Notes under the pieces: model-generated
Seen by the model: the letters and a program-made list of their open reading frames with translations, nothing else
Databases searched by the model: none
What the model was told of the DNA's origin: nothing
Part shown: positions 1 to 40,050 of the stretch, piece after piece
Layout of the letters: each line of letters opens with the position of its first letter
Numbering within the stretch: the first letter of the stretch is position 1
Sequence record: MN080711.1
DNA length: 40,050 bases
Reading direction: 5' to 3' (one strand)
DNA from: Escherichia phage vB_Eco_D226
Made by a program: the position numbers and the translations under genes

Positions 1-115
1 ACTACGTGAGAGACCCTAAGAGACCCTGTAGACCATAGAGGGTACATAAGGGTTTACTCTTAGAGTTGACTTCTTACAGTGATAATAGGGAAGATGTATA
101 TCGACCATTATCACT
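1..115. repeat. Direct terminal repeat, copy at phage right end (identical to 39936-40050)
   Basis: Bases 1-115 are identical to 39936-40050; T7-like genomes carry direct terminal repeats. Confidence 0.9.
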
Positions 116-143
116 AAGAGCGCACTAAGCGCCAATGAGCAGT

Positions 144-299
144 CTAAGGAACACAAGCGAGTAGAGAACAAAGCAGAGTCTCCAGTTCACCGATGTGTTC
201 AACACTAGATGCGAGACCAATGGAAGCAGCAAGTACAGCGAGAAATTTGTAGGTCACTCGATGCGTTGCCAGTGTCTTGAGCACGGATAGTAAGCGCAT
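144..299 (-). CDS. Small hypothetical protein at the gene 19.5 position (51 aa)
   Basis: Manual translation MRLLSVLKTLATHRV...; GGAGG 7 nt upstream of ATG; lies between phiOR and the right terminal repeat as T7 gene 19.5 does. Not in the ORF track (<60 aa). Confidence 0.35.
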   Translation of the reverse strand: MRLLSVLKTLATHRVTYKFLAVLAASIGLASSVEHIGELETLLCSLLACVP

Positions 300-456
300 A
301 GAGCGTCCTCCTTGTTATACTTGATGGTTGCACTGATAGTTAGGGATGTAATTACTATTACTATCATCCCTCACTGTAAGGGTCTCTAAGAGTAGTCACT
401 AAGTATGCACTTTGCATATGCAGTCTATAAGTGTCTTTAAGTTGTCTTAGGGTGCC

Positions 457-479
457 CTTCCCAATAGTGAGTCGTATTA
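457..479 (-). promoter_or_regulatory. Phage RNAP promoter phiOR
   Basis: Reverse strand reads TAATACGACTCACTATTGGGAAG, matching the window promoter consensus. Confidence 0.8.
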
Positions 480-545
480 GGGACACCCTTGATTTCATTA
501 GGTTTTTACACCTCACTCAATAGGGTGCCCATAGTGCATAGTGAG

Positions 546-992
546 TCACTTTACGTGCATATTTAGTTTACCCTCACGAGCCTTCTTGACCCACTGGATG
601 TTTACTCCAAGTTTCTTAGCCACTTCAGCGTCTGTACCGTCAGCCGAGAGTACGGCATTTAGTCTCTTATCAAACGCCTGTTGAACCTTCTCGGCGTGAC
701 TCAGGCGCGTACCAGAGGCACCTCCACGAATCATTCGGCCTTTAGTCCTACAGTCCTCAATGTTCTCTTTCTGTGTTCCCTCAGATAAGTGCGCTGGGTT
801 AACACACGCAGGGTTGTCACAGGAGTGCATCACCACACATCCTTCCTTTAAGGGACGCTTTAGGTGGACTGACAGTGCGTATCGATGTGCCATCCAATGA
901 ACACCATCAACACGAATCCTGCCATACCCACCTTTAGTCTTACACCCTTGGAAGATGTGGCAACCAGTTATACTATCAATTGCCACTCTCAT
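546..992 (-). CDS. HNH endonuclease (putative homing endonuclease), 148 aa
   Basis: Motif VMHSCDNPACVNPAHL...N typical of HNH nucleases; start MRVAIDSITGC with AGGAGGT 6 nt upstream; the ORF-track N-terminal extension overlapping gene 19 was trimmed. Confidence 0.8.
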   Translation of the reverse strand: MRVAIDSITGCHIFQGCKTKGGYGRIRVDGVHWMAHRYALSVHLKRPLKEGCVVMHSCDNPACVNPAHLSEGTQKENIEDCRTKGRMIRGGASGTRLSHAEKVQQAFDKRLNAVLSADGTDAEVAKKLGVNIQWVKKAREGKLNMHVK

Positions 993-1014
993 TATATACC
1001 TCCTATTATCTATA

Positions 1015-2775
1015 TTACCACTCAATGAAGCAGCTAGAGTCTCCATCGTCCTCATAGTAGATGTCCACGCCACCAACATCGTAGCTATGGATAGCATCGC
1101 CACCAATGGTCTGTTTCTCCATGTGATGTTCAAGGAACTCAAGAGTCATCTCTTCCTCACCGATACGACTGTCTACAAGCATCCCCTCGCGTAGCCATTC
1201 GATACCCAATGCGATAGCATCAAGTCGGTCATCGTGTGCCACAGCGCCTCGCTCACGAGTCATACGGGTCATCTGATAGAACGCACTGTAGCGAACATCA
1301 TGTTTCCCATCAAGGTCACGAGCAGTCTGGTAGTCCTCACGGATAACCTCATCACGAATGACCAGCTTGTGCGCACCCATCAACGGTTCGATAGTATCGC
1401 AGATTCGCATCTCCTTCATGCCTTTAGCACGGATTTCCTCTAAGGCACACTTGTGGTGCTTCAGGAGAATCGGAGAGAAAATCTTACCGAACATACCATC
1501 ACCGAAGTTGGACTCGTGGACGACTGTCTGTACCTTCCACTGCTTGGCCTTCTTAGCGAGCTTCTCTAGGGTAGCATCATCGTAACCACCACGGAACCCA
1601 CCGACTTCCATCAAGTAGATATAACCGTTAAGTGAGTAGAGGACTGCATACCCGGTCTCATCCTTACCACGACCACTTGGGTCAATGACCAGAATCTTAG
1701 ACTGATACTCAGCGGTACGAGAAGAGCACGTATGGAACGCATGGATGTCATCACCCTTCAGACCAACGTTAGGGAGTTCCTCATTGCGGTTCTGACGGTT
1801 CGGCAACCACTGGTAAGACAATGGGGCACGTTCGGGGTCCACAGCGCACACGATAGCATCACGGAGTCGTAGCGGGTACTTCTCGGCATCACTAAGGTTC
1901 GGGTTAAGCATGAACTGAAGCGTGTAGCCAGCTTTACCATATTCGAGTTCACGCTCACGGAGGTCATCCATGTCGAATCGAATAGGGTCAGTAGGTTGTC
2001 CACGAAGAATCTCGTAGCCTTCATCATATTCAGCCTTAAGCATCGGAGCCAAGCGGTCCCCATAGTAGAGAGCCTCAGCGTCATTACGTGGATACTGTGC
2101 AGGCCAGATTACAGTGCTGTACCCTTTGTTATCCTCAAGTTCCTTGTAGAGCGTCATCTCGGTTTGAGGTGTGCCAAGGTAGATAACACGAGAGGTAGGC
2201 AGTGGCTTAAGTAATGCAGCAAACTCAGTTACCAACGTCCAGAGCTTCTCACGGGCAGAACTCGTAGAGCTATTACCGGGAACCTCAACGTCATCTGCGA
2301 TGATGATGTCAGCACGGCTACCAGTTAACTGACCAGTGATACCCACAGACTTCACAGAGGGTGAGTGGTCAGGTTTAGCTAATCCAACGTCGAAGCTAAT
2401 CACGGAGTCACGCTGTCCCGGTCGAGGTTTCAACTCAGCGAGGAATGGCAGCAGGTCAATGATGTTCTTGATGAAGATGGAGTTAGCATCCGCACGTTCC
2501 TTAGAGGCAGACACTATGAGCACCTTAAGTTGAGGGTCACGCCATAAGACCCACACGACGAACGCACAGGTGATAAAGGACTTGCCGATACCACGGAACG
2601 CCTGAAGGATAAACTTCTTGTGGTCGCCGTTAGCGAGTGTACGTGCCATATCAATCTGACACTTGGTTGGTTTAGGTAAGTTCAGAGCCTTCCATAAGAC
2701 GAACAGGAAGGCCACGAAGTCACCCTTAAGTTGCGCAATGATTAATGCGTTCTTAGCTCCTTGGGATTGTGACAT
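1015..2775 (-). CDS. 19: Terminase large subunit (gp19)
   Basis: 586 aa, same length and strong similarity to T7 gp19 as recalled; last structural gene in T7 order. Confidence 0.97.
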
Positions 2776-3221
2776 TACTTAGCCTCCTTCTTAGTTTGCA
2801 TTTCTTTGATTGTACCTTGGAGCGCACGAATCCACGCATCCCCTCTTTGAGTTACTCCGATAAGACGCTTACTAAACTCTTCGTCAAGTTCGGCTCGACC
2901 ATCAACGAGGCATCCACCGTTATCTTGGAGTTCTCGTGAGGTGGCTGATAGTTTGACGCGCAAGCGCTTACCATCGTTACGCAAATCATTAATGACCCTA
3001 TCAGTGCTGCCTTCCAGCGCCGCAAGGTCTTCTTGGTATTGCTGTGAGATTTCGTTGATAGCAGCCTGTTTATCCGCAGTCGCCTCAACCTTCTTAACGT
3101 ACTCATTGTGCACCTCCTGTTCCCATTTAGTGTTAGCTTTGTCATAGCCGTGGTTATACGCAAGGGTAATTCCCAAGGCAAACGCAGCGATTATGGCGTA
3201 GCTCTTTAAATTCTTGAGCAT
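2775..3221 (-). CDS. 18.5: i-spanin (gp18.5, Rz-like)
   Basis: 148 aa, N-terminal TM segment followed by charged coiled coil; position between genes 18 and 19. Confidence 0.9.
2852..3106 (-). CDS. 18.7: o-spanin lipoprotein (gp18.7, Rz1-like) embedded in gene 18.5
   Basis: Alternate frame inside 18.5; [10 protein letters not shown]... with lipobox-like MVSAC and C-terminal SLMVEPNLT matching T7 gp18.7; start trimmed from the ORF track. Confidence 0.8.
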   Translation of the reverse strand: MSTLRRLRRLRINRLLSTKSHSNTKKTLRRWKAALIGSLMICVTMVSACASNYQPPHENSKITVDASLMVEPNLTKSLVSVLSE

Positions 3222-3279
3222 AACTACCCTCCCATATTTTCAGATTTCACGTAGCGTTACCGTGAGTTGTATTGAAATA

Positions 3280-3312
3280 TCATAAAGACCACTAGATGTA
3301 GTGGCCTTGAGT
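3280..3312 (-). promoter_or_regulatory. RNase III-like processing hairpin (R18.5 position)
   Basis: Inverted repeat aagaccacta/tagtggcctt upstream of gene 18.5, at the position of T7 R18.5. Confidence 0.4.
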
Positions 3313-3319
3313 TATTCCA

Positions 3320-3589
3320 TCAGTTTAGCGTGTACTTCTCATCTTCAGTGAGACCATCAGCACCCACTAGGTTCTGGTACTCTTCGAGTCCATCTGCCAG
3401 TCCACCAAGGATGTTACGGTCTGGCTGTAACTTGGAGACTTGGAACTTGTGGCGCTCTAACAGTTTCCCGATAGCGTTGTACAGTTGAGGTGTGCGCTTG
3501 TCATCATCCTGAAGGTCTTTCAGCATACGTTGAGCCATCTCAGTGTCCAGCATCTCAAGGAATTGAATTAAGGACTTATCGTTAGACAT
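3320..3589 (-). CDS. 18: Terminase small subunit (gp18)
   Basis: 89 aa; ALEMLDTEMAQRML...PQLYNAIGKLL...HKFQ matches T7 gp18. Confidence 0.93.
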   Translation of the reverse strand: MSNDKSLIQFLEMLDTEMAQRMLKDLQDDDKRTPQLYNAIGKLLERHKFQVSKLQPDRNILGGLADGLEEYQNLVGADGLTEDEKYTLN

Positions 3590-3788
3590 CTTTACCCTCC
3601 TTCTTCCATTTGATAATCACATCGACTACCTTGGCACCAATTTGAGCCACTGTGTAGGCAATTGCGGCTACATAGAACCACTCGTTAAGTGACAGTCCGA
3701 AGAACAGTCGGGCAGCACCATCGGCTACCCCTGTCCCTACAATCGGAGCCGCCTTGACAACTTCATTGTTGAAGTCTAAAGACAACAT
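3582..3788 (-). CDS. 17.5: Holin (gp17.5)
   Basis: 68 aa; MLSLDFNNE..KAAPIVGTGVAD...LFFGLSLNEWFYVAAIAYTV.QIGAKVVD is near-identical to T7 gp17.5. Confidence 0.93.
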   Translation of the reverse strand: MLSLDFNNEVVKAAPIVGTGVADGAARLFFGLSLNEWFYVAAIAYTVAQIGAKVVDVIIKWKKEGKDV

Positions 3789-3801
3789 AATAAACCTCCT
3801 A

Positions 3802-4179
3802 TCAGCTTGTGGCTCTCAACTCAGCCATGAGCCTTAGAAGGTCTGCCTCGATGTCTGCTTTGGTTCGAACCACTGGTTCTTCTTTGTAAAACTTCTCACC
3901 ATCAAATCGAACACCGAAAGTGTTCTCAGGGAATGGGAAGTCATTTGTTAGAATCAGGATGCCACCATCGGCTGGGGAGTTCATCCCGTTGACCGACTTA
4001 GTGGTAGCCCAGTTGACGAAGCCATCTTTAACCCCGATGACCCATTTGTAGTCCCTGTTGTCCAACTCTACCATCATCTCATACCAGTCAATTCCATCCT
4101 CATTGAAGATGTCATAGGTAGAGATTCCAGTATCTGAATCCGTAACAACTGTGTATTTCCAGCCTTTGTAAATCTTCAT
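3802..4179 (-). CDS. Hypothetical protein downstream of tail fibre (possible fibre chaperone or adhesin), 125 aa
   Basis: Start MKIYKGW with GGAGG 8 nt upstream; no counterpart at this position in T7 (gene 17 is followed directly by 17.5). Function inferred from position only. Confidence 0.7.
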   Translation of the reverse strand: MKIYKGWKYTVVTDSDTGISTYDIFNEDGIDWYEMMVELDNRDYKWVIGVKDGFVNWATTKSVNGMNSPADGGILILTNDFPFPENTFGVRFDGEKFYKEEPVVRTKADIEADLLRLMAELRATS

Positions 4180-4192
4180 AATTAATACCTCC

Positions 4193-5920
4193 TTATCCTT
4201 GAGATGCAACCTGACGTTTATTACCGTTGTGATACCCTATCCACATGCCTCGGTGCTGCATACCAGTACAGACACCACCAACGTTGAGCACAATCCCAGT
4301 ACACACATGACCGGACCCAACAACAAGTTCCTGATAGGCACCATTGTGGGGATACCACTCAGGGTTAGCGAGCCAGATGTCACCGGGGAAGTTGGCACGA
4401 ATCCAATCCGCAATGTTGTTCTGAGGCCCGAATGCACTGCCGATGATGTTACCATCACCACCTAATACACTACCACCATGTGTTCTGAAAGAGCCAGAGA
4501 CTACCTGACGTGGGGCATGGAAGTCCCCATCATGCGTCCACATGTAGGAGGCATCTACAGCACCTGACTCATGCGTTGTTACCAAGTTCCATTGTGCAGT
4601 ACGGTTGGTATCTATAAGAGTACCCATTGTCCACGCTCGGGCATCTCGACCTGCTTGGTAAGAGCGCTGTTTGATTAGTGGGAAATACTCATTACCAGAT
4701 GACTCTCTAATTTGCTGCCACAATGGTGCATAAACATTATACTGGTCAGCATGTCCAGCAGCGAAGCTGGCCTGTGAATCAATAAGGTCTTTGGTAATTA
4801 CCCGGTTGTTTAATGTAGTGCGGGGATAGATGTCTAGCGTAGGAACACCCGATACCGGATATACGAAGTGCATATGCGTGAAAGCACCTCCGCCTACCTG
4901 ACCGCCCGGTAGTTCCATGACCAAATCAGAGTGCAGGGCGTTTCCTTCAGCCCATAACCCTTGCCGCCATACATGCGATGTGTTTTCACTTCTCCGTATC
5001 GCCGTGGCATTTGAGAATCTGTGAATCCCTTTCCAAACAACATCATTTCCACTTACGCTTTCAATTGCAGCGGCAATAGCATTATTATTCTCTAACTTGT
5101 TAGCTTCGAGTATTGCCCTGTCTTCTGAAGCCTTAGCGGCAACTTCTGAAGCCTTAGCAGCAACTTTTGACTCATTTGCCAATCTGGCATCCGCAGCAGC
5201 AGAACTAGCGGAAGAAGCGGCTTGTGTCTCAGAGATCTTCGACTTGTTGACTGATTCATCGGCCCACGCAGCATCCGCTGCTACCATCTTGCGCATCCGC
5301 TCAACGTCAGCTTGAATAGCCTTTGCCCACTCATTGTATTGCTTAGATGAGTATCGACCGTCTGCAATCACTCCGTCTCCAGCAGCCCAGCGCATAGACC
5401 AGTTAGCGGAAGATGCTGCTTCTGTCTTAGAGTTCCATGCTGATTCATTCCAGCCCTTTACCTGACCAAGATTGATAGCATCACCATCCTCTACAGCATT
5501 CGCTAGGTTCACAATGCGGCGACCACGCGCATCTAGGTTCCCATCGTTGTTAACGCCAATCGTATCCGCTGTTAAATCACGAGCCTCTTCAGCAACGTGA
5601 AGTGTCTGGATTTGAGCAATGTTCAGGTCATAAGCACGGAGGATAGAACCATCAGCAAAGTCCACCAGACGGTCGGTAACGGAGGTGTAACGACGAATCT
5701 CAATCATGGTGTATCCATCAGATGGACTCCACGCACGAGTGGTTGTGATTTGAGTCTTAGTGGTAAACCGGAAGTCCTGATTCAAGACCAACTCTTTGCG
5801 GTCTTTACCAATAAGAGTCACCGAAACGAACTTACGCGCTAGATACTCAAACGTGATACCGAAGTCCACAGTAGAGCCATTCAGCGGGTAAGTCATTACG
5901 GTACGAATTTTAAGAGCCAT
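4193..5920 (-). CDS. 17: Tail fibre protein (gp17) with divergent C-terminal receptor-binding region
   Basis: N-terminal ~150 aa (FEYLARKFV.VTLIG.DRK ... RLVDF.DGSILRAYDLN.AQIQT.HVAEEARDLT.DTIGVNNDG.LDARGRRIVNLANAV) matches T7 gp17; the remainder is unrelated to T7. Confidence 0.92.
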   Translation of the reverse strand: MALKIRTVMTYPLNGSTVDFGITFEYLARKFVSVTLIGKDRKELVLNQDFRFTTKTQITTTRAWSPSDGYTMIEIRRYTSVTDRLVDFADGSILRAYDLNIAQIQTLHVAEEARDLTADTIGVNNDGNLDARGRRIVNLANAVEDGDAINLGQVKGWNESAWNSKTEAASSANWSMRWAAGDGVIADGRYSSKQYNEWAKAIQADVERMRKMVAADAAWADESVNKSKISETQAASSASSAAADARLANESKVAAKASEVAAKASEDRAILEANKLENNNAIAAAIESVSGNDVVWKGIHRFSNATAIRRSENTSHVWRQGLWAEGNALHSDLVMELPGGQVGGGAFTHMHFVYPVSGVPTLDIYPRTTLNNRVITKDLIDSQASFAAGHADQYNVYAPLWQQIRESSGNEYFPLIKQRSYQAGRDARAWTMGTLIDTNRTAQWNLVTTHESGAVDASYMWTHDGDFHAPRQVVSGSFRTHGGSVLGGDGNIIGSAFGPQNNIADWIRANFPGDIWLANPEWYPHNGAYQELVVGSGHVCTGIVLNVGGVCTGMQHRGMWIGYHNGNKRQVASQG

Positions 5921-5955
5921 AATGTACCTCCTTAGTTGGGTATAATAAAGGGAAG

Positions 5956-5978
5956 CTGTGTTAGCCTTCCCAATAGTG
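5956..5978 (-). promoter_or_regulatory. Phage RNAP promoter phi17
   Basis: Reverse strand CAATACGACTCACTATTGGGAAGG upstream of gene 17. Confidence 0.8.
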
Positions 5979-5989
5979 AGTCGTATTGA

Positions 5990-8900
5990 TTACTTCTTGT
6001 CAGCCTTAAGGTGAACACCATTGGCCTCATAGAACTTGATTAGCATCTGTTGGGAGAGTGGGTCGTTAGGAATCAACTCTCGGTGGGCGTTCATTAAGCC
6101 AGTCATCATCTCACGCTCGGTCACTTTGTTTGGAGCCGTAAGGACACCATAAGCATTTCGACCAGCAGCGAGAGTAGCACCAGCGAACCCAAGAGCGGGA
6201 ACCTGTTCACCAATAGCACCCATAATGGAATCACCCATGTCACGAGAAGTTACCGCCTTATTACGCTCACGCTTGTCATCACCTTTCGGTAGAATCGTAG
6301 AGCGAACCATAAGACCTTGGTCGTAACCAGCAGCACCCATAGCGAAGTTAGCGATACTCAACGGAGACCCTAAGTGTGAACTTCGGGAGGCCGCAGCGTA
6401 GGCAATCATCTTCGGGTCGAGAGCTTTCTTCAAGTAATCCTTCTGTTGCTCTTTAGGAAGACCAGCAGCTTTCAAGTGAGCCTGTGCAACATAGTAGGAG
6501 CCAGCAATGCCACCAGAGATAGCATAGGTCAGCGCCATGTCCATAGCACGATGGTTCTTAAAGGCTTCGTTGCCAGAGCGGATAAACTTAGAGTTCATCG
6601 ACTTGATGACAAACGACTTAAACTGAAGGACTAACTTAGCGGTAGCACCAAACGCATGGGAATCCTGTAAGGACACCTTATGAGGTCGAAGCATCGTTTC
6701 ATCAGCAACCTTGTCAGCCAAACGCCACAAGTCCATAGCACGAGGGTCATTAGCCAGAGCCTTCTTATCCTTAAAGGTGAACTTACCATCTTCCCCACGG
6801 GTAACGTTCTCACGGATGAGAGACTGAATGCCTTCCCACTGTTCCTTAGAGATACTCGCAGACTTCAACATGTCACCTTTAATCCACTTGTTGGCACCCT
6901 TTCCAGTGATAGCATGAGTTACCACATCACCCATCACACCCTGTCGGGCCATGTCCAGAAGGTAGTTTGACGTACCATTGAGGAACTTGGTGAGAGGTGA
7001 GCGAGCCGCCAGTTCTTGAGTTGTGTGCTTGATAGAACCAACAACCTTTGCGGCAACATCAGGTGTATCAGTGGACTCACGGAGTCGCTGAATGATGTCT
7101 TGACGAGTGGGTCGGACTAAGTCATCAAACTCTTTACCGAACACCATAGAGTGGAGTTCTTTGAGTTCACTACCAGAGACTGGCTTGTTGCGGAACGCTA
7201 AGTCACGCAGTACCGGAATGCCATGAAGCATCGCACGGATATTACCCTTCTGCAACATACCGGAGATTTCGGTTAGGTTCTGCAAGCCCATATATGCGTT
7301 CTTCGTAAAGAAGGACATATCGGACAGAGCACGGACCATAGTGTCACCTACAGTATCCTGATTGCGTCGAGCACGACCAGTGACAATCTTAACGACATCC
7401 TTAAGTGCTTCCACTTCACCTTTCATTGTACCTTTACCTTCAGACTTCTTATCAAGAGCCATAATAGCGTCCTTGAGTTCAGCAGTAGTCTTGCCTGTGC
7501 CTCCCATGATAGCAATATCACCATCAACACGGCGGTCATATGCTGGCATCACATGCTTCATATCGAAGTCACGGAGGTCATTCACAGAGAACTGTTGACC
7601 ATTCGGTAGAGTGATTGGCACGTCAGAATCGAATAGGTTACGGGCTTCAAGGAATGAGTTGTTCTCAATACCTACGAGACCCTCAATGTTATCGTCAATG
7701 ACACTTGAAGAGTTGAACTCATCGGTCTTCGCAATACCATAAGCCTTGTCGCTGGCGTGTTTCATCACCATCTCTTCGGTTACGGCCTTAACGTCAATAC
7801 CCAAAGTCTCCGCTAAGTGCTCATCAATACGGGCCTTGACTTCAGGACGTGCATGATATGATGCCATCAAACTCCCGGCAACTGCTTCCTGTAAACCATC
7901 AGTGCCCCCAAGAGCCTGTGAGTACAACTGCTTGGCTTCCCGCGAGTACACATGAGGAACGTAAGTCCCTTTGTGACGACTGTTAGGGAAGATAGAGGTT
8001 GCCTTGTTACCGAACATCGACGGGTTCTCCATCATCTCACGCTTGAGGTCATAGTGTTCCTTCACGATGTCCATAACCTTACGCTCTTCCTTGGTCAAGT
8101 TAGCCTGAAGTTCAGGTCTCTCGATAGCCTCACTAATACGACGATAGATTGTTTGACGGGCACCTTGAGCACCACTCTTGAACATACCCACAGACCACTC
8201 AGGGTCAGCCATCGCTTCCTTCATTGCACCGTAGAGGTTATTGTAGGTTCGATGGTTGAGACTACGCAGTCGCTCTACAATGTCCGATGTAGTAGAACCA
8301 AACTTACCATGTGAGCCTGACTCCATACCTGTAGGTGAGCGCACTAAGTCCTTAGCGAGACCACGGATTTCAGCATGTTCTGAACGTAGAGTTCTCAGAC
8401 CGATTTCACTCAGGCCACGCATAGGCAATCCCCAAGCAGCACGTTCAGGGTCCACTTCAGCGAACTCTTTGGCAGTCATTGGGTTAGCCAAGTTGGTATC
8501 ACTGATAATAGAACCATCACGCAACACTACGGCACCCGGTTCAGTTTCCAGTGGTGCATACTCAACTCCGTTGTGCTGTGAGAACACTCGGTCTTCACTA
8601 GGAGGCATACGGCTTGCGTCATAACCACCAGTGTTACGTGCAGTCTCACGAGCCTCAAAGCGCATCTGTGCAGCAGCAAAGGGGTTCTCAATCTGTTCAG
8701 CACCAGACTTACGGAGACCCGCAGCAACGCCATCTGCCACAGCAGTCAGTCCACCAGCCAGTAACATCCCAGCAAGGGCAGCTTCGGCATAATGTGCATC
8801 ACCACCAGCAACCGATGTACGCAGACCTTCAGAGGCAACGTTAAGTGCACCAGCTTGAGCACCCACCATCAACGCCTTGTTCACCAGCTTGAATCCCTTG

Positions 8901-9937
8901 GCTGTAGTCCCTGCGATTGGGACGTAGGTCAACGGGTCCACACCAGCACCAATCAGGCCAGCAGACAGTTTAGCACCAAGTCCGGCATCAGCAGCCTTAG
9001 AGTCCAACTCGAAGTTCTCATTAGCCATCTTGATTAGCTCGTCAAGGTTCTCAGCGGAACCACCAAGCACAACGTTCATGTACGCAGGGTTCTTCACTTC
9101 TTTGCGAATCTTATCGAGTTCTTCAGGCGACCAAATGTGGCTGTTAAACCGTGTCGGTTGAAGTACATCAGTGAGCACATCAAAACCATTGTCACGCTTA
9201 CCAGCACGGAAGGCAACACCCAAGGTTGAGTTGGAGAGTTCTGCTTCAGCGGCACTACCGAATCCGAAGAAGGTTGAACGCTCATTGGCTTCGTCAAGAG
9301 TTGTTCCTTTTGCTTCCCAATAGTCTTTACCGAACGGCTGATTGGGAGCGGCCTGTTCTTTACCTTGAAAGGACATTGAGTGAGACTCAGGGAGTTCTGT
9401 AGTTACCTTTCCTTTCTTCCCGATACCACTCATAGCAGCGTCGAACGGAATCCCTTTACCCTTTGGGGTGATACCACCGAATGACTCAATGTCACCACTC
9501 TTCGGAGACTTAGCAACATCCAGCAGTGAACGCAGATAGTTACGACCTTCATCCCCAATGCTGGCAAAGTTGCCAGAAGCGTAGGCTTCCAGTTGAGGCT
9601 TACCATTACTGCCTTCACCTTGGTTGTATGCTAAGGCAGCTTTAAGTTCATCGCCGTCATACTTCTTAACGAGGTCTGAAAGGTAACGAGCACCTGCATC
9701 AATGGACTTAGCGGGGTCATTAAAGTCTTCATCGTTCTGGAGACCATAAGCCTGACCAGTTGCTTTGGTGAACTGCATGACACCTCGTGGCCCTGTTGGT
9801 GATTGAGCCGTAGGTTTAAAGCGGGACTCTACCCAACCGACCTTCCGAAGAAGGCCATAGGAGACTCCATGTGTGTCAGCAGCTTGTTGAAATAACGCAT
9901 CATATTCATGCGGTTCGTTCGGGTTATACTTATCCAC
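5990..9937 (-). CDS. 16: Internal virion protein D (gp16) with N-terminal lytic transglycosylase domain
   Basis: 1315 aa; N-terminus LLRKVGWVESRF.PTA.S.TGP.GVMQFTKAT retains the SLT catalytic Glu context of T7 gp16. Confidence 0.95.
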   Translation of the reverse strand: MDKYNPNEPHEYDALFQQAADTHGVSYGLLRKVGWVESRFKPTAQSPTGPRGVMQFTKATGQAYGLQNDEDFNDPAKSIDAGARYLSDLVKKYDGDELKAALAYNQGEGSNGKPQLEAYASGNFASIGDEGRNYLRSLLDVAKSPKSGDIESFGGITPKGKGIPFDAAMSGIGKKGKVTTELPESHSMSFQGKEQAAPNQPFGKDYWEAKGTTLDEANERSTFFGFGSAAEAELSNSTLGVAFRAGKRDNGFDVLTDVLQPTRFNSHIWSPEELDKIRKEVKNPAYMNVVLGGSAENLDELIKMANENFELDSKAADAGLGAKLSAGLIGAGVDPLTYVPIAGTTAKGFKLVNKALMVGAQAGALNVASEGLRTSVAGGDAHYAEAALAGMLLAGGLTAVADGVAAGLRKSGAEQIENPFAAAQMRFEARETARNTGGYDASRMPPSEDRVFSQHNGVEYAPLETEPGAVVLRDGSIISDTNLANPMTAKEFAEVDPERAAWGLPMRGLSEIGLRTLRSEHAEIRGLAKDLVRSPTGMESGSHGKFGSTTSDIVERLRSLNHRTYNNLYGAMKEAMADPEWSVGMFKSGAQGARQTIYRRISEAIERPELQANLTKEERKVMDIVKEHYDLKREMMENPSMFGNKATSIFPNSRHKGTYVPHVYSREAKQLYSQALGGTDGLQEAVAGSLMASYHARPEVKARIDEHLAETLGIDVKAVTEEMVMKHASDKAYGIAKTDEFNSSSVIDDNIEGLVGIENNSFLEARNLFDSDVPITLPNGQQFSVNDLRDFDMKHVMPAYDRRVDGDIAIMGGTGKTTAELKDAIMALDKKSEGKGTMKGEVEALKDVVKIVTGRARRNQDTVGDTMVRALSDMSFFTKNAYMGLQNLTEISGMLQKGNIRAMLHGIPVLRDLAFRNKPVSGSELKELHSMVFGKEFDDLVRPTRQDIIQRLRESTDTPDVAAKVVGSIKHTTQELAARSPLTKFLNGTSNYLLDMARQGVMGDVVTHAITGKGANKWIKGDMLKSASISKEQWEGIQSLIRENVTRGEDGKFTFKDKKALANDPRAMDLWRLADKVADETMLRPHKVSLQDSHAFGATAKLVLQFKSFVIKSMNSKFIRSGNEAFKNHRAMDMALTYAISGGIAGSYYVAQAHLKAAGLPKEQQKDYLKKALDPKMIAYAAASRSSHLGSPLSIANFAMGAAGYDQGLMVRSTILPKGDDKRERNKAVTSRDMGDSIMGAIGEQVPALGFAGATLAAGRNAYGVLTAPNKVTEREMMTGLMNAHRELIPNDPLSQQMLIKFYEANGVHLKADKK

Positions 9938-9960
9938 TTGGAACCTCCTATCGTGGTCTG

Positions 9961-12240
9961 TTAGTCTTTACCAGTTAGCGTATCCAGAATACCTTTACCA
10001 CTTACCGAATCGTACATGCTACCAGAACGCTTAGGTTTCTTGGCTTCACGTTCACGCTTACGGTTCATAGCTCGTGTATGAAGGGTTCGCTTGTTGGCAT
10101 CTTTGAGTGCCTTGTCTCGTGCTTCCGCATCCAACTTGGCCTGATTCTCTTGATACATCTTAGAGAGCAACTTCTTGTCATACCGAATGTTAACCTGTCC
10201 GGTTGTATCCATCAGGTAGATAGAGTCACCACGCTCGAACACAGTGAGTTGCTTGTTAGTCACCCAAGGGTTAGTCTCAGCGAGTTTCTTAGCGGCTGTG
10301 TCGATAATGTCCTTACCTTGTTTCCAAGAGTCCGGGTCATCAGTCACACGCAAAGAGTTTCTCGTCAAGACACCAATGGTATCACCATCAACGTCATCAG
10401 CAGTGAGAGTCGTTGTGTTCTCTTTGAGATACTTATCGACCTGTTGCATTGCCGAATCAGCGTTACCTGTGCGGTACTTAACGGAGTCATAAATCTTACG
10501 AGCACCTGCATCCAATGTAGCTGGCATACGGGACAGTTCAGGAGACTGTGAGTTGTTCTTCAGGGAAGTCCACGCCTTGTCATCCTCGTACTGCATCTCT
10601 TTGGTAAGAGACTTACGAGCCTTATCCGCATCTAAGAGAATCTGCGGGTCAATCCCTTGGTTGTCCATCATGTCCATAGTGAGGAACATCTCGGCCTTAT
10701 CAGGATACAGCGCAGCGAACAACTCAGGGTCAGCATTACGAACACGTCGCAGGGCATTAAGAGCCACACCACCATCTTCTGGCATCTTCCCGTTAATCAC
10801 AGCGGACGTCCATTCCTTCTCAGCGTCACCAATCAGTTCACCAACCGCAGTACGGAAAGCACCCTTCTCGGAGTCAGCCTTGAGGTAGTCCAACTTCATG
10901 CGGTCCTTCTGTGCATCAGGGATGCCCATAGCGTCAATGTCAGCCAGCTTCTTGTTCGCATAGTTAACCATGTCACTATGGGTGAACTCACCAGTGTTCT
11001 CGTTGGTAGGCATATCGCCATACGCAGTAGACACATACTGACCATTGAGCCGCTTCTGGAACTGTGCGTCAATGACGCTCATCTTGTTCATCGACTTCTG
11101 TTGCTTGTCCATCTGCTTGGCTAACTCAGCGGTCTCCCGCTTCATCCTGTCCTGCATCTGCGTCTGTGCATTGATTAACGCCTGACGTTCAGGTGTCATC
11201 TCTTCGCCCGGTTGTAGTGTGTCCAGTTCAGCCTTGATGGATTGCAACTGTTCCCAGCCAGTGTTCACGTTCTCTTGGTTCAACGCAGAGTTCACATTAA
11301 GTTGGAACGCCTCGGTCTTCTTGGCATTCAACTGGAACTCATTATGTTGAGCCTTGACCATCAAGTTGTTCCACTGTTCGGCACCCATCAGTTCCTTGAA
11401 GGTAGTCTCCTTGCCATGAAGTTTGACCTTACGGTTCTCAATCTGTTGCAGGAACTGACCACCTCCCTCACGGTTAACCACGTCAGAGAGACCTTGGCTA
11501 ATCATGGTGAACGCTTGGTCATCACTGGGGATGCTTCCTGTAGTCAATCCGGCACTGAAGTAGTTCTCAAAGAACTCACCAGCATACGGAGAACGTAGGG
11601 TTTCCGGGTCGTTCAACACAGAGTTCAACTCTACGCGACTGTTGATGACAGCACCCTTCTTAGCTTGGTCACTCAGGAAGTTATCGTGTGCACCATAGAG
11701 AGCAATGTTACGCTCGGTGATGTCGGAGTTGAAACCCTTCTGATAGTGCTCATCAGTCTCGTCGATACCAAACTGTTCTGCATAGTTCTTAGCGGCTTCT
11801 TGCAGTCGGCTATGACGGAACTCTTCCAACTCCTGACGAGTACGGAACTCACCGTTCTTAACCTTCTGTGCCACTTCGTCATCTACGAGATACGCAGCGT
11901 TACGACCAGTCTTAACCTTGAGCGCTTCCATTGCGTATGGGTCATCCTGATATAACAGGGTTCCATTCTTAATGGCCTCGCGGCGTTGTTCTGGAGTCAG
12001 CTTACGAATAATCTCGTTAGAGCGTTCGTCTGCCTTGTCCTTCTGGTGCTGGTCATACTTCATATAGGCATCCGCACCCATCTCAGCAAGTTTACCTACA
12101 GTACCAATCAGTGCGGACTTCTTGGCATAGCTAGGGTCTTCATAGACAGTCGCAGCCTTAACGTCCACACGACCAGTACCACGGAGTCGGCTTGCAGCAG
12201 GAGCACCCATGTTACCTAATGCTTGTGCTAACTTACTCAT
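9961..12240 (-). CDS. 15: Internal virion protein C (gp15)
   Basis: 759 aa from MSKLAQAL with GGAGG 8 nt upstream; extensive similarity to T7 gp15 (DERSNEIIRKLTPEQRREA..NGTLLYQDDPYAMEAL.VKTGRNAAYLVDD). Confidence 0.92.
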   Translation of the reverse strand: MSKLAQALGNMGAPAASRLRGTGRVDVKAATVYEDPSYAKKSALIGTVGKLAEMGADAYMKYDQHQKDKADERSNEIIRKLTPEQRREAIKNGTLLYQDDPYAMEALKVKTGRNAAYLVDDEVAQKVKNGEFRTRQELEEFRHSRLQEAAKNYAEQFGIDETDEHYQKGFNSDITERNIALYGAHDNFLSDQAKKGAVINSRVELNSVLNDPETLRSPYAGEFFENYFSAGLTTGSIPSDDQAFTMISQGLSDVVNREGGGQFLQQIENRKVKLHGKETTFKELMGAEQWNNLMVKAQHNEFQLNAKKTEAFQLNVNSALNQENVNTGWEQLQSIKAELDTLQPGEEMTPERQALINAQTQMQDRMKRETAELAKQMDKQQKSMNKMSVIDAQFQKRLNGQYVSTAYGDMPTNENTGEFTHSDMVNYANKKLADIDAMGIPDAQKDRMKLDYLKADSEKGAFRTAVGELIGDAEKEWTSAVINGKMPEDGGVALNALRRVRNADPELFAALYPDKAEMFLTMDMMDNQGIDPQILLDADKARKSLTKEMQYEDDKAWTSLKNNSQSPELSRMPATLDAGARKIYDSVKYRTGNADSAMQQVDKYLKENTTTLTADDVDGDTIGVLTRNSLRVTDDPDSWKQGKDIIDTAAKKLAETNPWVTNKQLTVFERGDSIYLMDTTGQVNIRYDKKLLSKMYQENQAKLDAEARDKALKDANKRTLHTRAMNRKREREAKKPKRSGSMYDSVSGKGILDTLTGKD

Positions 12241-12257
12241 ATAGTTACCTCCTGTGT

Positions 12258-12863
12258 TCACTTGCCTTGTCCGGTAGACTTAGCATCCGAAGCCTTAACT
12301 TTAGCAGCCGCCTTCTTGCCCATCTTGTTAGTCAGAGGGCTACCAGCAGTTGCCACATCGACCAGCTTCGTTAAGCCTAATCCTAATGGGTCGATGATTT
12401 GTTCCAGCTTGCCTTTCAGACGAGGCTCGGACTTGTTTATTTCATTAATCTGACTTACCGTGTTCTCTCGGTTGGCAATACGCTTCCCTAAGATGACACT
12501 GTAGTCACGTTGGTAGTTCTCAGTGAGACCTTGAGACTCTCGAAGGAAGTCACCCTCGGTCACGCGCTGTACGCGGTCCATAGAGTTACCTTCAAGCATC
12601 CCTTCACCGATTGCCGCACGGATAGTCCCCATGTTTCTCACACGGTTCATATTCGATTGGGTCATCTCCTGTACAGTGGAGTCAATGAGGTCACGAGATT
12701 CTAACTTAAGGTTAGCCTCGTTGTAGTTCATCTCCTTTACCATCTGCCAGCTTTGACGACGACCTTGGTCAATCTGTGCGGCCTTTGCCTGTTCACCCTG
12801 CATACCTCCCATAATCATGGAAGCGCCTTGCATAGCGATAGGGATTGCAGCCATCCAGCACAT
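12258..12863 (-). CDS. 14: Internal virion protein B (gp14)
   Basis: 201 aa; MCW.AAIPIA ... IRAAIGE.MLEG.SMDR..RVTEG matches T7 gp14. Confidence 0.9.
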   Translation of the reverse strand: MCWMAAIPIAMQGASMIMGGMQGEQAKAAQIDQGRRQSWQMVKEMNYNEANLKLESRDLIDSTVQEMTQSNMNRVRNMGTIRAAIGEGMLEGNSMDRVQRVTEGDFLRESQGLTENYQRDYSVILGKRIANRENTVSQINEINKSEPRLKGKLEQIIDPLGLGLTKLVDVATAGSPLTNKMGKKAAAKVKASDAKSTGQGK

Positions 12864-12865
12864 AG

Positions 12866-13279
12866 TTAACCTCCTATTGTGAATAGTTGGAATTGATTAC
12901 TGTCGCCAGTAAACTCATTATGGAACACCGCACCGATGGACTTCAAGAACCTAATGTGGGACTTGTTGCCTATCCAGACATAGTTCCAGATTATTGGATA
13001 CTGTTTTAGCATCGTATCGCGGTACTCTAGAATGAGCTTGCGGAACTCTCTTCTGGTCTTCACACTCAGTTTCCACACACGGGCAGACGTTACGAACCAC
13101 ACTTGGTCTCCACGGTTCCCTCCAATTGCCACAGGCATCCCATGAAGAGACATGGTGACACACTCAGAGGCTGGTGGAAATGAAGGTTCAATGCCATAGG
13201 CTTTTGCCTCAGCGATGTCTTCAGGTGACGGTGTGAATCTCTCGAAGTCTGATTCTTTGGTAGGTCTGATTATTAACAT
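12866..13279 (-). CDS. 13: Internal virion protein A (gp13)
   Basis: 137 aa between phi13 and gene 14; assigned by synteny and size. Confidence 0.75.
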   Translation of the reverse strand: MLIIRPTKESDFERFTPSPEDIAEAKAYGIEPSFPPASECVTMSLHGMPVAIGGNRGDQVWFVTSARVWKLSVKTRREFRKLILEYRDTMLKQYPIIWNYVWIGNKSHIRFLKSIGAVFHNEFTGDSNQFQLFTIGG

Positions 13280-13307
13280 AGAGTTTATCTCCTATAGTAT
13301 AAAACCC

Positions 13308-13330
13308 CTTCCCAATAGTGAGTCGTATTG
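13308..13330 (-). promoter_or_regulatory. Phage RNAP promoter phi13
   Basis: Reverse strand CAATACGACTCACTATTGGGAAG. Confidence 0.8.
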
Positions 13331-13358
13331 TTCACTAAATGAGTCGGGGTGTTTATGA

Positions 13359-15734
13359 TTAGATACCAGAAGAACGACGCAGGTAGTTACCTTCCCAGCC
13401 ACAACCAATCACGTTAAGTGGCGTAGTGTGGTCAGAGGTGATACGGACAATGTTCAACTGCGCGTTGCCCGATACCGGGAACCTGAATTGACCTGTGCCT
13501 AGGTTTAATGCCCCAACTCTAAGAGCATTTGAGCCTAGCCGGGCACCTGCCATATTGTATCTGAACAACCTTGACGTGTTCTCGACCTCAATATCGAATG
13601 CACCAGAGTTCTCATAGTTTAGCCAAGCACGCCGAAGCTGCAATCGGCCTATGTCCTCGGTTGCTGTAGACCCATCGTCAGCGGCCTTCTTGATGAGGAA
13701 TTTAGAGAAGACGTACCGGAAGTTAATATTGAACCCTATGAATATTCTAGCACCCTCCTTGTTCCCATTTAGATACAGTTCAGGACTAACATACCAACCT
13801 TCAGGTGGCTCTTCAAATGTCTCAACCCTACCATCCATCTCAACAATAGAAATGTTTCCCTTCTGGAACCCCATTTTGTACACATCCCACAGATGTACCC
13901 GTGTCTTGTATGTGTCATCATTATAAGCACCAGAAGGTATTACATATTGTGTCTTGTTGTCCAGATAGATACGGTAAGGTTCGTCAGGGAAGTCCACAGA
14001 GTCTTTGGTGAACATAGCCTTAGCCAGCCAGATTTGTGAGGCATTCTCCAGAAGAAGGTACATAATTGACCCGATAGAGTCACATGCTCTAACCTTAACG
14101 TTCTCCCCAAGTTCCCAATGAGACCACGACTGTTGCGCAATCTCTTCGTTGAGGTATAGGAACTTGTATATGAACACCTTGCTCGGAGCGTTAGCAGATA
14201 GAACGGACACGAAGTTCTCAGTACCGGAACCACGAATGGAGAACACACCGTTAGGGATGTAACTCGGAACGTGAGCACTCATGTCCTCCGCAGACTTCAC
14301 GGAGCTAACATCCTGTACCGCATAGTAACGGTTGAGTGACGTATAGGAGGCACGAGGTGACGCAAAGTAAACACCACGCCCAATCCCATAAGGTCTCGCT
14401 CGGTCTGACACATCGAACTCGGTCGTAAGGTTCAACTCTACAGTCTTCGGTGAGAGGATACCGGAAGCAGACAACACGAACTGTGCTTGGTCTGACCATA
14501 GGAGTAACTCTTCAGAGAACGGCACAGCGTACTTCAGCAGTGAGATTCTGTTGTGAGAGACAGCCACGTCAATCGGGTCATCGTCTGATAGGTTAGCTAC
14601 GGAGGCCGGGAACAGGTTGAAATACTTCGAGGTACGGGACATCACAATGTTCTCACCAGCGAGGAAGCCTAAGCGGTTCCTGAAGAAGAACACATCGTTG
14701 ATTGTCTGACCTACCAGTGAAGGGTCGGGGTTAGTATCCATGTCACCACACTTACGGTCTTCCCAAGGTAGAACCTCAAGAGAGAACGAACCGTCTGGTT
14801 TACGAATCAGAGCGTGTGGCATCGAAGCCCTGTTAAGTCCAGACTGCACGTTCCACCCAACTACCTCCTTCCACACCTTACGTTCTGCATCATACTGAAC
14901 ATAGAAGGCATCAGAGGTCTTGGACGTATCACCAACTATCTGTACAGTGTATCCATGCGGAGCCTCAAGTGGTAACTTAGAGAATGACTGTGCCGTGTGT
15001 ACCACAGCGTTCATTAGTTGGTTTCCATACCCGTCCTTAGTCATCACTGTATCTACCTGATTACCTCCAGTGCTCTTAATGTGAATATATCCCTGTCCGA
15101 CTTCGATTGCCCACCCATATTGCGATAGGCTCTCTCTCAGTTTAGTGGCTAACTGTTCAGCAATCCATTGAGCATCGGTCTGGTTCACATGTTCGGGGGT
15201 GCTACCATCCGCAATAGTAAGTGATGCGTGTACACCGCCATTAATGCCAATCTGGAAGGTTCTCCCATACTGACCGCCACGGATGTTAATCAGGCAGTCA
15301 CCCTTGGGGTTCAGGGGGTATACTGGAATTGTGTTCGCAGATACTGTCCAATTCCGGTTAACGATGAACGTATAGTCTGCTACAGTAACCATACGGAGGT
15401 CATCTCGTGGATTTGGAGTACCAACGTAGGTCATATCACCAGTAACTTTATACTCTTTACCATCAAGGTCGAACACGCGGATAGTACCACCAGTGAACAC
15501 CACATAGTAACGCTCACGCTCATCTCGGTTAATCAAGTGAACGAGAGGGTTCGCCCCTAGACCACCAGCATCGCTAAGGGTCTTGATGAATACAAAAGGT
15601 GGCCTCTTCTGGAGACCTTCAGTTTCAGACGACCAGCCGTTAATCTGTTCGGCACCCTGTTCGGGGAACCTTAAGATGTCTGGTTGTTGACTGATACCGC
15701 CTTTCAGGTTCTTGACGGATTGTGAAATAAGAGC
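13359..15734 (-). CDS. 12: Tail tubular protein B (gp12)
   Basis: 791 aa from MALISQSVKNLKGGISQQPDILRF (T7 gp12 begins MALISQSIKNLKGGISQQPDILRY); C-terminus NVIGCGWEGNYLRRSSGI conserved; start trimmed from the ORF track. Confidence 0.95.
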   Translation of the reverse strand, partial: ALISQSVKNLKGGISQQPDILRFPEQGAEQINGWSSETEGLQKRPPFVFIKTLSDAGGLGANPLVHLINRDERERYYVVFTGGTIRVFDLDGKEYKVTGDMTYVGTPNPRDDLRMVTVADYTFIVNRNWTVSANTIPVYPLNPKGDCLINIRGGQYGRTFQIGINGGVHASLTIADGSTPEHVNQTDAQWIAEQLATKLRESLSQYGWAIEVGQGYIHIKSTGGNQVDTVMTKDGYGNQLMNAVVHTAQSFSKLPLEAPHGYTVQIVGDTSKTSDAFYVQYDAERKVWKEVVGWNVQSGLNRASMPHALIRKPDGSFSLEVLPWEDRKCGDMDTNPDPSLVGQTINDVFFFRNRLGFLAGENIVMSRTSKYFNLFPASVANLSDDDPIDVAVSHNRISLLKYAVPFSEELLLWSDQAQFVLSASGILSPKTVELNLTTEFDVSDRARPYGIGRGVYFASPRASYTSLNRYYAVQDVSSVKSAEDMSAHVPSYIPNGVFSIRGSGTENFVSVLSANAPSKVFIYKFLYLNEEIAQQSWSHWELGENVKVRACDSIGSIMYLLLENASQIWLAKAMFTKDSVDFPDEPYRIYLDNKTQYVIPSGAYNDDTYKTRVHLWDVYKMGFQKGNISIVEMDGRVETFEEPPEGWYVSPELYLNGNKEGARIFIGFNINFRYVFSKFLIKKAADDGSTATEDIGRLQLRRAWLNYENSGAFDIEVENTSRLFRYNMAGARLGSNALRVGALNLGTGQFRFPVSGNAQLNIVRITSDHTTPLNVIGCGWEGNYLRRSSGI

Positions 15735-15762
15735 CATTAGAGACCTCCTTATGTTATTACGA

Positions 15763-16353
15763 TTAGCGAGACAGAAGACCACCAGTGAAGGCATCACCAT
15801 CAAGCATGTTGAAGTTACCGAAGTCCAGTTCATACTCGGCACATTGCATCTTCGCTTCTTGCTCTTCTTCGGATAATACAGCGTCAATCTCAGGTGCTCC
15901 AAAGAATCGGTTGTTAAACTGTCGAGCAGCCTTGGTGACAATCCAGTAGCGGAAGCATTCCGGCATCTCGTAGAACTCTCGCAGTTTGATAATTGTCACT
16001 GTGATAGGTTCCTTAAAGACATCGGTACGATTGTCCCGGTCATACACGTAACCACCACGGTTAACATAGGCAGTGGCACCGCCATCCGAGAACACAGCCA
16101 AGTAGTCAGACATATAGGGAATCAATCCGTTGAACACATCAGGGAGCAACTGTTGGCCTTCCTCAATGTTGAACGTCCAGCCCTTAGATTGAATCTGACG
16201 GTTAATCTTATTGAGGATACGCCTAGCGTTCGCTACGTCTGCGTTGGCATCACCCTCAAGGGTCGATACTGGAGGTTCACCGATAGAGGCCAAGATGTCG
16301 TTGACAGCAGCCAACTCTTCACCTGTCTCAAGCGTTGTTTCATATGAGCGCAT
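15763..16353 (-). CDS. 11: Tail tubular protein A (gp11)
   Basis: 196 aa from MRSY...; [49 protein letters not shown] matches T7 gp11. Confidence 0.95.
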
Positions 16354-16382
16354 AGTTAAATGTCCTCCCATTAGTGAGTTGA

Positions 16383-16426
16383 AAAAAAAAACCCTCAAGC
16401 ACCCGCGAAGGCACCCAAGGGGTTTC
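16383..16426 (-). terminator. Tphi-like terminator for phage RNAP after the capsid gene
   Basis: Transcript reads AACCCCTTGGGTGCCTTCGCGGGTGCTTGAGGG followed by nine U; resembles T7 Tphi. Confidence 0.7.
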
Positions 16427-16435
16427 ATATAGTTA

Positions 16436-17604
16436 TCATTCAGTAGCAGCTAACTCAGCTTCCTTTAGAGCCTTGTTTGCCGCACGGGTACGGGCAGCTT
16501 TCTGTTGTGGCGTTAGCTCTTGCTCAACTTCAGTAAGGGACTCAGTGTCCCCTACTAGTTTGCGAGAAGTTAAGACTTTTTGAAAACCAGCGCACCTACA
16601 GCTTCAGGGCGAAGACCACCGTGACCCATCGCGTACTTAGCGATAATCTGGTCAGCCTGATAGTTAGCACGACGAGCACGTTCCAGAGCCATGTCTTTCA
16701 GCTTCACAGTACCAACGGCAGAGCGGTGACAGAACAGACCGACAACGGTGTCCAGAGCAACCTTAGTGTCACCAGAGGCAGTCGTAGGGAATGCGTGTTT
16801 CTGGTTGGAGGTAGACTCTTCACGGTCATCGCCAGCACCACCAGCAGTCAGGTGAGGAACTTCGATTACTTCAAAGCCCATGACGTTGCGGATAGAACCA
16901 GTAGACGGGTCAATCAGTGCCTGATAGTTAGCAGCGTTAGGCATCAGAGCAGCCAGAATCGCGGAGTAGTTATCAGGAGTGGTGTAGAAGGTACGGTCAG
17001 CAGACGGAACATAGTTCTTAGTCAGACGAGCACGAGCCAGAGTCAACTGTGCAATAATTGCCTGACCCAGCTTCACTTGGTCGCCTTGCAGGTTTTTGGC
17101 TTCGCCAACTTCCAGAACACTTGCAGTACCCAAGCCAGCGATGTTCTCGTTGCTCGCAGACGGCAGGTTACACAGTTTAGCCATTTCAGCCAGAACCGCG
17201 CCATCAGCAGCCAGAGCCAGAGACTCACCCAACTGTGCAGTGTACTCAGAACGCACGTCATAGTGGTTCATAGCGTCTTCGATGTCGTAAATCAGAACGT
17301 CAGCAGTCAGCAAACCATCAATGTTAATGGTCTTCTCAGTGTGCTTCATGTCTTTACGTTTGTCATCTAGGTTCTCACCCGGTTGTAGATAAGCAGCTTT
17401 GGTACGACCCAGCACAGGGAACTGCGCGGACTTACCGGACTGAATAGAACGCACGAGGTGTTTGTTCATAGTTACGGAAGTACGAGTAAACGCGGTCAGA
17501 ACTTCACCACCGAATACTTTCAGGAACAGAGCCAGTTTATCACCTGCGCTCATGCCTTTACCTTGGTCTTTACCAATCTGCTGTCCACCAGTCATGTTAC
17601 CCAT
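16436..17604 (-). CDS. 10B: Minor capsid protein 10B, made by -1 ribosomal frameshift near the end of 10A
   Basis: The -1 frame starting within CTG GTT TTC AAA (about 16582) reads [48 protein letters not shown]; the [22 protein letters not shown] tail matches the T7 10B C-terminus. Confidence 0.6.
16570..17604 (-). CDS. 10A: Major capsid protein 10A
   Basis: 344 aa; [17 protein letters not shown]... (T7 tag region MASMTGGQQMG) and similarity throughout. Confidence 0.97.
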   Translation of the reverse strand: MGNMTGGQQIGKDQGKGMSAGDKLALFLKVFGGEVLTAFTRTSVTMNKHLVRSIQSGKSAQFPVLGRTKAAYLQPGENLDDKRKDMKHTEKTINIDGLLTADVLIYDIEDAMNHYDVRSEYTAQLGESLALAADGAVLAEMAKLCNLPSASNENIAGLGTASVLEVGEAKNLQGDQVKLGQAIIAQLTLARARLTKNYVPSADRTFYTTPDNYSAILAALMPNAANYQALIDPSTGSIRNVMGFEVIEVPHLTAGGAGDDREESTSNQKHAFPTTASGDTKVALDTVVGLFCHRSAVGTVKLKDMALERARRANYQADQIIAKYAMGHGGLRPEAVGALVFKKS

Positions 17605-17778
17605 GTTGAATCTCCTTCTGTTGATTTATGATAAAAGTTTAAATGTGAGGTACTACTTGAAACGAGTTGGTTCTCATTGTGTATCACTCAAAGGAGCACC
17701 CATGAAACAAGCAGCGAAAGCCGGATGCCCTGTTCAGTCAATCTAAACAGGCGACCTCCAGAATCATGGTTCCATCTC

Positions 17779-17801
17779 TCTCCCAATAGTGAGTCGTATT
17801 A
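17779..17801 (-). promoter_or_regulatory. Phage RNAP promoter phi10
   Basis: Reverse strand TAATACGACTCACTATTGGGAGA, directly upstream of the capsid gene leader. Confidence 0.85.
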
Positions 17802-17803
17802 AT

Positions 17804-18715
17804 TTAGAACTGACTGTACATCATCTTGCGCTCAACTTCCGCACGGAACTTACTGTCGTGACGGTAGCGAGGGTCGGACATTGCAGCAATCATCTCAGCC
17901 TGTGACTCAAAGCCAGACTGTTTGGCACGTACAGGTGCAGCAGGTACAGCGCGTTTAGAGATACTACGGGCAGCAGGTTTACCGAAAGTCTTCGCACGGC
18001 TTGCACCAGCGAGATTGACGATAGCCTTCACTGTAGCGATGTCACGATTTTCCAGAGCACTAATCAGAGACTCGGCAGCATCAGGGTTTGATACTTCGAG
18101 GTGACTATAGATTGCTTGGAACTGTGCTTCACCACCAGCGAACTGCATGACAGACTTAACGTACTGGTCTACCAGAGCTTCCTGACCACGGATGTAGGAG
18201 TCAACGAACGACTTAGAGTAGCCAGCTTTTGCTAGTTCTTCATAAGACTGTTCTGACAGGCCATCTTCACCGTATTCCTGTTGGATTCGGACAATGGTGT
18301 CTTCTGACAGACCTCGTTCAGCCGCCTGATTAACCATCTCTTCGAAGCCAGCTTCATGCTCTTCGAGTTGACTTGAGGCTTCATTCAGTTCAGCCGGAAT
18401 GTCACCCACAGGTTCGAAACCTTCAGCGCCTTCTTCGTTGCCCTCGGAGTAGTCGATTTCCTCAACGGACTCTTCAGGTTCACCGTCAGTGCTGATGCGG
18501 ATTTCAGTACGGTCTTCTTCGCCTTCCTCACCGAAAGGGTCTGGATTACCATACGGGTCATCATTGTGCGCTAACTCGATTGCATCATCGCCATCACGGG
18601 CAGCGACATCGAGTTCAAGCATAGCCTGTTCGTGGTCAGTAGGAGTGGACCCACCGACGACCGCAGAGTTCACACCGAAAGATGCGTATACATCAGCGTT
18701 AGATTCACCAGCCAT
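17804..18715 (-). CDS. 9: Capsid assembly scaffold protein (gp9)
   Basis: 303 aa from MAGESNADVYASFGVNSAV; acidic protein matching T7 gp9 at both ends. Confidence 0.93.
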   Translation of the reverse strand: MAGESNADVYASFGVNSAVVGGSTPTDHEQAMLELDVAARDGDDAIELAHNDDPYGNPDPFGEEGEEDRTEIRISTDGEPEESVEEIDYSEGNEEGAEGFEPVGDIPAELNEASSQLEEHEAGFEEMVNQAAERGLSEDTIVRIQQEYGEDGLSEQSYEELAKAGYSKSFVDSYIRGQEALVDQYVKSVMQFAGGEAQFQAIYSHLEVSNPDAAESLISALENRDIATVKAIVNLAGASRAKTFGKPAARSISKRAVPAAPVRAKQSGFESQAEMIAAMSDPRYRHDSKFRAEVERKMMYSQF

Positions 18716-18767
18716 AATTGTAATCTCCTTCAATTAAAGTTTGAACTCAAAGGGAGGACGTAGTGTC

Positions 18768-18790
18768 TCTCCCATTAGTGAGTCGTATTA
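18768..18790 (-). promoter_or_regulatory. Phage RNAP promoter phi9
   Basis: Reverse strand TAATACGACTCACTAATGGGAGA. Confidence 0.85.
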
Positions 18791-20389
18791 AATCATGCCA
18801 GCCTGTTCAGCCGCAGCTTGCATGTTCTCAGGGCTTGCAGTAGCCAAAGCACCAGCACCAGCACCAGCAGACGCAGCAGCGTTCTCCATAGCCGTACCCT
18901 GTGCAGCCTCAGCCATCTCCTGTTGTTTCTCTTCAGGTGTCTTGAGGATACCAGAAGTGTCGATGCCGATAGCGTTCGCAATGCGCAACTTAATGGTCGC
19001 AATGTTGATGTCCGGGTCATTCTGCATAGGAGCAAGAGCAGACCAAGCAGCAATACAACGTTCCAGCTTATCGAGGTCTTGACCACGACCCAATGCTTCC
19101 ATCCCGGTACTGATAGTAGGCTCAACGGCCTCTTTCGGTAACTCAGGAATCTGATTGGTTGCTTGAAGTTGTTTCAGCAGTACACGCACCATTGGCAACT
19201 GAAGTTCCTGTGAGAGAATCGAATAGACACCACCAAGGGTATCTTCGAGTTCAGATGCAACATAGCGAATCTCTTCGGCAGTCACGCGCTCACCAGTACG
19301 TTGTACAGCGGAGTTCAGCATAAAGGCATAGGACAGTCGGCCTTCAATCTGTTCACTTACAGCACGAGCCACAGAGAAGTCAGCGGCCTTTTCCAACTGA
19401 AGGAACGAGATGTCTTCTGGACGACCGGACACAAAGTCACCAGTCTGTGCTTTGGTCAAACGACGAACCTGTGTGATACCAGCAGGGTTAACCAAGCCAA
19501 TAACTTTTGCACTAATCATTGACATCTTAACGATAGCTTCTTGGAGGTTCTCAAGTGAACGTAAGTCACCTAAGTATTCCTCACAGTAAGAGCGACCATA
19601 TGATTCTCCATCAATGCGTACCATGCGAACCGGGATATAAGGACAAGCGTCCACCGGATAAGAAGCATCTGTACCTTCGACTTCGACACCATCAATCTCT
19701 TCGTACTTGAGGTATTCTCCTGTTTCTTCGTCAAGATAAATGTGAGTGTACACATCAATCATCTCGTCACCCTTATGTTCCTGACCGGAGTCCATAGAGT
19801 TCCTTACGTCTTCTGGCAGTGCTGCATAGGCAGTCTTATCCAAGGTCACAATCTGTAGTACCGTGCCGAATGCGTCTCGTTGGACAACATAAGAAGACAG
19901 GCGGTATAACTTCATGGGATTGTAAGTCCCTTCAGGTTCAGGAATGTACAGCAGAGCGTTACCAGCTACGACCAACTGCTTGAGGGTCTCAAAGAGTGTC
20001 ACACGGTACGAGTTGGACTCGATGTAGTTCATCAAGATTCGCTCGACCATTGAGAGACCTTCTTCGACCTTCGCTAGTTCGGCAGGTTGTGCTACCAATT
20101 GTTTCGCTTCGAACTCAGAGATGGTCAGCTTCATCCAAGTCTGCATGGGGAACAGAGCAAGCATGAGCTTAGAGGCCAAGTTGTTCAGACCACGAGCACC
20201 TACTGCTTGCCACGGAGTTGTGTAGTCAGTCGATGCGTTGTCGGAGTCTTTAGGGAACAACGAGGGGATTGTGTACTTCGCACAGTTTTCCGCACGGGTC
20301 TCATAGGAGTTCCGGTCGTTCTTCAATGCGTCATACACAGCCTTGGCACCATTCTCCGCAAAGCCTTCACGTTTCTGTGAGCTTGCCAT
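18788..20389 (-). CDS. 8: Portal (head-tail connector) protein (gp8)
   Basis: 533 aa; YTIPSLFPKDSDNASTDY.TPWQAVGARGLNNLASKLMLALFPMQTW is near-identical to T7 gp8. Confidence 0.97.
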   Translation of the reverse strand: MASSQKREGFAENGAKAVYDALKNDRNSYETRAENCAKYTIPSLFPKDSDNASTDYTTPWQAVGARGLNNLASKLMLALFPMQTWMKLTISEFEAKQLVAQPAELAKVEEGLSMVERILMNYIESNSYRVTLFETLKQLVVAGNALLYIPEPEGTYNPMKLYRLSSYVVQRDAFGTVLQIVTLDKTAYAALPEDVRNSMDSGQEHKGDEMIDVYTHIYLDEETGEYLKYEEIDGVEVEGTDASYPVDACPYIPVRMVRIDGESYGRSYCEEYLGDLRSLENLQEAIVKMSMISAKVIGLVNPAGITQVRRLTKAQTGDFVSGRPEDISFLQLEKAADFSVARAVSEQIEGRLSYAFMLNSAVQRTGERVTAEEIRYVASELEDTLGGVYSILSQELQLPMVRVLLKQLQATNQIPELPKEAVEPTISTGMEALGRGQDLDKLERCIAAWSALAPMQNDPDINIATIKLRIANAIGIDTSGILKTPEEKQQEMAEAAQGTAMENAAASAGAGAGALATASPENMQAAAEQAGMI

Positions 20390-20401
20390 AGTGCCTCCTT
20401 A

Positions 20402-20758
20402 TTAAATGTTGATACCGCCACCAGAGCTACGAGCGACACTCAGAGATTTCTTACCGCCAGCACGAGCTTTCTTCTTGCCGGATTCGGTTTGAGACTCATC
20501 ATCGGTGTCCACATCGTCTTTACTCGGTGGCTCAACAATCTGTGCAGCCGGAGCAGGGGCAGCTACAGGAGCGGCCTGTTGTACAACGACTTCAGGTTCC
20601 TTCTGTCCACCGCCAAGCAGACCAGCAGCAGCGCCTACGGTTCCCTTAACGATGTCTTCACCAGCCTTACCGACCTGCTTGACAACCTTCTCTACTGGTT
20701 TAGATACTTGCTTGACAGCCTTCTTGACTGACTTACGAATCTTTTTACCCCAACCCAT
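20402..20758 (-). CDS. 7.3: Virion protein gp7.3
   Basis: 118 aa; C-terminus QTESGKKKARAGGKKSLSVARSSGGGINI matches T7 gp7.3. Confidence 0.88.
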   Translation of the reverse strand: MGWGKKIRKSVKKAVKQVSKPVEKVVKQVGKAGEDIVKGTVGAAAGLLGGGQKEPEVVVQQAAPVAAPAPAAQIVEPPSKDDVDTDDESQTESGKKKARAGGKKSLSVARSSGGGINI

Positions 20759-20775
20759 GATACACCTCCTACGGT

Positions 20776-21051
20776 TTATTTGTTCTTAAAGACGCTAGTA
20801 CGGATACCAGCCTTTGATTTCTTCTTGGCTGCATCATCAGCCTTCTTGGACTTCTCAACGGAGTCATCCAGTTTCACCTTGAGGGACTTCTTGCCTCCCG
20901 TTGGCACCTCAGAAGAGGTTCCGTTGTCTCGGTCATCATCATCACCACCAAAGAGAATACCTTTCGGTTCCTCCGTCAGTGGTGCAGGGTCAACCGCACG
21001 AGCCTTGGCAGTGTCCACTTTGGGTGTCTTAATCTTAGGCGACCAACACAT
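20776..21051 (-). CDS. 6.7: gp6.7 (virion-associated protein)
   Basis: Start MCWSPKIKTPK (T7 gp6.7 begins MCFSPKIKTPK); ORF-track N-extension trimmed. Confidence 0.8.
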   Translation of the reverse strand: MCWSPKIKTPKVDTAKARAVDPAPLTEEPKGILFGGDDDDRDNGTSSEVPTGGKKSLKVKLDDSVEKSKKADDAAKKKSKAGIRTSVFKNK

Positions 21052-21070
21052 GATTGATTTCCTCCCATTG

Positions 21071-21319
21071 TTAGGACTCAGCTTGTTCCTTACGGATTGC
21101 CTCCATGTCGTCCAAGGTTTGGGACGCATAATTGAGACCAGCAAGGAAACCAGCAATGTAGCTTTCAGACCAGCCAGCCTGTTTCAGTCGGTTGACTAAT
21201 CCAGATTGGAGGGCATATCCAGCGTTATATTGAACTTGCAGATACTCCATCACGCTACGAGGAACGTTAGGAATATCTTGTGGGTTCTCCATGTACTTCT
21301 TGATAGGGGTTAACATAGT
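21071..21319 (-). CDS. 6.5: gp6.5
   Basis: Start MLTPI...NP.DIP.VPR...EYLQV matches T7 gp6.5; follows the phi6.5 promoter. Confidence 0.8.
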   Translation of the reverse strand, partial: TMLTPIKKYMENPQDIPNVPRSVMEYLQVQYNAGYALQSGLVNRLKQAGWSESYIAGFLAGLNYASQTLDDMEAIRKEQAES

Positions 21320-21367
21320 TAATATTCTCCTTAAAGTTAAACTTAAAGTAGGTATCATATAGGCACC

Positions 21368-21390
21368 CCTCTCAATAGTGAGTCGTATTG
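21368..21390 (-). promoter_or_regulatory. Phage RNAP promoter phi6.5
   Basis: Reverse strand CAATACGACTCACTATTGAGAGG. Confidence 0.8.
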
Positions 21391-21418
21391 ATTTCACTGT
21401 CGAGAAGAATGCCTAGAG

Positions 21419-21505
21419 TTACACACTCTTAGCTATAAATGCAGCCCACACCATAGCGAAGGCTACGATTGCGAACACTACGAACGCAACTGTTCCGGCG
21501 ACCAT
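21419..21505 (-). CDS. Small hydrophobic peptide at the gene 6.3 position (28 aa)
   Basis: Manual translation MVAGTVAFVVFAIVAFAMVWAAFIAKSV; GGAGA 8 nt upstream; between gene 6 and phi6.5 as in T7. Confidence 0.35.
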   Translation of the reverse strand: MVAGTVAFVVFAIVAFAMVWAAFIAKSV

Positions 21506-22392
21506 AGGTAAATCTCCTTGTCGATAAAGTTGTACTCTTCGAAACGCAGGATGCGAGCCATCTGGCCCTGCTTAATGATTTCCTCTTCGGTCATCCCAGC
21601 TTTTGCACCAAGTGTCACAATGGCTTCCCATAAGGTTCTGTCACCCATGTCAACCTTCTTCCATTCGAGAACTGTCTGTCCCTTACGGGCACCAGACTTG
21701 AAAGTTTTCTCAACCTGTTCAAAGGCATACGGGTTCTCCAGCCACTCAGCGGTAGTCTCTCCCCAGCCCGGAATGCCACCATAGCCATCTGTCAAGTCAC
21801 CTTTGATGGTCTGATAGATGTGCCAGTAGTCGGCAGTCGTCTGGTCTTGAGTCAAGATGTTACCAGTGGTACACCACAAGAAGTCACAATCAGGGATGGT
21901 CTTAAAGTCCTTATCACAGGAGACCAGCACAGCCTTTTTGAAACCAAAGTGTTTAGCACCAGACCCAATGATTCCCATCACGTCATCACCCTCTAAGCGA
22001 GGCTCAAGGATAGACGTCCAGTCCTCAGAGGCTTGAACACGCTCGATGAACGCACGGTAGCCTACAGGCTTACGGGATGCCTTACGGTTCTCCTTATAGG
22101 TTGGGTCCACTAGTTCCTTACGCCAGTTCACAGCGTCCGTGAAGGCCAGTACGATAGGTGCATCACGCCAAGCCTTCTTGCGGCTCGCATAGGACTTAAT
22201 GGAGTCAACCAGAATGTTCCACGCTTTCCCGTGGTCGCACTCTAAGGTCCACACATCGTCACCCCAATCGGTCTCGACTTCACTTGCTGCCATAGCTTGG
22301 AATACCAGCCAGTCACCATCCATCACGAGAACACCCTTATCGGATTTCCCTTGGCGTAACTCGTAGAACTCCTTCAGTGTAATTGCGCTCAT
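21478..22392 (-). CDS. 6: 5'-3' exonuclease (gp6)
   Basis: Start MSAITLKEFYELRQG...GVLVMDGDWLVFQAM; FKTIP.CDFLWCTTGNILTQ and EEDIIKQGQMARILRF.EYNFIDKEIYLW match T7 gp6. Confidence 0.95.
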   Translation of the reverse strand: MSAITLKEFYELRQGKSDKGVLVMDGDWLVFQAMAASEVETDWGDDVWTLECDHGKAWNILVDSIKSYASRKKAWRDAPIVLAFTDAVNWRKELVDPTYKENRKASRKPVGYRAFIERVQASEDWTSILEPRLEGDDVMGIIGSGAKHFGFKKAVLVSCDKDFKTIPDCDFLWCTTGNILTQDQTTADYWHIYQTIKGDLTDGYGGIPGWGETTAEWLENPYAFEQVEKTFKSGARKGQTVLEWKKVDMGDRTLWEAIVTLGAKAGMTEEEIIKQGQMARILRFEEYNFIDKEIYLWSPEQLRS

Positions 22393-22598
22393 ACGCAACC
22401 TCCCATCTTCTTCAGGAATCGGACACCAGAGCCTGTTACTTCCCAAGCGCCAGCATTACGCCCATCGACTGATAGGCAAGAGATATGACCACGACTCGCA
22501 GCCTCAGCCACCAGTGACGCATTGTTGCGCACATAGTTCGACTGAAAGGTCTTAGGGCAGCTTTTGATAGCCGCCAGTACACGAAGATATTCACCCAT
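22389..22598 (-). CDS. 5.7: gp5.7
   Basis: 69 aa; YL.VL.AIKSCPKTFQSNYVRNNASLVAEAASRGHISCLS is near-identical to T7 gp5.7. Confidence 0.93.
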   Translation of the reverse strand: MGEYLRVLAAIKSCPKTFQSNYVRNNASLVAEAASRGHISCLSVDGRNAGAWEVTGSGVRFLKKMGGCV

Positions 22599-22900
22599 TA
22601 CTTCACCTCACGGATAGTTGCAGGAGAGAATCGCATGAGCTTTCTTTCTGTTGAACTCAGGTCGCCGTGGCCCTCCCGAATAAAATTACGAAGACCCTGC
22701 TTGATGCAGAATGCGGCAGCACCTTCTGGTCCATAGGTTAGACCTTGGACTAGCAACTCACGTTTAAACGGGTCAAGTTCCGCACCAGTGGCAGCTTTCT
22801 TAGCGATGTCTACGAGTAAATCATTCAGGTTGTTCTCAGACTCGCTATCAATTACAGCAGTAACTTCGAATGATACTTTAAAACGTTTAGTAATAGCCAT
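22598..22900 (-). CDS. 5.5: gp5.5 (H-NS-binding protein homologue)
   Basis: 100 aa; MA.TK.FKVSF.VTA ... SPAT.REV matches T7 gp5.5. Confidence 0.85.
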   Translation of the reverse strand: MAITKRFKVSFEVTAVIDSESENNLNDLLVDIAKKAATGAELDPFKRELLVQGLTYGPEGAAAFCIKQGLRNFIREGHGDLSSTERKLMRFSPATIREVK

Positions 22901-22919
22901 GATATATTTCTCCTGTTAA

Positions 22920-25034
22920 TTAGTGACATACAGCCCAATTTGGCCCCATCTTTCCTTCGGTATCTAATTGGCACCGGAAGTTAAAGTGGTCTCCTACCCA
23001 GCGCATAGCCTGTTGAGAGACTTCTATTACAACTTTGGCAATCTCTTCTGTGCGGCAAGCAAGCTGTTGCTCATCGTGTATCCACCCCATGAGGCAGAAG
23101 TCACCATCCCAACCGTGCTTGTAGCCCATCTCAAGGAGCATCTCTTCTGTCTTGACAATCCACAGTTTACAAATCAGAGCACCAGCAGATTGCAACAAGG
23201 TGTTCAACGCAGCGTGAGGACTACGGACGTGTACTTTACGACCATCCAAGCCTCGAACCCAACGGCGTTTCCAAGTTACTTTCTGTTCACCACCAACCCA
23301 CTTGGAGTCCTTGACGAGTGTCCCTGTGATTGCTTCACGTAACGCAGCAATAGCCGGAGTTTGCTCAAGGAAGTTCTTGATGAGTCGCTTACCATCTTCG
23401 GCAGTACCACCAACAATCTGCCCAATCTTCGCAGCACCAGCACCATAGAGGAACCCATAGATAAACGTCTTAGCGTTGTCACGAGTTGGTAGACCCGCAG
23501 CCAATTGGTTCTTCGTATGGATGTCACCAGTGAGGATAGTCTCAACGTACTCACCCTCATCATAACGATACATGAAGTGACCCAAGCAACGTAGCTCAAG
23601 GCCGGACGCATCCACACCAACTTGAATCCAAGGGTCTGGCTTACCGTCTTTCAGGTTATGTTCGGCACCGAAAGCAGCACGGCAAGGTTCGCCATATGCA
23701 GCACGGATTGAAGGCACCTGTGCCACGTTAGGGAAGCTATGAGTTGCACGTCCAGTTACCGCACCGTTCGGGTTAACGCTACCGTGAATACGACCATCAT
23801 CTCCAATCATTCGGAGCCAGCCGTTATCGCCTTCAGCAACCTGACCGATACGTTTCTGAATCATAAGGTATTCTTTAATCAACTCAATGCAACGCTGTGC
23901 ATCCGGGTCGTCTACCTTGACGTGTTCCAATACCTCATCGTCTACCTTTGGTGCACCACTCGGAGTGAACTCAACGGGCACCCAGCCAGCTTTGGTAAGC
24001 ACACGAGTGATGTGGTCACGACTTGCAGGGTTAAACACAACGTGCTCAACCGGAGTATACGGAGCACCCTCAACGTAATCGCGGGTATCCAACTCACATG
24101 GCTCTAAGCCTTCACGTTGCTTCTTGTTCTTAGGCTTCTTAAAGATGCCACCCTGTTTCGGGTACTTCACACGAGGATACTTGGTGAGCGGCTTTCCGGT
24201 ACGGGGATGCCTGAATGCTTCAGTACCGCCCTTAGCGGAGTACCATGAGCCAAACGTATTGGTTAACTCTACGAGTAGCTCACCACGTCTACCAGCGAGT
24301 TCTGCGTACAGGTTCTCAAGAGACTTAATGTCAATCGGGAAACCATTACGTTCCATCTTAGCTAACAACCATGCAGCATCATGTTCCAGTTTAACAGCCT
24401 CAAGGCTACCATTCCAGAAACGGTCTGCTTCTGTGCTTCCAGCGGGTGTCTCGTTAGGGAAATAGAATGTGTTGCTACAAAGTTTCTCGAAGAGAGCCTT
24501 GGTGACTACAACGTCTTGAACGTTATATTCCATCATGTCTTCGTTGAACAGGAGCCATTCCATACCATCAACATATTCTTCACCAGACTCAGCCAGTGAA
24601 GCCTTGAAGTCGTCCTTGTACTCACCCTTCATTTCGCCTAAGCGATAACCCCATGCTTCCAGAGCGTGAGACCCAAAGCGTTGTCCCGGTAGCTTGCCAG
24701 CACGGAGCAGACCAGCATCGGTGTCTTTGATGTTAGAGTAAATCAGTCGTGACATCACTAAGGTGTCCAAGACGTTCTCTTTCGGGAACTTAACGTCACG
24801 ATTCAGAATCAGCTTTGCCAGCTTCTCGATAACCGGAATGTCATACTTGTGCCCGTTGTGAAACACAATGAGACCACCGCGAGCAACCTCGGCTTCGAGT
24901 GCATCTATGTATGCCCCAAAGTCATCGGGTCGATAACGGATGTACTGGTCAGTTGTGTAGTCGTAAGTCACCGCACAGTGAAATTGACTAACGTTGTGCA
25001 GCAACCCGTTTGTTTCGATGTCGGATAGTAACAT
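22920..25034 (-). CDS. 5: DNA polymerase (gp5)
   Basis: 704 aa, same length as T7 gp5; FHCAVTYDY, DALEAEVARGGLIVFHNGHKYD, HVRSPHAALNTLLQSAGALICKLW, DTEGKMGPNWA.CH conserved. Confidence 0.98.
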   Translation of the reverse strand: MLLSDIETNGLLHNVSQFHCAVTYDYTTDQYIRYRPDDFGAYIDALEAEVARGGLIVFHNGHKYDIPVIEKLAKLILNRDVKFPKENVLDTLVMSRLIYSNIKDTDAGLLRAGKLPGQRFGSHALEAWGYRLGEMKGEYKDDFKASLAESGEEYVDGMEWLLFNEDMMEYNVQDVVVTKALFEKLCSNTFYFPNETPAGSTEADRFWNGSLEAVKLEHDAAWLLAKMERNGFPIDIKSLENLYAELAGRRGELLVELTNTFGSWYSAKGGTEAFRHPRTGKPLTKYPRVKYPKQGGIFKKPKNKKQREGLEPCELDTRDYVEGAPYTPVEHVVFNPASRDHITRVLTKAGWVPVEFTPSGAPKVDDEVLEHVKVDDPDAQRCIELIKEYLMIQKRIGQVAEGDNGWLRMIGDDGRIHGSVNPNGAVTGRATHSFPNVAQVPSIRAAYGEPCRAAFGAEHNLKDGKPDPWIQVGVDASGLELRCLGHFMYRYDEGEYVETILTGDIHTKNQLAAGLPTRDNAKTFIYGFLYGAGAAKIGQIVGGTAEDGKRLIKNFLEQTPAIAALREAITGTLVKDSKWVGGEQKVTWKRRWVRGLDGRKVHVRSPHAALNTLLQSAGALICKLWIVKTEEMLLEMGYKHGWDGDFCLMGWIHDEQQLACRTEEIAKVVIEVSQQAMRWVGDHFNFRCQLDTEGKMGPNWAVCH

Positions 25035-25053
25035 TGTGTTTACTCCTTAAAGT

Positions 25054-25455
25054 TTAACGATGGGTGTATCCCATATAGTCTTTCACGTTGATTACCTTCA
25101 GGTTCTCAGCTTTTATTCCAACGTTGTTGCTGGTCACTAAGGTTCCATTAGGAGCAATGCGGGACACTCGTGAGCACCAGCAGATGTTGCCAGCGACCGT
25201 GCGCACGTACCATAGAGAGGATGTCTCAGTTGATGTGCAGAAGTCACCAGCCTTAATGTGGGTCATAGTGTCCTTATCGAATACCTTCAGGTCAGGACGG
25301 TTCACTGGTTGCACCCACTTGCCATACTTGCGGGTCCACCCTAAGTTCTTCAGGATGTGTACCGCCGAGTCACGAGCACATTCATACTCTTTGACATCAG
25401 CCAGTTCAGCTTGCAGCTTAGAGATTTCAGCTTCGATTACATTACGATTACGCAT
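25054..25455 (-). CDS. Hypothetical protein at the gene 4.7 position
   Basis: 133 aa ORF immediately upstream of gene 5; T7 gene 4.7 (135 aa) occupies this position. Function unknown. Confidence 0.7.
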   Translation of the reverse strand: MRNRNVIEAEISKLQAELADVKEYECARDSAVHILKNLGWTRKYGKWVQPVNRPDLKVFDKDTMTHIKAGDFCTSTETSSLWYVRTVAGNICWCSRVSRIAPNGTLVTSNNVGIKAENLKVINVKDYMGYTHR

Positions 25456-25463
25456 AGTGTTGT

Positions 25464-25486
25464 TCTCCCATTAGTGAGTTGAATAG
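25464..25486 (-). promoter_or_regulatory. Degenerate phage promoter-like element (phi4.7 position)
   Basis: Reverse strand CTATTCAACTCACTAATGGGAGA: the downstream half matches the consensus, the upstream half is divergent (A at -11). Confidence 0.35.
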
Positions 25487-25494
25487 ATTTCATA

Positions 25495-25545
25495 CAAAAG
25501 TTAATCACGAAGGCCATCATTAAGATGACCTTTAGTTTAACTCTT
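25495..25545 (-). promoter_or_regulatory. RNase III-like processing hairpin (R4.7 position)
   Basis: Transcript forms aaggucauc/gauggccuu stem with a G.U pair; flanks are shared with the other hairpins in the family. Confidence 0.45.
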
Positions 25546-25846
25546 ACGCTTCAGCTTTTGCAGCCAGACTGATAGCTTCTTCGCCAGTCACCTTGGACAG
25601 TAGAAGTTCGCGGGTCTTGTCTTCACCTACAGCCACAGTAGCAGCTACAGCAACGGAGGCCAGCAGACGACCTGCCTGTGTGTCATCCAAAGTTACACGC
25701 TGTGTGTGCGCCTTGGTGGACTTGTGGTCCTTCCAACGGTAGACCAGAGTGACCTTGCCATTACGGACATTGATGTGCACTCGACGAGCATACTGGTCGA
25801 TGGTGTCAGACAGACGGATTGTGTTGCCGGGGAATTTAATAGCCAT
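25544..25846 (-). CDS. Hypothetical protein at the gene 4.5 position
   Basis: 100 aa ORF between genes 4.3 and 4.7; assigned by synteny only. Confidence 0.65.
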   Translation of the reverse strand: MAIKFPGNTIRLSDTIDQYARRVHINVRNGKVTLVYRWKDHKSTKAHTQRVTLDDTQAGRLLASVAVAATVAVGEDKTRELLLSKVTGEEAISLAAKAEA

Positions 25847-25859
25847 GATGTGTCACTCC

Positions 25860-26072
25860 TTACAGGAAGAATTTGTTGAGGTCGGTTGCTTTAGCTGCAA
25901 TCTTAGCAGCAGACGTTACGCCAGCGCTTGCATCTTCAGACAGCAGACGAGCCTGTTTAGCCAAGCGTTGAGCCTGTTCAGCGTCCTTACGTGCCTTGTC
26001 GTTCAGACGTTTAGCTTCACGGAAGTACATTTTAACTAACAGCTTACCGAGAGTGTTGATGAATTTAAACAT
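25860..26072 (-). CDS. 4.3: gp4.3
   Basis: 70 aa; MFK.I..LG.LLV.MY..EAKRLND.ARK.A matches T7 gp4.3. Confidence 0.85.
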   Translation of the reverse strand: MFKFINTLGKLLVKMYFREAKRLNDKARKDAEQAQRLAKQARLLSEDASAGVTSAAKIAAKATDLNKFFL

Positions 26073-26115
26073 TGTGATTCTCCTTAAGTGGATTGATAAG
26101 TGGGAACAGAGTGTC

Positions 26116-26138
26116 TGTCCCCTTAGTGAGTTCTATTG
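26116..26138 (-). promoter_or_regulatory. Phage RNAP promoter (phi4.3 position), divergent
   Basis: Reverse strand CAATAGAACTCACTAAGGGGACA. Confidence 0.55.
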
Positions 26139-26140
26139 AT

Positions 26141-28058
<1,918 letters not shown>

Positions 28059-28142
28059 TCACCGGAAGTGCTTCACCAAATAGCTTACGCATAGTGATTA
28101 CTCCTTATACAATTTTAGCGAACAAAGGGAGAAACCTTTCGG

Positions 28143-28165
28143 CTCTCCCATAGTGAGTTCTATTA
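28143..28165 (-). promoter_or_regulatory. Phage RNAP promoter (phi3.8/4c position)
   Basis: Reverse strand TAATAGAACTCACTATGGGAGAG. Confidence 0.6.
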
Positions 28166-28256
28166 CTTACGAGTTAAGATATAGGTCAATGCCAGAACGA
28201 ATACACAGTGGTAAATCATATCGTACATGCCCATCTCATGAATAATCATCATAATC

Positions 28257-28712
28257 TTATCCCCAATCACTTGTTACTAATTCACCAGTCTTCAGCCAGC
28301 GACTCAAGTTAAAACTTGGACACGCTTTAGGTGCCACATCGTGGTGCGCTTTTACTTCTGCATCTGGATACATGTCCAGCAGGTCTGCGAGTTTCTCTTT
28401 AAGAGAGTGCATCTGTGCTGGCGTAAAGTTAGCTTCGTGTTTGCCCTTATCGTCGATACCACCAACGAGGCACACACCGACCGACTTACTGTTCCAGTCC
28501 TTAACGTGAGACCCAACGACTCCGACCGGACGGCCCTCTTCGATTGTACCATCACGGCGAATAATGAAGTGGTAGCCTACATCAAGCCAGCCCTGTTCTT
28601 TATGCCACTGACGGATTTCACGCAGTCCAACATTCATGGACGCCTTGGTTGCGCTACAGTGGACAAAGATTGCTTCTGTCACAGCGCGTGGTTTGAATTG
28701 TACCTTACTCAT
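28257..28712 (-). CDS. 3.5: Lysozyme (N-acetylmuramoyl-L-alanine amidase, gp3.5)
   Basis: 151 aa; AIFVHCSATK.S.NVG.REIRQWHKEQGWLDVGYHFII.RDGT and AHH.VAPKACPSF match T7 lysozyme. Confidence 0.97.
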   Translation of the reverse strand: MSKVQFKPRAVTEAIFVHCSATKASMNVGLREIRQWHKEQGWLDVGYHFIIRRDGTIEEGRPVGVVGSHVKDWNSKSVGVCLVGGIDDKGKHEANFTPAQMHSLKEKLADLLDMYPDAEVKAHHDVAPKACPSFNLSRWLKTGELVTSDWG

Positions 28713-29155
28713 TTCTTCTTCACCTCTTTAAATTTATCGAATGGAACATCCTTAGAAGGCTCTTTCAGCCAATCAACTGGAATTAATTTATCAGCAAACA
28801 GAATGCCATGCTTCTCGCACCACTCACCGTAGCTGGTCGGAGACCCTTTGTACAGCTTGGAGCGGCTTGAAGAGAACACGATGCGCACATCAAGTTCAGG
28901 ATACTGTTCACGAATCAGTAAGTGTTTCTTGCGGTCGTCACTATCCCACAGACCTTTGGTTTCCACAAAGATGCCATTAGGTAACAGGAAGTCCGGGCAA
29001 TAGGTATGGTTGCTTGCAGGGACAACATATGGTACACGCCAGCGCTCATAGTCGAACTTAATGTTCTTCCCTTCGAGTTGTTTGCTTACCTTATCCTCCA
29101 AGCCAGAGCGAAAGGCACCCACACGAGTGCCTCGACCTGCATAGCCCTTAGCCAT
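28709..29155 (-). CDS. 3: Endonuclease I (Holliday junction resolvase, gp3)
   Basis: 148 aa; VGAFRSGLEDKVSKQLE.K.IKF.YE.W.VPYV.PASNHTY.PDFLLPNGIFVETKGLW.SDDRKKHLLIREQ matches T7 gp3. Confidence 0.97.
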   Translation of the reverse strand: MAKGYAGRGTRVGAFRSGLEDKVSKQLEGKNIKFDYERWRVPYVVPASNHTYCPDFLLPNGIFVETKGLWDSDDRKKHLLIREQYPELDVRIVFSSSRSKLYKGSPTSYGEWCEKHGILFADKLIPVDWLKEPSKDVPFDKFKEVKKK

Positions 29156-29859
29156 TAGAAGTCACCATCTTCGTCTTCCTCGTCCTCTTCTTCTGATTCT
29201 TCGTTCCAACCAGAATCATTTTGAGGACGTTGACGGGTTTGTGCTTCATCAGCTTCGTACCCATCTTCTTCGATTTCATCACCCCAATCGTCATCACCAC
29301 CACCGAACTCGACCAGCTTAATCAGCATCACGGAATCCAGTTGCAGCTTAACGGAAGCACCTGCCACAGCAGACCAACCGTAAGGGAACAGAGTGTATTT
29401 AATCTTCAGTTCAGAGCCACCAGAGATAGCTGGACGCTCACCACGGATGCGCTTACCTTTGGAGTCCACGATAGCCAAGTCGATTGGTTTGTTCTCACCA
29501 GTCTTCTTGTCAGTGAACGCACCGTAGCACTTAAAGTTAAACGTGGTAGTACCATCTTCGTTATCCATGAAAGGCATGTCGCCAACATATGGCTTCAGCG
29601 GTTTCTTACCCTTGACAACTTTCGGCGGGTTAGCTTCGTACTCTTCGAGTCGAGCAGCGTAGTCCGTCTCATGGGCTTCGACAATCTCGTCAATCATCTT
29701 CTGACAGCGAGGGTCGTCGTTGGATACAGTCAGTGATACTTTGTAGACACCACGTTCGTTCTTGAAGTCACCGCTACCGAAGTCCGGCTTTGCCAGATAG
29801 CAGTAAGGTTCAGCAATACCACGAGCGGAAGTGAATACTTTACGTTTTGCGAATGCCAT
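29155..29859 (-). CDS. 2.5: Single-stranded DNA-binding protein (gp2.5)
   Basis: 234 aa; acidic C-terminus ending EDGDF; PRCQ.M.DEIV, GKKPLKPY.GDMPF, GASVKLQL.SVML match T7 gp2.5. Confidence 0.97.
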   Translation of the reverse strand: MAFAKRKVFTSARGIAEPYCYLAKPDFGSGDFKNERGVYKVSLTVSNDDPRCQKMIDEIVEAHETDYAARLEEYEANPPKVVKGKKPLKPYVGDMPFMDNEDGTTTFNFKCYGAFTDKKTGENKPIDLAIVDSKGKRIRGERPAISGGSELKIKYTLFPYGWSAVAGASVKLQLDSVMLIKLVEFGGGDDDWGDEIEEDGYEADEAQTRQRPQNDSGWNEESEEEDEEDEDGDF

Positions 29860-29905
29860 AATGATTCTCCTTTAGTTTCTGAAAGTTAAAGTGGGAAACG
29901 CTGTG

Positions 29906-29928
29906 TCTCCCATTAGTGAGTCCTATTA
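29906..29928 (-). promoter_or_regulatory. Phage RNAP promoter phi2.5
   Basis: Reverse strand TAATAGGACTCACTAATGGGAGA. Confidence 0.75.
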
Positions 29929-30117
29929 AACCTTACGGTCTGGACGGATGCGTGTTACAGCGAAGCCAGCAGGGACGTATTGCCACTCAGCTAACTCATT
30001 GGCCTCTTCAAGAGACGTAGCGAACACAGGTACTTCGAACGATTGGCCTTGGCCTTCTACCGTAGCGAAGAACTTCTTGTCACCGTTTACCAGTGACCCT
30101 TTATTCAGAGTGCTCAT
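29926..30117 (-). CDS. 2: Host RNA polymerase inhibitor (gp2)
   Basis: 63 aa; [29 protein letters not shown] matches T7 gp2. Confidence 0.93.
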
Positions 30118-30292
30118 TGTCCTCTCTCCTTCCAGTGATTATATAATTCAAGGTAGTCGGTGTTGCCTGTCTTTTCAAACATACGCTCACACCATTCGCT
30201 AGGCTTTTCCATATTCCACCTCTATAGCCCAAAACATGAGGAACAGGCAAGCACCCATTCCAACACAAATTAGCAGGAAATATAAGATGTCA

Positions 30293-30604
30293 TTAAGCAT
30301 AGCACTTACCTTTATGTTTCTCATACAGTTCACCATAGAACCCAGCTTTCGCCATGTCCTTCTCTAAGAATGCCAGTTCAGATTTCTTACCAGCACGTAG
30401 GCGATACTTAAGGATGTTCCCTAAGCAGTACCCCTTGAACTGTTCACGGGTCATCGACCGGGCAATCACTTCGATAGCCTCAATGTCGTCAAACAACATA
30501 TAGTGGCTCGGAGTCCGAACACCCTCTATATCTTGTGGTTTAGCTACAGGTTCACAGGTATGTGGGTAGCGGTCATCATTCTCTAAACATGCCATGCAGA
30601 CCAT
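30293..30604 (-). CDS. 1.7: gp1.7-like protein (nucleotide kinase homologue, shortened)
   Basis: 103 aa; N-terminus ACLENDDRYPHTC and C-terminus PSHYMLFDDIEAIEVIARSMT.EQFKGYC.GNILKYRLRAGKKSELA.LEKD.AKA.FY.EL.EKHK.KCYA match T7 gp1.7 (196 aa) with the central region absent. Confidence 0.85.
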   Translation of the reverse strand: MVCMACLENDDRYPHTCEPVAKPQDIEGVRTPSHYMLFDDIEAIEVIARSMTREQFKGYCLGNILKYRLRAGKKSELAFLEKDMAKAGFYGELYEKHKGKCYA

Positions 30605-30867
30605 TAGAACACCTCCTTGATACGCGCAATGACCAGACGGACTTTAGGGAAACGGGTGACGAGAACCGGAATGAAAGGCCGGGAGCCAGTGGTCGCTTCT
30701 TTGTATAAGCCAGTGGTGATTACAGCGTGAACACGAGGTGCTAACTCAATGGTCGAGCCAAGCACTTTAGGAATGACTGCATGTTTCTCGGAGGCCAGCA
30801 CCGTAGAACGGTCAGAGCCACGAGCCGAGAAGATACCGTTAGATTTGTTGAAGTGAAGTCGTAACAT
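30604..30867 (-). CDS. Hypothetical protein at the gene 1.6 position
   Basis: 87 aa from MLRLHFNKSNG; the transcript from the adjacent promoter begins GGAGGACACAACU-AUG, so the SD sits at the 5' end; the first Met of the ORF track lies inside the promoter and was rejected. Confidence 0.65.
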   Translation of the reverse strand: MLRLHFNKSNGIFSARGSDRSTVLASEKHAVIPKVLGSTIELAPRVHAVITTGLYKEATTGSRPFIPVLVTRFPKVRLVIARIKEVF

Positions 30868-30874
30868 AGTTGTG

Positions 30875-30897
30875 TCCTCCATAGGTGAGTCGTATTA
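30875..30897 (-). promoter_or_regulatory. Phage RNAP promoter (phi1.6 position)
   Basis: Reverse strand TAATACGACTCACCTATGGAGGA. Confidence 0.6.
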
Positions 30898-30982
30898 GCA
30901 ATCAGGCCAGCAGTTGTCGTCAATGATAACGAAGGCAAACGTGGCAAAGATAGCAGCAGCAATTAGAAATAGCATGAGGTTG

Positions 30983-31005
30983 TTCCTCCATAGTGAGTCT
31001 AATAG
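30983..31005 (-). promoter_or_regulatory. Phage promoter-like element (phi1.5 position), divergent
   Basis: Reverse strand CTATTAGACTCACTATGGAGGAA; mismatches at -17, -16, -13, -12. Confidence 0.4.
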
Positions 31006-31466
31006 ATGTGATTTCGAACATCCACTGCTTCCTCAAGTGTCCCGTATGTTCCATGAGACTTACCATTGATTCTCACAATAAAGTGTCCAGTTCTTTTGCA
31101 GGTGTGGATGTGGCGCGTTCCAGATTTGGACTGCTTTGGTACATTTCTGTTATACCCATTCTGGCTACGAGTTACCAACCGAAGATTCTCTATCCTATTA
31201 TTGGAAGGGTTTCTATCTATATGGTCTATCTCAAGCCCATCAGGTATTGCTCCAAAGTTTAGAATCCACACCAGCCTGTGTACCTGTATGTTCTTCTTCT
31301 CATGTTGCGTAGACCAGTACCCATCTTTTCTTAGAGTACCGCAGGGCTTTCCAGAACGCGAAAAGACCAACCCCGAAGGGCTGGCCTGATTGTATTTATA
31401 TTTTCTCGCATGGATTGCTTTCTGTTCCACGGAACATTTCGAAGGAAGGGTGACGCAACGAGCCAT
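30999..31466 (-). CDS. HNH homing endonuclease (HNH_3-type with C-terminal AP2-like DNA-binding region), 155 aa
   Basis: Motif EIDHIDRNPSNNRIENLRLVTRSQN; GGAGG 6 nt upstream of ATG; the 5' end overlaps the last ~70 nt of the ligase gene. Confidence 0.85.
   Translation of the reverse strand: MARCVTLPSKCSVEQKAIHARKYKYNQASPSGLVFSRSGKPCGTLRKDGYWSTQHEKKNIQVHRLVWILNFGAIPDGLEIDHIDRNPSNNRIENLRLVTRSQNGYNRNVPKQSKSGTRHIHTCKRTGHFIVRINGKSHGTYGTLEEAVDVRNHIY
31357..31384 (-). terminator. Intrinsic terminator-like hairpin just after the ligase stop (TE position), inside the HNH coding sequence
   Basis: Transcript CCAGCCC-UUCG-GGGUUGG followed by UCUUUUCG; T7 carries the early host-RNAP terminator TE immediately after gene 1.3. 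Confidence 0.45.
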
Positions 31467-32421
31467 CTTTTGTTTCCTCCATGTAGTTTACTTGGCACTG
31501 CCAGCCTGTGTAGAAGTCATCACCATGTTCTTTAACATTGGCAGTGAACTCATCCATCAACGCTTGGCTGATATTGTTAGCGGAGACTACGCGACCGGAC
31601 TCAAGGAGAACCTCAAAGCCAATCACTTTACCTTCGTTAGCCAGACCCGGAGTACCCCAATTGACAGACTGAATCACGCCGTCAGCTTCACACTCAGGTT
31701 TGAGTTTCCACCAGCCAGACTTCTTCCCACGCTTGTAGACTTCCAGCGGGTCTTTGACGACCAGACCTTCATGACCATCGGCACGGGCTTTCTCGTAGAG
31801 TTCCTGAAGTTCTACCATGTCGTAGACTTCCTTGGCTTCAGAGAGTTCCCAAGTGATTTCCGGGAAGTGTTCACTAAGAACCGGAATGAGGGAACGCACA
31901 TGCTCTTGCATCAGGAGGGACATAACGCCGTACTCTTTGCCTTCTACCATATCGTGATACGGCATAGCGGCATACAGGACAACCTTGAGTCGTTGAGGGT
32001 CTAACTCAAACGGCTGTTTGTTCTTCTTCCATTCATCATGCCAATACTCACTGGTAGAGTGCACGAAGTTTGTAGCCTTGAGCCACTTGGTTCTCAGTAG
32101 GCCAGACCCTGTGTTGAAGTCTACGCCTTTTACCATCAGTTCACCATCCAGCATGAAGCCATCAGGGAAAATCCAGCGGTCATCTTTGAGAACATTAGCC
32201 CAGCGTTGGTCGAACCCATTAAGGTGCTCAAGCGCGGGGATGGTCTTGGAGACACGGGATAGCCACAGGCAGTCAGCCGTATTGTCAACCACGATGTTAC
32301 CACGTACACCATCATGCTTAGTGTCAGCAATCAGGTAGCCAGCTTTGTCGAGTGCTTTCTTAATGGCAGACTCAACGTAGGATACTGCTTTGAACGGCGA
32401 AGTCTTAAATGTGATTTCCAT
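31396..32421 (-). CDS. 1.3: ATP-dependent DNA ligase (gp1.3)
   Basis: 341 aa; KTSPFKAVS.VESAIKKALD.AGYLIA..K.DGVRGNI and GHEGLVVKDP...YKRGKKSGWWK.KPE.EADG match T7 ligase, including the adenylation Lys in K.DGVRG. Confidence 0.97.
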   Translation of the reverse strand: MEITFKTSPFKAVSYVESAIKKALDKAGYLIADTKHDGVRGNIVVDNTADCLWLSRVSKTIPALEHLNGFDQRWANVLKDDRWIFPDGFMLDGELMVKGVDFNTGSGLLRTKWLKATNFVHSTSEYWHDEWKKNKQPFELDPQRLKVVLYAAMPYHDMVEGKEYGVMSLLMQEHVRSLIPVLSEHFPEITWELSEAKEVYDMVELQELYEKARADGHEGLVVKDPLEVYKRGKKSGWWKLKPECEADGVIQSVNWGTPGLANEGKVIGFEVLLESGRVVSANNISQALMDEFTANVKEHGDDFYTGWQCQVNYMEETKDGSLRHPSFEMFRGTESNPCEKI

Positions 32422-32460
32422 GATGGAACTCCTTTAGTGTGTCGGTTAATAAGTAATCAA

Positions 32461-32506
32461 AAGTTAATCACAAAGGCCATCATTAAGATGACCTTTAGTT
32501 TAACTC
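32461..32506 (-). promoter_or_regulatory. RNase III-like processing hairpin (R1.3 position)
   Basis: 47-bp element nearly identical (1 mismatch) to the hairpin at 25495-25545. Confidence 0.45.
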
Positions 32507-32529
32507 TTTCGCAATAGTGAGTCGTATTA
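32507..32529 (-). promoter_or_regulatory. Phage RNAP promoter phi1.3
   Basis: Reverse strand TAATACGACTCACTATTGCGAAA. Confidence 0.75.
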
Positions 32530-32799
32530 CTTCCAGTGCTTCAGGTCACTGTGTACCTTACGAAGCCATTCAGTCTGTGCATTGCAGCGAACGTCTTCAT
32601 CGTCCTGTTCGAAACACTTGGAGGTTAACACTAATCCATTCCGCAAGACCACTCGAAGAGTCTCACCGGATACCCAGCGCATCCTCGCATAGTTCTCATA
32701 GCGGAAAGTCTCAACGACCACACTCACATCGTGGTCTTCTTTGAGTCGTTCGATAGCGTCTTTGTATGCTATTAAGTTACCACTGTATAAGCGACCCAT
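32527..32799 (-). CDS. 1.2: gp1.2 (host dGTPase inhibitor homologue)
   Basis: 90 aa; MGRLYSGNL.A.K.A and DEDV..N..T.WL.......LK.WK match T7 gp1.2. Confidence 0.9.
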   Translation of the reverse strand: MGRLYSGNLIAYKDAIERLKEDHDVSVVVETFRYENYARMRWVSGETLRVVLRNGLVLTSKCFEQDDEDVRCNAQTEWLRKVHSDLKHWK

Positions 32800-32948
32800 T
32801 AGAGTGCCTCCTTCCAGTTGCGTTTCTCAGAGTTGCCACGCTGTGTCTTGTGACGTTTCTTCATGCGGTCTTTACGTTCCTGCCATTCAGCACCATGTTC
32901 ATTGATGATGTTGTTGCGCTTAGTGGTTGGTTCAAAGTTGGTACGCAT
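32799..32948 (-). CDS. 1.1: gp1.1-like small basic protein (49 aa)
   Basis: Manual translation MRTNFEPTTKRNNIINEHGAEWQERKDRMKKRHKTQRGNSEKRNWKEAL; stop overlaps the gene 1.2 start (TAATG); not in the ORF track (<60 aa). Confidence 0.7.
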   Translation of the reverse strand: MRTNFEPTTKRNNIINEHGAEWQERKDRMKKRHKTQRGNSEKRNWKEAL

Positions 32949-32984
32949 AGTGTTGTTTCCTTCTGTGTATGTATAGTTTGTTGA

Positions 32985-33032
32985 CAGTTAATCATGAAGG
33001 CCATCAGAAGTGATGACCTTGAGTTTAACTTT
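32985..33032 (-). promoter_or_regulatory. RNase III-like processing hairpin (R1.1 position)
   Basis: Same flank-stem-flank architecture (gttaatcatgaaggccatc...gatgaccttgagtttaac) as the other family members. Confidence 0.45.
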
Positions 33033-33037
33033 CAGTG

Positions 33038-33060
33038 TTTCCCATTAGTGAGTCGTATTG
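33038..33060 (-). promoter_or_regulatory. Phage RNAP promoter phi1.1B
   Basis: Reverse strand CAATACGACTCACTAATGGGAAA. Confidence 0.75.
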
Positions 33061-33602
33061 TCTGCAACCTTACGTGCAATCTCAATGCGACCCGCTACGT
33101 CTTTCTTATAATAGGTGAACTCTTTGCGCTCACCGTCAGTGCACGTCTGTGTCAGCAGATAGCGGTCGTCTTGTTCCACCCAATGTAGGCAAGTGACTTG
33201 CTTACCACATGAGCCAAGACCCAGCTTGAACTCAGTGCGCTTCCATCCAGCATCCGGGATGTGAGCAGTAAACTTGATAGACGTGATGTCACTGTGAGTG
33301 TACTCACGGATGGTACTCTTTGCCTCTTTAAGTTCCTTGCGGTACTCCACTGCCTCAGCGCGTAGACGCTCAATGAGTTCTCGTTGGTTCGACATGTCAT
33401 ATTGTTGCTCGAACTCTAAGGTACGGATTCGACCAGCTAGTTCCTGCTTCTCTCGCCACCCATCTTCAAGTCTCTCTTTGAGTGCATGAGAGTTCTTCTC
33501 TTCTTTGATTAGCTTAGTGAGAAATACCTTTGAACGATTATAATATGTTGCTGCAAGAATGGTTGATACGAGAGCGCCTACTGAAGTGATTAAAGTAAAC
33601 AT
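33045..33602 (-). CDS. Hypothetical membrane-anchored coiled-coil protein (185 aa), no T7 counterpart
   Basis: N-terminal hydrophobic segment MFTLITSVGALVSTILAATYY, then a ~70-aa charged heptad-like region, then a C-terminal domain with three Cys; AAGAGGAAACA RBS 7 nt upstream; sits between phi1.1A and phi1.1B where T7 has only non-coding origin sequence. Confidence 0.8.
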   Translation of the reverse strand: MFTLITSVGALVSTILAATYYNRSKVFLTKLIKEEKNSHALKERLEDGWREKQELAGRIRTLEFEQQYDMSNQRELIERLRAEAVEYRKELKEAKSTIREYTHSDITSIKFTAHIPDAGWKRTEFKLGLGSCGKQVTCLHWVEQDDRYLLTQTCTDGERKEFTYYKKDVAGRIEIARKVADNTTH

Positions 33603-33661
33603 GATTGTGTTTCCTCTTAAAGTTAGAACTTAAAGTATCTTAAAGTTTAGGAAGCCCGAAG

Positions 33662-33684
33662 GCTCCCAATAGTGAGTCGTATTA
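33662..33684 (-). promoter_or_regulatory. Phage RNAP promoter phi1.1A
   Basis: Reverse strand TAATACGACTCACTATTGGGAGC; transcript starts with a GGGAGCC-UUCG-GGCUUCC hairpin. Confidence 0.8.
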
Positions 33685-33691
33685 GATTCCG

Positions 33692-36343
33692 TTAGGCAAA
33701 CGCAAAGTCTGACTTAAGGATTTCTTGCAGGTCCAGAGAACCTTTAGCTGGCATCTCAGGCATCTGGTCAAGCTGCGATTCGTGTAACTGGTCAGCAAAT
33801 TGCTCATAGAAGTCTGCGAGTACATCGTTTTCTTCATAGGTGTTCACCATCGTTTCACGCACTGCTTTAAACAGGTTGCCAGCATCAGCAGGGATAGTAC
33901 CAAAGGAGTCGTGAATCAGTGCGAACGATTCCACACCGTAGACCTCATTGGAGCGGACCACAGTCATGCGCAGGTGGCTTCCATCCATTGAGTGAACAAA
34001 GTTAGGTGCGATACCTGACTCCTGCTTACGTGCATCAATGCCGCTATCCTTGTTGGTGTTCACGGTAGGCTGTAGACGAATCTGGCCTAAGAACATCAGG
34101 TTCAAGCGGGTCTGTACTGGCTTCTTGTATTCCTGCCAGACCGGGAAGCCATCAGGAGTAACCCAATGTACCGCACAGCGCTTACGGAGAACCTCTTTGG
34201 TCTTCTTGTCCTTGACTTCAGCAGCCAGAAGTTTAGCGGCAGACTTCAACCAGTTCATCGCTTCAACCGCTGCGACAACTGTGACCGTTACAGCGTTCCA
34301 AATCAGTTTAGCCATGTAGCCAGCCGCTTGGTTCGGTTGAGTGAACATCAAGCCCTTGCCATCGTCGATAGCTGGCTGAATGATGTCCTCAAGAACTTGG
34401 TCGCGGAAGCCATACTCTTTGGAGCCGTAAGCCAACGTCATGACCGAACGCTTAGTGACCTTGCGAGTCACACCGTAGGCCAGCCACTGACCAGCTAACT
34501 CTTTCGTTCCCAGCTTGAGCTTCTCAGTGATTTCACCAGTGTCCTTGTTTGTCACGGTTTCCACTTCGTTATCAGTGCCATTGATTACCGCTTCGCGGAG
34601 CATCTCGTTCACACGTTCGGCAACGATGCGATAGATGTCTTGTACTTCCTTGCTTGGCAGCAGGTTAACCGCACGCCCACCGACTTCATCGCGGAGCATT
34701 GCAGAGAAGTGCTGAATACCAGAGCAAGAGCCATCGAACGCCAGCGGCAGAGAGCAGTTGTAGTGCATACCGTGGTGTTGCACACCTGCATACTCAAAGC
34801 AGAATGCTAGGAAGCAGAACGGAGAATCTTGTTCAGCCCACCAAGTGTTAGCAATCGGGTCAGCAGCAACGCTCATGATGTTCTCGTGGTTGTCATCAAT
34901 GAACTTGATGCGTTCTGCAAAGTCCACCTTGTCCACGCCAGCAGTGTTAGCACCGTGAATCTTCAGCCAGTAGTACCCATCGACACCAATCGGTTTACCC
35001 TTAGCCAAGGTCAGCAGCCCTTTGGTCATGTCGTTGCCTTGCGGGTTAAACATTGGGACTGCATACACACGACCGCGCCAGTCCATGTTCATTGGGAACC
35101 AGATAGCTTTGAACTGTGCGAACTTATTGGCCTGACCTAACATGAACTCCATGCTCATGCGGCGTGACACTCGTGCCTTCTCTTTGCGATAGATTGCGGA
35201 GGCCGCTTTCTTCCACGCTTTCAGAGCCGCTTCGTTCGTGTCGATGTCTTCAGGTTTGACCGGGAGTTCCCCACGTTCGAGAGCAGGTACATCGTCAACC
35301 GGGCAATGCTTCCAGTTCACAATCTCGTTGACCACTGCCAGAACCTTCTTGTTAATCTTCCAAGGTGTATTCTGTGCTATGTTCACCGCCTTGTAAACTT
35401 CAGGCATGTGCACGTCGTTGTAACGCTCTAATCCCTTCTTGCTACCAGTGCGAACCAGAGAGAGAGGCTTGCGTCCAGCAGCCCAATAGCCACCACCTAC
35501 CGGAGAAGTCCAAGGCTTCGGAGGGACTACACAAGGTTGGTACATCGGAGCGATTGCAGCCAGTGCACCAGCACGTTTAGACAGCAGGTCTACATATTGT
35601 TCTGTTAACTGGATGTACTCACCATCCTTCTCAACGTTACCAGCAAACGGTCGGTGTAACTCAACGAGACCAGTAGACCCGATGAGCAGTTCCAACATGC
35701 GCACACCAACGTGAATTGATTCTTCAGGTGTCCATGTAGTCCACTTGGTTTGCAGTTGACCAGCGTCTAACATCTTGCCTTCTACAGCTTGCATGAATGC
35801 TTTCTTGTAGACGATACCAACGCGCTTGTTCAGTGCCTCCTGTACGTGGTTCTTAAAGTGCTTCGCTTCTTCGTCACGGATGCGACCAAAACGCAATTCA
35901 TCCTCAATACTGCGACCAATCTTAGTGGCGACCGATTGCAGGTTGGTGAACTCTTCTTTCGTCAAGCAAGCGAGTGTGACCTTCAGTGTGATGAAAGCAG
36001 CCGCTTCAGGTGCAACCTTCTGTACCAGATTGTAGGCTACTGGACGCTTGCCACGCTTCGCTTCCACCTCGGTGAACCAAGCGTTCCACGCCTCGATAAA
36101 CTTCGGTGCGAGAGATGACAGGAGCGGTTTAGCCACTGCGTTATCACCGAACTCACCCGCTTTGATTTGACGTTCCATTGCCTTAAGAAAACGCTTCTCA
36201 CCCTCAGTGTGCGCTTCGTGCTCAAGCTGTAACTGCGTAGCTGCAAGCTGTGCACCGTAATGGTCAGCCAGAATGTTGTATGGCATGATTGCGTTAGCGA
36301 TGTCAGAGAAGTCGTTCTTTGGTGCGTTGATTACGTTAGTCAT
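33692..36343 (-). CDS. 1: DNA-directed RNA polymerase, single-subunit (gene 1)
   Basis: 883 aa, same length as T7 RNAP; catalytic and finger motifs conserved (NMDWRGRVYAV, FCFLAFCFEY, PLAFDGSCSGIQHFSAML, RSVTKRSVMTLAYGS, FALIHDSFGT); specificity loop QPTVNTNKDSGIDARKQ keeps the T7-type Asn. Confidence 0.98.
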   Translation of the reverse strand: MTNVINAPKNDFSDIANAIMPYNILADHYGAQLAATQLQLEHEAHTEGEKRFLKAMERQIKAGEFGDNAVAKPLLSSLAPKFIEAWNAWFTEVEAKRGKRPVAYNLVQKVAPEAAAFITLKVTLACLTKEEFTNLQSVATKIGRSIEDELRFGRIRDEEAKHFKNHVQEALNKRVGIVYKKAFMQAVEGKMLDAGQLQTKWTTWTPEESIHVGVRMLELLIGSTGLVELHRPFAGNVEKDGEYIQLTEQYVDLLSKRAGALAAIAPMYQPCVVPPKPWTSPVGGGYWAAGRKPLSLVRTGSKKGLERYNDVHMPEVYKAVNIAQNTPWKINKKVLAVVNEIVNWKHCPVDDVPALERGELPVKPEDIDTNEAALKAWKKAASAIYRKEKARVSRRMSMEFMLGQANKFAQFKAIWFPMNMDWRGRVYAVPMFNPQGNDMTKGLLTLAKGKPIGVDGYYWLKIHGANTAGVDKVDFAERIKFIDDNHENIMSVAADPIANTWWAEQDSPFCFLAFCFEYAGVQHHGMHYNCSLPLAFDGSCSGIQHFSAMLRDEVGGRAVNLLPSKEVQDIYRIVAERVNEMLREAVINGTDNEVETVTNKDTGEITEKLKLGTKELAGQWLAYGVTRKVTKRSVMTLAYGSKEYGFRDQVLEDIIQPAIDDGKGLMFTQPNQAAGYMAKLIWNAVTVTVVAAVEAMNWLKSAAKLLAAEVKDKKTKEVLRKRCAVHWVTPDGFPVWQEYKKPVQTRLNLMFLGQIRLQPTVNTNKDSGIDARKQESGIAPNFVHSMDGSHLRMTVVRSNEVYGVESFALIHDSFGTIPADAGNLFKAVRETMVNTYEENDVLADFYEQFADQLHESQLDQMPEMPAKGSLDLQEILKSDFAFA

Positions 36344-36364
36344 TGTTGCCTCACGTTGTTAAGA

Positions 36365-36405
36365 AAGTTTATCTATGAAGGCCAGCAGTCAGTGCCGACC
36401 TTGAA
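36365..36405 (-). promoter_or_regulatory. RNase III-like processing hairpin (R1 position)
   Basis: Inverted repeat gaaggccagcag...gccgaccttg between 0.7 and gene 1. Confidence 0.4.
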
Positions 36406-36416
36406 GATACACCTTA

Positions 36417-37523
36417 TCAGCCTTGCAGTTGTGCGTCAAGTAACTTGTCGATTGGAAGTGAGCGGCATTGCATAAGAGCCATGCGTTCTGCCTGTTTCCA
36501 CTCAAATGCTTTCACCTTGTCAATCATGATTACGTCTGCATTGTTGTTGTGTAACCACATGTTGTGCCAGTTGTGCGCACCCATCCAATCTTGCGCCCTC
36601 ATAGCGTCCCTTAGTTCCTGCTTTTGTTCACGTCTACGCTGTACAAAGTGCTGTGCAACCTCGGCACCACGTTTGGCACGCAGCTTACGATTGCGCTTGC
36701 GGCGTTTCATTGCGGCCTTGCGGTTAACCTGAAAGGTTCCGTTATGGTCACGCTTGGCCTTGCGGTTGCGACAACGTTCAATGATGCGCTCGTTAGCTAT
36801 CGCCTCGACCTCGGCAATCAGTGCTTCAGGGTCCAGAGGGAAACCATCCTCACGTTCACGGTCATGTGAGAAACTAACCGGGTCAGTGATGTACGGAACA
36901 TTGTTATCGTCGAACATAATGTTCCCGCTGTGCATGTCGAAAGATGCAATGCCTTGGAAGAACTCGCGAATCATCTTGCAAGTCTCGATGAACTCCATGC
37001 TAACATGTTGTGCATACCAATCGGCATCACCTCCAGTGCACTCAATGAACTCCTGCGCAGCACTTGCATATTTTGCATGAGTGCCGTTAGCGTATCGGTC
37101 GCAACTGTTCAAATGGTCCAATACAACCGTGTAGCAACCTGCGTGACGTGCTACGTGATAGACGTTAGGGATACCCGCTCGGCCTTGGTGCATCCTACAG
37201 AACGCAGTGTACGCAGCGCCTGAATCCTCTTTCTTAAAGCCAACCTTGATGACTCGACCCGGTAACATTTCGTGCGAGTAGGCCGCGCTGAAGTGACCAT
37301 TACCCAACATGCGGAATCCTGCATCAAGCATGAGGCCTCGCAAGGTGTGCCACCAGTCCTGATATTCAAGACCCTGTGAGCCGTCTGTGTCGTTACCATC
37401 ACATGTTTCACCGTTCACGATGTCAGCAGCTAGTTCGACCAAAAGAGGCTGGCGCTTGTCCAGTTCGCTAATCGGGAGAGACTTGATGATTGCCAGACGT
37501 GCCTGAATGTCGGTGTAGTTCAT
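36417..37523 (-). CDS. 0.7: Ser/Thr protein kinase and host shut-off protein (gp0.7)
   Basis: 368 aa; GFKMLGNGHFSAAYSH, RVIKVGFKKEDSGAAYTAFCRM, GIPNVY, GIASFDMHSGNIMF...VPYITDPVSFS match T7 gp0.7. Confidence 0.95.
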   Translation of the reverse strand: MNYTDIQARLAIIKSLPISELDKRQPLLVELAADIVNGETCDGNDTDGSQGLEYQDWWHTLRGLMLDAGFRMLGNGHFSAAYSHEMLPGRVIKVGFKKEDSGAAYTAFCRMHQGRAGIPNVYHVARHAGCYTVVLDHLNSCDRYANGTHAKYASAAQEFIECTGGDADWYAQHVSMEFIETCKMIREFFQGIASFDMHSGNIMFDDNNVPYITDPVSFSHDREREDGFPLDPEALIAEVEAIANERIIERCRNRKAKRDHNGTFQVNRKAAMKRRKRNRKLRAKRGAEVAQHFVQRRREQKQELRDAMRAQDWMGAHNWHNMWLHNNNADVIMIDKVKAFEWKQAERMALMQCRSLPIDKLLDAQLQG

Positions 37524-37544
37524 TAGATTGTGTCCTGTTTAAGT

Positions 37545-37763
37545 TTAAGAAAGAGCGTTCAATGTATTGGTTAATGCTTGTTCGAGTGCTGCGAGCTTCT
37601 GTGCTTTGACCTTGGCCTTTCGTCTATGCCATGCAGCCCGCTCCTGTTCCTTGCGTCGTTCGAGGTTGTTCTCGCGCCAAGTTCTCACTATGCGCCTATT
37701 TGCAGCATGAAGCGTGCCATTCTGCATATAACCTTTCTTCAGGTCATCAGTGCGTTGCAACAT
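37545..37763 (-). CDS. Small basic hypothetical early protein (72 aa)
   Basis: Arg/Lys-rich ORF (..RRIVRTWRENNLERRKEQERAAWHRRKAKVKAQK..) between the small membrane ORF and gene 0.7; corresponds to the T7 0.4-0.6 region. Confidence 0.5.
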   Translation of the reverse strand: MLQRTDDLKKGYMQNGTLHAANRRIVRTWRENNLERRKEQERAAWHRRKAKVKAQKLAALEQALTNTLNALS

Positions 37764-37944
37764 AGAAGATTCCTACCTTGTTCGCCTTAAAGCGCCCGTT
37801 ACGTTCACGTACAGTAAACCGTGGTATGAAGCCATACTTCAGGTGCGAGAAGTTAGCTTTGTGTACCTTCAGACCCTTTGTGAAGTCCTTCAGGAAGTAC
37901 AGCGCGATTAGAGTGTAAACGAGTGAGACAAATACATATAACAT
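37747..37944 (-). CDS. Small membrane protein (65 aa), early region
   Basis: N-terminal hydrophobic helix MLYVFVSLVYTLIALYFL; GAGGT 8 nt upstream of ATG. Confidence 0.5.
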   Translation of the reverse strand: MLYVFVSLVYTLIALYFLKDFTKGLKVHKANFSHLKYGFIPRFTVRERNGRFKANKVGIFYVATH

Positions 37945-37977
37945 GTGGTGTTACCTCATAGAGTGCAAATCGCGCCA

Positions 37978-38178
37978 TCAGTCATTCCAGCCTGCACATG
38001 TTGCTTGGTGTATCACGCAGGCTTGGTATTCTTCCTGCGCCAAAACCTCGTTCACCCAATGCGTGACTTGTTTACCGTATCGTACAACGTAGGTTCTTCC
38101 CATTGCCCCGTGATCATACTCTCGCAGTGTTACAGTGCATTGACCTTTGATTTTAGATGTTGCCAGAAGTTTACTCAT
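37978..38178 (-). CDS. Small hypothetical early protein (66 aa)
   Basis: Start MSKLLATSKIKGQ with AGGA upstream; first ORF after the SAM lyase gene. Confidence 0.5.
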   Translation of the reverse strand: MSKLLATSKIKGQCTVTLREYDHGAMGRTYVVRYGKQVTHWVNEVLAQEEYQACVIHQATCAGWND

Positions 38179-38204
38179 GGTGTTAGTCCTATTGCATGTT
38201 AAAG

Positions 38205-38250
38205 TGATAATCATGAAAGGCCACTCATATTGAGCGACCTTGAGTTTATC
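38205..38250 (-). promoter_or_regulatory. RNase III-like processing hairpin (R0.5 position)
   Basis: Transcript aaggucgcuca/ugaguggccuu, an 11-bp stem with G.U pairs; conserved flanks gtgataatcat...ccttgagtttatcac. Confidence 0.45.
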
Positions 38251-38252
38251 AC

Positions 38253-38711
38253 TTACTGTACTTGCCAGCGGCGACCGAACTCATCAATGGTGAAGCAGCC
38301 TTTCAGTGCCTCGGTGCGTGGGACTTCTTGGAAGCTACCGTGCAGACGTTCAGCTTTATAACCATCAATGCCTTTAGCGTACACTAAGCCAGCCGTGTGA
38401 GTCTGTGACTTATAGACCAGTACACAATCTTGCTCGAACTCATTACACGCCAGACGTGCGACCGCTATTGCTTGAGCTTTGTTAGCACAGCGTACACGAA
38501 CAGTCAGTTCCTCAGTTGGTGCACTTGCGATAGCCTCCCGATAACAACCAGTCAAATCTGTAGACTCAACGCTACCGTATTCAAGCGGTGCATTACGCAG
38601 TGAGTTAACCATGTGACGATGACGACTCATATTGACTTCATCGCAGAGGTTAGAGCGGAACGCTGATACCAGTACATAGAATACGTTTGCAGGTTCGTTA
38701 GTGTAAATCAT
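38253..38711 (-). CDS. 0.3: S-adenosyl-L-methionine lyase (T3-type SAMase, anti-restriction), gene 0.3
   Basis: 152 aa; EPANVFYVLVSAFRSNLCDEVNMSRHRHMV...SVESTDLTGCYREAI...CVLVYKSQTHTAGLVYAKGIDGYKAERL.GSFQEVP...GCFTIDEFGRRWQVQ matches T3 gp0.3 as recalled, not T7 Ocr. Confidence 0.9.
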   Translation of the reverse strand: MIYTNEPANVFYVLVSAFRSNLCDEVNMSRHRHMVNSLRNAPLEYGSVESTDLTGCYREAIASAPTEELTVRVRCANKAQAIAVARLACNEFEQDCVLVYKSQTHTAGLVYAKGIDGYKAERLHGSFQEVPRTEALKGCFTIDEFGRRWQVQ

Positions 38712-38724
38712 GATAGTGCCTCAT

Positions 38725-38790
38725 TATGTGTTAGTGATTATCATTAAAGAGCACACGTTGTTACTTAATGTATGCCCTTGAGTTAATCGC
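38725..38790 (-). promoter_or_regulatory. RNase III-like hairpin candidate upstream of gene 0.3 (R0.3 position)
   Basis: Shares flanks gtgattatcat...ccttgagttaatc with the hairpin family; the stem is less regular. Confidence 0.3.
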
Positions 38791-38959
38791 TATCGGCGTT
38801 ATCACTGTTTAAACGCTTGTGCGTTCACGTCATCCCGTAGTTCTTGACTACCTGTCTCGCAGTAGGGAATTACACGACCATATTGTTAAAGAACTTTAAG
38901 TGCAGGTTTCGTTAGCACCGAGTCACTTTCAGTGTGTGACCTCACAAGAACGTTATATA

Positions 38960-39001
38960 GTGCATGTGGTACAGCTTACAGTTTTTAAAGGAGACTGTCA
39001 A
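38960..39001 (-). promoter_or_regulatory. Host sigma70-type early promoter (A3-like)
   Basis: Reverse strand TTGACA, 17-nt spacer, TAAGCT, then GTACCACATG; T7 A3 carries a similar GTACCACATG context. Confidence 0.45.
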
Positions 39002-39109
39002 CCTGTTATTCTTTTATGCGATGAGTGACCGAATTCGACTCACGGCTAGTGCCTTATCCGTTGGCGGGTCACGGGCAGGTTTCTCGGTTCCTATCCCTAC
39101 ACCCTTACT

Positions 39110-39150
39110 GCATGTCGTACATCTTACATCTTATCGTTACTGCTTGTCAA
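39110..39150 (-). promoter_or_regulatory. Host sigma70-type early promoter (A2-like)
   Basis: Reverse strand TTGACA, 18-nt spacer, TAAGAT. Confidence 0.5.
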
Positions 39151-39204
39151 CTACTTTTGTTTCTCACCGTGACACCTCATGTTGTTTCAGAGGGCGACCA
39201 GTTG

Positions 39205-39245
39205 TTGACGACTGCTATACTACGTTATTGCTTTCGTTGAGTCAA
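39205..39245 (-). promoter_or_regulatory. Host sigma70-type early promoter (A1-like)
   Basis: Reverse strand TTGACT, 17-nt spacer, TAGTAT. Confidence 0.4.
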
Positions 39246-39457
39246 CCACTTTCGTATGTCTGGTTGATGACTACTTGAGACACTTCAGCTTTACTAGATA
39301 ACTCGCGGTCTTGTCTAGTAGTTGGTAGCGTTGTGTCTCTCAACGGTCGCTATAGTCTCATAGCTGTTTCTTAGAGTCAATACTTAAAGTAACAAATAAT
39401 CGTCTTTAAGTGTCTTTAAGTTATCCCTATAAGGAATGGGAATAGTAATAGACACTC

Positions 39458-39480
39458 ATCCTCAATAGTGAGTCATATTA
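39458..39480 (-). promoter_or_regulatory. Phage RNAP promoter phiOL
   Basis: Reverse strand TAATATGACTCACTATTGAGGAT near the left end. Confidence 0.65.
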
Positions 39481-39483
39481 ACT

Positions 39484-39935
39484 ATATGGTCTTTTAGTGA
39501 GGCTTTAAGGCTGGTCTAAGAGTGGCAACGATAGGTCTATGGACTGAAGGCACTGACTGAAGGTTAACATAAGGATAACCAGCCATAAGGATAGACATAA
39601 GGTGATAACTCTAAGAGGTCATAAGGTGATAACTCAAAGGTCACTTACAGATAGGGACACAGAGAGGACTACATATAGTGGTCATAAGGTATCACTAAGC
39701 ACCATATCTAGTGGTAACACCTAGAGTTAACCCAATGTCTCACAAAAGGATTGACTTCAGGTAAACCATGAGTTACCATAGAGGAAGGCTCTTTGGGTGG
39801 ACTGAAGGAGGCCATAGGGGGGAACTCGGTGTTTATGAACTATGAGATACCCACTCAGATTTTTCTGTAGGATTCTTAAAGGGGTACATCAAGTATCTCA
39901 TAAGGTTATCCTTGGAGTGGCTATCATAAGGTTAG
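39484..39935. repeat. Left-end short-repeat array between the terminal repeat and phiOL
   Basis: At least eight CATAAGG(T/A) heptamers (plus strand) with longer copies such as ggtcataaggtgataactc occurring twice; non-coding. Confidence 0.6.
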
Positions 39936-40050
39936 ACTACGTGAGAGACCCTAAGAGACCCTGTAGACCATAGAGGGTACATAAGGGTTTACTCTTAGAG
40001 TTGACTTCTTACAGTGATAATAGGGAAGATGTATATCGACCATTATCACT
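39936..40050. repeat. Direct terminal repeat, copy at phage left end (identical to 1-115)
   Basis: Exact 115-bp identity with window positions 1-115. Confidence 0.9.

Follow-up and report, generated by a model that had tools for sequence, protein, structure and literature searches.

The 40,050-nucleotide stretch of DNA analyzed here (Escherichia phage vB_Eco_D226, record MN080711.1; hereafter the window) comprises the entire genome of a lytic podophage in the T7 group. This phage is a member of Berlinvirus (Studiervirinae), in the lineage of BA14, 285P, Kvp1, and Berlin. Several features had appeared unusual in a preliminary description of the sequence: T at promoter position -1, a T7-type RNA polymerase, an S-adenosylmethionine (SAM) lyase gene, and no genes 5.9, 7, or 7.7. 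These are very probably lineage traits of an ordinary Berlinvirus genome rather than signs of hybridization between T7 and T3. Because the promoter, polymerase, and SAM-lyase traits are normal for a known genus and are already annotated in public records, the finding is itself an ordinary one.

Genomic identity of phage D226

Megablast places the window among the Berlinviruses. Expressed as identity times aligned fraction across the whole genome, its similarity is 86.3% to vB_SEqdws-315, 81.6% to 285P, 80.8% to BA14, 80.0% to Kvp1, and 73.2% to Berlin; the range of 73.2–86.3% to these five members lies above the ICTV genus threshold, quoted in PMC13600099 as a whole-genome nucleotide identity of 70% or more. 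The same measure gives 52.0% to T7 and 52.0% to T3. Its genes follow the T7-group order, include one for a single-subunit RNA polymerase, and all lie on one strand; tblastn shows collinearity with BA14 all the way from gene 0.3 to 19.5. The record itself is a contig that was assembled circularly permuted and is given as the reverse strand; all features for which coordinates are cited below lie on the minus strand. Phage 6phi10 was ruled out as the identity of the window. With the species line drawn at 95% or more genome identity to a described phage, no such phage was found in the INPHARED release of August 2025, where the best value was 86%, and D226 is probably a new species within Berlinvirus. 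The preliminary description would have given way to near-identity with one well-characterized phage whose promoters were already described in this manner; the closest match falls short of this, but the promoters of close relatives have already been described in the same terms, so that the condition holds in spirit if not to the letter.

Promoters and terminator

A fuller scan, combined with the BA14 and Kvp1 annotations, predicts 17 phage-polymerase promoters, where none would be expected by chance; the observation of about 16 shared promoters is confirmed at the level of sequence. A 23-nt search allowing up to three mismatches returned 10 matches (0.00 expected from shuffles), and the core ACTCACTAWWG returned 18 (3.25 expected), in both cases exclusively on the minus strand. 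The outermost sites are phiOR (457-479, TAATACGACTCACTATTGGGAAG) and phiOL (39458-39480, TAATATGACTCACTATTGAGGAT), which form the exact limits of the region originally singled out. Most of the promoters are base-for-base the same as those annotated in the BA14 record EU734171. This is the case for phiOR, for phi17 (5966-5988) and phi13 (13308-13330), both CAATACGACTCACTATTGGGAAG, and for phi10 (17779-17801, TAATACGACTCACTATTGGGAGA), which carries the full consensus and matches BA14 through a further 8 nt downstream. It also holds for phi9 (18768-18790, TAATACGACTCACTAATGGGAGA), phi4.7 (25464-25486, CTATTCAACTCACTAATGGGAGA), phi2.5 (29906-29928, TAATAGGACTCACTAATGGGAGA), phi1.6 (30875-30897, TAATACGACTCACCTATGGAGGA), phi1.5 (30983-31005, CTATTAGACTCACTATGGAGGAA, with G at -1), and phi1.1 (33038-33060, CAATACGACTCACTAATGGGAAA). 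Predicted promoters phi6.5 (21368-21390, CAATACGACTCACTATTGAGAGG), phi1.05 (33662-33684, TAATACGACTCACTATTGGGAGC), and phiOL are orthologous to their BA14 namesakes, and phi4.3 (26116-26138, CAATAGAACTCACTAAGGGGACA) differs in having G at -1 where BA14 has T.

Other relatives share these sites as well: window promoters match those annotated in Kvp1 and those found in Berlin, 285P, and vB_SEqdws-315. The predicted phi3.8/4A promoter (28143-28165, TAATAGAACTCACTATGGGAGAG, G at -1) has the same sequence in BA14, Kvp1, Berlin, 285P, and vB_SEqdws-315, and phi1.3 (32507-32529, TAATACGACTCACTATTGCGAAA) the same sequence in vB_SEqdws-315, 285P, and Berlin. A phi11-like promoter is predicted at 16364-16386 (TTTTTCAACTCACTAATGGGAGG), where phi11 is annotated in Kvp1 and T3; its positions -17 to -13 coincide with the U-tract of a Tphi-like terminator (16392-16421), a hairpin with a 13-pair stem, including six G-C pairs, followed by a run of T. 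In BA14 the T-phi terminator, which the BA14 record calls phiTE, occupies the matching position.

The position table of the 17 sites yields the consensus TAATACGACTCACTATTGGGA(A/G)A. From -17 to -5 it reads TAATACGACTCAC, the same as T7, as had been proposed from inspection of the sequence; -10 to -5 is invariant in 17/17 sites and identical to T7. The contrast at -1 is equally clear, with T in 14 window promoters, G in three, and A in none, compared with 16 A and a single T in T7 (Fisher p = 1.3e-5). The supposed departure at -2 did not survive the comparison: counts in the window (T 10, A 7) are similar to those in T7 (T 12, A 5), and -1 is therefore the only one of the two positions that differs. 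The window promoters carry ACGACTCAC at -12 to -5 rather than the T3-type core CCCTCACTAAAG.

The RNA polymerase and the meaning of T at -1

Gene 1 (33692-36343) encodes a single-subunit RNA polymerase of 883 aa, identified by its identity to relatives: 99.0% to vB_SEqdws-315, 98.3% to BA14 gp1, 76.0% to T7, and 74.4% to T3. Its specificity loop (34034-34129, YKKPVQTRLNLMFLGQIRLQPTVNTNKDSGID), translated and aligned to T7 residues 739-770, retains R746, N748, R756, and Q758, all four as in T7; in T3 the residue corresponding to N748 is Asp. We take R746 to be one of the residues that read promoter bases. The roles of N748, R756, and Q758 in promoter reading are as summarized in PMC5937735. Asn748, the residue that reads -10/-11, lies in the segment QTRLNLMF (codon 34100-34102); the preliminary description was right that it is retained, but the peptide quoted there, QPTVNTNKDSGIDARKQ (T7 residues 758-774), begins ten residues downstream and does not include it. 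The AT-rich recognition loop (T7 residues 93-101; KAKRGKRPV, at 36041-36067 as computed from residue numbers) contains KRGKRP, identical to T7, where the T3 counterpart is KKGRKP. Membership in the T3-type promoter specificity class was rejected, because residue 748 is Asn and not Asp and the promoter core is unlike that of T3. By sequence, the polymerase and its promoters would instead be placed in the T7-type class; N748, the KRGKRP loop, and the shared -17 to -5 region uphold the earlier reading on this point.

By homology to T7, host RNA polymerase would transcribe the early genes, including 0.3 (SAM lyase), 0.7 (kinase), and gene 1, and the gene 1 product would then transcribe the rest of the genome in one direction from the 17 predicted promoters. 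It would read positions -17 to -5 with the residues used by T7 (the KRGKRP loop together with R746, N748, R756, and Q758), and this identity of reading residues very probably accounts for promoters that equal those of T7 over the same interval. The T at -1 falls within the melted, TATA-like initiation segment.

T is preferred at -1 in every Berlinvirus examined, and most likely leaves specificity unchanged, as a difference that is neutral or has a mild tuning effect. It is also conceivable, if unlikely, that Berlinviruses and T7 share a recognition code and yet discriminate between each other's promoters through -1 and co-adapted polymerase residues, for example in the intercalating hairpin, and are thus partially orthogonal. 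The genus-wide use of T or G and never A, seen in all 17 window sites, would fit such a scheme, as A is missing more consistently than drift alone would predict. However, T at -1 is in natural use among T7-type polymerases: it occurs in T7 phi2.5; phage C5, with a polymerase 98.9% identical to that of T7, has a phi2.5 that is exactly TAATACGACTCACTATTGGGAGA; and IME15, with the same N748 loop, has promoters that mix TA, TT, TC, and AA at -2/-1. In T3, too, the base at -1 is not fixed, being A in some promoters and C in others. Substitutions at -1 reportedly had modest effects in the T7 promoter mutagenesis of Imburgio et al. in 2000. The polymerase evidence points both ways, as V237 and W422 are kept in alignment with T7 but the intercalating hairpin is strongly divergent (RQNAGVVGQDSE in T7, RPFAGNVEKDGE in the window). 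As for direct measurements, a passage of PMC3683919 citing Coleman 2004 reports in vitro yields from T7 phi2.5 similar to those of class III promoters, and a recent paper, which cites Mertens & Hausmann 1982, relates at second hand that in cross-transcription experiments the polymerase and promoters of BA14 behaved as a system functionally unlike those of both T7 and T3. If the BA14 and T7 enzymes do discriminate, then, with recognition regions so nearly alike, position -1 or the divergent hairpin would be the candidate discriminators, and neutral drift at -1 would be the wrong interpretation.

Early genes, absent genes, and relationship to known phages

Gene 0.3 (38253-38711) encodes a protein of 152 aa that matches the Pfam family S-AdoMet_lyase (PF23780; E 1.4e-41; score 142 bits, curated cut-off 28). 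At the amino acid level it is 86.8% identical to T3 gp0.3 over 152 aa, 81.6% to BA14, and 99.3% to vB_SEqdws-315, and by this homology it would be expected to cleave SAM and to counteract restriction. No homolog of Ocr (T7 gp0.3) was found in the window by tblastn, the best match being one of E 1.6 over 14 aa inside gene 1. The proposal of a T3-type SAM lyase in place of Ocr is thus well founded. The same is true of T3-like early content more broadly: T7 offers no match to genes 0.3, 0.6, or 1.05, and gp0.6 is 69% identical to T3. For gp1.1, identity to T3 is 71%, whereas the 40% match to T7 is not significant (E 0.03); gp1.2 shares 61% with its T3 counterpart and 39% with that of T7. Among other proteins, gp5.5 likewise favors T3 (51% against 37%).

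The absence of genes 5.9, 7, and 7.7 was only partly borne out. T7/T3 gp5.9 and T7 gp7 have no significant tblastn match in the window (best E-values 0.3-0.45), and there is no space for gene 5.9 because genes 5.7 (22389-22598) and 6 (ORF 21478-22446) overlap within 21478-22598, a junction shared with BA14 and 285P. Over 18788-20758, ORF order places gene 7.3 (20402-20758) between gene 6.7 and gene 8 (18788-20389); these adjoin directly with no gene 7 or 7.7 between them, in the same order as in BA14, 285P, Kvp1, and T3. Gene 7.7, however, is missing only from its T7 position. An HNH homing-endonuclease ORF after gene 19 (546-1142; Pfam HNH_3; phrog_6254, E 2.6e-59) is a distant relative of T7 gp7.7 and gp2.8, with 38% identity to gp7.7 (E 1e-15).

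These observations bear on the suggestion that the genome is a recombinant, joining a T7-type transcription module to T3-type early and structural modules. The T3-type lyase and the early proteins that favor T3 are what such an origin would predict, and gene 0.3 appears to have its own history: Berlinviruses carry two alleles with a mutual nucleotide identity of only 78%, each about 80% identical to that of T3, and phage Berlin carries none. But no segment of the window is close to either putative parent. Even gene 0.3, the most T3-like, is only 79.5% identical to T3 in nucleotides, identity over the aligned parts of the genome is about 71% to T7 and T3, and whole-genome similarity to the two is equal. 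The polymerase is equidistant, and so, contrary to the preliminary description, are the structural proteins: percent identities to T7/T3 are 80/83 for gp8, 78/80 for gp10, 72/72 for gp11, 66/64 for gp12, 71/57 for gp13, 49/44 for gp14, 61/62 for gp15, 63/63 for gp16, and 80/79 for gp19. T3 also carries gene 5.9, so its lack in the window is no T3 trait. The architecture is common to the whole genus, and what had been read as a mosaic is the standard Berlinvirus layout. We therefore consider the recombinant origin highly improbable and the mosaic interpretation already largely refuted.

Comparison with individual phages is consistent with membership in an established lineage. The closest record, the Berlinvirus Enterobacter phage vB_SEqdws-315 (OK663600), aligns over 93% of the genome at 92.5% identity. 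Its HNH ORFs and promoters are the same, but it differs in gene 12 and distal gene 17, which are P694-like in the window. BA14 (EU734171 / NC_011040) is collinear, with 89.5% identity over 90% of the length; 16 promoters of consensus TAATACGACTCACTA(T/A)TGGGAGA, placed as in the window and in many cases identical to those there, are annotated in its 2008 GenBank record, and like the window it carries a SAM-lyase gene 0.3 but no genes 5.9, 7, or 7.7. Features that set the window apart from BA14 are the other allele of gene 0.3, an additional HNH ORF following the ligase gene, an additional ORF of 78 aa lying between 0.3 and 0.6, a distal tail fiber of another kind accompanied by a Tfa-like ORF, and a gene 12 that has diverged (75% aa). 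Gene 5.9 is also lacking in 285P but present in both Kluyvera phage Kvp1 and Yersinia phage Berlin. Kvp1 combines T3-like gp0.3, 0.6, and 0.7 with Berlin-type phage promoters (Lingohr et al. 2008, PMC2579914), and resembles the window in a phi11 after the terminator and a tail-fiber assembly gene after gene 17. T7 (Teseptimavirus) shares the -17 to -5 consensus, GGGAGA from +1, and the overall gene order, but has Ocr instead of the SAM lyase and possesses genes 5.9, 7, and 7.7. T3 (Teetrevirus), which has promoters of the form AATTAACCCTCACTAAAGGGAGA and differs in the polymerase residues described above, shares with the window the SAM-lyase gene, homologs of 0.6, 1.05, and 1.1, the lack of genes 7 and 7.7, and a phi11 located after Tphi.

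Genome placement and the question of mosaicism

The minus strand carries every long ORF in the window and every promoter match. When searched by megablast against 50,697 phage records, the window fell among the Berlinviruses, with the Enterobacter phage vB_SEqdws-315 as the best match, followed by pO103, P694, 285P, BA14, BSP161, PYPS50, FE44, and Kvp1. Measured across whole genomes as identity multiplied by aligned fraction, similarity to the window is 86.3% for vB_SEqdws-315, 81.6% for 285P, 80.8% for BA14, 80.0% for Kvp1, and 73.2% for Berlin, placing the window over the 70% genus line and under the 95% species line. The window holds a complete genome of the T7 group, belonging to the BA14/Berlin lineage, and probably represents one further species of the well-populated genus Berlinvirus. 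Identity with 6phi10, a Berlinvirus published in 2026 (40,100 bp), was ruled out: that phage carries a RecBCD inhibitor, has BSP161 as its nearest relative, reaches no more than 85.8% similarity to vB_SEqdws-315, and has a GC content of 48.75%, versus 48.41% in the window. Positions 1-115 are identical to 39936-40050 (100% over 115 nt), which marks the window as a circularly permuted assembly with approximately 39.9 kb of unique sequence; the shared ends look like an assembly overlap rather than the true terminal repeat of the phage. The left genome end of BA14 aligns near position 39847 on the minus strand, which would give a mature genome of approximately 40.1 kb and a repeat of some 190 bp.

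The preliminary description had read this genome as a mosaic of T7-like transcription and T3-like early and structural genes. Whole-genome comparison speaks against that reading: similarity is 52.0% to T7 and 52.0% to T3, beside 73.2-86.3% to the Berlinviruses. Along the genome, protein identity to T7 likewise approximates identity to T3; amino acid identities (%, T7/T3) are 76/74 for gp1, 74/74 for gp5, 80/83 for gp8, 78/80 for gp10, 72/72 for gp11, 66/64 for gp12, 71/57 for gp13, 61/62 for gp15, 63/63 for gp16, and 80/79 for gp19. T3-like structural content is thus not borne out, and this equidistance led us to reject a T7 × T3 hybrid. The small early genes 0.3, 0.6, 1.05, 1.1, and 1.2 are indeed nearer T3, so this part of the claim stands as an observation, but not as a sign of mosaicism: it is a known trait of the genus, already pointed out for Kvp1 (Lingohr et al., 2008; PMC2579914).

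Gene content and probable exchange within the genus

Gene 0.3 (38253-38711, minus strand) is predicted to encode a T3-type SAM lyase and not Ocr, as had been proposed (Pfam S-AdoMet_lyase, E 1.4e-41; 86.8% identical to T3 gp0.3). Among Berlinviruses the gene occurs as two alleles, one shared by the window and vB_SEqdws-315 and the other by BA14, Kvp1, and 285P, which are 78% identical in nucleotides, below the genome average of ~89%; each is ~80% identical to the T3 gene, above the genome average of ~71%, and phage Berlin lacks the gene. Gene 0.3 thus appears to have its own history, and the pattern points to an old exchange or polymorphism, not a recent hybrid.

No significant match to T7 Ocr, gp5.9, or gp7 was found in the window. 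Genes 5.7 and 6 overlap, and gene 7.3 lies between 6.7 and 8 with gaps under 20 nt. The reported absence of genes 5.9 and 7 is thereby upheld. Gene 7.7 is missing from its T7 position; a 7.7/2.8-like HNH homing-endonuclease ORF, distantly related to T7 gp7.7 and gp2.8, is present after gene 19 (546-1142, minus strand). Since T3 has gene 5.9, its absence is no T3 trait; BA14 and 285P also lack it. Another HNH homing-endonuclease ORF (30999-31466, minus strand) overlaps the 3' end of the ligase gene just upstream of phi1.5, and is identical in vB_SEqdws-315 but absent from BA14; no TE-like terminator was detected in a scan of the sequence that follows the ligase gene. Between genes 0.3 and 0.6, there is a 78-aa ORF (37978-38214, minus strand; phrog_6500) that is missing from BA14, vB_SEqdws-315, T7, and T3, but HZ2R8, CICC 80001, P694, and about 150 further records of the T7 group carry it at 96-99% identity.

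A 55-nt direct repeat (96% identical) occurs at 25495-25549 and 32458-32512. Both copies form long interrupted hairpins on the minus strand (-19 and -22 kcal/mol; z -5.2 and -6.3). The first is immediately upstream of phi4.7 and the second immediately downstream of phi1.3, where T7 and T3 have the RNase III sites R4.7 and R1.3, respectively. The exact hairpin core is present only once in vB_SEqdws-315, which suggests that the two copies in the window may have been homogenized.

The mosaicism that this genome does show is within Berlinvirus, in the adsorption genes. Gene 12 (13359-15941, minus strand) has 94% nucleotide identity to P694, while at the protein level its identity to the BA14 and vB_SEqdws-315 counterparts is only ~75%. 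Distal gene 17 (4193-5020, minus strand) shares 80% amino acid identity with P694, no other phage exceeding 41%, and a 135-aa Tfa-like ORF follows it (3802-4209, minus strand; phrog_136, E 3.6e-6; 93% to P694). The nearest relative is P694 for these three and vB_SEqdws-315 for the rest of the genome; judged from these similarities, the adsorption genes look to be of different origin from the rest, as a host-range module recombined within the genus.

Promoters and RNA polymerase

A 23-nt promoter pattern, at up to three mismatches, matched the window 10 times (0.00 expected), and the core ACTCACTAWWG 18 times (3.25 expected). With the annotated promoters of BA14 and Kvp1 as a guide, a more complete scan yielded 17 predicted sites, from phiOL (39458-39480) through phiOR (457-479). 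Other candidates, such as those at 531-553 (TAAAGTGACTCACTATGCACTAT) and at reverse-complement position 7602 (TTAACCGACACACTAAAGGAGTT), were left uncounted, their invariant positions being broken or the G-rich start missing. The 17 sites share the single consensus initially described: -17 to -5 reads TAATACGACTCAC in the window and T7 alike, and -10 to -5 is invariant and equal to T7. The replacement of T7's A at -1 by T is also borne out, with T at 14 sites, G at three (phi1.5, phi3.8, and phi4.3), and A at none, versus 16 A and one T in T7 (Fisher p = 1.3e-5). Position -2, which had been counted as a further difference, varies likewise in both (T 10 and A 7 in the window; T 12 and A 5 in T7), leaving -1 as the sole consensus difference.

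At 16392-16421 (minus strand), a hairpin like the T7-group terminator Tphi precedes ten consecutive T, from which a phi11-like promoter (16364-16386, minus strand) takes its -17 to -13 segment; terminator and promoter thus overlap, the U-tract doubling as upstream promoter sequence. A phi11 at Tphi is annotated in the Kvp1 and T3 records, but not in that of BA14.

Gene 1 (33692-36343, minus strand) encodes an RNA polymerase of 883 aa that is 76.0% identical to that of T7 and 74.4% to that of T3. In alignment this polymerase retains R746, N748, R756, Q758, V237, and W422, along with the KRGKRP AT-rich loop; a summary in PMC5937735 assigns N748 to -10/-11, R756 to -9, and Q758 to -8. The earlier conclusion that the loop is T7-type and keeps its Asn is therefore sound, but the residue was misplaced: N748 sits in QTRLNLMF, upstream of the peptide then quoted (T7 residues 758-774). 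The intercalating hairpin is strongly divergent (RPFAGNVEKDGE, versus RQNAGVVGQDSE in T7). By homology with T7, the early region would be transcribed by the host polymerase; a sigma-70 scan of that region gave weak, near-chance promoter matches only (4 versus 1.8 expected). The phage polymerase would bind -17 to -5 via the AT-rich and specificity loops, melt -4 to -1, and start at the G of GGGAGA. Contact residues and recognition sequence both agree with those of T7, so the simplest expectation is that recognition specificity is shared as well.

The base at -1 and its precedents

Position -1 lies within the melted segment, and several T7-type systems already vary there. T7's own phi2.5 is TAATACGACTCACTATT followed by AGGGAA, that is, with T at -1, and its in vitro yield is described as comparable to that of class III promoters where PMC3683919 cites Coleman et al. 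(2004). The phi2.5 of Escherichia phage C5, a Teseptimavirus with a polymerase 98.9% identical to T7's, is TAATACGACTCACTATTGGGAGA (9080-9102), the exact Berlinvirus consensus. Stenotrophomonas phage IME15 has TA, TT, TC, and AA at -2/-1 with the same T7-type N748 loop, and T3 promoters have A or C at -1. On these sequence comparisons, T at -1 is compatible with T7-type enzymes, and it would reflect what this lineage prefers in its initiation region rather than a specificity switch.

It has been reported, however, in a 2026 paper citing Mertens and Hausmann (1982), that the BA14 polymerase and promoter system is functionally unlike those of T7 and T3 in cross-transcription. If the enzymes of T7 and BA14 do tell each other's promoters apart, the basis would have to be sought beyond the recognition code they share, with -1 and the intercalating hairpin as candidates. 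We consider it quite improbable that Berlinvirus and T7 polymerases are partly orthogonal through T versus A at -1 under the same binding code; -1 would then be read during melting and initiation by co-adapted elements such as the divergent hairpin. Were this so, promoters would be told apart by their initiation region and not by their recognition region, and near-identical promoters would be reconciled with the old report. Under the favored reading of a lineage preference, the Berlinvirus consensus indicates that T at -1 can be preferred by a polymerase with the T7 recognition code, which may help designers and predictors of T7-type promoters.

An IMG/VR exact-match scan for the 23-mer TAATACGACTCACTATTGGGAGA recovered 18 stretches, mainly Berlinvirus genomes, with three outside the genus. 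The T3 reference record annotates, upstream of gene 17 (32757-32779), a promoter sequence of the T7 type that T3 polymerase does not use; promoter-like sequences can thus cross lineages without function.

A full-text literature search for the exact 23-mer found no paper, and the articles consulted on novel phage polymerases do not treat Berlinviruses. The consensus has been described before as annotation in the GenBank records of BA14 and Kvp1, and in the Kvp1 paper, which shows the Kvp1 promoters as logos and finds them nearest to Berlin's (PMC2579914). The BA14 record (EU734171) annotates 16 phage promoters, from which we extracted TAATACGACTCACTA(T/A)TGGGAGA; its phi1.1, phi1.5, phi1.6, phi2.5, phi4.7, phi9, phi10, phi13, phi17, and phiOR match the window's base for base. 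The Kvp1 record annotates the same set, phi11 included, and the same sites are present in Berlin, 285P, and vB_SEqdws-315. The promoter consensus, T7-type polymerase, and SAM lyase are already recorded for BA14 and Kvp1, and what the window presents is a set of known, annotated Berlinvirus traits in a new member of the genus.

Follow-up and report, generated by a model that had tools for sequence, protein, structure and literature searches.

Does the major capsid gene of Escherichia phage vB_Eco_D226 (D226; record MN080711.1) specify one protein or two, and, if two, by what route would ribosomes enter the second reading frame? Gene 10 of phage T7 is subject to a -1 programmed ribosomal frameshift, reportedly described by Condron, Atkins and Gesteland in 1991. 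For D226, a first-pass annotation of the DNA analysed here, a stretch of 40,050 nucleotides that we refer to as the window, had placed a programmed -1 shift at the end of gene 10A. The coordinates given there are exact, but it is the minus strand that carries the feature, a point the annotation had left unstated. A shifty heptamer in the proper register, a tail under selection, the absence of a start codon, a 3′ structure and a Tphi terminator are all present, and on these features of the sequence we consider a T7 gene 10-type programmed -1 ribosomal frameshift in D226 to be highly probable (roughly 0.9). The elements concerned are collected in Table 1.

Gene 10A and its extension in the -1 frame

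The 10A reading frame was classified as Gp10A-like by Pfam (PF21703, E=1.8e-107), and a search of the PDB returned the T7 gp10A structure 2xvr (E=1.7e-169); the PDB held only models of 10A length and no solved structure with a 10B tail. Synteny likewise identifies it as a major capsid gene of T7 type, with gene 9, gene 10, Tphi and gene 11 arranged as in the records of BA14, Kvp1, FE44 and BP12A. D226 is a Berlinvirus. The best match among deposited genomes over 25 kb has ~92% identity across ~89% of the query, and gene 10 is 95% identical to that of Salmonella phage RN5i1 and ~90% identical to those of BA14, Kvp1 and FE44.

The 3′ end of 10A (16590..16570, minus strand) reads CTG GTT TTC AAA AAG TCT TAA, letter for letter as the annotation had it. 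In the -1 frame, 55 codons are open, from about codon 334 to a TGA at 16438..16436 that is followed directly by a TAA, and 44 of them extend past the 10A stop. A shift at F341 would yield complement(join(16436..16582,16582..17604)), that is, 341+48 = 389 aa, with predicted masses of 41.6 kDa for 10B and 36.7 kDa for 10A. The 48 open shifted codons and the 389-residue product that had been proposed are thus recovered exactly by counting sense codons after F341, and the length of 398 aa quoted for T7 10B agrees with the RefSeq join. The 10B extension had also been called shorter than that of T7; it is (48 aa vs 56 aa), but as a Berlinvirus-wide trait and not one specific to D226. We estimate the probability of an open -1 overhang of 44 codons arising by chance at ~0.1, which makes the open frame weak evidence when taken by itself.

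Table 1 Features of the gene 10 frameshift region of D226
Feature	Coordinates	Strand	Basis
Gene 10A, major capsid protein, 344 aa	17604..16570	-	zero frame; ORF list, Pfam and PDB
10A stop codon, TAA	16572..16570	-	sequence
10B -1 extension, 48 codons + TGA	16436..16582	-	sequence; homology to T7 tail
Primary slip heptamer G_GUU_UUC, Val340-Phe341 codons	16588..16582	-	sequence; register as in T7
Second candidate C_AAA_AAG (A_AAG tetranucleotide type), weaker	16582..16576	-	sequence
SD-like AGGUG, uncertain, probably incidental	16593..16597	-	sequence
Two-part stem-loop, predicted 3′ stimulator	16574..16523	-	fold, covariation, covariance model
Conserved 10B tail core, 16 residues	16469..16516	-	31 loci, third-position variation
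Tphi-like intrinsic terminator	16382..16422	-	terminator scan, fold; annotated in BA14, FE44 and T7

We therefore turned to the shifted-frame peptide itself. As the annotation had claimed, it matches the T7 10B tail (BLASTP, E=2e-10, 18/26 identical). The two tails share a homologous core; the T7 tail is longer, and the N-terminal halves are unrelated in sequence. We compared the core across 31 loci (19 distinct DNA versions, at least six genera), which were chosen by a motif regular expression and represent all T7-type tails found. Variation was concentrated at third codon positions (15/16 variable), with first and second positions variable in 6/16 and 4/16 codons, respectively. Among pairwise codon differences, 1171 were synonymous and 176 nonsynonymous in the -1 frame; the corresponding counts for the two remaining frames were 54/1203 and 44/1158. 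The synonymous excess is confined to the -1 frame and is located outside the stem-loop described below. Judged by this pattern of substitution, purifying selection acts strongly on the 48-aa tail in the -1 frame.

How is this frame reached? None of the codons ATG, GTG, TTG, CTG or ATN occurs within the 55-codon -1 ORF of D226, and the program-made ORF list (at least 30 aa) has no entry for the -1 tail region. Because it lacks a start-type codon, the -1 ORF would be reachable by recoding only. A reading without recoding would make it a decaying relic or a separate small gene, its conservation being due to constraints on RNA structure or terminator. The tail is in fact annotated as a separate small CDS in ETEP21B, fPS-53, PGX1, DU_PP_II and AP5, and the tail of one relative, L014, holds an internal stop. 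Against these points stand the missing start codon and ORF entry, a synonymous excess seen in the -1 frame alone and outside the stem-loop, and the 10B protein of Kvp1, which has been proven by mass spectrometry (MS). We regard an explanation without recoding as extremely improbable, and rejected an independent small gene for want of a start codon. Chance was rejected as the origin of the -1 ORF on the basis of homology and frame-specific selection; that the ORF is no accident follows also from the absent start, from the single GGTTTTC in the window and from the association of heptamers with tails among relatives (both below).

The gene 10 frameshift is already known within Berlinvirus, where it is both annotated and proven by MS/MS. 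Joined 10B CDSs are annotated in Kvp1 and FE44, the BA14 record mentions a 'slippery sequence' and a product 'similar to C-terminal tail of gp10B', and in the BP12A record the same bases are labelled a 'potential frame slippage site'. In Kvp1, a 43.6-kDa band was seen above Gp10 on SDS-PAGE, and peptides identified by MALDI MS/MS span 10B residues 327-372 (PMC2579914). The MS of virion proteins that the first-pass annotation had proposed as a check on 10B is thus already done for this congener. By homology with T7 and Kvp1, 10B is probably made in D226 as well; T7 makes it at about 10% (PMC1635266; PMC4177731), and a similar level would be expected in D226.

Kvp1 and FE44 resemble D226 in GGUUUUC, stem-loop and terminator, at ~90% nucleotide identity over gene 10. 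Their 10A and 10B proteins have 347 aa and 392 aa, compared with 344 aa and 389 aa in D226. The D226 tail differs at 3/48 residues from that of Kvp1 or FE44, one stretch reading ANKALKEA in D226 and ANKARKEA in the other two, and at 2/48 from that of RN5i1.

Separate small CDSs named 'minor capsid' or 'head protein' cover the tail in OR979722 (ETEP21B), NC_047936 (fPS-53, g033), OQ703770 (PGX1) and NC_047886 (DU_PP_II), as well as in the AP5 paper (PMC4283147). This separate annotation of the 10B tail is probably a recurrent misannotation.

In a wider survey of 71 IMG/VR loci and the reference phages, retention of a shifty heptamer went together with a long -1 ORF carrying a recognisable tail. 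The tail-bearing lineages had GGUUUUY, CCCAAAG (T3), GGUAAAG or GCCAAAG, and their tails were T7-type or Ig-like; lineages with a degraded GGUCUUC (as in Klebsiella phages; a synonymous change that is the natural state of Przondovirus) lacked a long tail ORF. T3 and phiYeO3-12 resemble D226 in the gene used, in the position near the 10A stop and in having a minor extended capsid protein. T3, however, combines C_CCA_AAG with an Ig-like tail about 90 aa long (its -1 frame runs for 85 codons past the 10A stop). D226 has neither, both of which are carried by T3 and by loci L022-L026; it has instead a poly-U/Phe site and the short helical-type tail of T7.

Two IMG/VR loci, L011 and L012, both have a 10A that is 96% identical to that of D226 and yet carry unrelated -1 tails behind GGUUUUC, one a beta-rich tail of 90 codons and the other a T7-type tail of 41 codons. 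Here 10B tails appear to have been exchanged as modules with the slip site retained. In L014 (IMGVR_UViG_2700988866, ~1724-1797; the position corresponds to ~16525 in D226), a GAG codon of the -1 frame is changed to TAG. The stop leaves a 10B tail of 15 codons beyond the 10A stop and also undoes a base pair in the outer helix. Either L014 can do without the tail or the change is a sequencing error; since this relative carries a premature tail stop, the 10B tail would not be strictly essential. In the Yersinia phages PYPS50, PYps49T and AKS2022HT54S, the match to the gene 10 3′ end and terminator is split in two by ~170 extra bases, and there is an additional 'hypothetical protein', which suggests that DNA has been inserted between 10A and gene 11.

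Two candidate slip sites

GGTTTTC occurs once in the window (40 kb, both strands) against 4.7 expected occurrences, and it was present in each of 100 shuffles. The heptamer may be avoided outside gene 10, although the statistics are marginal. The copy in 10A is identical to the slip site of T7, which is G_GUU_UUC (PMC5009743), and has the same codon register, three to four codons before the 10A stop (10A of T7 has 345 aa). In Kvp1, the shift was placed 'at TTTTCA', a poly-U/Phe site such as phiA1122 also has, whereas T3 and phiYeO3-12 shift at lysyl sites (PMC2579914).

The first-pass annotation had counted two candidate slip sites in this stretch, the second being C_AAA_AAG, which overlaps the first by one base. 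Either site gives a 389-aa 10B, and the products differ only at residue 342 (Q from G_GUU_UUC, K from A_AAG). The two sites differ in conservation. G_GUU_UUY was retained by every relative with a T7-type tail that we examined, with the exception of BA14. The AAAAAG on its 3′ side, by contrast, varies: the sequence is AACAAG in Kvp1, AACGAG in L106, AAAACG in L013 and P1338, CACAGCG in L012, AAGACA in DU_PP_II and AAAGUG in T7. T7 accordingly continues with AAA GUG after the heptamer, where D226 has the extra A_AAG, and Kvp1 lacks the second site, having AAC AAG in place of AAA AAG. Because the adjacent C_AAA_AAG is not conserved, we favour G_GUU_UUC as the working site.

Could the shift nevertheless occur mainly at C_AAA_AAG? 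A single tRNA-Lys would then slip from AAG to AAA, perhaps with the aid of the SD-like AGGUG, and 10B would carry K342. E. coli dnaX offers a parallel, with a possible tRNA-Lys slip from AAG to AAA, an SD-like element upstream and a 3′ hairpin; the SD spacing in dnaX is 10 nt, and in D226 AGGUG stands 10 nt 5′ of CAAAAAG and 4 nt 5′ of GGUUUUC. In BA14, moreover, UUC is replaced by UUA, so that G_GUU_UUC is lost while perfect U_UUA_AAA and A_AAA_AAG sites are created at the same spot. A_AAG is a documented shifty tetranucleotide that promotes -1 shifting in E. coli also where the P-site codon cannot re-pair, as in A_CGA_AAG and G_CGA_AAG (PMC5009743). Several observations speak against the lysyl site, however. 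AAAAAG is missing from Kvp1, L012, L013, L106, DU_PP_II and T7, all of which keep 10B, and Kvp1 demonstrably makes the protein. Whereas dnaX, like BA14, has a true A_AAA_AAG, the D226 sequence is not a full X_XXY_YYZ heptamer, for the P-site AAA tRNA would have to pair with CAA and could not do so. The stem-loop begins 1 nt after CAAAAAG, in contrast to the hairpin ~6 nt from the site in dnaX, and so falls outside the usual range of 5-9 nt. AGGUG, finally, is present in RN5i1 but absent from BA14 (UGGCG), BP12A (AGGCG) and Kvp1, and was set aside as a stimulator owing to this lack of conservation.

Taken on their sequence features, the Phe site G_GUU_UUC is quite likely to be the main slip site, while a shift occurring chiefly at the Lys site is improbable; C_AAA_AAG is possibly a contributor, and at most a minor one. 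Of the two sites proposed, only the first is fully borne out, given the P-site mismatch of the second, its poor conservation and its distance of 1 nt from the stem-loop.

The same runs of bases invite a different explanation, in which the phage RNA polymerase adds one nucleotide within the U4 or A5 run and so brings the tail into frame. T4 and A5 runs are present (A6 in BA14), but runs of this length are short for productive slippage, which counts against such an origin. In Kvp1, the A run is broken (AACAAG) and 10B is still made. Slippage in transcription would also leave no role for a covarying 3′ stem-loop at the spacing of a ribosomal frameshift. It is a known alternative route to such products and falls within the scope of a recoding review (PMC5009743), in which the T7 event is treated as ribosomal. 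We consider transcriptional slippage very improbable in D226, and ribosomal frameshifting at G_GUU_UUC remains the preferred reading.

A predicted stem-loop upstream of the Tphi terminator

Folding of 16590..16500 (minus strand) gave a structure of 19 bp with a minimum free energy of -26.9 kcal/mol (z=-2.78). Its outer helix of 9 bp (CUUAACUUC/GAAGUUGAG) holds the UAA stop of 10A, and its inner helix of 10 bp (AGUAGGGGAC/GUCCCUUACU) closes a loop ACUGA, with a 9-nt bulge on the 5′ side between the helices. The stem-loop starts 7 nt 3′ of GGUUUUC, and the usual spacer between a heptamer and a 3′ structure is 5-9 nt (PMC5009743). Where the outer helix of Kvp1 and FE44 (10 bp) has a G at its base, that of D226 (9 bp) has a U, and D226 also has an extra A-U pair that joins both helices.

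We examined the stem-loop in a gap-free alignment of ten distinct sequences, comprising Berlinvirus variants, the Helsettvirus fPS-53 and the Unyawovirus DU_PP_II. Across these three genera, 94.7% of the cells were paired, and 9/19 pairs had changed on both sides. None of 500 shuffles did as well, and slid registers were 30-57% paired. With fPS-53 as the sole diverged lineage, four pairs covaried. The covariation appears strong yet phylogenetically thin, as it comes from two diverged lineages (fPS-53 and DU_PP_II) and from a stem that overlaps coding sequence. The peptide encoded across the stretch is poorly conserved among relatives, and the differences between close relatives map to the loop and the spacer. 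Poor conservation of the peptide, covarying pairs and variation in loop and spacer together suggest that the RNA itself is under selection.

A covariance model recovered the stem-loop in Berlinvirus, fPS-53 and DU_PP_II. In T7 (E ~0.9), PGX1 and AP10 it gave marginal scores only and did not recover a homologous structure. When folded separately, T7, AP10, L029, L011 and L027 showed analogous long hairpins 4-6 nt after the heptamer, and the separate folds of K1F and L044 showed no significant local structure. A long imperfect hairpin whose 5′ arm contains the UAA stop is thus predicted for T7 and D226 alike. Since the T7 structure cannot be aligned and K1F has no significant structure, not all members of the family have a proximal hairpin. 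When IMG/VR was scanned with a pattern for more distant copies, only the lineages already known and unrelated chance matches came up, and Rfam, run over the whole window, found no family at gathering score and terminator hits at chance level only.

The proximal stem-loop goes unmentioned in the Kvp1 paper (PMC2579914), the AP5 paper (PMC4283147) and the Atkins 2016 review (PMC5009743). The one structure remarked on by the authors of the Kvp1 study is a 'pseudoknot' 144 bp downstream (PMC2579914), which corresponds to the terminator. On homology and the sequence comparisons above, we think it somewhat probable that the hairpin acts as a frameshift stimulator.

A second element may bear on frameshifting. 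The Tphi-like terminator of D226 consists of a 13-bp stem (16421..16392) and a T10 run (16391..16382), and its CCCC (16422..16419) lies 160 nt 3′ of the heptamer. In T7, Tphi with its CCCC likewise stands just past the 10B stop, but more than 200 nt from the site, and this CCCC has been implicated in frameshifting in a manner that is still unexplained (PMC5009743; our statements on the T7 stimulator rest on this review). The reported T7 stimulator is in other words distal, whereas D226 has a predicted proximal stem-loop. By analogy with T7, the Tphi CCCC of D226 might also contribute. The inner helix has a GGGG in its 5′ arm that is conserved across Berlinvirus, Helsettvirus and Unyawovirus, and a long-range pairing of this GGGG with the CCCC of Tphi is conceivable. 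The full combination, namely that the stem-loop is an undescribed proximal stimulator in Berlinvirus, Helsettvirus and Unyawovirus, that its GGGG might pair with the Tphi CCCC, and that two 10B isoforms (Q342 and K342) are made, seems to us unlikely to hold as a whole.

The D226 terminator departs from those of its relatives. It reads GAGGG and then T10, where the terminators of all close relatives read GAGGGG and then T6-7; the stem is thereby one G-C pair shorter and the U tract longer. Just past the terminator, the sequence at 16355-16381 (minus strand), ...CAACTCACTAATGGGAGGACA, resembles the 3′ part of the Kvp1 phi11 promoter (TAATAGACTCACTAATGGGAGGA), the 5′ part being replaced by a T run. 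The start codon of gene 11 is the ATG at 16353..16351 (minus strand); the listed ORF, 15763..16428, begins further upstream.

Proposed route to 10B and its significance

We propose the following course of events. Most ribosomes on the late capsid mRNA would stop at the UAA of 10A and release the 344-aa protein. A minority would stall with their P site occupied by tRNA-Val on GUU and their A site by tRNA-Phe on UUC, held by the 19-bp two-part stem-loop at the mRNA entrance, 7 nt downstream. Both tRNAs would then move one base back and re-pair on GGU_UUU, and reading would resume with CAA AAA GUC ..., bypassing the 10A stop inside the stem. The added 48-residue tail, rich in Ala, Lys, Arg and Glu, would give 10B (389 aa, 41.6 kDa) as a minor, co-assembling capsid species. 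The terminator region possibly also promotes slippage, and A_AAG may yield a small share of 10B with K342.

In an annotation of D226, gene 10 ought to be given a joined CDS for 10B, not 10A alone or a separate small 'minor capsid' ORF. The stimulators of the T7-type frameshift have never been fully explained, and the choice between Phe and Lys sites drifts among close relatives, as in BA14. The comparison of relatives supplies a concrete and testable proximal RNA element for this classic frameshift, and pairing between GGGG and CCCC, if true, would provide a structural explanation for the long-range effect of the T7 terminator. The short 10B tail would also be a natural display position if Berlinvirus phages were engineered as T7Select-like vectors.

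Follow-up and report, generated by a model that had tools for sequence, protein, structure and literature searches.

The hairpins scattered between the genes of Escherichia phage vB_Eco_D226 (sequence record MN080711.1) are, in all likelihood, RNase III processing signals of a T7-like phage (Berlinvirus): two-tier hairpins within long polycistronic RNAs of the − strand that, by analogy with T7, would be nicked by host RNase III. Judged by position, sequence, architecture and covariation, they are members of the processing signals of the T7 group (Studiervirinae). They are thus new instances of a long-known kind, orthologues of the textbook signals of T7 and T3.

The window, by which we mean the whole stretch of 40,050 bases that was analysed, is the whole genome of a T7-like phage (Berlinvirus), running in the opposite direction to the usual T7 map. 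Bases 1-115 recur as a perfect direct repeat of 115 nt at 39936-40050, the terminal redundancy, and the unique part of the genome amounts to 39,935 bases, plus the 115-nt repeat. In a comparison of 10 kb, the closest records all belong to Berlinvirus (vB_SEqdws-315, 96%; 285P, 95%; BA14, 93%). Fifteen T7-type promoters, reverse-complemented and reading …CCCAATAGTGAGTCGTATTA, are scattered over the genome. As the long ORFs all lie on the − strand, this strand is the transcript sense. The conserved flanks that a sequence-only reading of the window had quoted from the + strand are therefore the reverse complement of the RNA motif, which runs ACUCAAGG, stem, CCUUnAUGAUUAAC.

Architecture and membership of the hairpin family

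The sequence-only reading had proposed seven elements with common flanks and a variable stem whose transcript pairs with G.U wobbles. All seven are present where it had placed them, with extents now refined on the − strand (Table 1). In transcript sense they consist of a lower-stem arm, ACUCAAGG, a variable stem and loop, CCUUnAUGAU and the other lower-stem arm. All of them fold stably on the − strand (z-scores from -3.6 to -6.6 against dinucleotide shuffles), the lower stem having 8-9 bp and being separated by a small asymmetric internal loop from an upper stem of 9-10 bp; the folding check that had been called for thus came out in favour of a stem on the transcribed strand, and the wobbles were also found, at one to six G.U pairs per member. 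The sense fold is more stable than the antisense fold in 7/8 members, R0.3 being the exception.

Table 1. Hairpin elements and associated features of the window. Cuts are predictions by homology to T7 R1.1; scores are those of the covariance model described in the text.
Feature	Position	Strand	Model score	Fold	Predicted cut	Context
R0.3-position hairpin	38732..38792	−	48.7 bits	z -3.6	38743/38742	upstream of gene 0.3 homologue; long apical loop (13 nt)
R0.5-position hairpin	38202..38254	−	55.3 bits	-23.4 kcal/mol, z -6.6	38213/38212	directly after gene 0.3 stop codon
R1-position hairpin	36363..36415	−	45.7 bits	z -4.4	36375/36374, ±1 nt	between gene 0.7 kinase and gene 1 RNA polymerase
R1.1-position hairpin	32982..33033	−	59.7 bits	z -5.0	32994/32993	directly downstream of promoter phi1.1 (33034-33062), upstream of gene 1.1
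R1.3-position hairpin (repeat copy B)	32458..32508	−	59.1 bits	-22.1 kcal/mol, z -6.1	32470/32469	downstream of promoter phi1.3 (32503-32531), upstream of ligase gene
R4.7-position hairpin (repeat copy A)	25495..25545	−	58.5 bits	-19.4 kcal/mol, z -4.1	25507/25506	overlaps gene 4.5 stop codon; just upstream of variant promoter phi4.7 (25460-25488)
R6.5-position hairpin	21345..21428	−		z -5.0	21357/21356	colinear with annotated T3 R6.5; promoter phi6.5 (21364-21392) inside apical loop
R18.5-position hairpin	3270..3321	−	47.1 bits	z -4.3	3282/3281	overlaps gene 18 stop codon; upstream of gene 18.5 (Rz-like spanin)
R3.8-like simple hairpin, candidate	28127..28149	−		z -2.9		by position only; at +1 of promoter upstream of gene 4
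R13-like stem-loop, candidate	13299..13356	−		-20.7 kcal/mol, z -5.0		overlaps promoter phi13 (13304-13332)
Gene 0.7 protein kinase	36417..37523	−				phrog_2828 serine-threonine kinase, E 5.5e-180
Leader repeat (family D8), four copies	18732-18754, 21328-21350, 33615-33637, 39369-39391	−				just downstream of phage promoters

Two genome-wide statistics set the family apart from background. The motif AAGGN{12,30}YCTTN{3,4}GAT covers all seven elements and has 9 matches where 1.06 are expected, a count that none of 100 shuffles reached. With its filters switched off, a covariance model trained only on the seven elements of this genome gives them 45-60 bits (E 1e-7 to 1e-10), compared with 13 bits for the next match on the − strand of the genome. 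An Rfam scan of the whole genome on both strands gave no match at gathering score among 4227 families.

The same architecture is found well beyond this genome. Folded individually, all 74 full-length homologous sites from 14 genomes (74/74) are two-tier hairpins, with upper stems of 8-11 bp, lower stems of 7-10 bp, a 5' loop that is mostly ACUC or ACUA, and a 3' loop that is mostly UAUGA, CAUGA or YGUGA. We aligned 75 homologous sites from the genome studied, T7, T3 and 11 Berlinvirus loci. Standard pairs are formed by 96% of the upper-stem cells, as opposed to 86.1±0.8% in column shuffles, and compensatory double changes occur in 53 upper-stem cells, as opposed to 18.3±4.4 in shuffles (0/500 reach 53), counts that somewhat favour the structure of the model, to which the alignment was fitted. 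Sliding the 3' partner by 1-3 columns makes pairing fall to 23-60%. The AAGG/CCUU pairs at the base of the upper stem vary hardly or not at all, while the distal half varies freely with compensation. Because the variable length of the 3' loop shifts the alignment register, the lower stem was assessed in the individual folds, where the homologous sites have 24 distinct arm pairs; orthologous lower stems at R18.5, for example, differ in a compensatory way (GGAAUA/UAUUUC versus GGUAAU/AUUAUC).

The seven elements do not exhaust the set. A sliding MFE scan over the transcribed strand of the whole genome returned 148 windows at or below -17 kcal/mol, mostly within genes; as this is too unspecific for finding sites, the regions syntenic with T3 R3.8, R6.5 and R13 were inspected instead. 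Each contains a hairpin that the sequence-only reading had missed, so that its list is correct in all seven members, but incomplete. The R6.5-position hairpin has the flanks UAACUCUAGGCA...UGCCUAUAUGAUA and aligns colinearly with T3 R6.5 (17135-17206), which also encloses phi6.5, and with T7 region 18502-18575. The 93-nt stretch 21340-21432 that contains it folds at -35.4 kcal/mol (z -5.0) with the layout of lower stem, loop and upper stem, and the covariance model missed it because of its large apical loop. Formation of the hairpin is confined to transcripts that started at promoters further upstream and read through this one.

The other two are candidates outside the two-tier family. The R3.8-like hairpin, GGGAGAGCC-GAAA-GGUUUCUCCC, lies directly after TAATAGAACTCACTAT; T3 annotates a comparable stem-loop of 27 nt, R3.8, right after phi3.8, and position weakly suggests that the two are counterparts. 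The R13-like stem-loop overlaps phi13 just as T3 R13 (25443-25480) does, and R13 is a weak site in T7 (bioRxiv 10.1101/106799). If both candidates are counted, none of the ten T7/T3 sites would be without a counterpart in this genome.

Counterparts in T7, T3 and other Berlinviruses

The T7 records NC_001604 and V01146 are without RNase III features, and the T3 record NC_003298 was therefore chosen as the annotated benchmark. It labels stem-loops as 'RNase III recognition site' at R0.3, R0.5, R1, R1.1, R1.3, R3.8, R4.7, R6.5, R13 and R18.5. In the 16 kb of T3 that were searched, the covariance model recovered 5/7 annotated sites nearly to the base, with no off-target at E <= 0.05. The matches at 823-875, 1358-1410, 6003-6054, 6527-6557 and 12970-13019 correspond to R0.3 (39.4 bits), R0.5 (52.1 bits), R1.1 (49.0 bits), R1.3 and R4.7 (53.6 bits), respectively. 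T3 R1.3 differs from its counterpart here in being truncated, with only model positions 14-44 matched, and T3 R1 and R3.8 were missed within the same 16 kb.

In T7, the model matches 853-901, 1428-1480, 5848-5899, 6407-6454, 13854-13904, 18502-18575 and 36817-36867, regions that we take to contain the cleavage sites R0.3, R0.5, R1.1, R1.3, R4.7, R6.5 and R18.5 of Dunn & Studier (1983). The better scores are those of R1.1 (48.6 bits), R0.5 (48.4 bits), R4.7 (43.6 bits), R18.5 (41.8 bits) and R6.5 (39.2 bits); T7 R1.3 (21.7 bits) and T7 R1 (14 bits) score weakly. These weak scores, together with the missed T3 sites R1 and R3.8, speak for a heterogeneous family. Orthologous matches were also found in 11 Berlinvirus loci.

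Gene order leads to the same assignments. Homologues of the genes that flank the hairpins were identified for 0.3, 0.7 (kinase), 1 (RNA polymerase), 1.2, 1.3 (ligase), 4.5, 4.7, 18 and 18.5. The gene 0.3 homologue matches a PHROG named 'SAM-dependent methyltransferase' and is annotated as SAM hydrolase in relatives; genes 4.5 and 4.7, on either side of R4.7, also match PHROGs. From these flanking genes, the seven elements occupy the junctions R0.3, R0.5, R1, R1.1, R1.3, R4.7 and R18.5. The order of promoters and hairpins is that of T3 as well, with phi1.1 before R1.1, phi1.3 before R1.3, and R4.7 before phi4.7. Annotated T3 R4.7 likewise overlaps the end of gene 4.5, the arrangement at R1.1 equals the annotated phi1.1/R1.1 of T3, and T3 annotates R18.5 at the same place (35038-35088). 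The earlier claim that the positions match T7 RNase III sites is thus borne out by homology to annotated T3 sites, matches to T7 regions, synteny and stem covariation. Five of the sites fall within the early region, between host-type promoters near 39120-39250 and a terminator-like hairpin at 31355-31410, in agreement with the five sites at which the T7 early precursor is cut (PMC4858673).

Conservation differs between positions. The R0.3 hairpin is homologous to annotated T3 R0.3 and identical to elements in phages 315 and P483. The R0.5 hairpin matches annotated T3 R0.5 (1359-1408) and T7 region 1428-1480, and is limited to some Berlinviruses, being found in 315 and P483, but not in BA14 and 285P. 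The R1 hairpin is nearly invariant over the Berlinviruses examined. Kluyvera phage Kvp1 lacks the R4.7 hairpin together with genes 4.3 and 4.5 and has an HNH endonuclease gene there (about 12690-13150), an arrangement indicating that an RNase III site can be lost along with its flanking genes.

The likeness to the T7 signals extends to the sequence itself. T7 R1.1, which reads ACUCAAGGUCAUUCGCAAGAGUGGCCUUUAUGAUUGAC, has the same transcript motif, visible in the R1.1 sequence ACTCAAGGTCATTCGCAAGAGTGGCCTTTATGATTGAC, and the R1.1-position hairpin matches this T7 sequence. Also shared are the two-tier hairpin with asymmetric internal loop, the intercistronic positions, the adjacency to promoters and the gp0.7 kinase. 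The differences are that this phage belongs to another genus, that its apical sequences and lower stems have diverged, and that T7 R1.3 is unlike T7 R4.7, whereas R1.3 and R4.7 of Berlinviruses have one sequence frame. In addition, about 11 nt from the predicted cut the pairs are C-G/U-A here and U-A/U.G in the distal box of T7 R1.1. With T3, the arrangement of R6.5, R13 and R18.5 relative to promoters and gene ends is shared, but the promoter consensus is another. Other bacterial RNase III substrates (the stems of the 30S rRNA precursor, the lambda N leader, sib) have in common with the hairpins that RNase III binds about two turns of double-stranded RNA and that internal loops or bulges modulate single- versus double-strand cleavage (PMC1540722). 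They are unrelated in sequence, however, and are regulatory hairpins or long-range duplexes, whereas the elements studied here make up a dispersed intercistronic family with common flanks.

None of the relatives' GenBank records inspected (BA14, 285P, Yepe2, Kvp1, PP74, 315 and others) annotates RNase III sites, a literature search found neither such sites nor transcript-end or cleavage data for BA14, Kvp1, Yepe2 and other Berlinviruses, and RNase III is absent from the text of the Kvp1 genome paper. Nor does Rfam have a family for these hairpins. The discovery value of the present assignments is small. Their practical use lies in annotation, since a covariance model of this sort could mark sites across the T7 group.

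Predicted processing

T7 R1.1 is the standard RNase III model substrate. We take its cut to be CCUUUAU^GAU, at coordinate 5887 of Dunn & Studier (1983), which is consistent with products of 47 and 13 nt. These are the products reported for R1.1 RNA, which is cut once (PMC4858673). RNase III recognises about two duplex turns, internal loops restrict cutting to one phosphodiester, and the leftover 3' hairpin protects the upstream RNA from 3'-5' exonucleases (PMC1540722).

From T7 and T3 we infer cleavage in this phage, the exact cut positions and the consequences. Early and late transcription of the − strand would yield long polycistronic RNAs that contain the hairpins, each as a roughly 20-bp two-tier hairpin with ACUC on the 5' side and UAUGA on the 3' side of the internal loop. 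Host RNase III would bind the hairpin and, by analogy with T7 R1.1, nick it a single time in the 3' half of the internal loop (CCUUnAU^GAU). This would leave the upstream mRNA with a protective hairpin at its 3' end, and the downstream one would begin a few nucleotides ahead of its ribosome-binding site. At R1.3, a second cut on the 5' arm is possible. The gene 0.7 product may bear on this step: besides its kinase match (Table 1), gene 0.7 matches phrog_15752, described as 'positively regulates RNaseIII', and the T7 gp0.7 kinase phosphorylates and stimulates host RNase III, speeding product release (PMC4858673).

It is very improbable that the hairpins serve mainly as 3' stabilisers or as translational regulators of the downstream gene, independently of RNase III. 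A role in translation would be compatible with the conservation of the 3' flank and with the ribosome-binding sites that follow closely downstream, and T7 processing matters for the translation of some mRNAs (PMC4858673). However, the conserved features are those of an RNase III substrate (about 20 bp, two coaxial stems, a conserved internal loop), the sequence identity with T7 R1.1 argues in the same direction, and stabilisation by a 3' hairpin itself needs the cut. Hardly any credence can be given to the idea that these stable intergenic stem-loops on the transcribed strand are intrinsic terminators or pause sites, since no U-tract follows any element, the terminator scan flagged none of them, terminator-like hairpins with U-runs are found elsewhere (31355-31410 and 16383-16438), and R1.1, R1.3 and R6.5 lie directly downstream of or around a phage promoter, which termination would defeat.

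The two terminator-like hairpins just mentioned, GC-rich and also on the − strand, are distinct from the RNase III hairpin family. By position, the first (after the ligase gene) corresponds to the early terminator TE, and the second (after the capsid gene) to Tphi. A further observation concerns the mechanically called ORF after R0.5 (37978-38214, − strand), whose start AUG lies inside the 3' loop of the hairpin (CAUGAUUAUC). As the PHROG match of this ORF begins at residue 13, translation probably starts at the AUG near 38178, which has AGGA before it.

The near-identical R1.3 and R4.7 hairpins

The hairpins at R1.3 and R4.7 are identical at 50/51 positions (repeat D10), with the one mismatch at 25509/32472. 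The single-base difference that the sequence-only reading had described is therefore real, and so is the repeat, although it is slightly longer than the 47 bp given there: extended to 25549/32512, the copies agree at 53/55 positions. Their identity ends at borders, namely the gene 4.5 stop codon versus the start of phi1.3, and phi4.7 versus the gene 1.3 leader.

Much of this similarity is shared by relatives. In 12 genomes, R1.3 and R4.7 have the common frame AAGAGUUAAACUAAAGGUCAUC…GGCCUU(U/C)GUGAUUAACUUUUG, within which the apex varies; the differing base is U in R1.3 in 12/12 genomes and C in R4.7 in 10/12. On this comparison, the near-identity of the two sites is mainly a genus-wide feature, largely inherited. 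The differing base affects the fold. The U at 32472 in R1.3 almost closes the internal loop, giving a near-continuous 22-bp duplex, while the C at 25509 in R4.7 keeps the loop open, at a less favourable free energy (Table 1). The modelled folds predict different cleavage patterns at R1.3 and R4.7 from this one-base loop difference. The pair is a natural one-nucleotide contrast of closed versus open loop in otherwise identical hairpins, and would lend itself to a test of how the geometry of the loop determines single- versus double-strand cleavage by RNase III.

What sets the present genome apart is the apex, which is identical in both copies (CAUCUUAAUGAUGG) and has an A where nearly all relatives have G. 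At R1.3, phage 315 is the only other one of 50,697 phage records with this G-to-A state (GAUGG); at R4.7, neither these records nor IMG/VR have a further instance. The IMG/VR scans returned no contig with the apex of this genome and 9 loci with the shared frame, mostly from the same isolates.

The sequence-only reading had suggested recent duplication or gene conversion as the origin of the pair. Intragenomic conversion of a short tract, with 14-36 nt of exact flanks as homology and selection keeping the loop-closing base different, is plausible, but we consider it somewhat less than probable. It would account for the G-to-A change common to both copies. Phage P1338 has the complementary pattern, with GGUGG at both sites and a difference only at the T/C position. 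Edit distances between R1.3 and R4.7 are, moreover, smaller within than between genomes (sum 50 versus 57.8±3.0, P=0.005), in a sample of 12 related genomes that are not independent. On the other hand, the signal in the present genome is a single transition, and R1.1 of this genome and of 315 has the G-to-A change as well, in a differing apex, so that parallel selection explains the pattern equally well. In addition, 315, 285P, BSP161, BA14 and P483 have clearly different apices at R1.3 and R4.7.

Inter-phage recombination confounds the history further. The segment comprising gene 4.5, R4.7 and gene 4.7 (25250-25900) is a mosaic patch, with best matches to SWJM-03, P151 and DS_BP2 (90-94%); phage 315 is not among its 25 best matches, whereas elsewhere in the 10-kb region the identity to 315 is 96%. 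A scenario in which R4.7 underwent conversion once the lineage had separated from phage 315 was dropped, since the 4.5-4.7 segment is mosaic and not 315-like. The extra identity of the apices may be due to short-tract gene conversion, to mosaic recombination between phages combined with a parallel G-to-A change, or to both.

Recent duplication of a 50-55-bp segment can be practically dismissed, since high identity alone favours it, and orthologous hairpins are present at both positions in T3, T7 and those of the examined Berlinviruses that possess genes 4.5 and 4.7, the copies cease to be identical precisely at functional borders, and the shared frame is genus-wide, not particular to this genome. 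A reading of the hairpins as mobile repeats was rejected on the grounds given against these and the other rival explanations.

The change in the upper stem might matter for function. About 11 nt 5' of the predicted cut, R1.1 (33003), R1.3 (32480) and R4.7 (25517) all have A, forming a U-A pair; most relatives and T7 R1.1 have G there, forming a U.G wobble in the region of the distal box, and phage 315 has A in R1.1 and R1.3 only. In a minimal R1.1 substrate, substitutions in the distal box weakened binding (PMC1540722), and by analogy U-A in place of U.G could alter reactivity.

Mildly new are the genus-wide twin frame of R1.3 and R4.7 with its single loop-switching base, and the hint of concerted evolution. 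Tentatively, and with more doubt than confidence, we suggest that Berlinvirus hairpins evolve in concert, R1.1, R1.3 and R4.7 being homogenised by conversion or by parallel selection tied to host RNase III. One loop base would be kept as U in R1.3, which would be cut on both strands with excision of the hairpin, and as C in R4.7, where a single nick would leave a protective 3' hairpin.

Some further observations concern the promoters and leaders around the hairpins. Three phage promoters on the − strand deviate from the consensus TAATACGACTCACTATTGGGA. Two of them, phi4.7 beside the R4.7 hairpin and the promoter after the capsid terminator (16360-16388), read TTCAACTCACTAATGGGAG; the third, ahead of gene 4 (about 28150-28172), reads TAATAGAACTCACTATGGGAGA and was left ungrouped by the repeat finder. 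All three may differ in timing or be weaker. A leader repeat, TACTTTAAGTT(T/C)TAACTTTAAG(G)A, lies a short way downstream of four phage promoters and resembles UUAACUUUA, the translational enhancer 'epsilon' in the leader of T7 gene 10. Of its copies, the one at 21328-21350 shares bases with the 3' arm of the lower stem of R6.5.

Follow-up and report, generated by a model that had tools for sequence, protein, structure and literature searches.

A probable HNH homing endonuclease gene of the gene 1.45 family overlapping the ligase gene, a TE-type hairpin and promoter phi1.5 in Escherichia phage vB_Eco_D226

The window analysed here, a stretch of 40,050 nucleotides from Escherichia phage vB_Eco_D226 (MN080711.1), a Berlinvirus-like member of the T7 group, probably contains, between the early terminator TE and the phage promoter phi1.5 (Table 1), a member of the gene 1.45 family of free-standing HNH homing endonuclease genes, for which TE-gated expression and homing are proposed. 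Public annotation has included this gene family, at this site and overlapping TE and phi1.5, since the genome of Yersinia phage phiYeO3-12. The D226 gene is an ordinary, catalogued type of selfish nuclease, and its sole notable trait is the tight borrowing of its neighbours' signals. Full-text searches found no literature specific to gene 1.45, and no cleavage, homing or expression data for any homologue were found among the accessible papers; prior knowledge thus rests on GenBank annotation.

Table 1. Features around the HNH gene of vB_Eco_D226, with positions in the window
Feature	Position	Strand	Basis
Phage-RNAP promoter phi1.3, TAATACGACTCACTATTGCGAAA	32507..32529	minus	Consensus match; same position as annotated phi1.3 of Kvp1 and BA14
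ATP-dependent DNA ligase (T7 gene 1.3 homologue), 341 aa	31396..32421	minus	ORF list, Pfam; ligase in all related records
Divergent, conversion-like tract (ligase 3' third)	31396..31720	minus	Identity to HNH-free Berlinviruses
GGAGG Shine-Dalgarno, 9 nt 5' of HNH ATG, within ligase codons M-E-E	31476..31480	minus	Sequence
Putative homing endonuclease ORF, HNH (HNH_3 / I-HmuI-like) plus AP2-like	30999..31466	minus	155 aa, ATG start
Out-of-frame ligase/HNH overlap, 71 nt, encoding HNH residues 1-24	31396..31466	minus	ORF coordinates
TE-type hairpin (10-bp stem, UUCG loop) plus UUUU, within HNH codons 27-36 (Q27 to S36)	31361..31387	minus	Fold, TE homology, covariation
Segment of 348 bp (116 codons, HNH residues ~38-153), absent from HNH-free Berlinviruses BP12A and BA14	31007..31354	minus	Sequence comparison
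Phage promoter phi1.5, CTATTAGACTCACTATGGAGGAA	30983..31005	minus	Identical to annotated BA14 phi1.5 23-mer
Gene 1.5, 26 codons, MLFLIAAAIFATFAFVIIDDNCWPDC	30895..30975	minus	Translation; homologous to gene 1.5 of Kvp1, BA14 and 285P
Phage promoter phi1.6, TAATACGACTCACCTATGGAGGA	30875..30897	minus	Identical to annotated BA14 phi1.6
Gene 1.6 (BC10 family), 87 aa from second ATG	30604..30867	minus	Pfam BC10 E=4e-19; 264 nt as in Kvp1 and BA14

The ORF is intact, and its product, which contains EIDHIDRNPSNNRIENLRLVTRSQN, matches Pfam HNH_3 (PF13392; E=1.7e-21, 76 bits, cut-off 24.8) and the PHROG_99 family 'HNH endonuclease' (E=5e-42). Residues D81, H82, N90, N94, N103 and N106 of the HNH catalytic and metal-binding motif (beta-beta-alpha-Me) are invariant in an alignment of 31 homologues, and profile comparison aligns them with VVDHKDGN...NLRWVT...N of I-HmuI. 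The AF2 model (pLDDT 88.5) has I-HmuI 1U3E as its best Foldseek match (probability 1.00, E=1e-4, rmsd 3.2 Å, 91 columns, 35% identity), and the HNH profile matches the same structure with E=2e-13. Hence the HNH fold expected of the ORF, which the preliminary description named as an HNH homing endonuclease, is borne out. Judged by its sequence and model, the product is an HNH endonuclease with an I-HmuI-type nuclease core and a predicted nuclease activity. The C-terminal elements of the model (strands 120-122, 129-133 and 136-141, helix 144-154) form a three-stranded sheet plus helix resembling AP2/ERF; the family profile matches the AP2/ERF chains 7WQ5 (5.8e-10), 7ET4 and 1GCC, and PF00847 is precomputed on many homologues. 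Pfam AP2 gives no match at E<=0.01 with the single sequence alone. The C-terminus is thus assigned as an AP2-like domain with predicted DNA-binding function. A pseudogene reading is rejected on account of the intact catalytic residues and low dN/dS, and plus-strand antisense ORFs at 30993-31389 are set aside, as they lie opposite a well-supported gene.

Alignment with HNH-free relatives defines the insertion boundaries, which were set from the junction strings of BP12A and BA14. The junction reads TTTTCGCGTT/TCTATTAGACTCAC in BP12A and TTTTCGCGTT/CTGGAAAG...AATCACA/TCTATTAGACTCAC in D226, the extra 348 bp lying between TE and phi1.5 and having no start or stop codon of their own. The preliminary description had a mobile gene invading the junction of ligase and gene 1.6. 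The mobile invader agrees with the patchy presence of the gene and with the 348-bp insertion, whereas the junction has to be redrawn as that of TE with phi1.5 and gene 1.5, the latter being the next gene downstream. The promoter-like element that it placed over the 3' end of the ORF is identical to BA14 phi1.5 and contains the HNH stop codon TAG (31001..30999). In every carrier with the TE-phi1.5 layout the ORF likewise ends inside the phage-specific promoter, whether of T7, T3, K11 or Berlin type. Phage promoters of D226 were found by match to the consensus TAATACGACTCACTATTGGGAGA.

At its other end the gene begins in the ligase gene (DNA_ligase_A_M E=2.5e-25, DNA_ligase_C E=1e-36), where the strong GGAGG ribosome-binding site and the start about 70 nt inside the ligase gene, both described before, are found again, the exact overlap being 71 nt. 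The GGAGG is also present in HNH-free relatives, within the ligase motif YMEET.DGSLRHP. The HNH ATG is made by the ligase codons GAT-GGn (D-G of DGSLRHP), and its frame runs across the last 24 ligase codons; as it then continues through the TE hairpin, the start codon lies 5' of TE. The aspartate codon is GAT, which gives the ATG, in every carrier examined, while the HNH-free loci have 28 GAT and 36 GAC (i.e., the ATG occurs in 44% of non-carriers). The frame from the ATG is open in every carrier and stops after 24 codons in most non-carriers. Carriers have in common the overlap of 71 nt, the hairpin inside the ORF and the run-in of the ORF to the promoter; the layout is therefore a constant feature of the element family, not specific to D226.

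A shorter protein, translated from a start past the ligase gene so that the overlap with ligase and hairpin would be a mere open upstream extension, is improbable. Residues 1-11 are predicted to be disordered (residues 12-40 are modelled confidently by AF2), residues 1-39 have no significant similarity to the N-termini of distant family members (profile score about 0 bits, as high in 21 of 500 shuffles), the annotated starts differ in NC-A, CQ615 and KP32, and D226 has a GTG at codon 13. However, no in-frame ATG follows codon 1, and no other in-frame start conserved among carriers was found: GTG13 is GAG in L1, phiYeO3-12 and CQ615, and the next in-frame start, GTG66, would cost the conserved beta-sheet and H63. 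The presence of the ATG and of an open frame in all carriers, as opposed to the 44% and the early closure in non-carriers, also argues for the long form. In view of the shuffle test on residues 1-39, the part encoded by the overlap is only possibly a working part of the enzyme, and a resemblance of Y25 and PSG to distant homologues in the 31-sequence alignment is not claimed as homology.

The stem-loop AGGCCAGCCC-UUCG-GGGUUGGUCU occupies 31387..31364 (HNH codons 27-35) and is followed by UUU CGCGUU; a 66-nt segment containing it has an MFE of -21.4 kcal/mol. It is homologous in position and sequence to the annotated TE of T7, T3, BA14 and Kvp1, and TE is also annotated in phiYeO3-12. Its place at the T7 TE position and inside the HNH frame is as first described, and so is the UUCG hairpin past the ligase stop; the distance of 12 nt given for it is not reproduced, since the stem starts 8-11 nt past the stop, depending on the pairs counted (8-13 nt across carriers and non-carriers). 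The U-run described after it is present and has only four U; a generic terminator scan with a threshold of 5 T in 8 did not flag the hairpin. As that scan missed it, the TE assignment is based on the homologous TE elements annotated elsewhere and on base-pair covariation, with 95.8% of cells paired, five of eight pairs changed on both sides, and the observed value reached in 0 of 500 shuffles. This covariation indicates that selection acts on the structure of the hairpin, both in carriers and in non-carriers. That it no longer terminates in carriers and is kept for another role, e.g., as a 3'-end or stability element of the ligase mRNA or as a brake on HNH translation, is unlikely. Such a change would fit the four U past the stem, the GUUUCC or GUUUCA of clade-B carriers, and the loci L019 and L102 of two other lineages, in which the HNH gene lies 5' of a separate, better TE and the internal hairpin has no U-run; from the latter, the terminator role of the internal hairpin may vary. 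Against it, the D226 stem and tail TTTTCGCGTT are exactly the annotated TE tail of HNH-free BP12A, the functional TE of T7 has a similarly broken U-run (UUUCUGCGUUU), and D226 contains no second hairpin between the HNH gene and phi1.5.

In T7, early transcripts of the host RNA polymerase end at TE. By the order of the elements, a full-length HNH mRNA must begin 5' of the hairpin and run through it. Transcripts of the host enzyme that end at TE could not encode the endonuclease, and its mRNA would consist of TE-passing transcripts, made chiefly by the phage RNA polymerase from phi1.3, the closest phage promoter on the 5' side from which ligase and HNH can be transcribed, and from promoters further upstream. 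The need to pass TE would delay and limit expression. Expression solely from phage-RNAP readthrough, inferred in the preliminary description, may apply, as phage promoters lie upstream, and readthrough of TE by the host RNAP is possible.

T7, T3, Kvp1, BA14 and BP12A are without the gene, and of 68 IMG/VR ligase loci only four carry it, 64 being HNH-free; these counts come from a ligase-based search, used because a search of IMG/VR by HNH protein returned mostly unrelated contexts. The possibility that the ORF is a core gene, raised earlier as an argument against mobility, is thereby ruled out, most relatives being without it. The same gene occurs sporadically at the same site in at least five Studiervirinae genera (Berlinvirus, Teetrevirus, Teseptimavirus, Elunavirus, and Przondovirus). 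According to pairwise identity matrices the HNH and ligase trees are incongruent: D226 and pEp11 share 88% identity in HNH and 60% in ligase, whereas the respective values are 66% and 82% for NC-A and CQ615, and 56% and 80% for pEp11 and phiYeO3-12.

The neighbouring ligase sequence also deviates. Identity of D226 to HNH-free Berlinviruses is 92-100% at 31701-32000. Between about position 31700 (31550 in the comparison with BP12A and 285P) and the ligase stop it is about 55-80%, and at phi1.5 (31005) it is back to 88-100%, mostly 94-100%. The sole close database match of the divergent tract is vB_SEqdws-315, followed by PP74 (81.6%). Such a one-sided tract, covering the 3' 150-350 nt of the ligase gene, is found in two independent carrier/non-carrier pairs (D226 vs Berlinviruses and phiYeO3-12 vs T3). 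By their sequence these tracts fit co-conversion, and ordinary mosaic recombination could produce them too. The same ligase gene has an unrelated divergent patch at 32001-32100. Decayed alleles are known as well: L109 and L113 have an internal deletion that leaves ~38 codons at the start and ~22 at the end of the gene, and the PP74-like L101 lost the gene by deletion between GGCTGGC repeats. Within clades the dN of the gene is 0.13-0.22, and dN/dS is 0.06-0.20 where computable; as dS is saturated in most pairs, these ratios are available as bounds only. They are far below 1, which indicates that the gene is functionally maintained.

Free-standing endonucleases cut away from their own gene and co-convert flanks (PMC2988022). 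By analogy with those of T4, the D226 enzyme would act on HNH-free relatives during mixed infection, cutting them at the insertion site or upstream of it, probably in the 3' end of the ligase gene or close by, and repair would copy into the recipient the HNH gene along with TE and the adjoining ligase 3' end. Retention for the benefit of the phage, and not (only) for homing, appears rather doubtful: the enzyme might cut co-infecting competitors (interference competition), or its DNA binding might blunt a host defence. Strong purifying selection with saturated synonymous divergence implies long functional maintenance, and a 2025 preprint reports for HNH homing endonucleases, T7 gp3.8 among others, a weakening of the GAPS4 defence that does not depend on catalysis, and a gain in the competitive fitness of the phage (10.1101/2025.09.07.674715). 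But the gene is missing from 64 of the 68 ligase loci and deletion remnants occur, and this rarity together with the remnants fits a cycle of gain, decay and loss better than a generally useful gene. A benefit to the phage is compatible with homing. Still less probable is an element that is now immobile, having entered a Studiervirinae ancestor once and become patchy by vertical descent, repeated loss and ordinary recombination, with the ORF as a passenger. The deletion alleles show that loss happens, and T7-like genomes are generally mosaic, the patch at 32001-32100 included; yet the phylogenies of HNH and ligase are incongruent across genera, the conversion-like tract adjoins the gene in two independent pairs, the catalytic residues are intact, and dN/dS is far below 1.

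The mobile unit is possibly a coding-incomplete cassette, i.e., 348 bp without start or stop that make a gene only at this site, with ~40 N-terminal residues overprinted on the ligase C-terminus and TE and a stop codon supplied by the downstream promoter. Helix 12-22 and the first beta-hairpin of the protein would then be overprinted on the ligase C-terminus and the TE hairpin. TE would do double duty by encoding a structured part of the nuclease and gating its expression to the phage-polymerase phase, and the ligase 3' end and TE would move with the element as coding sequence.

Among comparable systems, I-HmuI (1U3E), an HNH nicking endonuclease of Bacillus phage SPO1, shares the HNH core and the preceding beta-sheet with the D226 protein; it is encoded within an intron, and its C-terminal DNA-binding region is of another kind, whereas the D226 gene is free-standing with an AP2-like C-terminus. 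The small HNH genes scattered in T7-like genomes (gp3.8, gp5.3, and gp7.7 types) occupy loci other than that of D226, and T7 gp3.8 is not known to have the N-terminal sheet. The 397-bp HNH insert of Hafnia phage Ca, at a different locus, is likewise polymorphic, and it overlaps both neighbouring ORFs (PMC8861465). The T4 genes mobE and segF, intergenic free-standing endonuclease genes with a terminator in the 5' coding region, resemble the D226 layout, but belong to another phage family and have another DNA-binding domain. For mobE, located between nrdA and nrdB, the intrinsic terminator lies in the 5' end of the coding region, expression relies on promoters of the upstream gene, flanks are co-converted, and a further promoter, located after mobE and before the next gene, restores expression of the latter (PMC2988022); it is a studied precedent for a terminator within the 5' end of a homing endonuclease gene. 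In D226, by comparison, the terminator is the pre-existing early terminator of the phage, and start and stop are borrowed from resident sequence as well. The finding has little import for biology at large, and its practical value is modest: the ligase-TE-phi1.5 gap, which naturally tolerates insertions, offers a site for the engineering of T7-like phages, and the intact, deleted and empty alleles across genera form a natural series on the life cycle of a homing endonuclease gene in T7-like phages, which may also serve for target finding.

The closest described layout is gene 1.45 of phiYeO3-12 (NC_001271, HNH endonuclease), which has the same site after gene 1.3, the same 71-nt ligase overlap, TE annotated inside the ORF, phi1.5 over the 3' end with the stop in the promoter, and the same HNH plus AP2-like architecture. 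Its protein is only 55% identical to that of D226 (clade B vs clade A), its hairpin has another stem (GGCUCC/GGAGUC) with a weaker U-run, and the promoter is of T3 type. The D226 clade (72-100% protein identity) comprises the HNH proteins of Erwinia phage vB_EamP-L1, Escherichia phage NC-A, pEp_SNUABM_11 and vB_SEqdws-315, which share the junction, the GGCCAG(Y)CC-UUCG hairpin type and the ORF running into phi1.5; they come from different genera and have different ligase backbones (47-63% ligase identity). In vB_SEqdws-315 a promoter variant without the TAG extends the ORF to 167 aa. The ORF is unannotated in this phage and in pEp_SNUABM_11 and mis-started elsewhere, so these annotations can be corrected.

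The window phage belongs to the T7 group and is Berlinvirus-like, with genes on the minus strand throughout and Enterobacter phage vB_SEqdws-315 as the closest record (95% nucleotide identity across the region). As the preliminary description held, the HNH ORF opens at a GGAGG inside the ligase gene (the T7 gene 1.3 homologue), the two reading frames overlapping by 71 nt, and its product is an HNH nuclease: it matches Pfam HNH_3 (E=1.7e-21, 76 bits, cut-off 24.8) and PHROG_99 'HNH endonuclease' (5e-42). A search of 5.8 billion proteins returned 164 homologues, mostly of 150-170 aa; in many of them Pfam AP2 occurs alongside HNH_3, and the C-terminal third of the family profile matches plant AP2/ERF domains. 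Asp81, His82, Ile83, Asn90, Asn94, Leu95, Asn103, and Asn106 are invariant in a 31-sequence alignment. The confident AlphaFold model (pLDDT 88.5) has a single significant neighbour in the PDB, the HNH homing endonuclease I-HmuI (1U3E, probability 1.00), which the family profile also matches (E=2e-13). Residues 1-11 are predicted to be disordered; order begins with helix 12-22, and residues 12-40 are modelled as ordered.

Features at the ligase junction of the window
Feature	Coordinates	Strand	Remarks
phi1.3	32529..32507	-	promoter-consensus copy upstream of ligase
ATP-dependent DNA ligase ORF	31396..32421	-	upstream of HNH ORF; family matches
GGAGG	31480..31476	-	9-nt spacer to HNH ATG (31466)
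HNH ORF	30999..31466	-	155 aa; includes EIDHIDRNPSNNRIENLRLVTRSQN
TE-type hairpin	31387..31364	-	10-bp stem, UUCG loop, then UUUU; HNH codons 27-35
phi1.5	31005..30983	-	23-mer identical to annotated BA14 phi1.5
gene 1.5	30975..30895	-	26 codons
phi1.6	30897..30875	-	after gene 1.5
gene 1.6	30604..30867	-	after phi1.6

In Berlinviruses that lack the gene, the ligase stop is followed by the TE hairpin (the early terminator for host RNA polymerase), TTTTCG(C/T)GTT, and TCTATTAGACTCACTATGG (phi1.5). The same junction in the window reads TTTTCGCGTT / CTGGAAAG ... AATCACA / TCTATTAGACTCACTATGG, a clean difference of 348 bp (116 codons, 31354..31007). An invasion had been proposed for the ligase-to-gene 1.6 junction; the insertion is borne out, but the invaded junction is that between TE and phi1.5, since phi1.5, gene 1.5, phi1.6, and gene 1.6 come next. 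The promoter-like element noted over the 3' end of the ORF is phi1.5 itself; the phage promoter consensus of the window is TAATACGACTCACTATTGGGAGA, with further copies upstream of the ligase near 33060 and 33685. The mechanical ORF of gene 1.6 begins at an ATG within phi1.6 (extension 30868..30882, 92 aa), while the Kvp1 and BA14 homologues indicate the second ATG (30867, 87 aa).

Scanned in the HNH frame, the 348-bp segment contains neither an in-frame ATG nor a stop codon. The start is supplied by the ligase codons GAT-GGn and the Shine-Dalgarno sequence by ATG-GAG-GAA, both of the conserved motif YMEET.DGSLRHP, and the stop (TAG, 31001..30999) lies within phi1.5. The element's least usual trait is that its unique DNA, lacking both a start and a stop, makes up a gene solely in this setting, in a frame that overprints the end of the ligase and the terminator. 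All carriers have the ATG at the ligase Asp codon, which in HNH-free loci is GAT in 28 and GAC in 36 (counts that are not phylogenetically independent); that frame is closed after 24 codons in most of the loci without the gene. GTG13, compared among carriers as an alternative start, is not conserved. Conservation of the C-terminal FRGTE.NP.EK[IVM]* of the ligase does not depend on the presence of the HNH gene; of the two frames in the overlap, that of the ligase is therefore the ancestral one, on which HNH residues 1-24 must be overprinted. TE-homologous DNA encodes residues 25-40. Scored with a profile built from the N-termini of its distant homologues, the N-terminal part of the window protein does not reach significance; it could be either a replacement of an ancestral N-terminus or a diverged form of one.

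The hairpin is the counterpart of the annotated TE in T7, T3, BA14, Kvp1, and phiYeO3-12. It lies within the HNH frame, as first described, though it begins 8 nt past the ligase stop and not 12 (8-13 nt in carriers and non-carriers alike); the 66-nt segment around it folds with a minimum free energy of -21.4 kcal/mol. A generic terminator scan did not flag it because only four U follow the stem. Among nine distinct sequences, pairing is kept in 95.8% of the stem cells, and five of eight pairs show changes on both sides; this covariation was matched by 0 of 500 shuffles, and a one-column shift of the partner halves the pairing. Both the stems (GGCCAGCCC/GGGUUGGUC versus GGCUCC/GGAGUC) and the encoded residues (QASPSGLV versus REAPSGVV) differ between the HNH clades, so the structure itself is selected and is not a by-product of protein conservation. 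In two other lineages, L019 (~1500..2060) and L102 (~2330..2860), the HNH gene follows the ligase stop and precedes a separate, well-formed TE, and the internal hairpin is kept without a U-run. A simple scan also flagged two terminator-like minus-strand hairpins at 29892..29912 and 30240..30261, the former beginning in the transcribed part of a promoter (~29925-29903).

As the start codon is upstream of TE and no promoter separates TE from the main part of the HNH gene, every full-length HNH mRNA must pass the hairpin. By analogy with T7, transcripts of the host RNA polymerase would largely stop at TE and not encode the nuclease, whereas those of the phage polymerase from phi1.3 and the promoters upstream would ignore TE and could encode it; phi1.5 would then restore transcription of the downstream genes. 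TE-terminated transcripts would, as a side consequence, contain the 5' part of the ORF without a stop codon. Readthrough of TE by the host polymerase might also yield HNH mRNA. The arrangement would be that reported for T4 mobE, which has a terminator in its 5' coding region, depends on upstream promoters, and is followed by a promoter (PMC2988022). The gene might in addition benefit the phage, compatibly with homing, either by interference competition or by weakening break-sensing defences, the latter having been reported for T7 gp3.8 (10.1101/2025.09.07.674715).

The family is already annotated at exactly this site, with exactly this layout. In phiYeO3-12, gene 1.45 ('HNH endonuclease') likewise overlaps gene 1.3 by 71 nt, contains an annotated 'putative early transcriptional terminator TE', and has phi1.5 over its last codons. 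Erwinia phages L1 and pEp_SNUABM_11, coliphages NC-A and CQ615, and Klebsiella phage KP32 have the same layout, and in each of them the ORF ends inside the phage's own type of promoter (T7-type TAATACGACTCACTAA, T3-type ATTAACCCTCACTAA, K11-type ATTAGGACCCACTATAG, or Berlin-type). By tblastn, the match overlaps an annotated ligase in 38 of the best 40 phage records. The gene is absent from T7 (where gene 1.4 fills the gap), T3, Kvp1, BA14, and BP12A and from 64 of the 68 IMG/VR loci retrieved by ligase, and is therefore not a core gene. Neither of the two refuting conditions named at the outset, lack of an HNH fold and core-gene status, holds; the initial interpretation is right in its essentials, and the finding is real.

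Annotation of the ORF varies. It is unannotated in pEp_SNUABM_11 (MT822287, ~1480..1956) and in vB_SEqdws-315 (OK663600, 2479..2982), where the protein is 100% identical and the ORF extends to 167 aa because the promoter, with TACG for TTAG, lacks the TAG. Only a 90-aa HNH fragment is annotated in CQ615, and the annotated starts lie 29 codons further upstream in KP32 and 12 codons further downstream in NC-A. The gap between ligase and phi1.5 is an insertion hotspot offering two slots: some Berlinviruses, such as S523 (1133..1315) and 285P (~1344..1530), carry a different 60-aa ORF with no assigned function between the ligase stop and TE, and T7 gene 1.4 sits after TE. In most Klebsiella-type relatives (the Przondovirus-like locus L104 and ~40 other IMG/VR loci), the ligase stop directly abuts a phi1.5-type promoter (TAA TTAGGACCCACTATAGG), and the TE hairpin is missing altogether; KP32-type carriers have a different ligase 3' end and the hairpin.

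The HNH clades cut across ligase relationships. Clade A comprises the window, pEp_SNUABM_11, L1, and NC-A, and clade B comprises CQ615, KP32, and phiYeO3-12, with L019 and L102 apart. The window and pEp_SNUABM_11 share 88% identity in HNH and 60% in ligase; for NC-A and CQ615 the values are 66% and 82%, and for pEp_SNUABM_11 and phiYeO3-12, 56% and 80%. Compared with HNH-free Berlinviruses, the window ligase is 92-100% identical at 31701-32000 and ~55-80% from ~31700/31550 to the stop; identity is back to 88-100% (mostly 94-100%) at phi1.5 (31005). Among 50,697 phage records, the only close match to the 3' third of the ligase is vB_SEqdws-315, followed by PP74 (81.6%). The independent pair phiYeO3-12 and T3 has the same one-sided gradient, identity falling from 0.9-1.0 to 0.64-0.86 in the last ~350 nt of the ligase and standing at 0.96-1.0 directly after the HNH gene. 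Decayed alleles also occur: in the IMG/VR loci L109 and L113 (~2330..2440), with the ligase end and hairpin of the KP32 type, an internal deletion has left ~38 HNH codons at the start and ~22 at the end, and in the PP74-like locus L101 (~2330..2450), compared with L102, the gene has been deleted between two copies of GGCTGGC, of which one lies among the N-terminal HNH codons and the other in the 3' arm of the TE downstream. Purifying selection acts on the protein (dN 0.13-0.22 within clades with dS saturated; dN/dS 0.06-0.20 for computable pairs only). Taken together, clades, tracts, decay, and selection appear to match the behaviour of the free-standing homing endonuclease genes of T-even phages, which cleave at a distance and co-convert flanks (PMC2988022).

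Elsewhere in the ligase gene, a 100-nt stretch (32001..32100, minus strand) is 50-82% (mostly 62-72%) identical to vB_SEqdws-315 and most Berlinviruses and matches S523 at 86-96%, which suggests a small patch of separate recombination within the gene.

Follow-up and report, generated by a model that had tools for sequence, protein, structure and literature searches.

Gene 1.05 of a BA14-like T7-group phage: a long form of the T3 gp1.05 family beside a probable replication origin

Gene 1.05 was first annotated in phage T3 (record X05031), where promoter phi1.05 (105-120), the inverted repeat A/A', the primary replication origin (145-221), gene 1.05 itself (180-452), promoter phi1.1 and a potential RNase III stem-loop follow one another. 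The T3 origin extends into the gene, taking in its ribosome-binding site and first 14 codons. The BA14 orthologue lies between phi1.05 and phi1.1 and is annotated as gene 1.05, 'fusion protein with gene 1.05'; a 'gp1.05 fusion protein' is annotated in K11 and KP32, and the Kvp1 annotation reads 'similar to C-terminus of gene 1.05 protein [T3]'. Gene 1.05 was not found in T7, and its absence from this laboratory model is probably why it has never been studied. Literature searches on gp1.05 returned mentions in annotation tables only and no characterised homologue, and the gene has no structural or functional precedent. Here, we compare these systems with gene 1.05 of the window, by which we mean the whole 40,050-nucleotide stretch of DNA that was analysed.

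Identity and genomic setting of gene 1.05

The 185-residue open reading frame proposed in an earlier note on this DNA was confirmed, with an ATG start (Table 1), and it truly encodes a protein, on which purifying selection acts. Compared with close relatives, its dN/dS values are 0.02-0.28. In codon alignments of the window gene with 13 Berlinvirus relatives, analysed by the Nei-Gojobori method (NG86), comparisons within one allelic type gave omega values of 0.00-0.28 over codons 1-102 and 0.02-0.13 over codons 103-180. The 3' half of the gene reaches dS values of 0.5-0.96 with dN of only 0.04-0.09; therefore, the conservation of the C-terminal part reflects constraint on the protein, and a DNA-level constraint imposed by the origin is ruled out as its source.

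The assignment of this protein to gene 1.05 and PF25755 is practically certain. Pfam PF25755 (Phage_T3_1_05, 'Enterobacteria phage T3 gene 1.05 protein') matches residues 106-176 with E=1.4e-29 and 102.3 bits, against a gathering cut-off of 27, and the match covers profile positions 2-72 of 73. PHROG 8103 (E=2.5e-62) and PHROG 6440 are matched too, both annotated as of unknown function. All 12 invariant columns of the family signature, F...LGxGxCGKxV...Q...K.F.Y...GR[IV]E, are present in the window protein, and the signature is likewise found in distant single-domain members. The DNA of the locus is 99.5% identical to that of Enterobacter phage vB_SEqdws-315 and 95.7% identical to that of BA14 (Berlinvirus), and at the protein level, annotated genes of BA14, 285P and CarlSpitteler show 95-99% identity to it. 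The reading frame is thus the long 'fusion' form of gene 1.05, and it belongs to a BA14-like T7-group phage (Berlinvirus). The novelty that the earlier note had seen in it does not hold, since the PF25755/PHROG family is annotated at the same place in T3 (X05031), BA14, Kvp1, 285P, K11 and KP32. The profile search and the comparison of the gene 1-gene 1.1 interval that the note had suggested did find a family of homologues at this position in characterised T7-like phages, but it is a family to which no function is assigned. What appeared new is a known, widely conserved gene of unknown function, a distinction that is useful for triage.

The window follows the T3 order: phi1.05, a UUCG hairpin, an AT-rich stretch, gene 1.05, phi1.1 and a second hairpin. 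The RNA polymerase gene (gene 1, 33692..36343) lies upstream, and genes 1.1 (PF08200) and 1.2 (PF10922) lie downstream; the order gene 1, phi1.05, gene 1.05, phi1.1, genes 1.1 and 1.2 is the same in T3, BA14 and Kvp1. T7-type promoter cores (AATACGACTCACTA, at most one mismatch) occur 11 times in the whole window, all on the minus strand, with 0.01 expected by chance. Two of them, at 33670-33683 and 33046-33059, flank gene 1.05, as the earlier note had stated. Its labels for this pair, phi1.1A and phi1.1B, were positional and are swapped by homology. In the alignments, phi1.05 and the AT-rich stretch of the window match the T3 origin and T7 phi1.1B with its AT-rich region, and phi1.1 of the window (CAATACGACTCAC...) and the following hairpin match the T3 phi1.1/RNase III stem-loop and T7 phi1.1A/R1.1. 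The upstream promoter thus corresponds to T3 phi1.05 and T7 phi1.1B, and the downstream promoter to T7 phi1.1A. The same alignments contradict the proposal that the gene was inserted into a T7-like origin between phi1.1A and phi1.1B. Instead, the T7 origin region is a rearranged version, lacking gene 1.05, of an arrangement common to T3, BA14 and K11.

Gene 1.05 is transcribed from the phage promoter phi1.05. The AT-rich element that follows this promoter has a GC content of 0.26-0.30 in 50-nt windows and includes both the ribosome-binding site and the start of the coding sequence. Its homology to T3 makes it the probable primary replication origin; the AT-rich leader and first codons of gene 1.05 coincide with what is annotated as the primary origin in T3. 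The gene has a ribosome-binding site of its own, as had been claimed, but at a spacing of 10 nt (GAGG to ATG) and not 7 nt. At the other end, the final four codons (NTTH) and the stop codon are shared with phi1.1. The hairpin downstream of phi1.1 folds with -18.9 kcal/mol (z -4.4), a value reached by 0 of 200 shuffled sequences, and it is homologous to the potential RNase III recognition site annotated in T3; the equivalent sequence in T7 comes after phi1.1A. An Rfam scan of the locus gave no matches.

Table 1. Features of the gene 1.05 locus in window coordinates
Feature	Position	Strand	Basis
Promoter phi1.05, TAATACGACTCACTATT followed by GGGAG, +1 at 33667	33662..33684	minus	Core match, BA14/Kvp1 annotation, T3/T7 alignment
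5' hairpin of the phi1.05 transcript, GGGAGCC-UUCG-GGCUUCC	33650..33667	minus	RNA fold; counterpart of T3 inverted repeat A/A'
AT-rich element with three CTTTAAG copies (33616-33645), boundaries approximate	33580..33649	minus	GC content, motif positions, T3 alignment
Shine-Dalgarno-like AAGAGG	33613..33618	minus	Read from the sequence; GAGG to ATG 10 nt
Gene 1.05 coding sequence, 185 aa and stop	33045..33602	minus	ORF list, PF25755, annotated homologues, purifying selection
N-terminal transmembrane anchor, aa 1-21, predicted N-out/C-in	33540..33602	minus	Kyte-Doolittle, Hessa, K/R distribution
Long charged helix, aa 22-102, probable coiled coil, lineage-variable	33297..33539	minus	AlphaFold2, heptad test, divergence
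PF25755 small beta-barrel, aa 103-177, core of T3 gp1.05	33072..33296	minus	Pfam, alignments, AlphaFold2, BFVD
Promoter phi1.1, CAATACGACTCACTAAT followed by GGGAAA	33038..33060	minus	Core match, BA14/Kvp1 annotation, alignment
Stable hairpin downstream of phi1.1	32982..33034	minus	Fold, T3 annotation, alignment

Protein anatomy and the variable N-terminal module

The model obtained with AlphaFold2 from a 25-sequence alignment consists of one helix (aa 2-102, pLDDT 89-96) and a six-stranded beta domain (aa 106-177), with a mean pLDDT of 88. Modelling the domain alone gave the same six strands at a pLDDT of 83, and the fold is all-beta. At the N-terminus, the 19-residue Kyte-Doolittle mean over aa 1-19 is 1.79, above the usual threshold of 1.6, and the sum on the Hessa scale is borderline at +0.9. 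The architecture described in the earlier note is correct: a long helix lies between a membrane anchor and a C-terminal domain. The coiled-coil character that it gave to the helix is moderately supported: the heptad pattern contains one register shift, and 15 of 500 shuffles with preserved composition score at least as high. The three cysteines that it noticed in the C-terminal domain are present (positions 132, 138 and 154), but only C132 is invariant. Position 138 is A, S or C even among close relatives and position 154 is H, T or W in other genera; the feature is therefore unconserved, and a cysteine cluster, zinc site or disulfide is ruled out. In the family alignments, twelve residues of the barrel are invariant across genera (F111, G128, G130, C132, G133, V136, Q152, K160, F162, Y164, G171 and R172).

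The distribution of charges suggests how the protein is oriented. There are no K/R residues before the anchor and five after it, which by the positive-inside rule predicts an N-out/C-in topology. This pattern is shared by the TM-type relatives: 74 of 75 have no K/R before the segment, whose median starting position is residue 2, and the following 15 residues contain three K/R on average. Moreover, the family includes proteins that have neither a TM segment nor a signal peptide, and their barrels must be cytoplasmic. From the charge distribution and these soluble homologues, the barrel of the window protein is predicted to face the cytoplasm.

Sequence comparison indicates that the PF25755 barrel of about 75 residues is the sole part conserved throughout the family, and the N-terminal TM segment and long helix form a lineage-variable module. 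The 335 members that we collected show three architectures. A TM-type N-terminus is found in 88, of which 81 stop right after the barrel; a long soluble N-terminal helix is found in 116, of which 98 carry a C-terminal extension that is often Arg-rich; and the remaining form, in 131 members, is short and essentially the barrel alone. The short form is represented by the T3 protein (CAA28697), which occupies the same gene 1-gene 1.1 slot with the same phi1.05/phi1.1 pair and an AT-rich origin element at the start of the gene. Its barrel is homologous to that of the window protein; the two domains align with 42% identity and have the invariant motif in common. However, T3 gp1.05 has only 90 residues, the barrel being preceded by a short AT-encoded peptide, whereas the window protein has a 100-residue TM-plus-coil module in front.

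The long forms are compared as follows. The gp1.05 proteins of BA14, 285P, Kvp1 and CarlSpitteler (Berlinvirus) are encoded by the same gene, with 95-99% identity over all 185 residues, the same architecture and the same flanking promoters, and they differ from the window protein by a few substitutions. The 186-residue 'fusion protein' of K11 and KP32 (Przondovirus) has the same position and the same layout of TM segment, coil and barrel; however, about 37-39% of the residues are identical overall, the N-terminal modules can hardly be aligned and the promoters differ in specificity. The gp1.05-like proteins of about 155-170 residues in Kayfunavirus, Ningirsuvirus and Elunavirus share the barrel, the position and an N-terminal heptad helix, but they lack the TM anchor, and their C-terminus is extended by a helix and an Arg-rich tail, both absent from the window protein.

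Deeply diverged allelic types of the N-terminal module are seen in BA14, JSS1/Carena, LPST144 and PP74. Between these types, the module has dS above 1.7 and dN of 0.8-1.2, whereas the attached barrel has dN of 0.05-0.09; within one type, omega of the module is about 0.1. Positive selection on the module is unsupported, given this within-type value and between-type substitutions that are saturated and hence uninformative. The neighbouring gene 1.2 shows mosaicism comparable to that of gene 1.05; recombination is therefore general in this region and not specific to gene 1.05.

Distribution of the family and searches for a characterised relative

A tblastn search with the gene 1.05 protein matched 563 phage records. 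For comparison, an RNA polymerase with at least 60% identity is encoded in about 1257 records, and a T7-type polymerase of any kind in 2073. In each genome inspected, gene 1.05 lies between gene 1 and gene 1.1, and six genera (Teetrevirus, Przondovirus, Kayfunavirus, Ningirsuvirus, Elunavirus and Berlinvirus) all carry it in this position after gene 1. In Yep-phi-type phages, the DNA-level alignment is confined to the promoter-proximal 110 nt or so of the locus. With at least 563 sequenced phages, including those of the Klebsiella KP32 type, gene 1.05 ranks as one of the T7 group's more widespread early genes that are still uncharacterised.

Single-domain PF25755 genes were also found outside the T7 group. 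Three T5-like metagenomic contigs carry one amid small early reading frames; a T5-type dNMPase gene lies within a few kb in all three, and two of them also carry a T5-type small terminase gene. In a bacterial metagenome-assembled genome, a further PF25755 gene has an integrase gene on one side and Bro-N/KilA-N genes on the other. The barrel thus moves between unrelated mobile elements as part of their early accessory genes, which weighs against a job specific to the origin and favours a host-directed accessory role. A profile search of 1.84 billion cluster representatives gave 311 matches at E<=1e-3; all ten that were sampled are PF25755 proteins, nine of them single-domain proteins of 70-85 residues.

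Structure searches extended the family without reaching a characterised protein. In BFVD, Foldseek matched phiSG-JL2 Gp1.05 (TMq 0.85), the KP32 fusion protein (TMq 0.82) and a PP81 protein (TMq 0.89) with E values of 5e-10 to 7e-9, and the predicted fold is common to the family; the barrel gives TM-scores of 0.8-0.89, normalised to the query, with family members. The BFVD matches are uncharacterised proteins only, almost all from T7-like (Autographiviridae) phages, among them phages of Pseudomonas, Ralstonia, Aeromonas, Delftia and Vibrio and, judged by phage names, possibly SP6-like phages. The best PDB matches were antibody frameworks by sequence (E 0.097), a hit of E 0.27 by profile and the WYL domain of BrxR by Foldseek (E 0.11). 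The 185-residue protein matched no PADLOC-DB family at E<=1 and no NCBIfam model, and its matches to Pfam coiled-coil models were below their cut-offs. The macromolecule-binding small beta-barrels Sm/Hfq, WYL and SspB resemble the gp1.05 barrel weakly, with scores below the usual significance, 6-15% identity and no common motifs; this is a resemblance, and membership is not shown.

Possible roles of gp1.05

The most plausible class of function for gene 1.05 is an early accessory, host-directed role. We read the gene as accessory and dispensable because T7 lacks it, only the promoter-proximal part of the locus aligns at the DNA level in Yep-phi-type phages and 563 records carry it against about 1257 with a closely related polymerase. 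Our tentative proposal, to which we give somewhat less than an even chance, is that gp1.05 is a dispensable early protein whose cytoplasmic barrel binds a macromolecule, whose helix oligomerises and whose anchor holds the assembly at the inner membrane. The anchor would insert N-out/C-in and place the helix and barrel on the cytoplasmic side, and the helix would oligomerise gp1.05 as a coiled coil. The barrel would be the working module, binding a host or phage protein or a nucleic acid through the invariant glycine-rich GxGxCGK loop and the K-x-F-x-Y and G-R strands. In the window lineage, the ligand would be kept at the inner membrane; elsewhere in the family, the barrel would work on a soluble coiled coil or alone. 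Gene 1.05 would then be an early factor for host take-over or counter-defence and not a component of replication, lysis or the virion structure. Several observations may count against this proposal: the insertion energy of the anchor is borderline, the topology and oligomerisation are predictions, the adjacency to the origin, invariable in T7-like phages, could reflect a role linked to replication, and the invariant Cys and Lys could mean catalysis instead of binding. Taken as a whole, the identification as the long form of gene 1.05 together with this role is the best explanation, and we regard it as evenly balanced between right and wrong.

The anchor is the starting point of two other readings. 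As an early inner-membrane protein, gp1.05 might stop the genome ejection or translocation of a second, related phage, that is, act in superinfection exclusion or as a DNA-entry block, as the earlier note had suggested. The N-terminal anchor, early transcription from the first phage promoter and the deeply diverged N-terminal alleles in otherwise close phages, as expected for phage-phage conflict, agree with such a role. However, the conserved module is the cytoplasmic barrel and not the anchor, and most lineages, including T3 and the Kayfunavirus-type forms of about 155 residues, have no TM segment; a membrane-based block therefore cannot be the core function of the family. Moreover, the N-terminal part is under purifying and not diversifying selection within an allelic type, the equal mosaicism of gene 1.2 makes the divergence unspecific, and there is no PADLOC match. 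Exclusion is weakened chiefly because the conserved module works without an anchor in most lineages, and we consider it improbable. With its TM segment, its charged helix and the cysteines of its C-terminal domain, gp1.05 also bears a superficial resemblance to i-spanins (lambda Rz, T7 gp18.5; PF03245), which the earlier note had pointed out; on this reading it would be a second spanin-like or lysis-related envelope protein. i-Spanins are type II proteins, N-in with a periplasmic coiled coil and C-terminus, and are encoded with an o-spanin partner in the late lysis cassette. In contrast, the anchor predicted for gp1.05 has the reverse orientation, the gene is early and has no partner, and TM-less, soluble relatives exist. 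The canonical 18.5/18.7 pair is indeed present elsewhere in the window, as the note had said, with an i-spanin frame at 2775..3221 (minus strand) that matches PF03245 (the Rz lysis protein family). In this gp18.5, K3 and K6 precede the TM segment, and the protein shows no similarity to gp1.05 (BLASTP E=5.1). The Pfam scan of the 185-residue protein gave no PF03245 match at E<=10, and no lipobox occurs in the listed reading frames overlapping gene 1.05, hence no embedded o-spanin partner is seen. The spanin analogy is rejected on the topology, the dissimilarity to gp18.5 and the soluble homologues, and a lysis-related role is scarcely credible.

Two further readings concern the barrel. If it bound the origin DNA or the phi1.05 RNA-DNA primer, gp1.05 could be a replication accessory that, in the window lineage, tethers the initiating replisome to the membrane. 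Gene 1.05 starts inside an AT-rich element homologous to the T3 primary origin, the fold class includes the nucleic-acid binders Hfq and WYL, and some soluble gp1.05 forms have Arg-rich C-terminal tails. Yet T7 replicates from a homologous origin without gene 1.05, and PF25755 genes are also carried by T5-like phages and by an integrative element, where no T7-type origin is nearby; a strong promoter and an AT-rich leader at the origin are a simpler reason for the adjacency. We hold this role to be as doubtful as exclusion. Less probable still is a small enzyme or covalent modifier of a host target or metabolite, with Cys132 of the GxGxCGK loop and K160, Y164 and R172 as the active site. The invariance of C, K, Q, Y and R residues in very divergent members would fit catalysis, and the loop is superficially like the phosphate-binding GxxxxGK motif (G128-x4-G133-K134). 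However, the residue after GK is variable (Q, E, T or V) and not the S/T of Walker A, and the predicted fold is all-beta, so that a P-loop was rejected; a barrel of about 75 residues is also small for an enzyme and has no fold match to any enzyme family.

A more specific version of host-directed binding, which we think unlikely but somewhat better than the alternatives above, is that the PF25755 barrel is a new phage-specific macromolecule-binding fold, produced within minutes of the start of infection by unrelated virulent phages, T7-like and T5-like, to capture or neutralise one host factor. This factor might be, for example, a nucleic-acid-sensing defence component, a nucleoid protein or a membrane-associated protein. 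The TM anchor, the soluble coiled coil and the Arg-rich tail would then be interchangeable ways to localise or oligomerise an inhibitor, and the anchored form of the window would sequester its target at the inner membrane. Whichever ligand is bound, the modular anatomy and the occurrence in T5-like early regions make gene 1.05 a tractable candidate for host-takeover or counter-defence screens.

Promoters and gene 1.05 in the primary-origin region

We compared the two promoters of the window, phi1.05 (33662–33684) and phi1.1 (33038–33060), with those of T7 and T3. T7 phi1.1A, together with the hairpin-forming sequence that follows it, is homologous to the second promoter of the window, phi1.1, whereas the first, phi1.05, corresponds by homology to T7 phi1.1B with its AT-rich origin. 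Between phi1.1A and phi1.1B, T7 has no gene 1.05. The primary-origin region of T7 appears to be rearranged relative to T3, BA14 and the window.

The core of phi1.1 (AATACGACTCACTAA; 33045–33059) encodes the C-terminal Asn-Thr-Thr-His (NTTH) of gp1.05, the gene 1.05 product, and its stop codon. Because the NTTH terminus occurs in nearly all gp1.05 family members whose phages use a phi1.1-type promoter, the promoter dictates the tail of the protein. Both gene 1.05 and gene 1.2 show strong mosaicism across Berlinvirus. Among phages with a gene 1.1 divergence of no more than 0.1–0.4, the synonymous divergence of gene 1.2, measured against the window, spans 0.02 to 1.5, which indicates frequent recombination with breakpoints at promoter and gene boundaries.

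Anchors, extensions and distant PF25755 genes

In the gp1.05 family alignment, proteins with an N-terminal TM anchor seldom also carry the Arg-rich extension at the C-terminus (RRHRMIGRRF is one example), so that anchor and extension nearly exclude each other. The extension is absent from 81 TM forms and present in 7, while the soluble long forms carry it in 98 cases and lack it in 18. This distribution suggests that anchor and extension are alternative localisation modules, with the near-exclusion being phylogenetically confounded.

Genes of the same Pfam family, PF25755, also occur outside T7-like phages (see table). Those of L025, L026 and L027 encode products of 83–97 aa and are surrounded by small ORFs. 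A T5-type dNMPase gene lies a few kilobases or less away in all three, and a T5-type small terminase is also found on L025 and L027; no PF25755 domain was found in cultured T5-like phages within the phage collection. The gene shared by L022 and L023 is flanked on one side by a phage-type integrase and on the other by genes for Bro-N, an SLT-domain protein (1352 aa), KilA-N, NA37 and PDDEXK; this locus belongs to an integrative element whose type is unclear.

Locations of PF25755 genes and HNH homing-endonuclease ORFs
Feature	Location	Strand	Context
Single-domain PF25755 gene	L025 8001–8252		metagenomic contig
Single-domain PF25755 gene	L026 7001–7255		metagenomic contig
Single-domain PF25755 gene	L027 7001–7294		metagenomic contig
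PF25755 gene	L022 8001–8264; L023 4926–5189		bacterial metagenome-assembled contig
HNH ORF (PF13392, E 1.7e-21)	window 30999..31466	−	directly downstream of DNA ligase gene
HNH ORF (PF13392, E 1.3e-5)	window 546..1142	−	overlaps end of ORF 1015..2775

HNH ORFs and the CTTTAAG motif

The window carries two HNH homing-endonuclease ORFs. One of them overlaps a 586-aa ORF, probably the large terminase gene, close to the right end of the genome.

The window contains 28 copies of CTTTAAG, where 4.1 would be expected; the sequence may be an origin-associated motif.

One CTTTAAG cluster (33616–33645) lies closely downstream of the promoter core at 33670–33683. Another (21330–21348) lies closely downstream of the core at 21376–21389, which may be the equivalent of phi6.5, a secondary origin in T7. 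A third cluster (39383–39420) is located about 50–80 nt downstream of the left-end promoter (39466–39479).

Follow-up and report, generated by a model that had tools for sequence, protein, structure and literature searches.

What do the three small open reading frames between the SAM lyase gene and the 0.7 kinase gene of phage vB_Eco_D226 encode, and how might their products act in the infected cell? The phage is a Berlinvirus, that is, a T3/Berlin-like coliphage, and the window analyzed is the whole 40,050-nt stretch of its DNA. The ORFs, here called orfA (66 aa), orfB (65 aa) and orfC (72 aa), are tightly packed on the minus strand. The first-pass annotation had described three ORFs of these lengths between the two flanking genes, each with its own ribosome-binding site, in an early region of host-takeover and anti-defence genes. 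This description was borne out: the same three frames appear in the ORF list, both flanks were identified by Pfam and PHROG matches, a Shine–Dalgarno match was found 7–8 nt before every ATG, and the locus belongs to the accessory region that is transcribed by the RNA polymerase of the host and carries anti-restriction and host-takeover genes. On one side lies gene 0.3, the SAM lyase gene (38253..38711, minus strand; 152 aa; Pfam S-AdoMet_lyase PF23780, E 1.4e-41), and on the other gene 0.7 (36417..37523, minus strand; 368 aa; phrog_2828, E 5.5e-180), encoding a protein kinase with a host shut-off domain. A homolog of the latter, JSS1_004, is an anti-defence kinase (PMC12345140). All three ORFs are already annotated in the genome record, with 100% identical proteins, and the GenBank label "RNA polymerase" on one of them is a mis-annotation. 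The three ORFs are genuine early genes, namely the local 0.45, a T3-type 0.6 and a T7-type 0.6B/0.62; on balance, we consider it probable that they are separately translated accessory genes with the transcript and the targets proposed below. Each of their products would probably be dispensable and would interfere with the host by binding a host component.

Two candidate sigma-70-like early (A-type) promoters were located upstream of gene 0.3 (39121..39245, minus strand), scoring 10/12 and 9/12 in a consensus scan. With 6 promoter-like sites returned where chance predicts 5.1, the promoter assignment stands on position: the two candidates lie where A promoters are annotated in T3 and YeO3-12. 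From these promoters to gene 1, the minus strand showed no terminator-like site. An RNase III-type processing hairpin is located between the SAM lyase gene and orfA (38202..38254, minus strand; fold energy −23.6 kcal/mol, z −3.7). It is the sole inverted repeat within positions 37400–38800 and aligns with the annotated R0.45 of phiYeO3-12 and R0.5 of T3, of which it is a homolog; an Rfam search of positions 36000–40050 gave no match. These features are consistent with an early (class I) transcript that the host RNA polymerase would start at the left-end A promoters and that would carry orfA, orfB and orfC. Cleavage at the hairpin would separate the 0.3 message from the downstream transcript, and the three small proteins and the 0.7 kinase would then be translated from one processed mRNA.

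The ORFs had been treated in the first-pass annotation as unrecognised. They are neither unrecognised nor new: all three fall in named families of the T7 group (0.45, 0.6 and 0.6B/0.62). The related statement that they are not T7 0.4, 0.5 or 0.6 holds for 0.4, 0.5 and the core of 0.6A (tblastn, and hhalign as given below) and fails for orfC, the ortholog of T7 0.6B. This last case is a clear homology to a T7 protein of the 0.4–0.6 group, and it brings no established function with it. T7 gp0.4 (the FtsZ inhibitor), T7 gp0.5 and T3 gp0.65 are likewise small class I early proteins of the same accessory region, and none of them has a sequence match in the vB_Eco_D226 window; as tblastn queries, T7 0.4 and 0.5 were absent from it and were found in other loci. 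None of the three proteins had a Pfam, NCBIfam or PADLOC match above the cut-off, and no significant match came from the PDB, whether single sequences or profiles served as queries. The sole family-scan match, orfC to RepA_IncFII (E 0.02), was far below the cut-off of that family and was rejected. Experiments on any of the three families were not found in the searchable literature, in agreement with the earlier view of the ORFs as functionally uncharacterised, and no peptide match to them was present in the supplement text that Silas et al. (bioRxiv 10.1101/2023.04.06.535777) provide for their accessory-gene screen.

The second ORF, orfB (37747..37944, minus strand), is assigned to the family of T3 gp0.6, phiYeO3-12 gp0.6A and Kvp1 0.6 (PHROG 2385; E 5.7e-27 against phrog_2385) by full-length similarity and by its layout of a transmembrane helix followed by a basic domain. 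Its identity to the T3, YeO3-12 and Kvp1 proteins is 69–82%, with values of ~70% for T3 gp0.6 and phiYeO3-12 gp0.6A; these are also 65 aa long, have an N-terminal transmembrane helix and the segment NGRFKANKVG, and occupy the same slot. A transmembrane domain was also predicted for gene 0.6 of phage AP5 (PMC4283147). The hydrophobic helix of orfB spans residues 2–18 (Kyte–Doolittle 2.24), and the AlphaFold2 model contains a helix at residues 2–22 and four strands (pLDDT 71). Residues 19–65 include 11 K+R against 2 D+E. Within the otherwise variable helix, Y10 and I13 are invariant, as is the segment N49–G58 (NGRFKANKVG). Thus, of the earlier description of a single-helix membrane peptide, the one hydrophobic helix stood, and the peptide did not, since the alignment and the AlphaFold2 model place a highly conserved 45-residue basic beta-domain after the helix. 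The N-terminal helix would anchor the protein in the inner membrane, with the conserved basic domain on the cytoplasmic side. In T3, 0.6 is followed by 0.65, whereas in vB_Eco_D226 orfB is followed by a T7-type 0.62; the same combination of a T3-type 0.6 with a T7-type 0.62 was found elsewhere only in pO103 and in Kvp1, the latter without 0.45.

Binding or inhibition of MreB has been reported for T7 "Gp0.6", that is, for the 0.6A or the 0.6B product (PMC5624674; bioRxiv 10.64898/2026.09.14.751387), and the literature consulted cites no T7 0.6 function other than MreB inhibition. A T7 0.6A tblastn query had no match in the vB_Eco_D226 window, and orfB was rejected as a 0.6A homolog, since hhalign gave a probability of 1.8% and aligned a 13-residue tail alone. 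The two proteins share the genomic slot, early expression, mutual exclusion and these last 13 residues (K.NK.G..Y..TH), whereas the 45-residue cores are unrelated and a transmembrane helix is present in orfB but not in T7 0.6A. The common tail falls on the ribosome-binding site and start of the next gene downstream, and 45-aa variants of 0.6A lack it. As the common part is limited to a tail that overlaps these downstream signals, MreB targeting is not transferable to orfB by homology.

The protein could nevertheless be a functional analog of T7 Gp0.6, a membrane-tethered inhibitor of MreB or the elongasome that rounds cells early in infection. It sits in the exact slot of T7 0.6A, never together with it, and where T7 has a membrane protein, 0.5, and a soluble 0.6A, the T3-type protein combines a transmembrane helix and a soluble domain in a single chain. 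In addition, MreB works on the cytoplasmic side of the inner membrane, which is also the predicted location of the orfB basic domain, and MreB/MreBCD is targeted both by Gp0.6 and by Emp, another peripheral phage protein. We regard this analogy as possible, if rather doubtful, given that orfB and the 45-residue core of 0.6A are not homologous in sequence, a structure search with it gave nothing informative, a common function is not required of cassettes that share a slot, and the T7 "Gp0.6" result could concern either product. A broader proposal seems better suited to orfB, namely that it binds a host envelope target while anchored in the membrane: since it fills the T7 slot of 0.5 and 0.6A, it most likely acts on a membrane-associated target of the envelope or elongasome type.

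The first ORF, orfA (37978..38178, minus strand), is assigned to gp0.45 (PHROG 6500) by full-length similarity and position. Its frame, 37978..38214, gives 78 aa from the first ATG; all homologs use the start that corresponds to the ATG at 38178, and from there the product is 66 aa long. The match to phrog_6500 covers the full profile (E 5.4e-44), and the identity to phiYeO3-12 gp0.45 is 85%. The gp0.45 proteins of phiYeO3-12 and phiSG-JL2 have the same length (66 aa) and the same start (MSKLL) as orfA, are 85–89% identical to it and show no substantive difference from it; in phiYeO3-12, as here, the gene lies downstream of the R0.45 RNase III hairpin and upstream of 0.5/0.6. In other phages, 0.45 is placed after Ocr and 0.4, where vB_Eco_D226 has the SAM lyase. 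The family comprises at least 34 clusters at 50% identity, drawn from Autographiviridae of Enterobacteria, Bordetella and Pseudomonas; a 136-kb Vibrio phage supplied one outlying match, and predicted structure added another, in Escherichia phage PBECO4. None of 34 family members had a Pfam match, and the BFVD matches of orfA were uncharacterised phage relatives only.

The protein is predicted to be soluble, with four beta-strands and a C-terminal helix, and in the predicted fold a three-stranded sheet is packed on the helix, as in AP2-type domains. It was therefore considered whether orfA could be a sequence- or structure-specific nucleic-acid binder with an AP2 or integrase arm-binding fold, which would redirect host or phage expression. 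We find this unlikely. The AP2/integrase arm-binding/WGR beta-sheet-plus-helix fold has 11% sequence identity to orfA, and conserved basic DNA-contact residues are lacking: no basic sheet residue is conserved across the 34-member family, and the pI is nearly neutral (7.75), so that an AP2-like fold may not mean DNA binding here. The conserved residues sit instead on the C-terminal helix, in the motif C-x2-H-x3-C-A-G (C54, H57 and C61), and we know of no such Cys/His helix motif as a feature of AP2 domains. The same topology also matches proteins that do not bind nucleic acids, namely MmoD, YkuJ, secretion chaperones and immunity proteins.

We would instead regard orfA as a small globular sheet/helix protein whose conserved surface is the C-x2-H-x3-C-A-G helix, and whose most likely binding partner is a host protein, perhaps contacted by way of a metal. 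In its most specific form, this proposal would make gp0.45 an unstudied, phage-only early family (~65 aa, AP2-like fold, helix triad) of metal-dependent inhibitors, directed at a conserved protein of host defence or housekeeping; that version is improbable, and instead of being metal ligands, C54, H57 and C61 may simply serve to pack the helix. Because 0.45 occurs beside either Ocr or the SAM lyase, it could be a second, independent layer of counter-defence.

The third ORF, orfC (37545..37763, minus strand), is assigned by full-length similarity to the family of T7 0.6B and Kvp1 0.62 (PHROG 8393; E 9.4e-15 against phrog_8393), as an ortholog of Kvp1 0.62 (97% identity) and of the stand-alone 0.6B ORF of re-sequenced T7. 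With the latter (1781..1999 in GU071091, and in ~30 other T7 records), it is 87.5% identical over residues 1–72 in one piece. Mean column identity in the family is 92%. One of the ORFs had been described as strongly basic, and orfC answers this description with a pI of 11.2 and 17 K+R. It has no Gly or Pro after residue 16, and residues 55–72 form a Leu-rich amphipathic tail; the best PDB sequence match was weak and was to a designed helical protein (E 0.0058). The product may thus be pictured as a long helix, basic in character, that carries two Arg-flanked tryptophans and the Leu-rich tail; as an oligomer, it would most likely bind RNA or DNA. From its composition, we infer a basic, helical nucleic-acid binder of the basic-region-plus-zipper type. 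A relation to the basic shut-off domain of the 0.7 kinase was rejected (E 17), as was homology to T3 0.65 (E 9.1): 0.62 and 0.65 share the position and are not homologous.

Whether orfC is a protein in its own right has to be weighed against the possibility that orfB and orfC are made mainly as one protein by a programmed +1 frameshift, with orfC as the C-terminal half of a "0.6B"-type fusion. The two frames share 17 nt, orfC being read in the +1 frame. Joined 0.6B CDSs are annotated in GenBank for the T7 reference (NC_001604) and phiYeO3-12 (NC_001271), a note to the same effect accompanies pO103, and the 111-position profile of PHROG 8393 draws in part on such fusions. However, orfC has its own ATG, preceded by the best Shine–Dalgarno match of the region, AAGGTAGGA (37771..37779, minus strand), which lies 7 nt before the ATG, within the 3' end of orfB, and whose duplex energy of −7.6 kcal/mol is the strongest among the seven starts tested. 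The orfC frame is closed by a stop three codons upstream of the ATG, so the shift would be confined to a window of only ~26 nt, in which no obvious slippery motif was noticed by eye.

The T7 precedent does not support a fusion either. A single missing A accounts for the "frameshift 0.6B" of the 1983 T7 reference; ~30 other T7 records do not have this 1-nt deletion, and in the re-sequenced genome (GU071091) the ORF is annotated as a stand-alone CDS of 72 aa with the same overlap geometry and ribosome-binding site as orfC, the AAGGTAGGA-type element preceding it there as well. The upstream partner differs, being 0.6A in T7 and the T3-type 0.6 in vB_Eco_D226, so that an orfC-type ORF stands behind two unrelated genes; in phage NC-A, it follows a 45-aa 0.6A with zero overlap. 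Thus, the classic T7 reference annotates a frameshift fusion that sequence comparison does not support, and the production of orfC as a fusion with the upstream 0.6 was rejected on the own ATG and Shine–Dalgarno element, the upstream in-frame stop, the missing A and the NC-A layout. We judge a predominant fusion to be very unlikely; a minor orfB–orfC fusion product may be made. As a stand-alone gene, orfC would initiate at its own strong ribosome-binding site within the end of orfB, by translational coupling and not by frameshifting.

The remaining two starts have elements of their own. Shine–Dalgarno strength was expressed as the duplex energy with the 3' end of 16S rRNA. For orfA, AGGA (38187..38190, minus strand) lies 8 nt before the ATG (−3.9 kcal/mol), and for orfB, GAGGT (37953..37957, minus strand) lies at the same distance (−6.9 kcal/mol); the comparison starts of the SAM lyase and 0.7 genes gave −5.6 and −4.0 kcal/mol, respectively. 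Homologs were found in 157 phage records for orfA, 670 for orfB and 61 for orfC. The starts are intact, and the stop is at the same position in 16/16 orfA, 5/5 orfC and 51/54 orfB sequences, the other three orfB homologs stopping one codon later. The median pairwise dN/dS was 0.10 for orfA, 0.115 for orfB and 0.105 for orfC, compared with 0.084 for the SAM lyase, whereas the off-frame control, the same alignments read in the +1 and +2 frames, gave pN/pS values of 1.3–2.1. Purifying selection on the three ORFs is as strong as on the SAM lyase. That the ORFs are open by chance, or are decaying remnants that encode no functional protein, as their shortness, the plentiful spurious ORFs of similar length on the opposite strand and the missing Pfam/NCBIfam matches might suggest, is already refuted by the selection analysis (0.10–0.12 against more than 1.3 off-frame) and has a negligible probability in view of the kept starts and stops, the hundreds of conserved homologs and a ribosome-binding site for each ORF.

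A comparison of early regions showed that the region is a recombining mosaic of cassettes, in which alternative small genes occupy fixed slots. Among 83 non-redundant early regions, which were retrieved by orfA, orfB and orfC queries and whose counts are therefore biased to carriers, 13 had T7-type 0.6A and 70 had T3-type 0.6, with both in none and neither in none. In the same set, 0.62 was found in 11 regions and T3 0.65 in 21, never both, and 0.45 occurred in 11 regions with the SAM lyase and in 7 without it. T7 0.5 accompanied T7 0.6A in 9 of 13 regions and the T3-type 0.6 in 1 of 70. Thus, the T3-type 0.6 and the T7-type 0.6A are mutually exclusive, and so are 0.62 and T3 0.65.

The value of these results is modest but real. 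They give the vB_Eco_D226 genes correct boundaries and names, identify 0.6B/0.62 as a gene of its own and not a frameshift product, and offer a concrete, testable target class for each protein. Since the T3-type and T7-type "gene 0.6" encode different proteins, the MreB function should not pass from one to the other by name. The left-end early region of T7-group phages has time and again been the source of inhibitors with precise host targets, namely Ocr, the SAM lyase, the FtsZ inhibitor Gp0.4, Gp0.6 with its MreB target and the 0.7 kinase. The three families are ordinary ones, already named, and they are legitimate targets for functional work: orfA, orfB and orfC belong to a hotspot where host-takeover and anti-defence genes are swapped, and the shuffling of cassettes from strongly constrained, widespread families is a signature of arms-race genes.

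The window carries a perfect direct terminal repeat of 115 nt (positions 1-115 and 39936-40050), so it represents an entire linear genome, in reversed orientation, and the phage is T3/Berlin-like (Berlinvirus, Studiervirinae). Short tandem repeats with a 24-nt unit were also found near the left end (39596-39643). The early region is located on the minus strand, and its best full-length DNA match was pO103 (91%). On this strand, the SAM lyase gene (gene 0.3, 38253-38711; Pfam S-AdoMet_lyase, E 1.4e-41) is followed by an inverted repeat forming a hairpin (38202-38254) and by three small ORFs, namely orfA (66 aa, 37978-38178), orfB (65 aa, 37747-37944) and orfC (72 aa, 37545-37763), the last lying in the +1 frame relative to orfB and sharing 17 nt with it. 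Next in the gene order are the 0.7 kinase (36417-37523; phrog_2828, E 5.5e-180) and RNA polymerase genes. The coordinates, lengths and flanking genes in the first-pass annotation proved exact against the ORF list and sequence. The separate ribosome-binding site that it assigned to each ORF was also found, as a Shine-Dalgarno match 7-8 nt before each ATG; that of orfC (AAGGTAGGA, -7.6 kcal/mol) was the strongest among seven starts tested. An alternative ATG at 38214 would lengthen orfA to 78 aa, but this start was rejected: it falls inside the hairpin, its Shine-Dalgarno match is poor and MSKLL is the start in all homologs. Similar extended starts are apparently used in several database entries (80-93 aa).

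Many plus-strand ORFs are present in the region (ORF list); since short ORFs are frequent by chance, selection was tested on the full-length ungapped homologs out of 98 fetched loci. The median pairwise dN/dS was 0.10 for orfA (16 unique nucleotide sequences), 0.115 for orfB (54 sequences) and 0.105 for orfC (5 sequences), with 0.084 for the SAM lyase as a comparator in the same computation. As a control, the alignments were also read in the +1 and +2 frames, where pN/pS was 1.3-2.1. Given the large synonymous divergence (pS about 0.46-0.49), the conservation reflects constraint and not recent common descent. The tblastn search matched 157, 670 and 61 phage records for orfA, orfB and orfC, respectively. 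All three are protein-coding genes.

The proteins were placed in the PHROGs families 6500 (orfA), 2385 (orfB) and 8393 (orfC), all of unknown function, and gene names were taken from annotated reference genomes. OrfA is 85% identical to gp0.45 of phiYeO3-12; orfB is 69-82% identical to T3 gp0.6, phiYeO3-12 gp0.6A and Kvp1 0.6; and orfC is 97% identical to Kvp1 0.62, its counterpart in the T7 reference being the frameshifted C-terminal part annotated as "possible gene 0.6B". The earlier view that the trio does not correspond to T7 0.4, 0.5 or 0.6 holds for 0.4, 0.5 and the 0.6A core but not for 0.6B, to which orfC is 87.5% identical. Nor were the genes unrecognised, all three being already annotated in vB_Eco_D226 and belonging to named, widespread families of the T7 group; the orfB and orfC products show 100% identity to vB_Eco_D226 proteins. 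The observation is correct and the trio real, but it is not new and is unlikely to surprise a specialist. In the vB_Eco_D226 GenBank/UniRef entry, orfC (37545-37763, minus strand) is named "DNA-directed RNA polymerase", which is evidently a mis-annotation, the name of a neighbouring gene probably having been carried over.

In about 30 other T7 records, orfC was matched over all 72 residues in one frame (1781..1996), whereas the 1983 T7 reference (V01146/NC_001604) matched it in two pieces. Direct alignment of the NC_001604 locus 1382-1600 with the GU071091 locus 401-619 revealed that one A is missing from the reference (GGAACAAG versus GG-ACAAG), namely nt 116 of the T7 ORF starting at genome position 1781. 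With this A restored, the T7 ORF specifies a protein of 72 aa that starts at an ATG of its own, and a stand-alone "0.6B" CDS is annotated in GU071091. Judged from these alignments, the frameshift model of the T7 "possible gene 0.6B" is an artefact of one base in the reference sequence. Independent initiation of orfC with translational coupling is favoured by five observations: its own ATG with a strong Shine-Dalgarno sequence, an in-frame stop shortly before this ATG, the base missing from the T7 reference, the occurrence of orfC-type ORFs behind either of two unrelated genes (T7-type 0.6A or T3-type 0.6), and the arrangement in phage NC-A, where a 45-aa 0.6A ends 12 nt before the orfC homolog, with zero overlap. 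A minor orfB-orfC fusion product may be made alongside orfC; since an in-frame stop is located three codons upstream of the orfC ATG, only about 26 nt are left for any frameshift, and no obvious slippery motif was noticed in them by eye. In vB_SEqdws-315 (OK663600, locus 1772-1986), the orfC homolog has residues 1-31 in one frame and 32-72 in another, and only a 44-aa fragment of it is annotated; this is either a real frameshift/pseudogene or a sequencing error.

OrfC is also the strongly basic member of the trio noted previously (pI 11.2; 17 Lys and Arg residues). It lacks Gly and Pro past residue 16, contains two Arg-flanked tryptophans (RTWRE, AAWHRRK) and ends in an amphipathic Leu-rich tail (residues 55-72). 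Its sequence suggests a basic helix and, after it, a short zipper-like segment, a layout reminiscent of basic-region and arginine-rich nucleic-acid binders; orfC could tentatively be considered an oligomeric RNA- or DNA-binding protein. Sequence comparison of orfC with T3 0.65 and with the basic shut-off domain of the 0.7 kinase revealed no kinship, and both relationships were rejected. The mean column identity of the orfC family was 92% (28 cluster representatives), and the neighbouring kinases of T7 and the window phage are only about 53% identical. The identity of the 0.7 kinase (36417-37523, minus strand) was 96% to vB_SEqdws-315, about 72-80% to pO103 and Kvp1, and about 50-53% to T7 and T3; given the 87.5% identity of orfC to T7, adjoining early genes differ greatly in history or constraint.

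Ten query proteins were scored against a set of early regions, 83 in all and non-redundant. Because orfB had served as the query for most of these loci, there is a bias in the absolute frequencies: T7-type 0.6A was found in 13 regions and T3-type 0.6 in 70, with both or neither in none, while 0.62 was found in 11 and T3 0.65 in 21, with both in none and neither in 51. In the 21 loci retrieved via orfA or orfC, which are unbiased for the 0.6 slot, exactly one 0.6 type was present in each. The 0.45 gene occurred with the SAM lyase in 11 regions and without it in 7, where the alternative anti-restriction gene Ocr was present instead. Escherichia phage P694 carries the SAM lyase plus Ocr and 0.4 in one early region, followed by 0.45 and T3-type 0.6, so the two anti-restriction cassettes are not strictly alternative. 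Among the regions found, the combination of 0.45, T3-type 0.6 and 0.62 was limited to the window phage and pO103; in vB_SEqdws-315, with flanks 99% identical to the window, T7-type 0.6A replaces orfA and orfB. The small membrane protein T7 0.5 was present in 9 of the 13 regions with T7 0.6A and in 1 of the 70 with T3-type 0.6; the pattern was noted at the locus of Pectobacterium phage PP74 as well as in this census. Since 0.5 accompanies a soluble 0.6A and T3-type 0.6 has its own transmembrane helix, this hints at two-gene and one-gene solutions of the same task.

The similarity between orfB and T7 0.6A is confined to the last 13 residues, K.NK.G..Y..TH (hhalign probability 1.8%). The DNA encoding this tail doubles as Shine-Dalgarno sequence and start for the ORF that follows, and the tail is absent from 45-aa variants of 0.6A. 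Because only this junction-coding tail matches, "gene 0.6" denotes two unrelated proteins with a common slot and junction. T7 Gp0.6 reportedly binds MreB and inhibits it (Molshanski-Mor 2014, cited by PMC5624674, PMC6965359 and bioRxiv 10.64898/2026.09.14.751387). This function is not transferable to orfB by homology. The AlphaFold2 model of orfB (32-sequence alignment, pLDDT 71) contained a helix (residues 2-22), in line with the single-helix membrane peptide proposed earlier, and also four beta-strands, which that description had missed. Residues 2-18 are strongly hydrophobic and residues 19-65 include 11 Lys and Arg against 2 Asp and Glu; under the positive-inside rule, this charge balance would place the beta-domain in the cytoplasm. 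The invariant residues Y10 and I13 within a variable helix, and N49-G58 (NGRFKANKVG) in the domain, suggest specific contacts within the membrane as well as on its cytoplasmic side. Our best guess is that orfB, tethered in the membrane, would bind a host machine associated with the inner membrane. The slot common with T7 0.5 and 0.6A makes the elongasome the leading candidate, although MreB or the elongasome specifically is still an unlikely target. Alternatively, such a protein might function in superinfection exclusion or act on a membrane-bound defence system.

When 1.84 billion representatives were searched exhaustively with a profile, 34 small orfA-family proteins were recovered. In their alignment, Y34, G35, A47 and H57 were invariant and V16, V32, C54 and C61 were kept in at least 90%, giving the motif YG ... 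A..E(Y/F)..C..H...CAG. All 34 matched phrog_6500, 24 of them phrog_20418 too, and none contained a Pfam domain. The AlphaFold2 model of orfA (pLDDT 80.7) consisted of four strands and a C-terminal helix, and a similar predicted structure was found in Escherichia phage PBECO4 (BFVD). We infer that orfA is a protein-binding effector, possibly metal-dependent, with the Cys/His helix as its active surface. DNA binding is a weaker alternative and appears improbable; no conserved basic sheet residue was found in the 34-member alignment. Relatives in Bordetella phage BB8, Pseudomonas phage phiNV3 and a 136-kb Vibrio phage are surrounded by other small, clustered genes of unknown function; in BB8 and phiNV3 the distance from the left end is 1.4 kb and 2.2 kb, respectively.

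Two sigma-70-like promoters were located upstream of gene 0.3, at the same position as the A promoters of T3 and phiYeO3-12; since the scan found 6 sites against 5.1 expected by chance, the assignment is based on their position. On the coding strand ahead of gene 1, no terminator-like site was found, and there was no Rfam match in the region. The hairpin at 38202-38254 (-23.6 kcal/mol, z -3.7) is the sole inverted repeat within 37400-38800. In alignment (window 38195-38260, minus strand), it is nearly identical to R0.45 of phiYeO3-12 and R0.5 of T3, both of which are annotated as RNase III sites. This homology suggests that orfA, orfB, orfC and 0.7 would be carried on one processed early mRNA.

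The genes flanking the trio are established counter-defence or takeover factors. The SAM lyase and Ocr counter restriction and BREX. The 0.7 kinase, whose homolog in Salmonella phage JSS1 is JSS1_004, counters Dnd, CRISPR and other systems (PMC12345140, PMC11680406). An orfC homolog, JSS1_003, is also present in JSS1. No experiment on 0.45, T3-type 0.6, 0.62/0.6B or 0.65 was found in the searchable literature, and the three genes are absent from the text-form supplements of a 200-gene accessory-gene screen (Silas et al., bioRxiv 10.1101/2023.04.06.535777). Two useful clarifications follow from the analysis, namely that T7-type 0.6B/0.62 is a gene standing alone and that "gene 0.6" of the T3 type and of the T7 type are unrelated proteins in a common slot. 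The trio are good, well-delimited candidates for finding host targets, the orfA family being the widest and least understood.

Follow-up and report, generated by a model that had tools for sequence, protein, structure and literature searches.

How transcription is converted into replication in phage T7, and why only some of its promoters work as origins, is reportedly poorly understood. The secondary origins phiOL and phiOR of T7 are described in the literature as promoter-dependent origins, not as carriers of an 8-bp repeated, helically phased motif; an adjacent A+T-rich segment is said to be required, and at the primary origin the switch from RNA to DNA reportedly takes place 10-60 nt from the promoters. 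We know of no origin-binding protein for T7. Replication of T7 begins at phi1.1A/B; with these deleted, secondary origins such as phiOR and phi6.5 are used instead (PMC8373140, citing Rabkin & Richardson 1988). Initiation of DNA synthesis is known for T7 phiOR and phi6.5 only, and two groups keep plasmids on the phiOR origin (PMC8373140; bioRxiv 10.1101/2024.07.25.605042). The transcripts of the phage polymerase are used as primers, and the helicase aids the DNA polymerase in acquiring the primer (PMC5997990).

Several other kinds of short element resemble the repeats studied here. The SRL and SRR repeats of T7, built of CCTAAAG units, are short direct repeats near the genome ends with irregular to regular spacing, and they are found in two intervals, terminal repeat to phiOL and gene 19.5 to terminal repeat. 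Iterons are tandem direct repeats of 17-22 bp, about one helical turn apart, beside easily opened origin DNA; to our knowledge, no cognate initiator protein has been described in T7-like phages, where initiation is by transcription. The class II pause signal is an 8-base, oriented signal of the same terminal region that is read by the elongating polymerase. Its consensus is reportedly (C/T)ATCTGT(T/A), and lysozyme is said to lengthen pausing and to stimulate replication. The lysozyme and pausing points of Zhang & Studier are partly restated in PMC3276506 and bioRxiv 10.1101/2024.07.25.605042, and a role of the polymerase pause signal in concatemer maturation is given in PMC3276506, citing Zhang & Studier 2004. 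No mention of an 8-mer that is phased and tracks origin-capable promoters across genera was found in the open literature searched, with the key older papers lying outside that search.

Genome layout and the concatemer junction

The window, that is, the whole 40,050-nt stretch of Escherichia phage vB_Eco_D226 (MN080711.1) that was analysed, represents a complete BA14/Berlinvirus-type, T7-like genome in reverse complement, and its minus strand carries all genes and 14 phage-type promoters. In BLAST searches, both window ends gave matches to Berlinvirus and relatives with 85-98% identity. The promoters nearest to the ends, phiOL and phiOR, agreed with the promoters annotated in BA14. The features of the window and the positions of the motif in related phages are shown in Table 1.

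The physical genome ends are not the window ends, the window being circularly permuted. Alignment with the experimentally annotated left end of BA14 (TCTCATAGTT...) placed the true left end at window position 39847, and alignment to BA14 1-194 placed the true terminal repeat at about 39652-39847 (~196 bp), where it is present in a single copy. An exact duplication of 115 bp (1-115 = 39936-40050) was found to the right of gene 19.5, among the short repeats there. This duplication is not the physical terminal repeat and has the look of an overlap from the assembly of a contig that is circularly permuted. In the concatemer, the order is gene 19, the HNH gene, phiOR, right array, palindrome, gene 19.5, short repeats, terminal repeat, short repeats, phiOL, left array and host promoters, with phiOR and phiOL on either side of the concatemer junction. 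The left array is within ~230 bp and the right array within ~510 bp of the true terminal repeat, and gene 19.5 starts ~160 nt beyond the phiOR start. A search for a host promoter downstream of phiOR gave none, and the A1-like promoter beyond the left array, which was placed by homology, was missed by a simple consensus scan.

Table 1. Positions of features in the window and of the motif in T7-group phages
Feature	Position	Strand	Sequence	Remark
phiOL, phage RNA polymerase promoter	39458..39480	-	TAATATGACTCACTATTGAGGAT	Aligned to the annotated phiOL of BA14
phiOR, phage RNA polymerase promoter	457..479	-	TAATACGACTCACTATTGGGAAG	Counterpart of the annotated phiOR of BA14
Left (phiOL-side) array	39402..39421	-	ACTTAAAGAC ACTTAAAGAC (gene sense)	Two perfect tandem decamers, +43/+53 of phiOL transcript
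Third, centre-flipped copy	39382..39390	-	ACTTTAAGT	Contains CTTTAAGT, exact reverse complement of ACTTAAAG
First host-RNAP (A1-like) promoter	39344..39380	-	TTGACT-17-GACTAT	Inferred by homology to BA14 'host RNAP promoter' 460-496
Right (phiOR-side) array	423..442	-	ACTTAAAGAC ACTTATAGAC (gene sense)	+21/+31 of phiOR transcript
Degenerate first unit of right array	443..452	-	CCCTAAGACA	
Small palindrome	404..422	-	TGCATATGCAAAGTGCATA	Immediately past right array
Class II pause/concatemer-junction signal	39646-39653	-	TATCTGTA	Inner end of true terminal repeat, as annotated in BA14 and K11
Array after promoter following gene 1	33613..33646	-	ACTTTAAGAT ACTTTAAGTTCTA ACTTTAAGAGG	T7/T3 primary-origin position
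Pair after phi6.5-like promoter	21328..21349	-	ACTTTAAGTTTAACTTTAAGGA	Two ACTTTAAG units
ACTTAAAG in T3	OL +16, OR +13			
ACTTAAAG in K11	OL +8, OR +33			
Motif in 'taattcgactcactata' group	OL ~+11 to +16, OR +31			
Motif in Berlinvirus, including the window	OL +43/+53, OR +21/+31			
Motif in T7	+11 of phiOL		ACTTAAAGAGACTTAAAAGA	phiOR: ACTTATAG and degenerate 11-bp units

Units of the CCTTATG type (gene sense) flank the terminal repeat at 39500-39690 and 39848-39935, where T7 has CCTAAAG units. There are 13 top-strand copies of CCTTATG in the genome and nine in the terminal region, two of the nine (gene-sense 65 and 40000) being one site counted twice through the 115-bp end duplication. The HNH gene, an insertion between gene 19 and phiOR, is a 198-aa ORF (546-1142, minus strand) whose product has an HNH endonuclease domain (Pfam HNH_3, E 1.3e-5); this gene was found in some relatives only, and the gap between gene 19 and phiOR is ~100 bp in some relatives and ~500-570 bp in others. 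Gene 0.3 (38253-38711, minus strand) resembles that of T3 in encoding an S-adenosylmethionine lyase (Pfam S-AdoMet_lyase, E 1.4e-41); its product is not of the Ocr type, unlike that of T7.

Repeats downstream of phiOL and phiOR

An earlier note on this DNA had described a 16-mer, TAAGTGTCTTTAAGTT, as shared by both genome ends inside tandem decamers downstream of the two end-proximal promoters, and most of this description was confirmed. The 16-mer has exactly two sites on the plus strand, 39407-39422 and 428-443, the latter one base away from the position 429-444 given before. The expected number by chance is 0, and 100 shuffles yielded no match even when up to two mismatches were allowed. 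Tandem Repeats Finder returned period-10 arrays at both sites, one at 39402-39421 (2.0 copies, 100% match, unit GTCTTTAAGT) and one at 423-448 (2.5 copies, 87% match), the right one reading directly as GTCTATAAGT GTCTTTAAGT followed by a degenerate TGTCTTAGGG. Both arrays do lie downstream of phiOL and phiOR in the sense of the minus-strand transcripts. What has to be corrected is the reference to genome ends, since the window ends are not physical ends; the two promoters nevertheless flank the concatemer junction.

In gene sense, the right site reads CCCTAAGACA ACTTAAAGAC ACTTATAGAC, and 21 of 22 bases agree between the left and right sites (A ACTTAAAGAC ACTTA[A/T]AGAC). The degenerate CCCTAAGACA unit is in register with the three-unit, 11-bp-phased arrays of K11-like phages and T7. 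The exact decamer was found four times on the plus strand (433, 27168, 39402 and 39412), the copy at 27168 falling inside a coding region, and not at all on the minus strand. The centre-flipped third copy on the left side stops one base short of the -35 of the first host-type promoter, and the same arrangement of ACTTAAAG followed by ACTTTAAGT, with ACTTTAAGT 20-68 bp further on, was also observed at OL and OR of both T3 and K11.

In the closest relative, L005 (IMGVR_UViG_2974600058, 99%; 4385-4443), two perfect ACTTAAAGAC units follow phiOR, and an extra ACTTAAAGTC lies ~40 bp beyond this pair, a copy that the window does not have. These differences indicate that the right array is already changing between near-identical genomes. 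T7 has a small palindrome, TGCATAAAGTATGCA, similar to that past the right array and in the equivalent place, after ACTTATAGAG.

Sites resembling the pentanucleotide of the T7 gp4 primase, 5'-(G/T)(G/T)GTC-3', were noticed at the joints of the decamers (GTGTC at plus-strand 39410-39414 and 431-435, TTGTC at 442-446), and their flanks are without the preferred '-10 element' by the criteria of PMC12839067. A primase site was rejected as the conserved function: GTGTC at the joints is particular to this phage, and the site is lost in BA14 (spacing 11, TAGTC) and in T7 (AAGTC), and is absent from the single-copy sites of T3 and K11.

Conservation of the 8-bp core among relatives

To compare the end regions of related phages, as had been suggested earlier, regions downstream of gene 19 were taken from 80 IMG/VR relatives, left ends from 16 more, and the genomes of T7, T3 and K11 were used whole. 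An unbiased k-mer count gave ACTTAAAG as the most widespread 8-mer in +7..+90 of both promoters, present in 16 of 18 sequence clusters for phiOL and in six of nine for phiOR, and this spread covers Berlinvirus, T3-like, T7-like and K11-like phages. The motif is thus conserved across genera, the sharing between the ends is not due to chance, and the element has been kept beside both junction-flanking promoters in several genera, indicating that it is under selection.

The four flanking positions on each side of the 8-mer are nearly uninformative, except that position 9 has a weak preference for A/T, so that the conserved unit is the 8-mer and the "decamer" reflects the local period only. On this sequence comparison, the decamers are this lineage's version of the 8-bp ACTTAAAG, with the general form ACTT[A/T]AAG. 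The flanks are unrelated between lineages, and the promoter specificities differ too. The motif is on the non-template strand and in one constant orientation relative to the promoter. Across lineages, 26 of 49 neighbouring pairs have a spacing of 10-11 bp, with further cases at 21-22 bp; close relatives keep the 8-mer but differ in the number of copies per site (1-4) and in the spacing of these copies. The T7-group phages (Studiervirinae of enterobacteria) have 1-4 copies, usually 10-11 bp apart, in the first 10-75 bp transcribed from their 'replication' promoters.

The left array aligns to the BA14 stretch between the annotated phiOL and the first host promoter, and comparison of the BA14 and T7 phiOR regions with the window showed homologous positions on the right side. 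The phiOR side of T7 has no exact copy of ACTTAAAG. On the top strand of the window, seven copies of ACTTAAAG were observed and ~0.75 expected. All eight exact copies in K11 are non-coding, located at phiOL, phi1.05 (three), phi6.5, phi13, phiOR and the right-end repeats (one). In T3, the terminal repeat holds copies (179 and 38156), and the right-end repeats hold an inverted one.

In more distant Autographiviridae, whose RNA polymerase is 35-46% identical (L101-L116), occurrences were found in coding regions only, and the motif is accordingly taken as confined to the enterobacterial Studiervirinae sampled. A related-locus search with the RNA polymerase reached few lineages beyond Berlinvirus.

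Copies at internal promoters

The motif family is also present at internal promoters of the window, 6 kb and 18 kb from the end. The array after the promoter following gene 1 consists of three tandem ACTTTAAG units, Berlinvirus relatives having 2-4 copies there, and in T3 a rep_origin is annotated at the equivalent place, over the T3 copy. After the phi6.5-like promoter, the second copy of the pair overlaps the ribosome-binding site, and in general the last copy at internal promoters overlaps the Shine-Dalgarno sequence. A restriction of the TTAAA form to terminal promoters was considered and holds for T7, T3 and the window, but it was refuted by K11-like phages, which have tandem ACTTAAAG after phi1.05, phi6.5 and phi13. 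The A- and T-centred forms are thus lineage variants of one family.

The replication promoters carrying the motif are phiOL, the promoter after gene 1, phi6.5 and phiOR. When these were treated as the origin class (with the first promoter after gene 1) in T7, T3, K11 and the window, ACTT[A/T]AAG was present within +100 of 15 of 16 origin-class promoters and of five of 42 others (Fisher 7e-9, a value that overstates independence because the class was fixed partly after the data had been seen and the four genomes are related). All five matches at the other promoters adjoin ribosome-binding sites. Single ACTTTAAG copies also stand beside the ribosome-binding sites of the T7 late genes 9, 10 and 17, and part of the motif family may be a translation-leader motif.

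Possible role at replication promoters

The arrays may be a DNA-level cis element of the replication promoters (secondary origins) of T7-group phages, a reading to which we tentatively give a probability of roughly 0.4, and judged from position and conservation they most likely serve the start of replication rather than packaging. The origin modules at phiOL and phiOR are an already known kind of element, and placing the arrays there would be the most economical reading. A phage promoter lies directly upstream of each array and fires towards it. The motif would be part of an origin module composed of a phage promoter and an adjacent easily opened segment, and would act as DNA. The phage RNA polymerase would initiate at phiOL or phiOR, the phage DNA polymerase and helicase would take the short transcript as primer within a few tens of bases, and the phased ACTTAAAG units would mark or condition this hand-off zone. 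The range where the motif sits is that given above for the RNA-to-DNA switch.

We infer both a contribution to origin firing and the contact used, which might involve a duplex of low stability with flexible TpA steps, sequence-specific pausing by the polymerase, or a binding factor. In duplex stability, the arrays rank in the lowest 2-3% of 20-mers in the genome (97th-98th percentile of instability). Within +110 of each of the four origin-class promoters there is a 20-mer of at least the 99.9th percentile, the local stability minimum being next to the arrays, not in them. The A+T content of +7..+66 is 0.67 at phiOL and 0.60 at phiOR versus 0.48-0.72 at the other promoters of the window, and is not distinctive. 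That a C and a G are conserved and that the spacing is helical points to recognition rather than to mere A+T richness. The phiOR of T7, which is the best-documented secondary origin, is without an exact copy, indicating that the exact motif is not required for origin activity.

Among the described systems, the secondary origins of T7 are similar in having the same positions (by alignment with BA14 and T7), a promoter just upstream, low-stability DNA and, in T7 itself, ACTTAAAGAGACTTAAAAGA after phiOL, and they differ in that A+T content is not distinctive in this phage and the conserved positions include C and G. The primary origin of T7 and T3 (phi1.1A/B in T7, phi1.05 in T3, with an A+T-rich region after each) corresponds to the place where the window has three ACTTTAAG and K11 three ACTTAAAG, although in Berlinvirus the central base is T, not A, and the last copy doubles as part of the ribosome-binding site of gene 1.1. 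The arrays share helically phased tandem repeats with iterons (10 bp here), but the units are of 8 bp here. The T7 SRL unit ACCTAAAGAC is one base off; however, the corresponding short repeats are CCTTATG in this phage and are separated by the promoters from the ACTTAAAG units, which also occur at internal promoters, and this sets the ACTTAAAG units apart from SRL/SRR.

A more far-reaching proposal, which we consider unlikely, is that the ACTT[A/T]AAG arrays would determine which T7-group promoters act as origins (phiOL, 1.1/1.05, 6.5, 13 and phiOR), being recognised either by the elongating polymerase, for which they would form a second pause or hand-off signal specific to replication, or by a DNA-binding factor, from phage or host, that occupies one face of the helix. 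A short, conserved and phased motif that tracks origin-capable promoters in four genera offers a mutable target for the origin question. It may also help in the design of T7-origin plasmids and orthogonal replication systems, which now use a phiOR fragment empirically, and in annotation it provides a simple marker for phiOL, phiOR and the true concatemer junction in permuted T7-like assemblies.

Alternative explanations

In the earlier note, the sharing between the ends was taken to suggest a role in concatemer processing or packaging initiation, or in pausing of the RNA polymerase. In a packaging role, the terminase (gp18/gp19) or another maturation factor would start or position cutting at arrays flanking the junction. 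The proximity of both arrays to the true terminal repeat and the T3 copies within the terminal repeat and right-end repeats agree with this, the DNA determinants of T3/T7 packaging specificity lie within 5% of the ends (PMC3276506), and the arrays do flank the junction. Packaging of plasmids is said to depend on the phiOR region together with the junction, which is counted here in favour of this explanation. The claim of a packaging role or end-specificity was nevertheless not upheld, because the tandem motif also follows the internal promoters far from the end, and because T3 and T7, although they discriminate each other's DNA at packaging (PMC3276506), have the identical 8-mer; as each packaging system prefers its own DNA, the 8-mer cannot be the specificity determinant. 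The right side of T7 has no exact copy, and the title of the first paper of Chung & Hinkle, as cited in PMC13172314, pairs the junction with 'a T7 replication origin', which points to an origin rather than a pac role, so that a packaging signal is quite unlikely. A sequence-specific pause or arrest site that holds the phage RNA polymerase soon after the promoter would fit the 8 bases of the motif, always on the non-template strand and in a single orientation, like the known class II signal, and the reported effect of lysozyme counts for it; a pause would suit primer hand-off and is compatible with the origin reading as its mechanism. On the other hand, ACTTAAAG is unrelated to (C/T)ATCTGT(T/A). 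That signal occupies its expected place, at the end of the terminal repeat, and has its sole minus-strand match there; four more are on the untranscribed plus strand (five in total, ~6 expected), and no match was found on the non-template strand in or near the arrays of the window. Pausing needs no preference for a 10-11 bp spacing, and the motif is found in the leaders of K11 genes of the 1.05, 6.5 and 13 types, where repeated pausing would cut expression, which leaves a pause site as such with a low probability.

It is very doubtful that the element acts at the RNA level, with ACUU[A/U]AAG serving in the leader as translation enhancer, stability signal or hairpin arm. The related 'epsilon' sequence UUAACUUUA of the gene 10 leader is said to act in the transcript, ACTTTAAG stands beside the Shine-Dalgarno sequences of T7 genes 1.1, 6.5, 9, 10 and 17 and of K11 genes 1.05, 6.5 and 9, and the minimum-energy fold of the phiOL leader has the flipped copy base-paired to the second one. 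However, the phiOL arrays precede a host promoter and no gene start, gene 19.5 begins well past phiOR, and the helical-repeat spacing points to duplex DNA. RNA structure was rejected as the function, as the two leader folds were not significantly more stable than those of shuffled sequences (z -2.0 and -1.0), the motif is unpaired in the phiOR leader, and Rfam gave no match. The left array lies 22-41 bp upstream of the A1-like -35, next to which the flipped copy ends, and some relatives share with T7 a copy overlapping the -35 (TTGACTTAAAG); the array could then be upstream activating or bent DNA for the first host-RNAP promoter, the right copy being a by-product of ancestry, or a member of T7-type SRL/SRR repeats, of which ACCTAAAGAC is one base different from ACTTAAAGAC. 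This is very unlikely, since phiOR has no host promoter after it and the distance from the motif to the -35 ranges from ~20 to 80 bp across lineages. Tracts of the T2A3 type are reportedly not intrinsically bent, which counts against bent DNA, and ACTTAAAG is retained in this phage while CCTTATG makes up the short repeats from the terminal repeat to phiOL, indicating two separate repeat classes. Finally, the readily shifting copy number among close relatives is what slippage predicts, and the arrays might have no function, being tandem duplications with the similarity between the ends kept by descent or gene conversion. Against the retention of the 8-mer in lineages with unalignable flanks and different promoters, the excess of top-strand copies in the window, and the exclusively non-coding, promoter-proximal or terminal location of the K11 copies, this is highly improbable.

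Similar repeats in other viral contigs

A scan of IMG/VR for the tandem pattern gave mostly unrelated A+T-rich contigs, in about the number expected by chance on a rough estimate, and its useful matches were those in K11-like phages. Long ACTTAAAG arrays of at least seven copies at period 10 or 11, or clusters of TACTTAAAGT adjoining sigma-70-like promoters, were seen in unrelated A+T-rich viral contigs, namely L152 (8673-8736), L191 (~4830-4890), L125, L127, L128, L159, L182 and L192. The repeats of these contigs may be an independent repeat or operator family.
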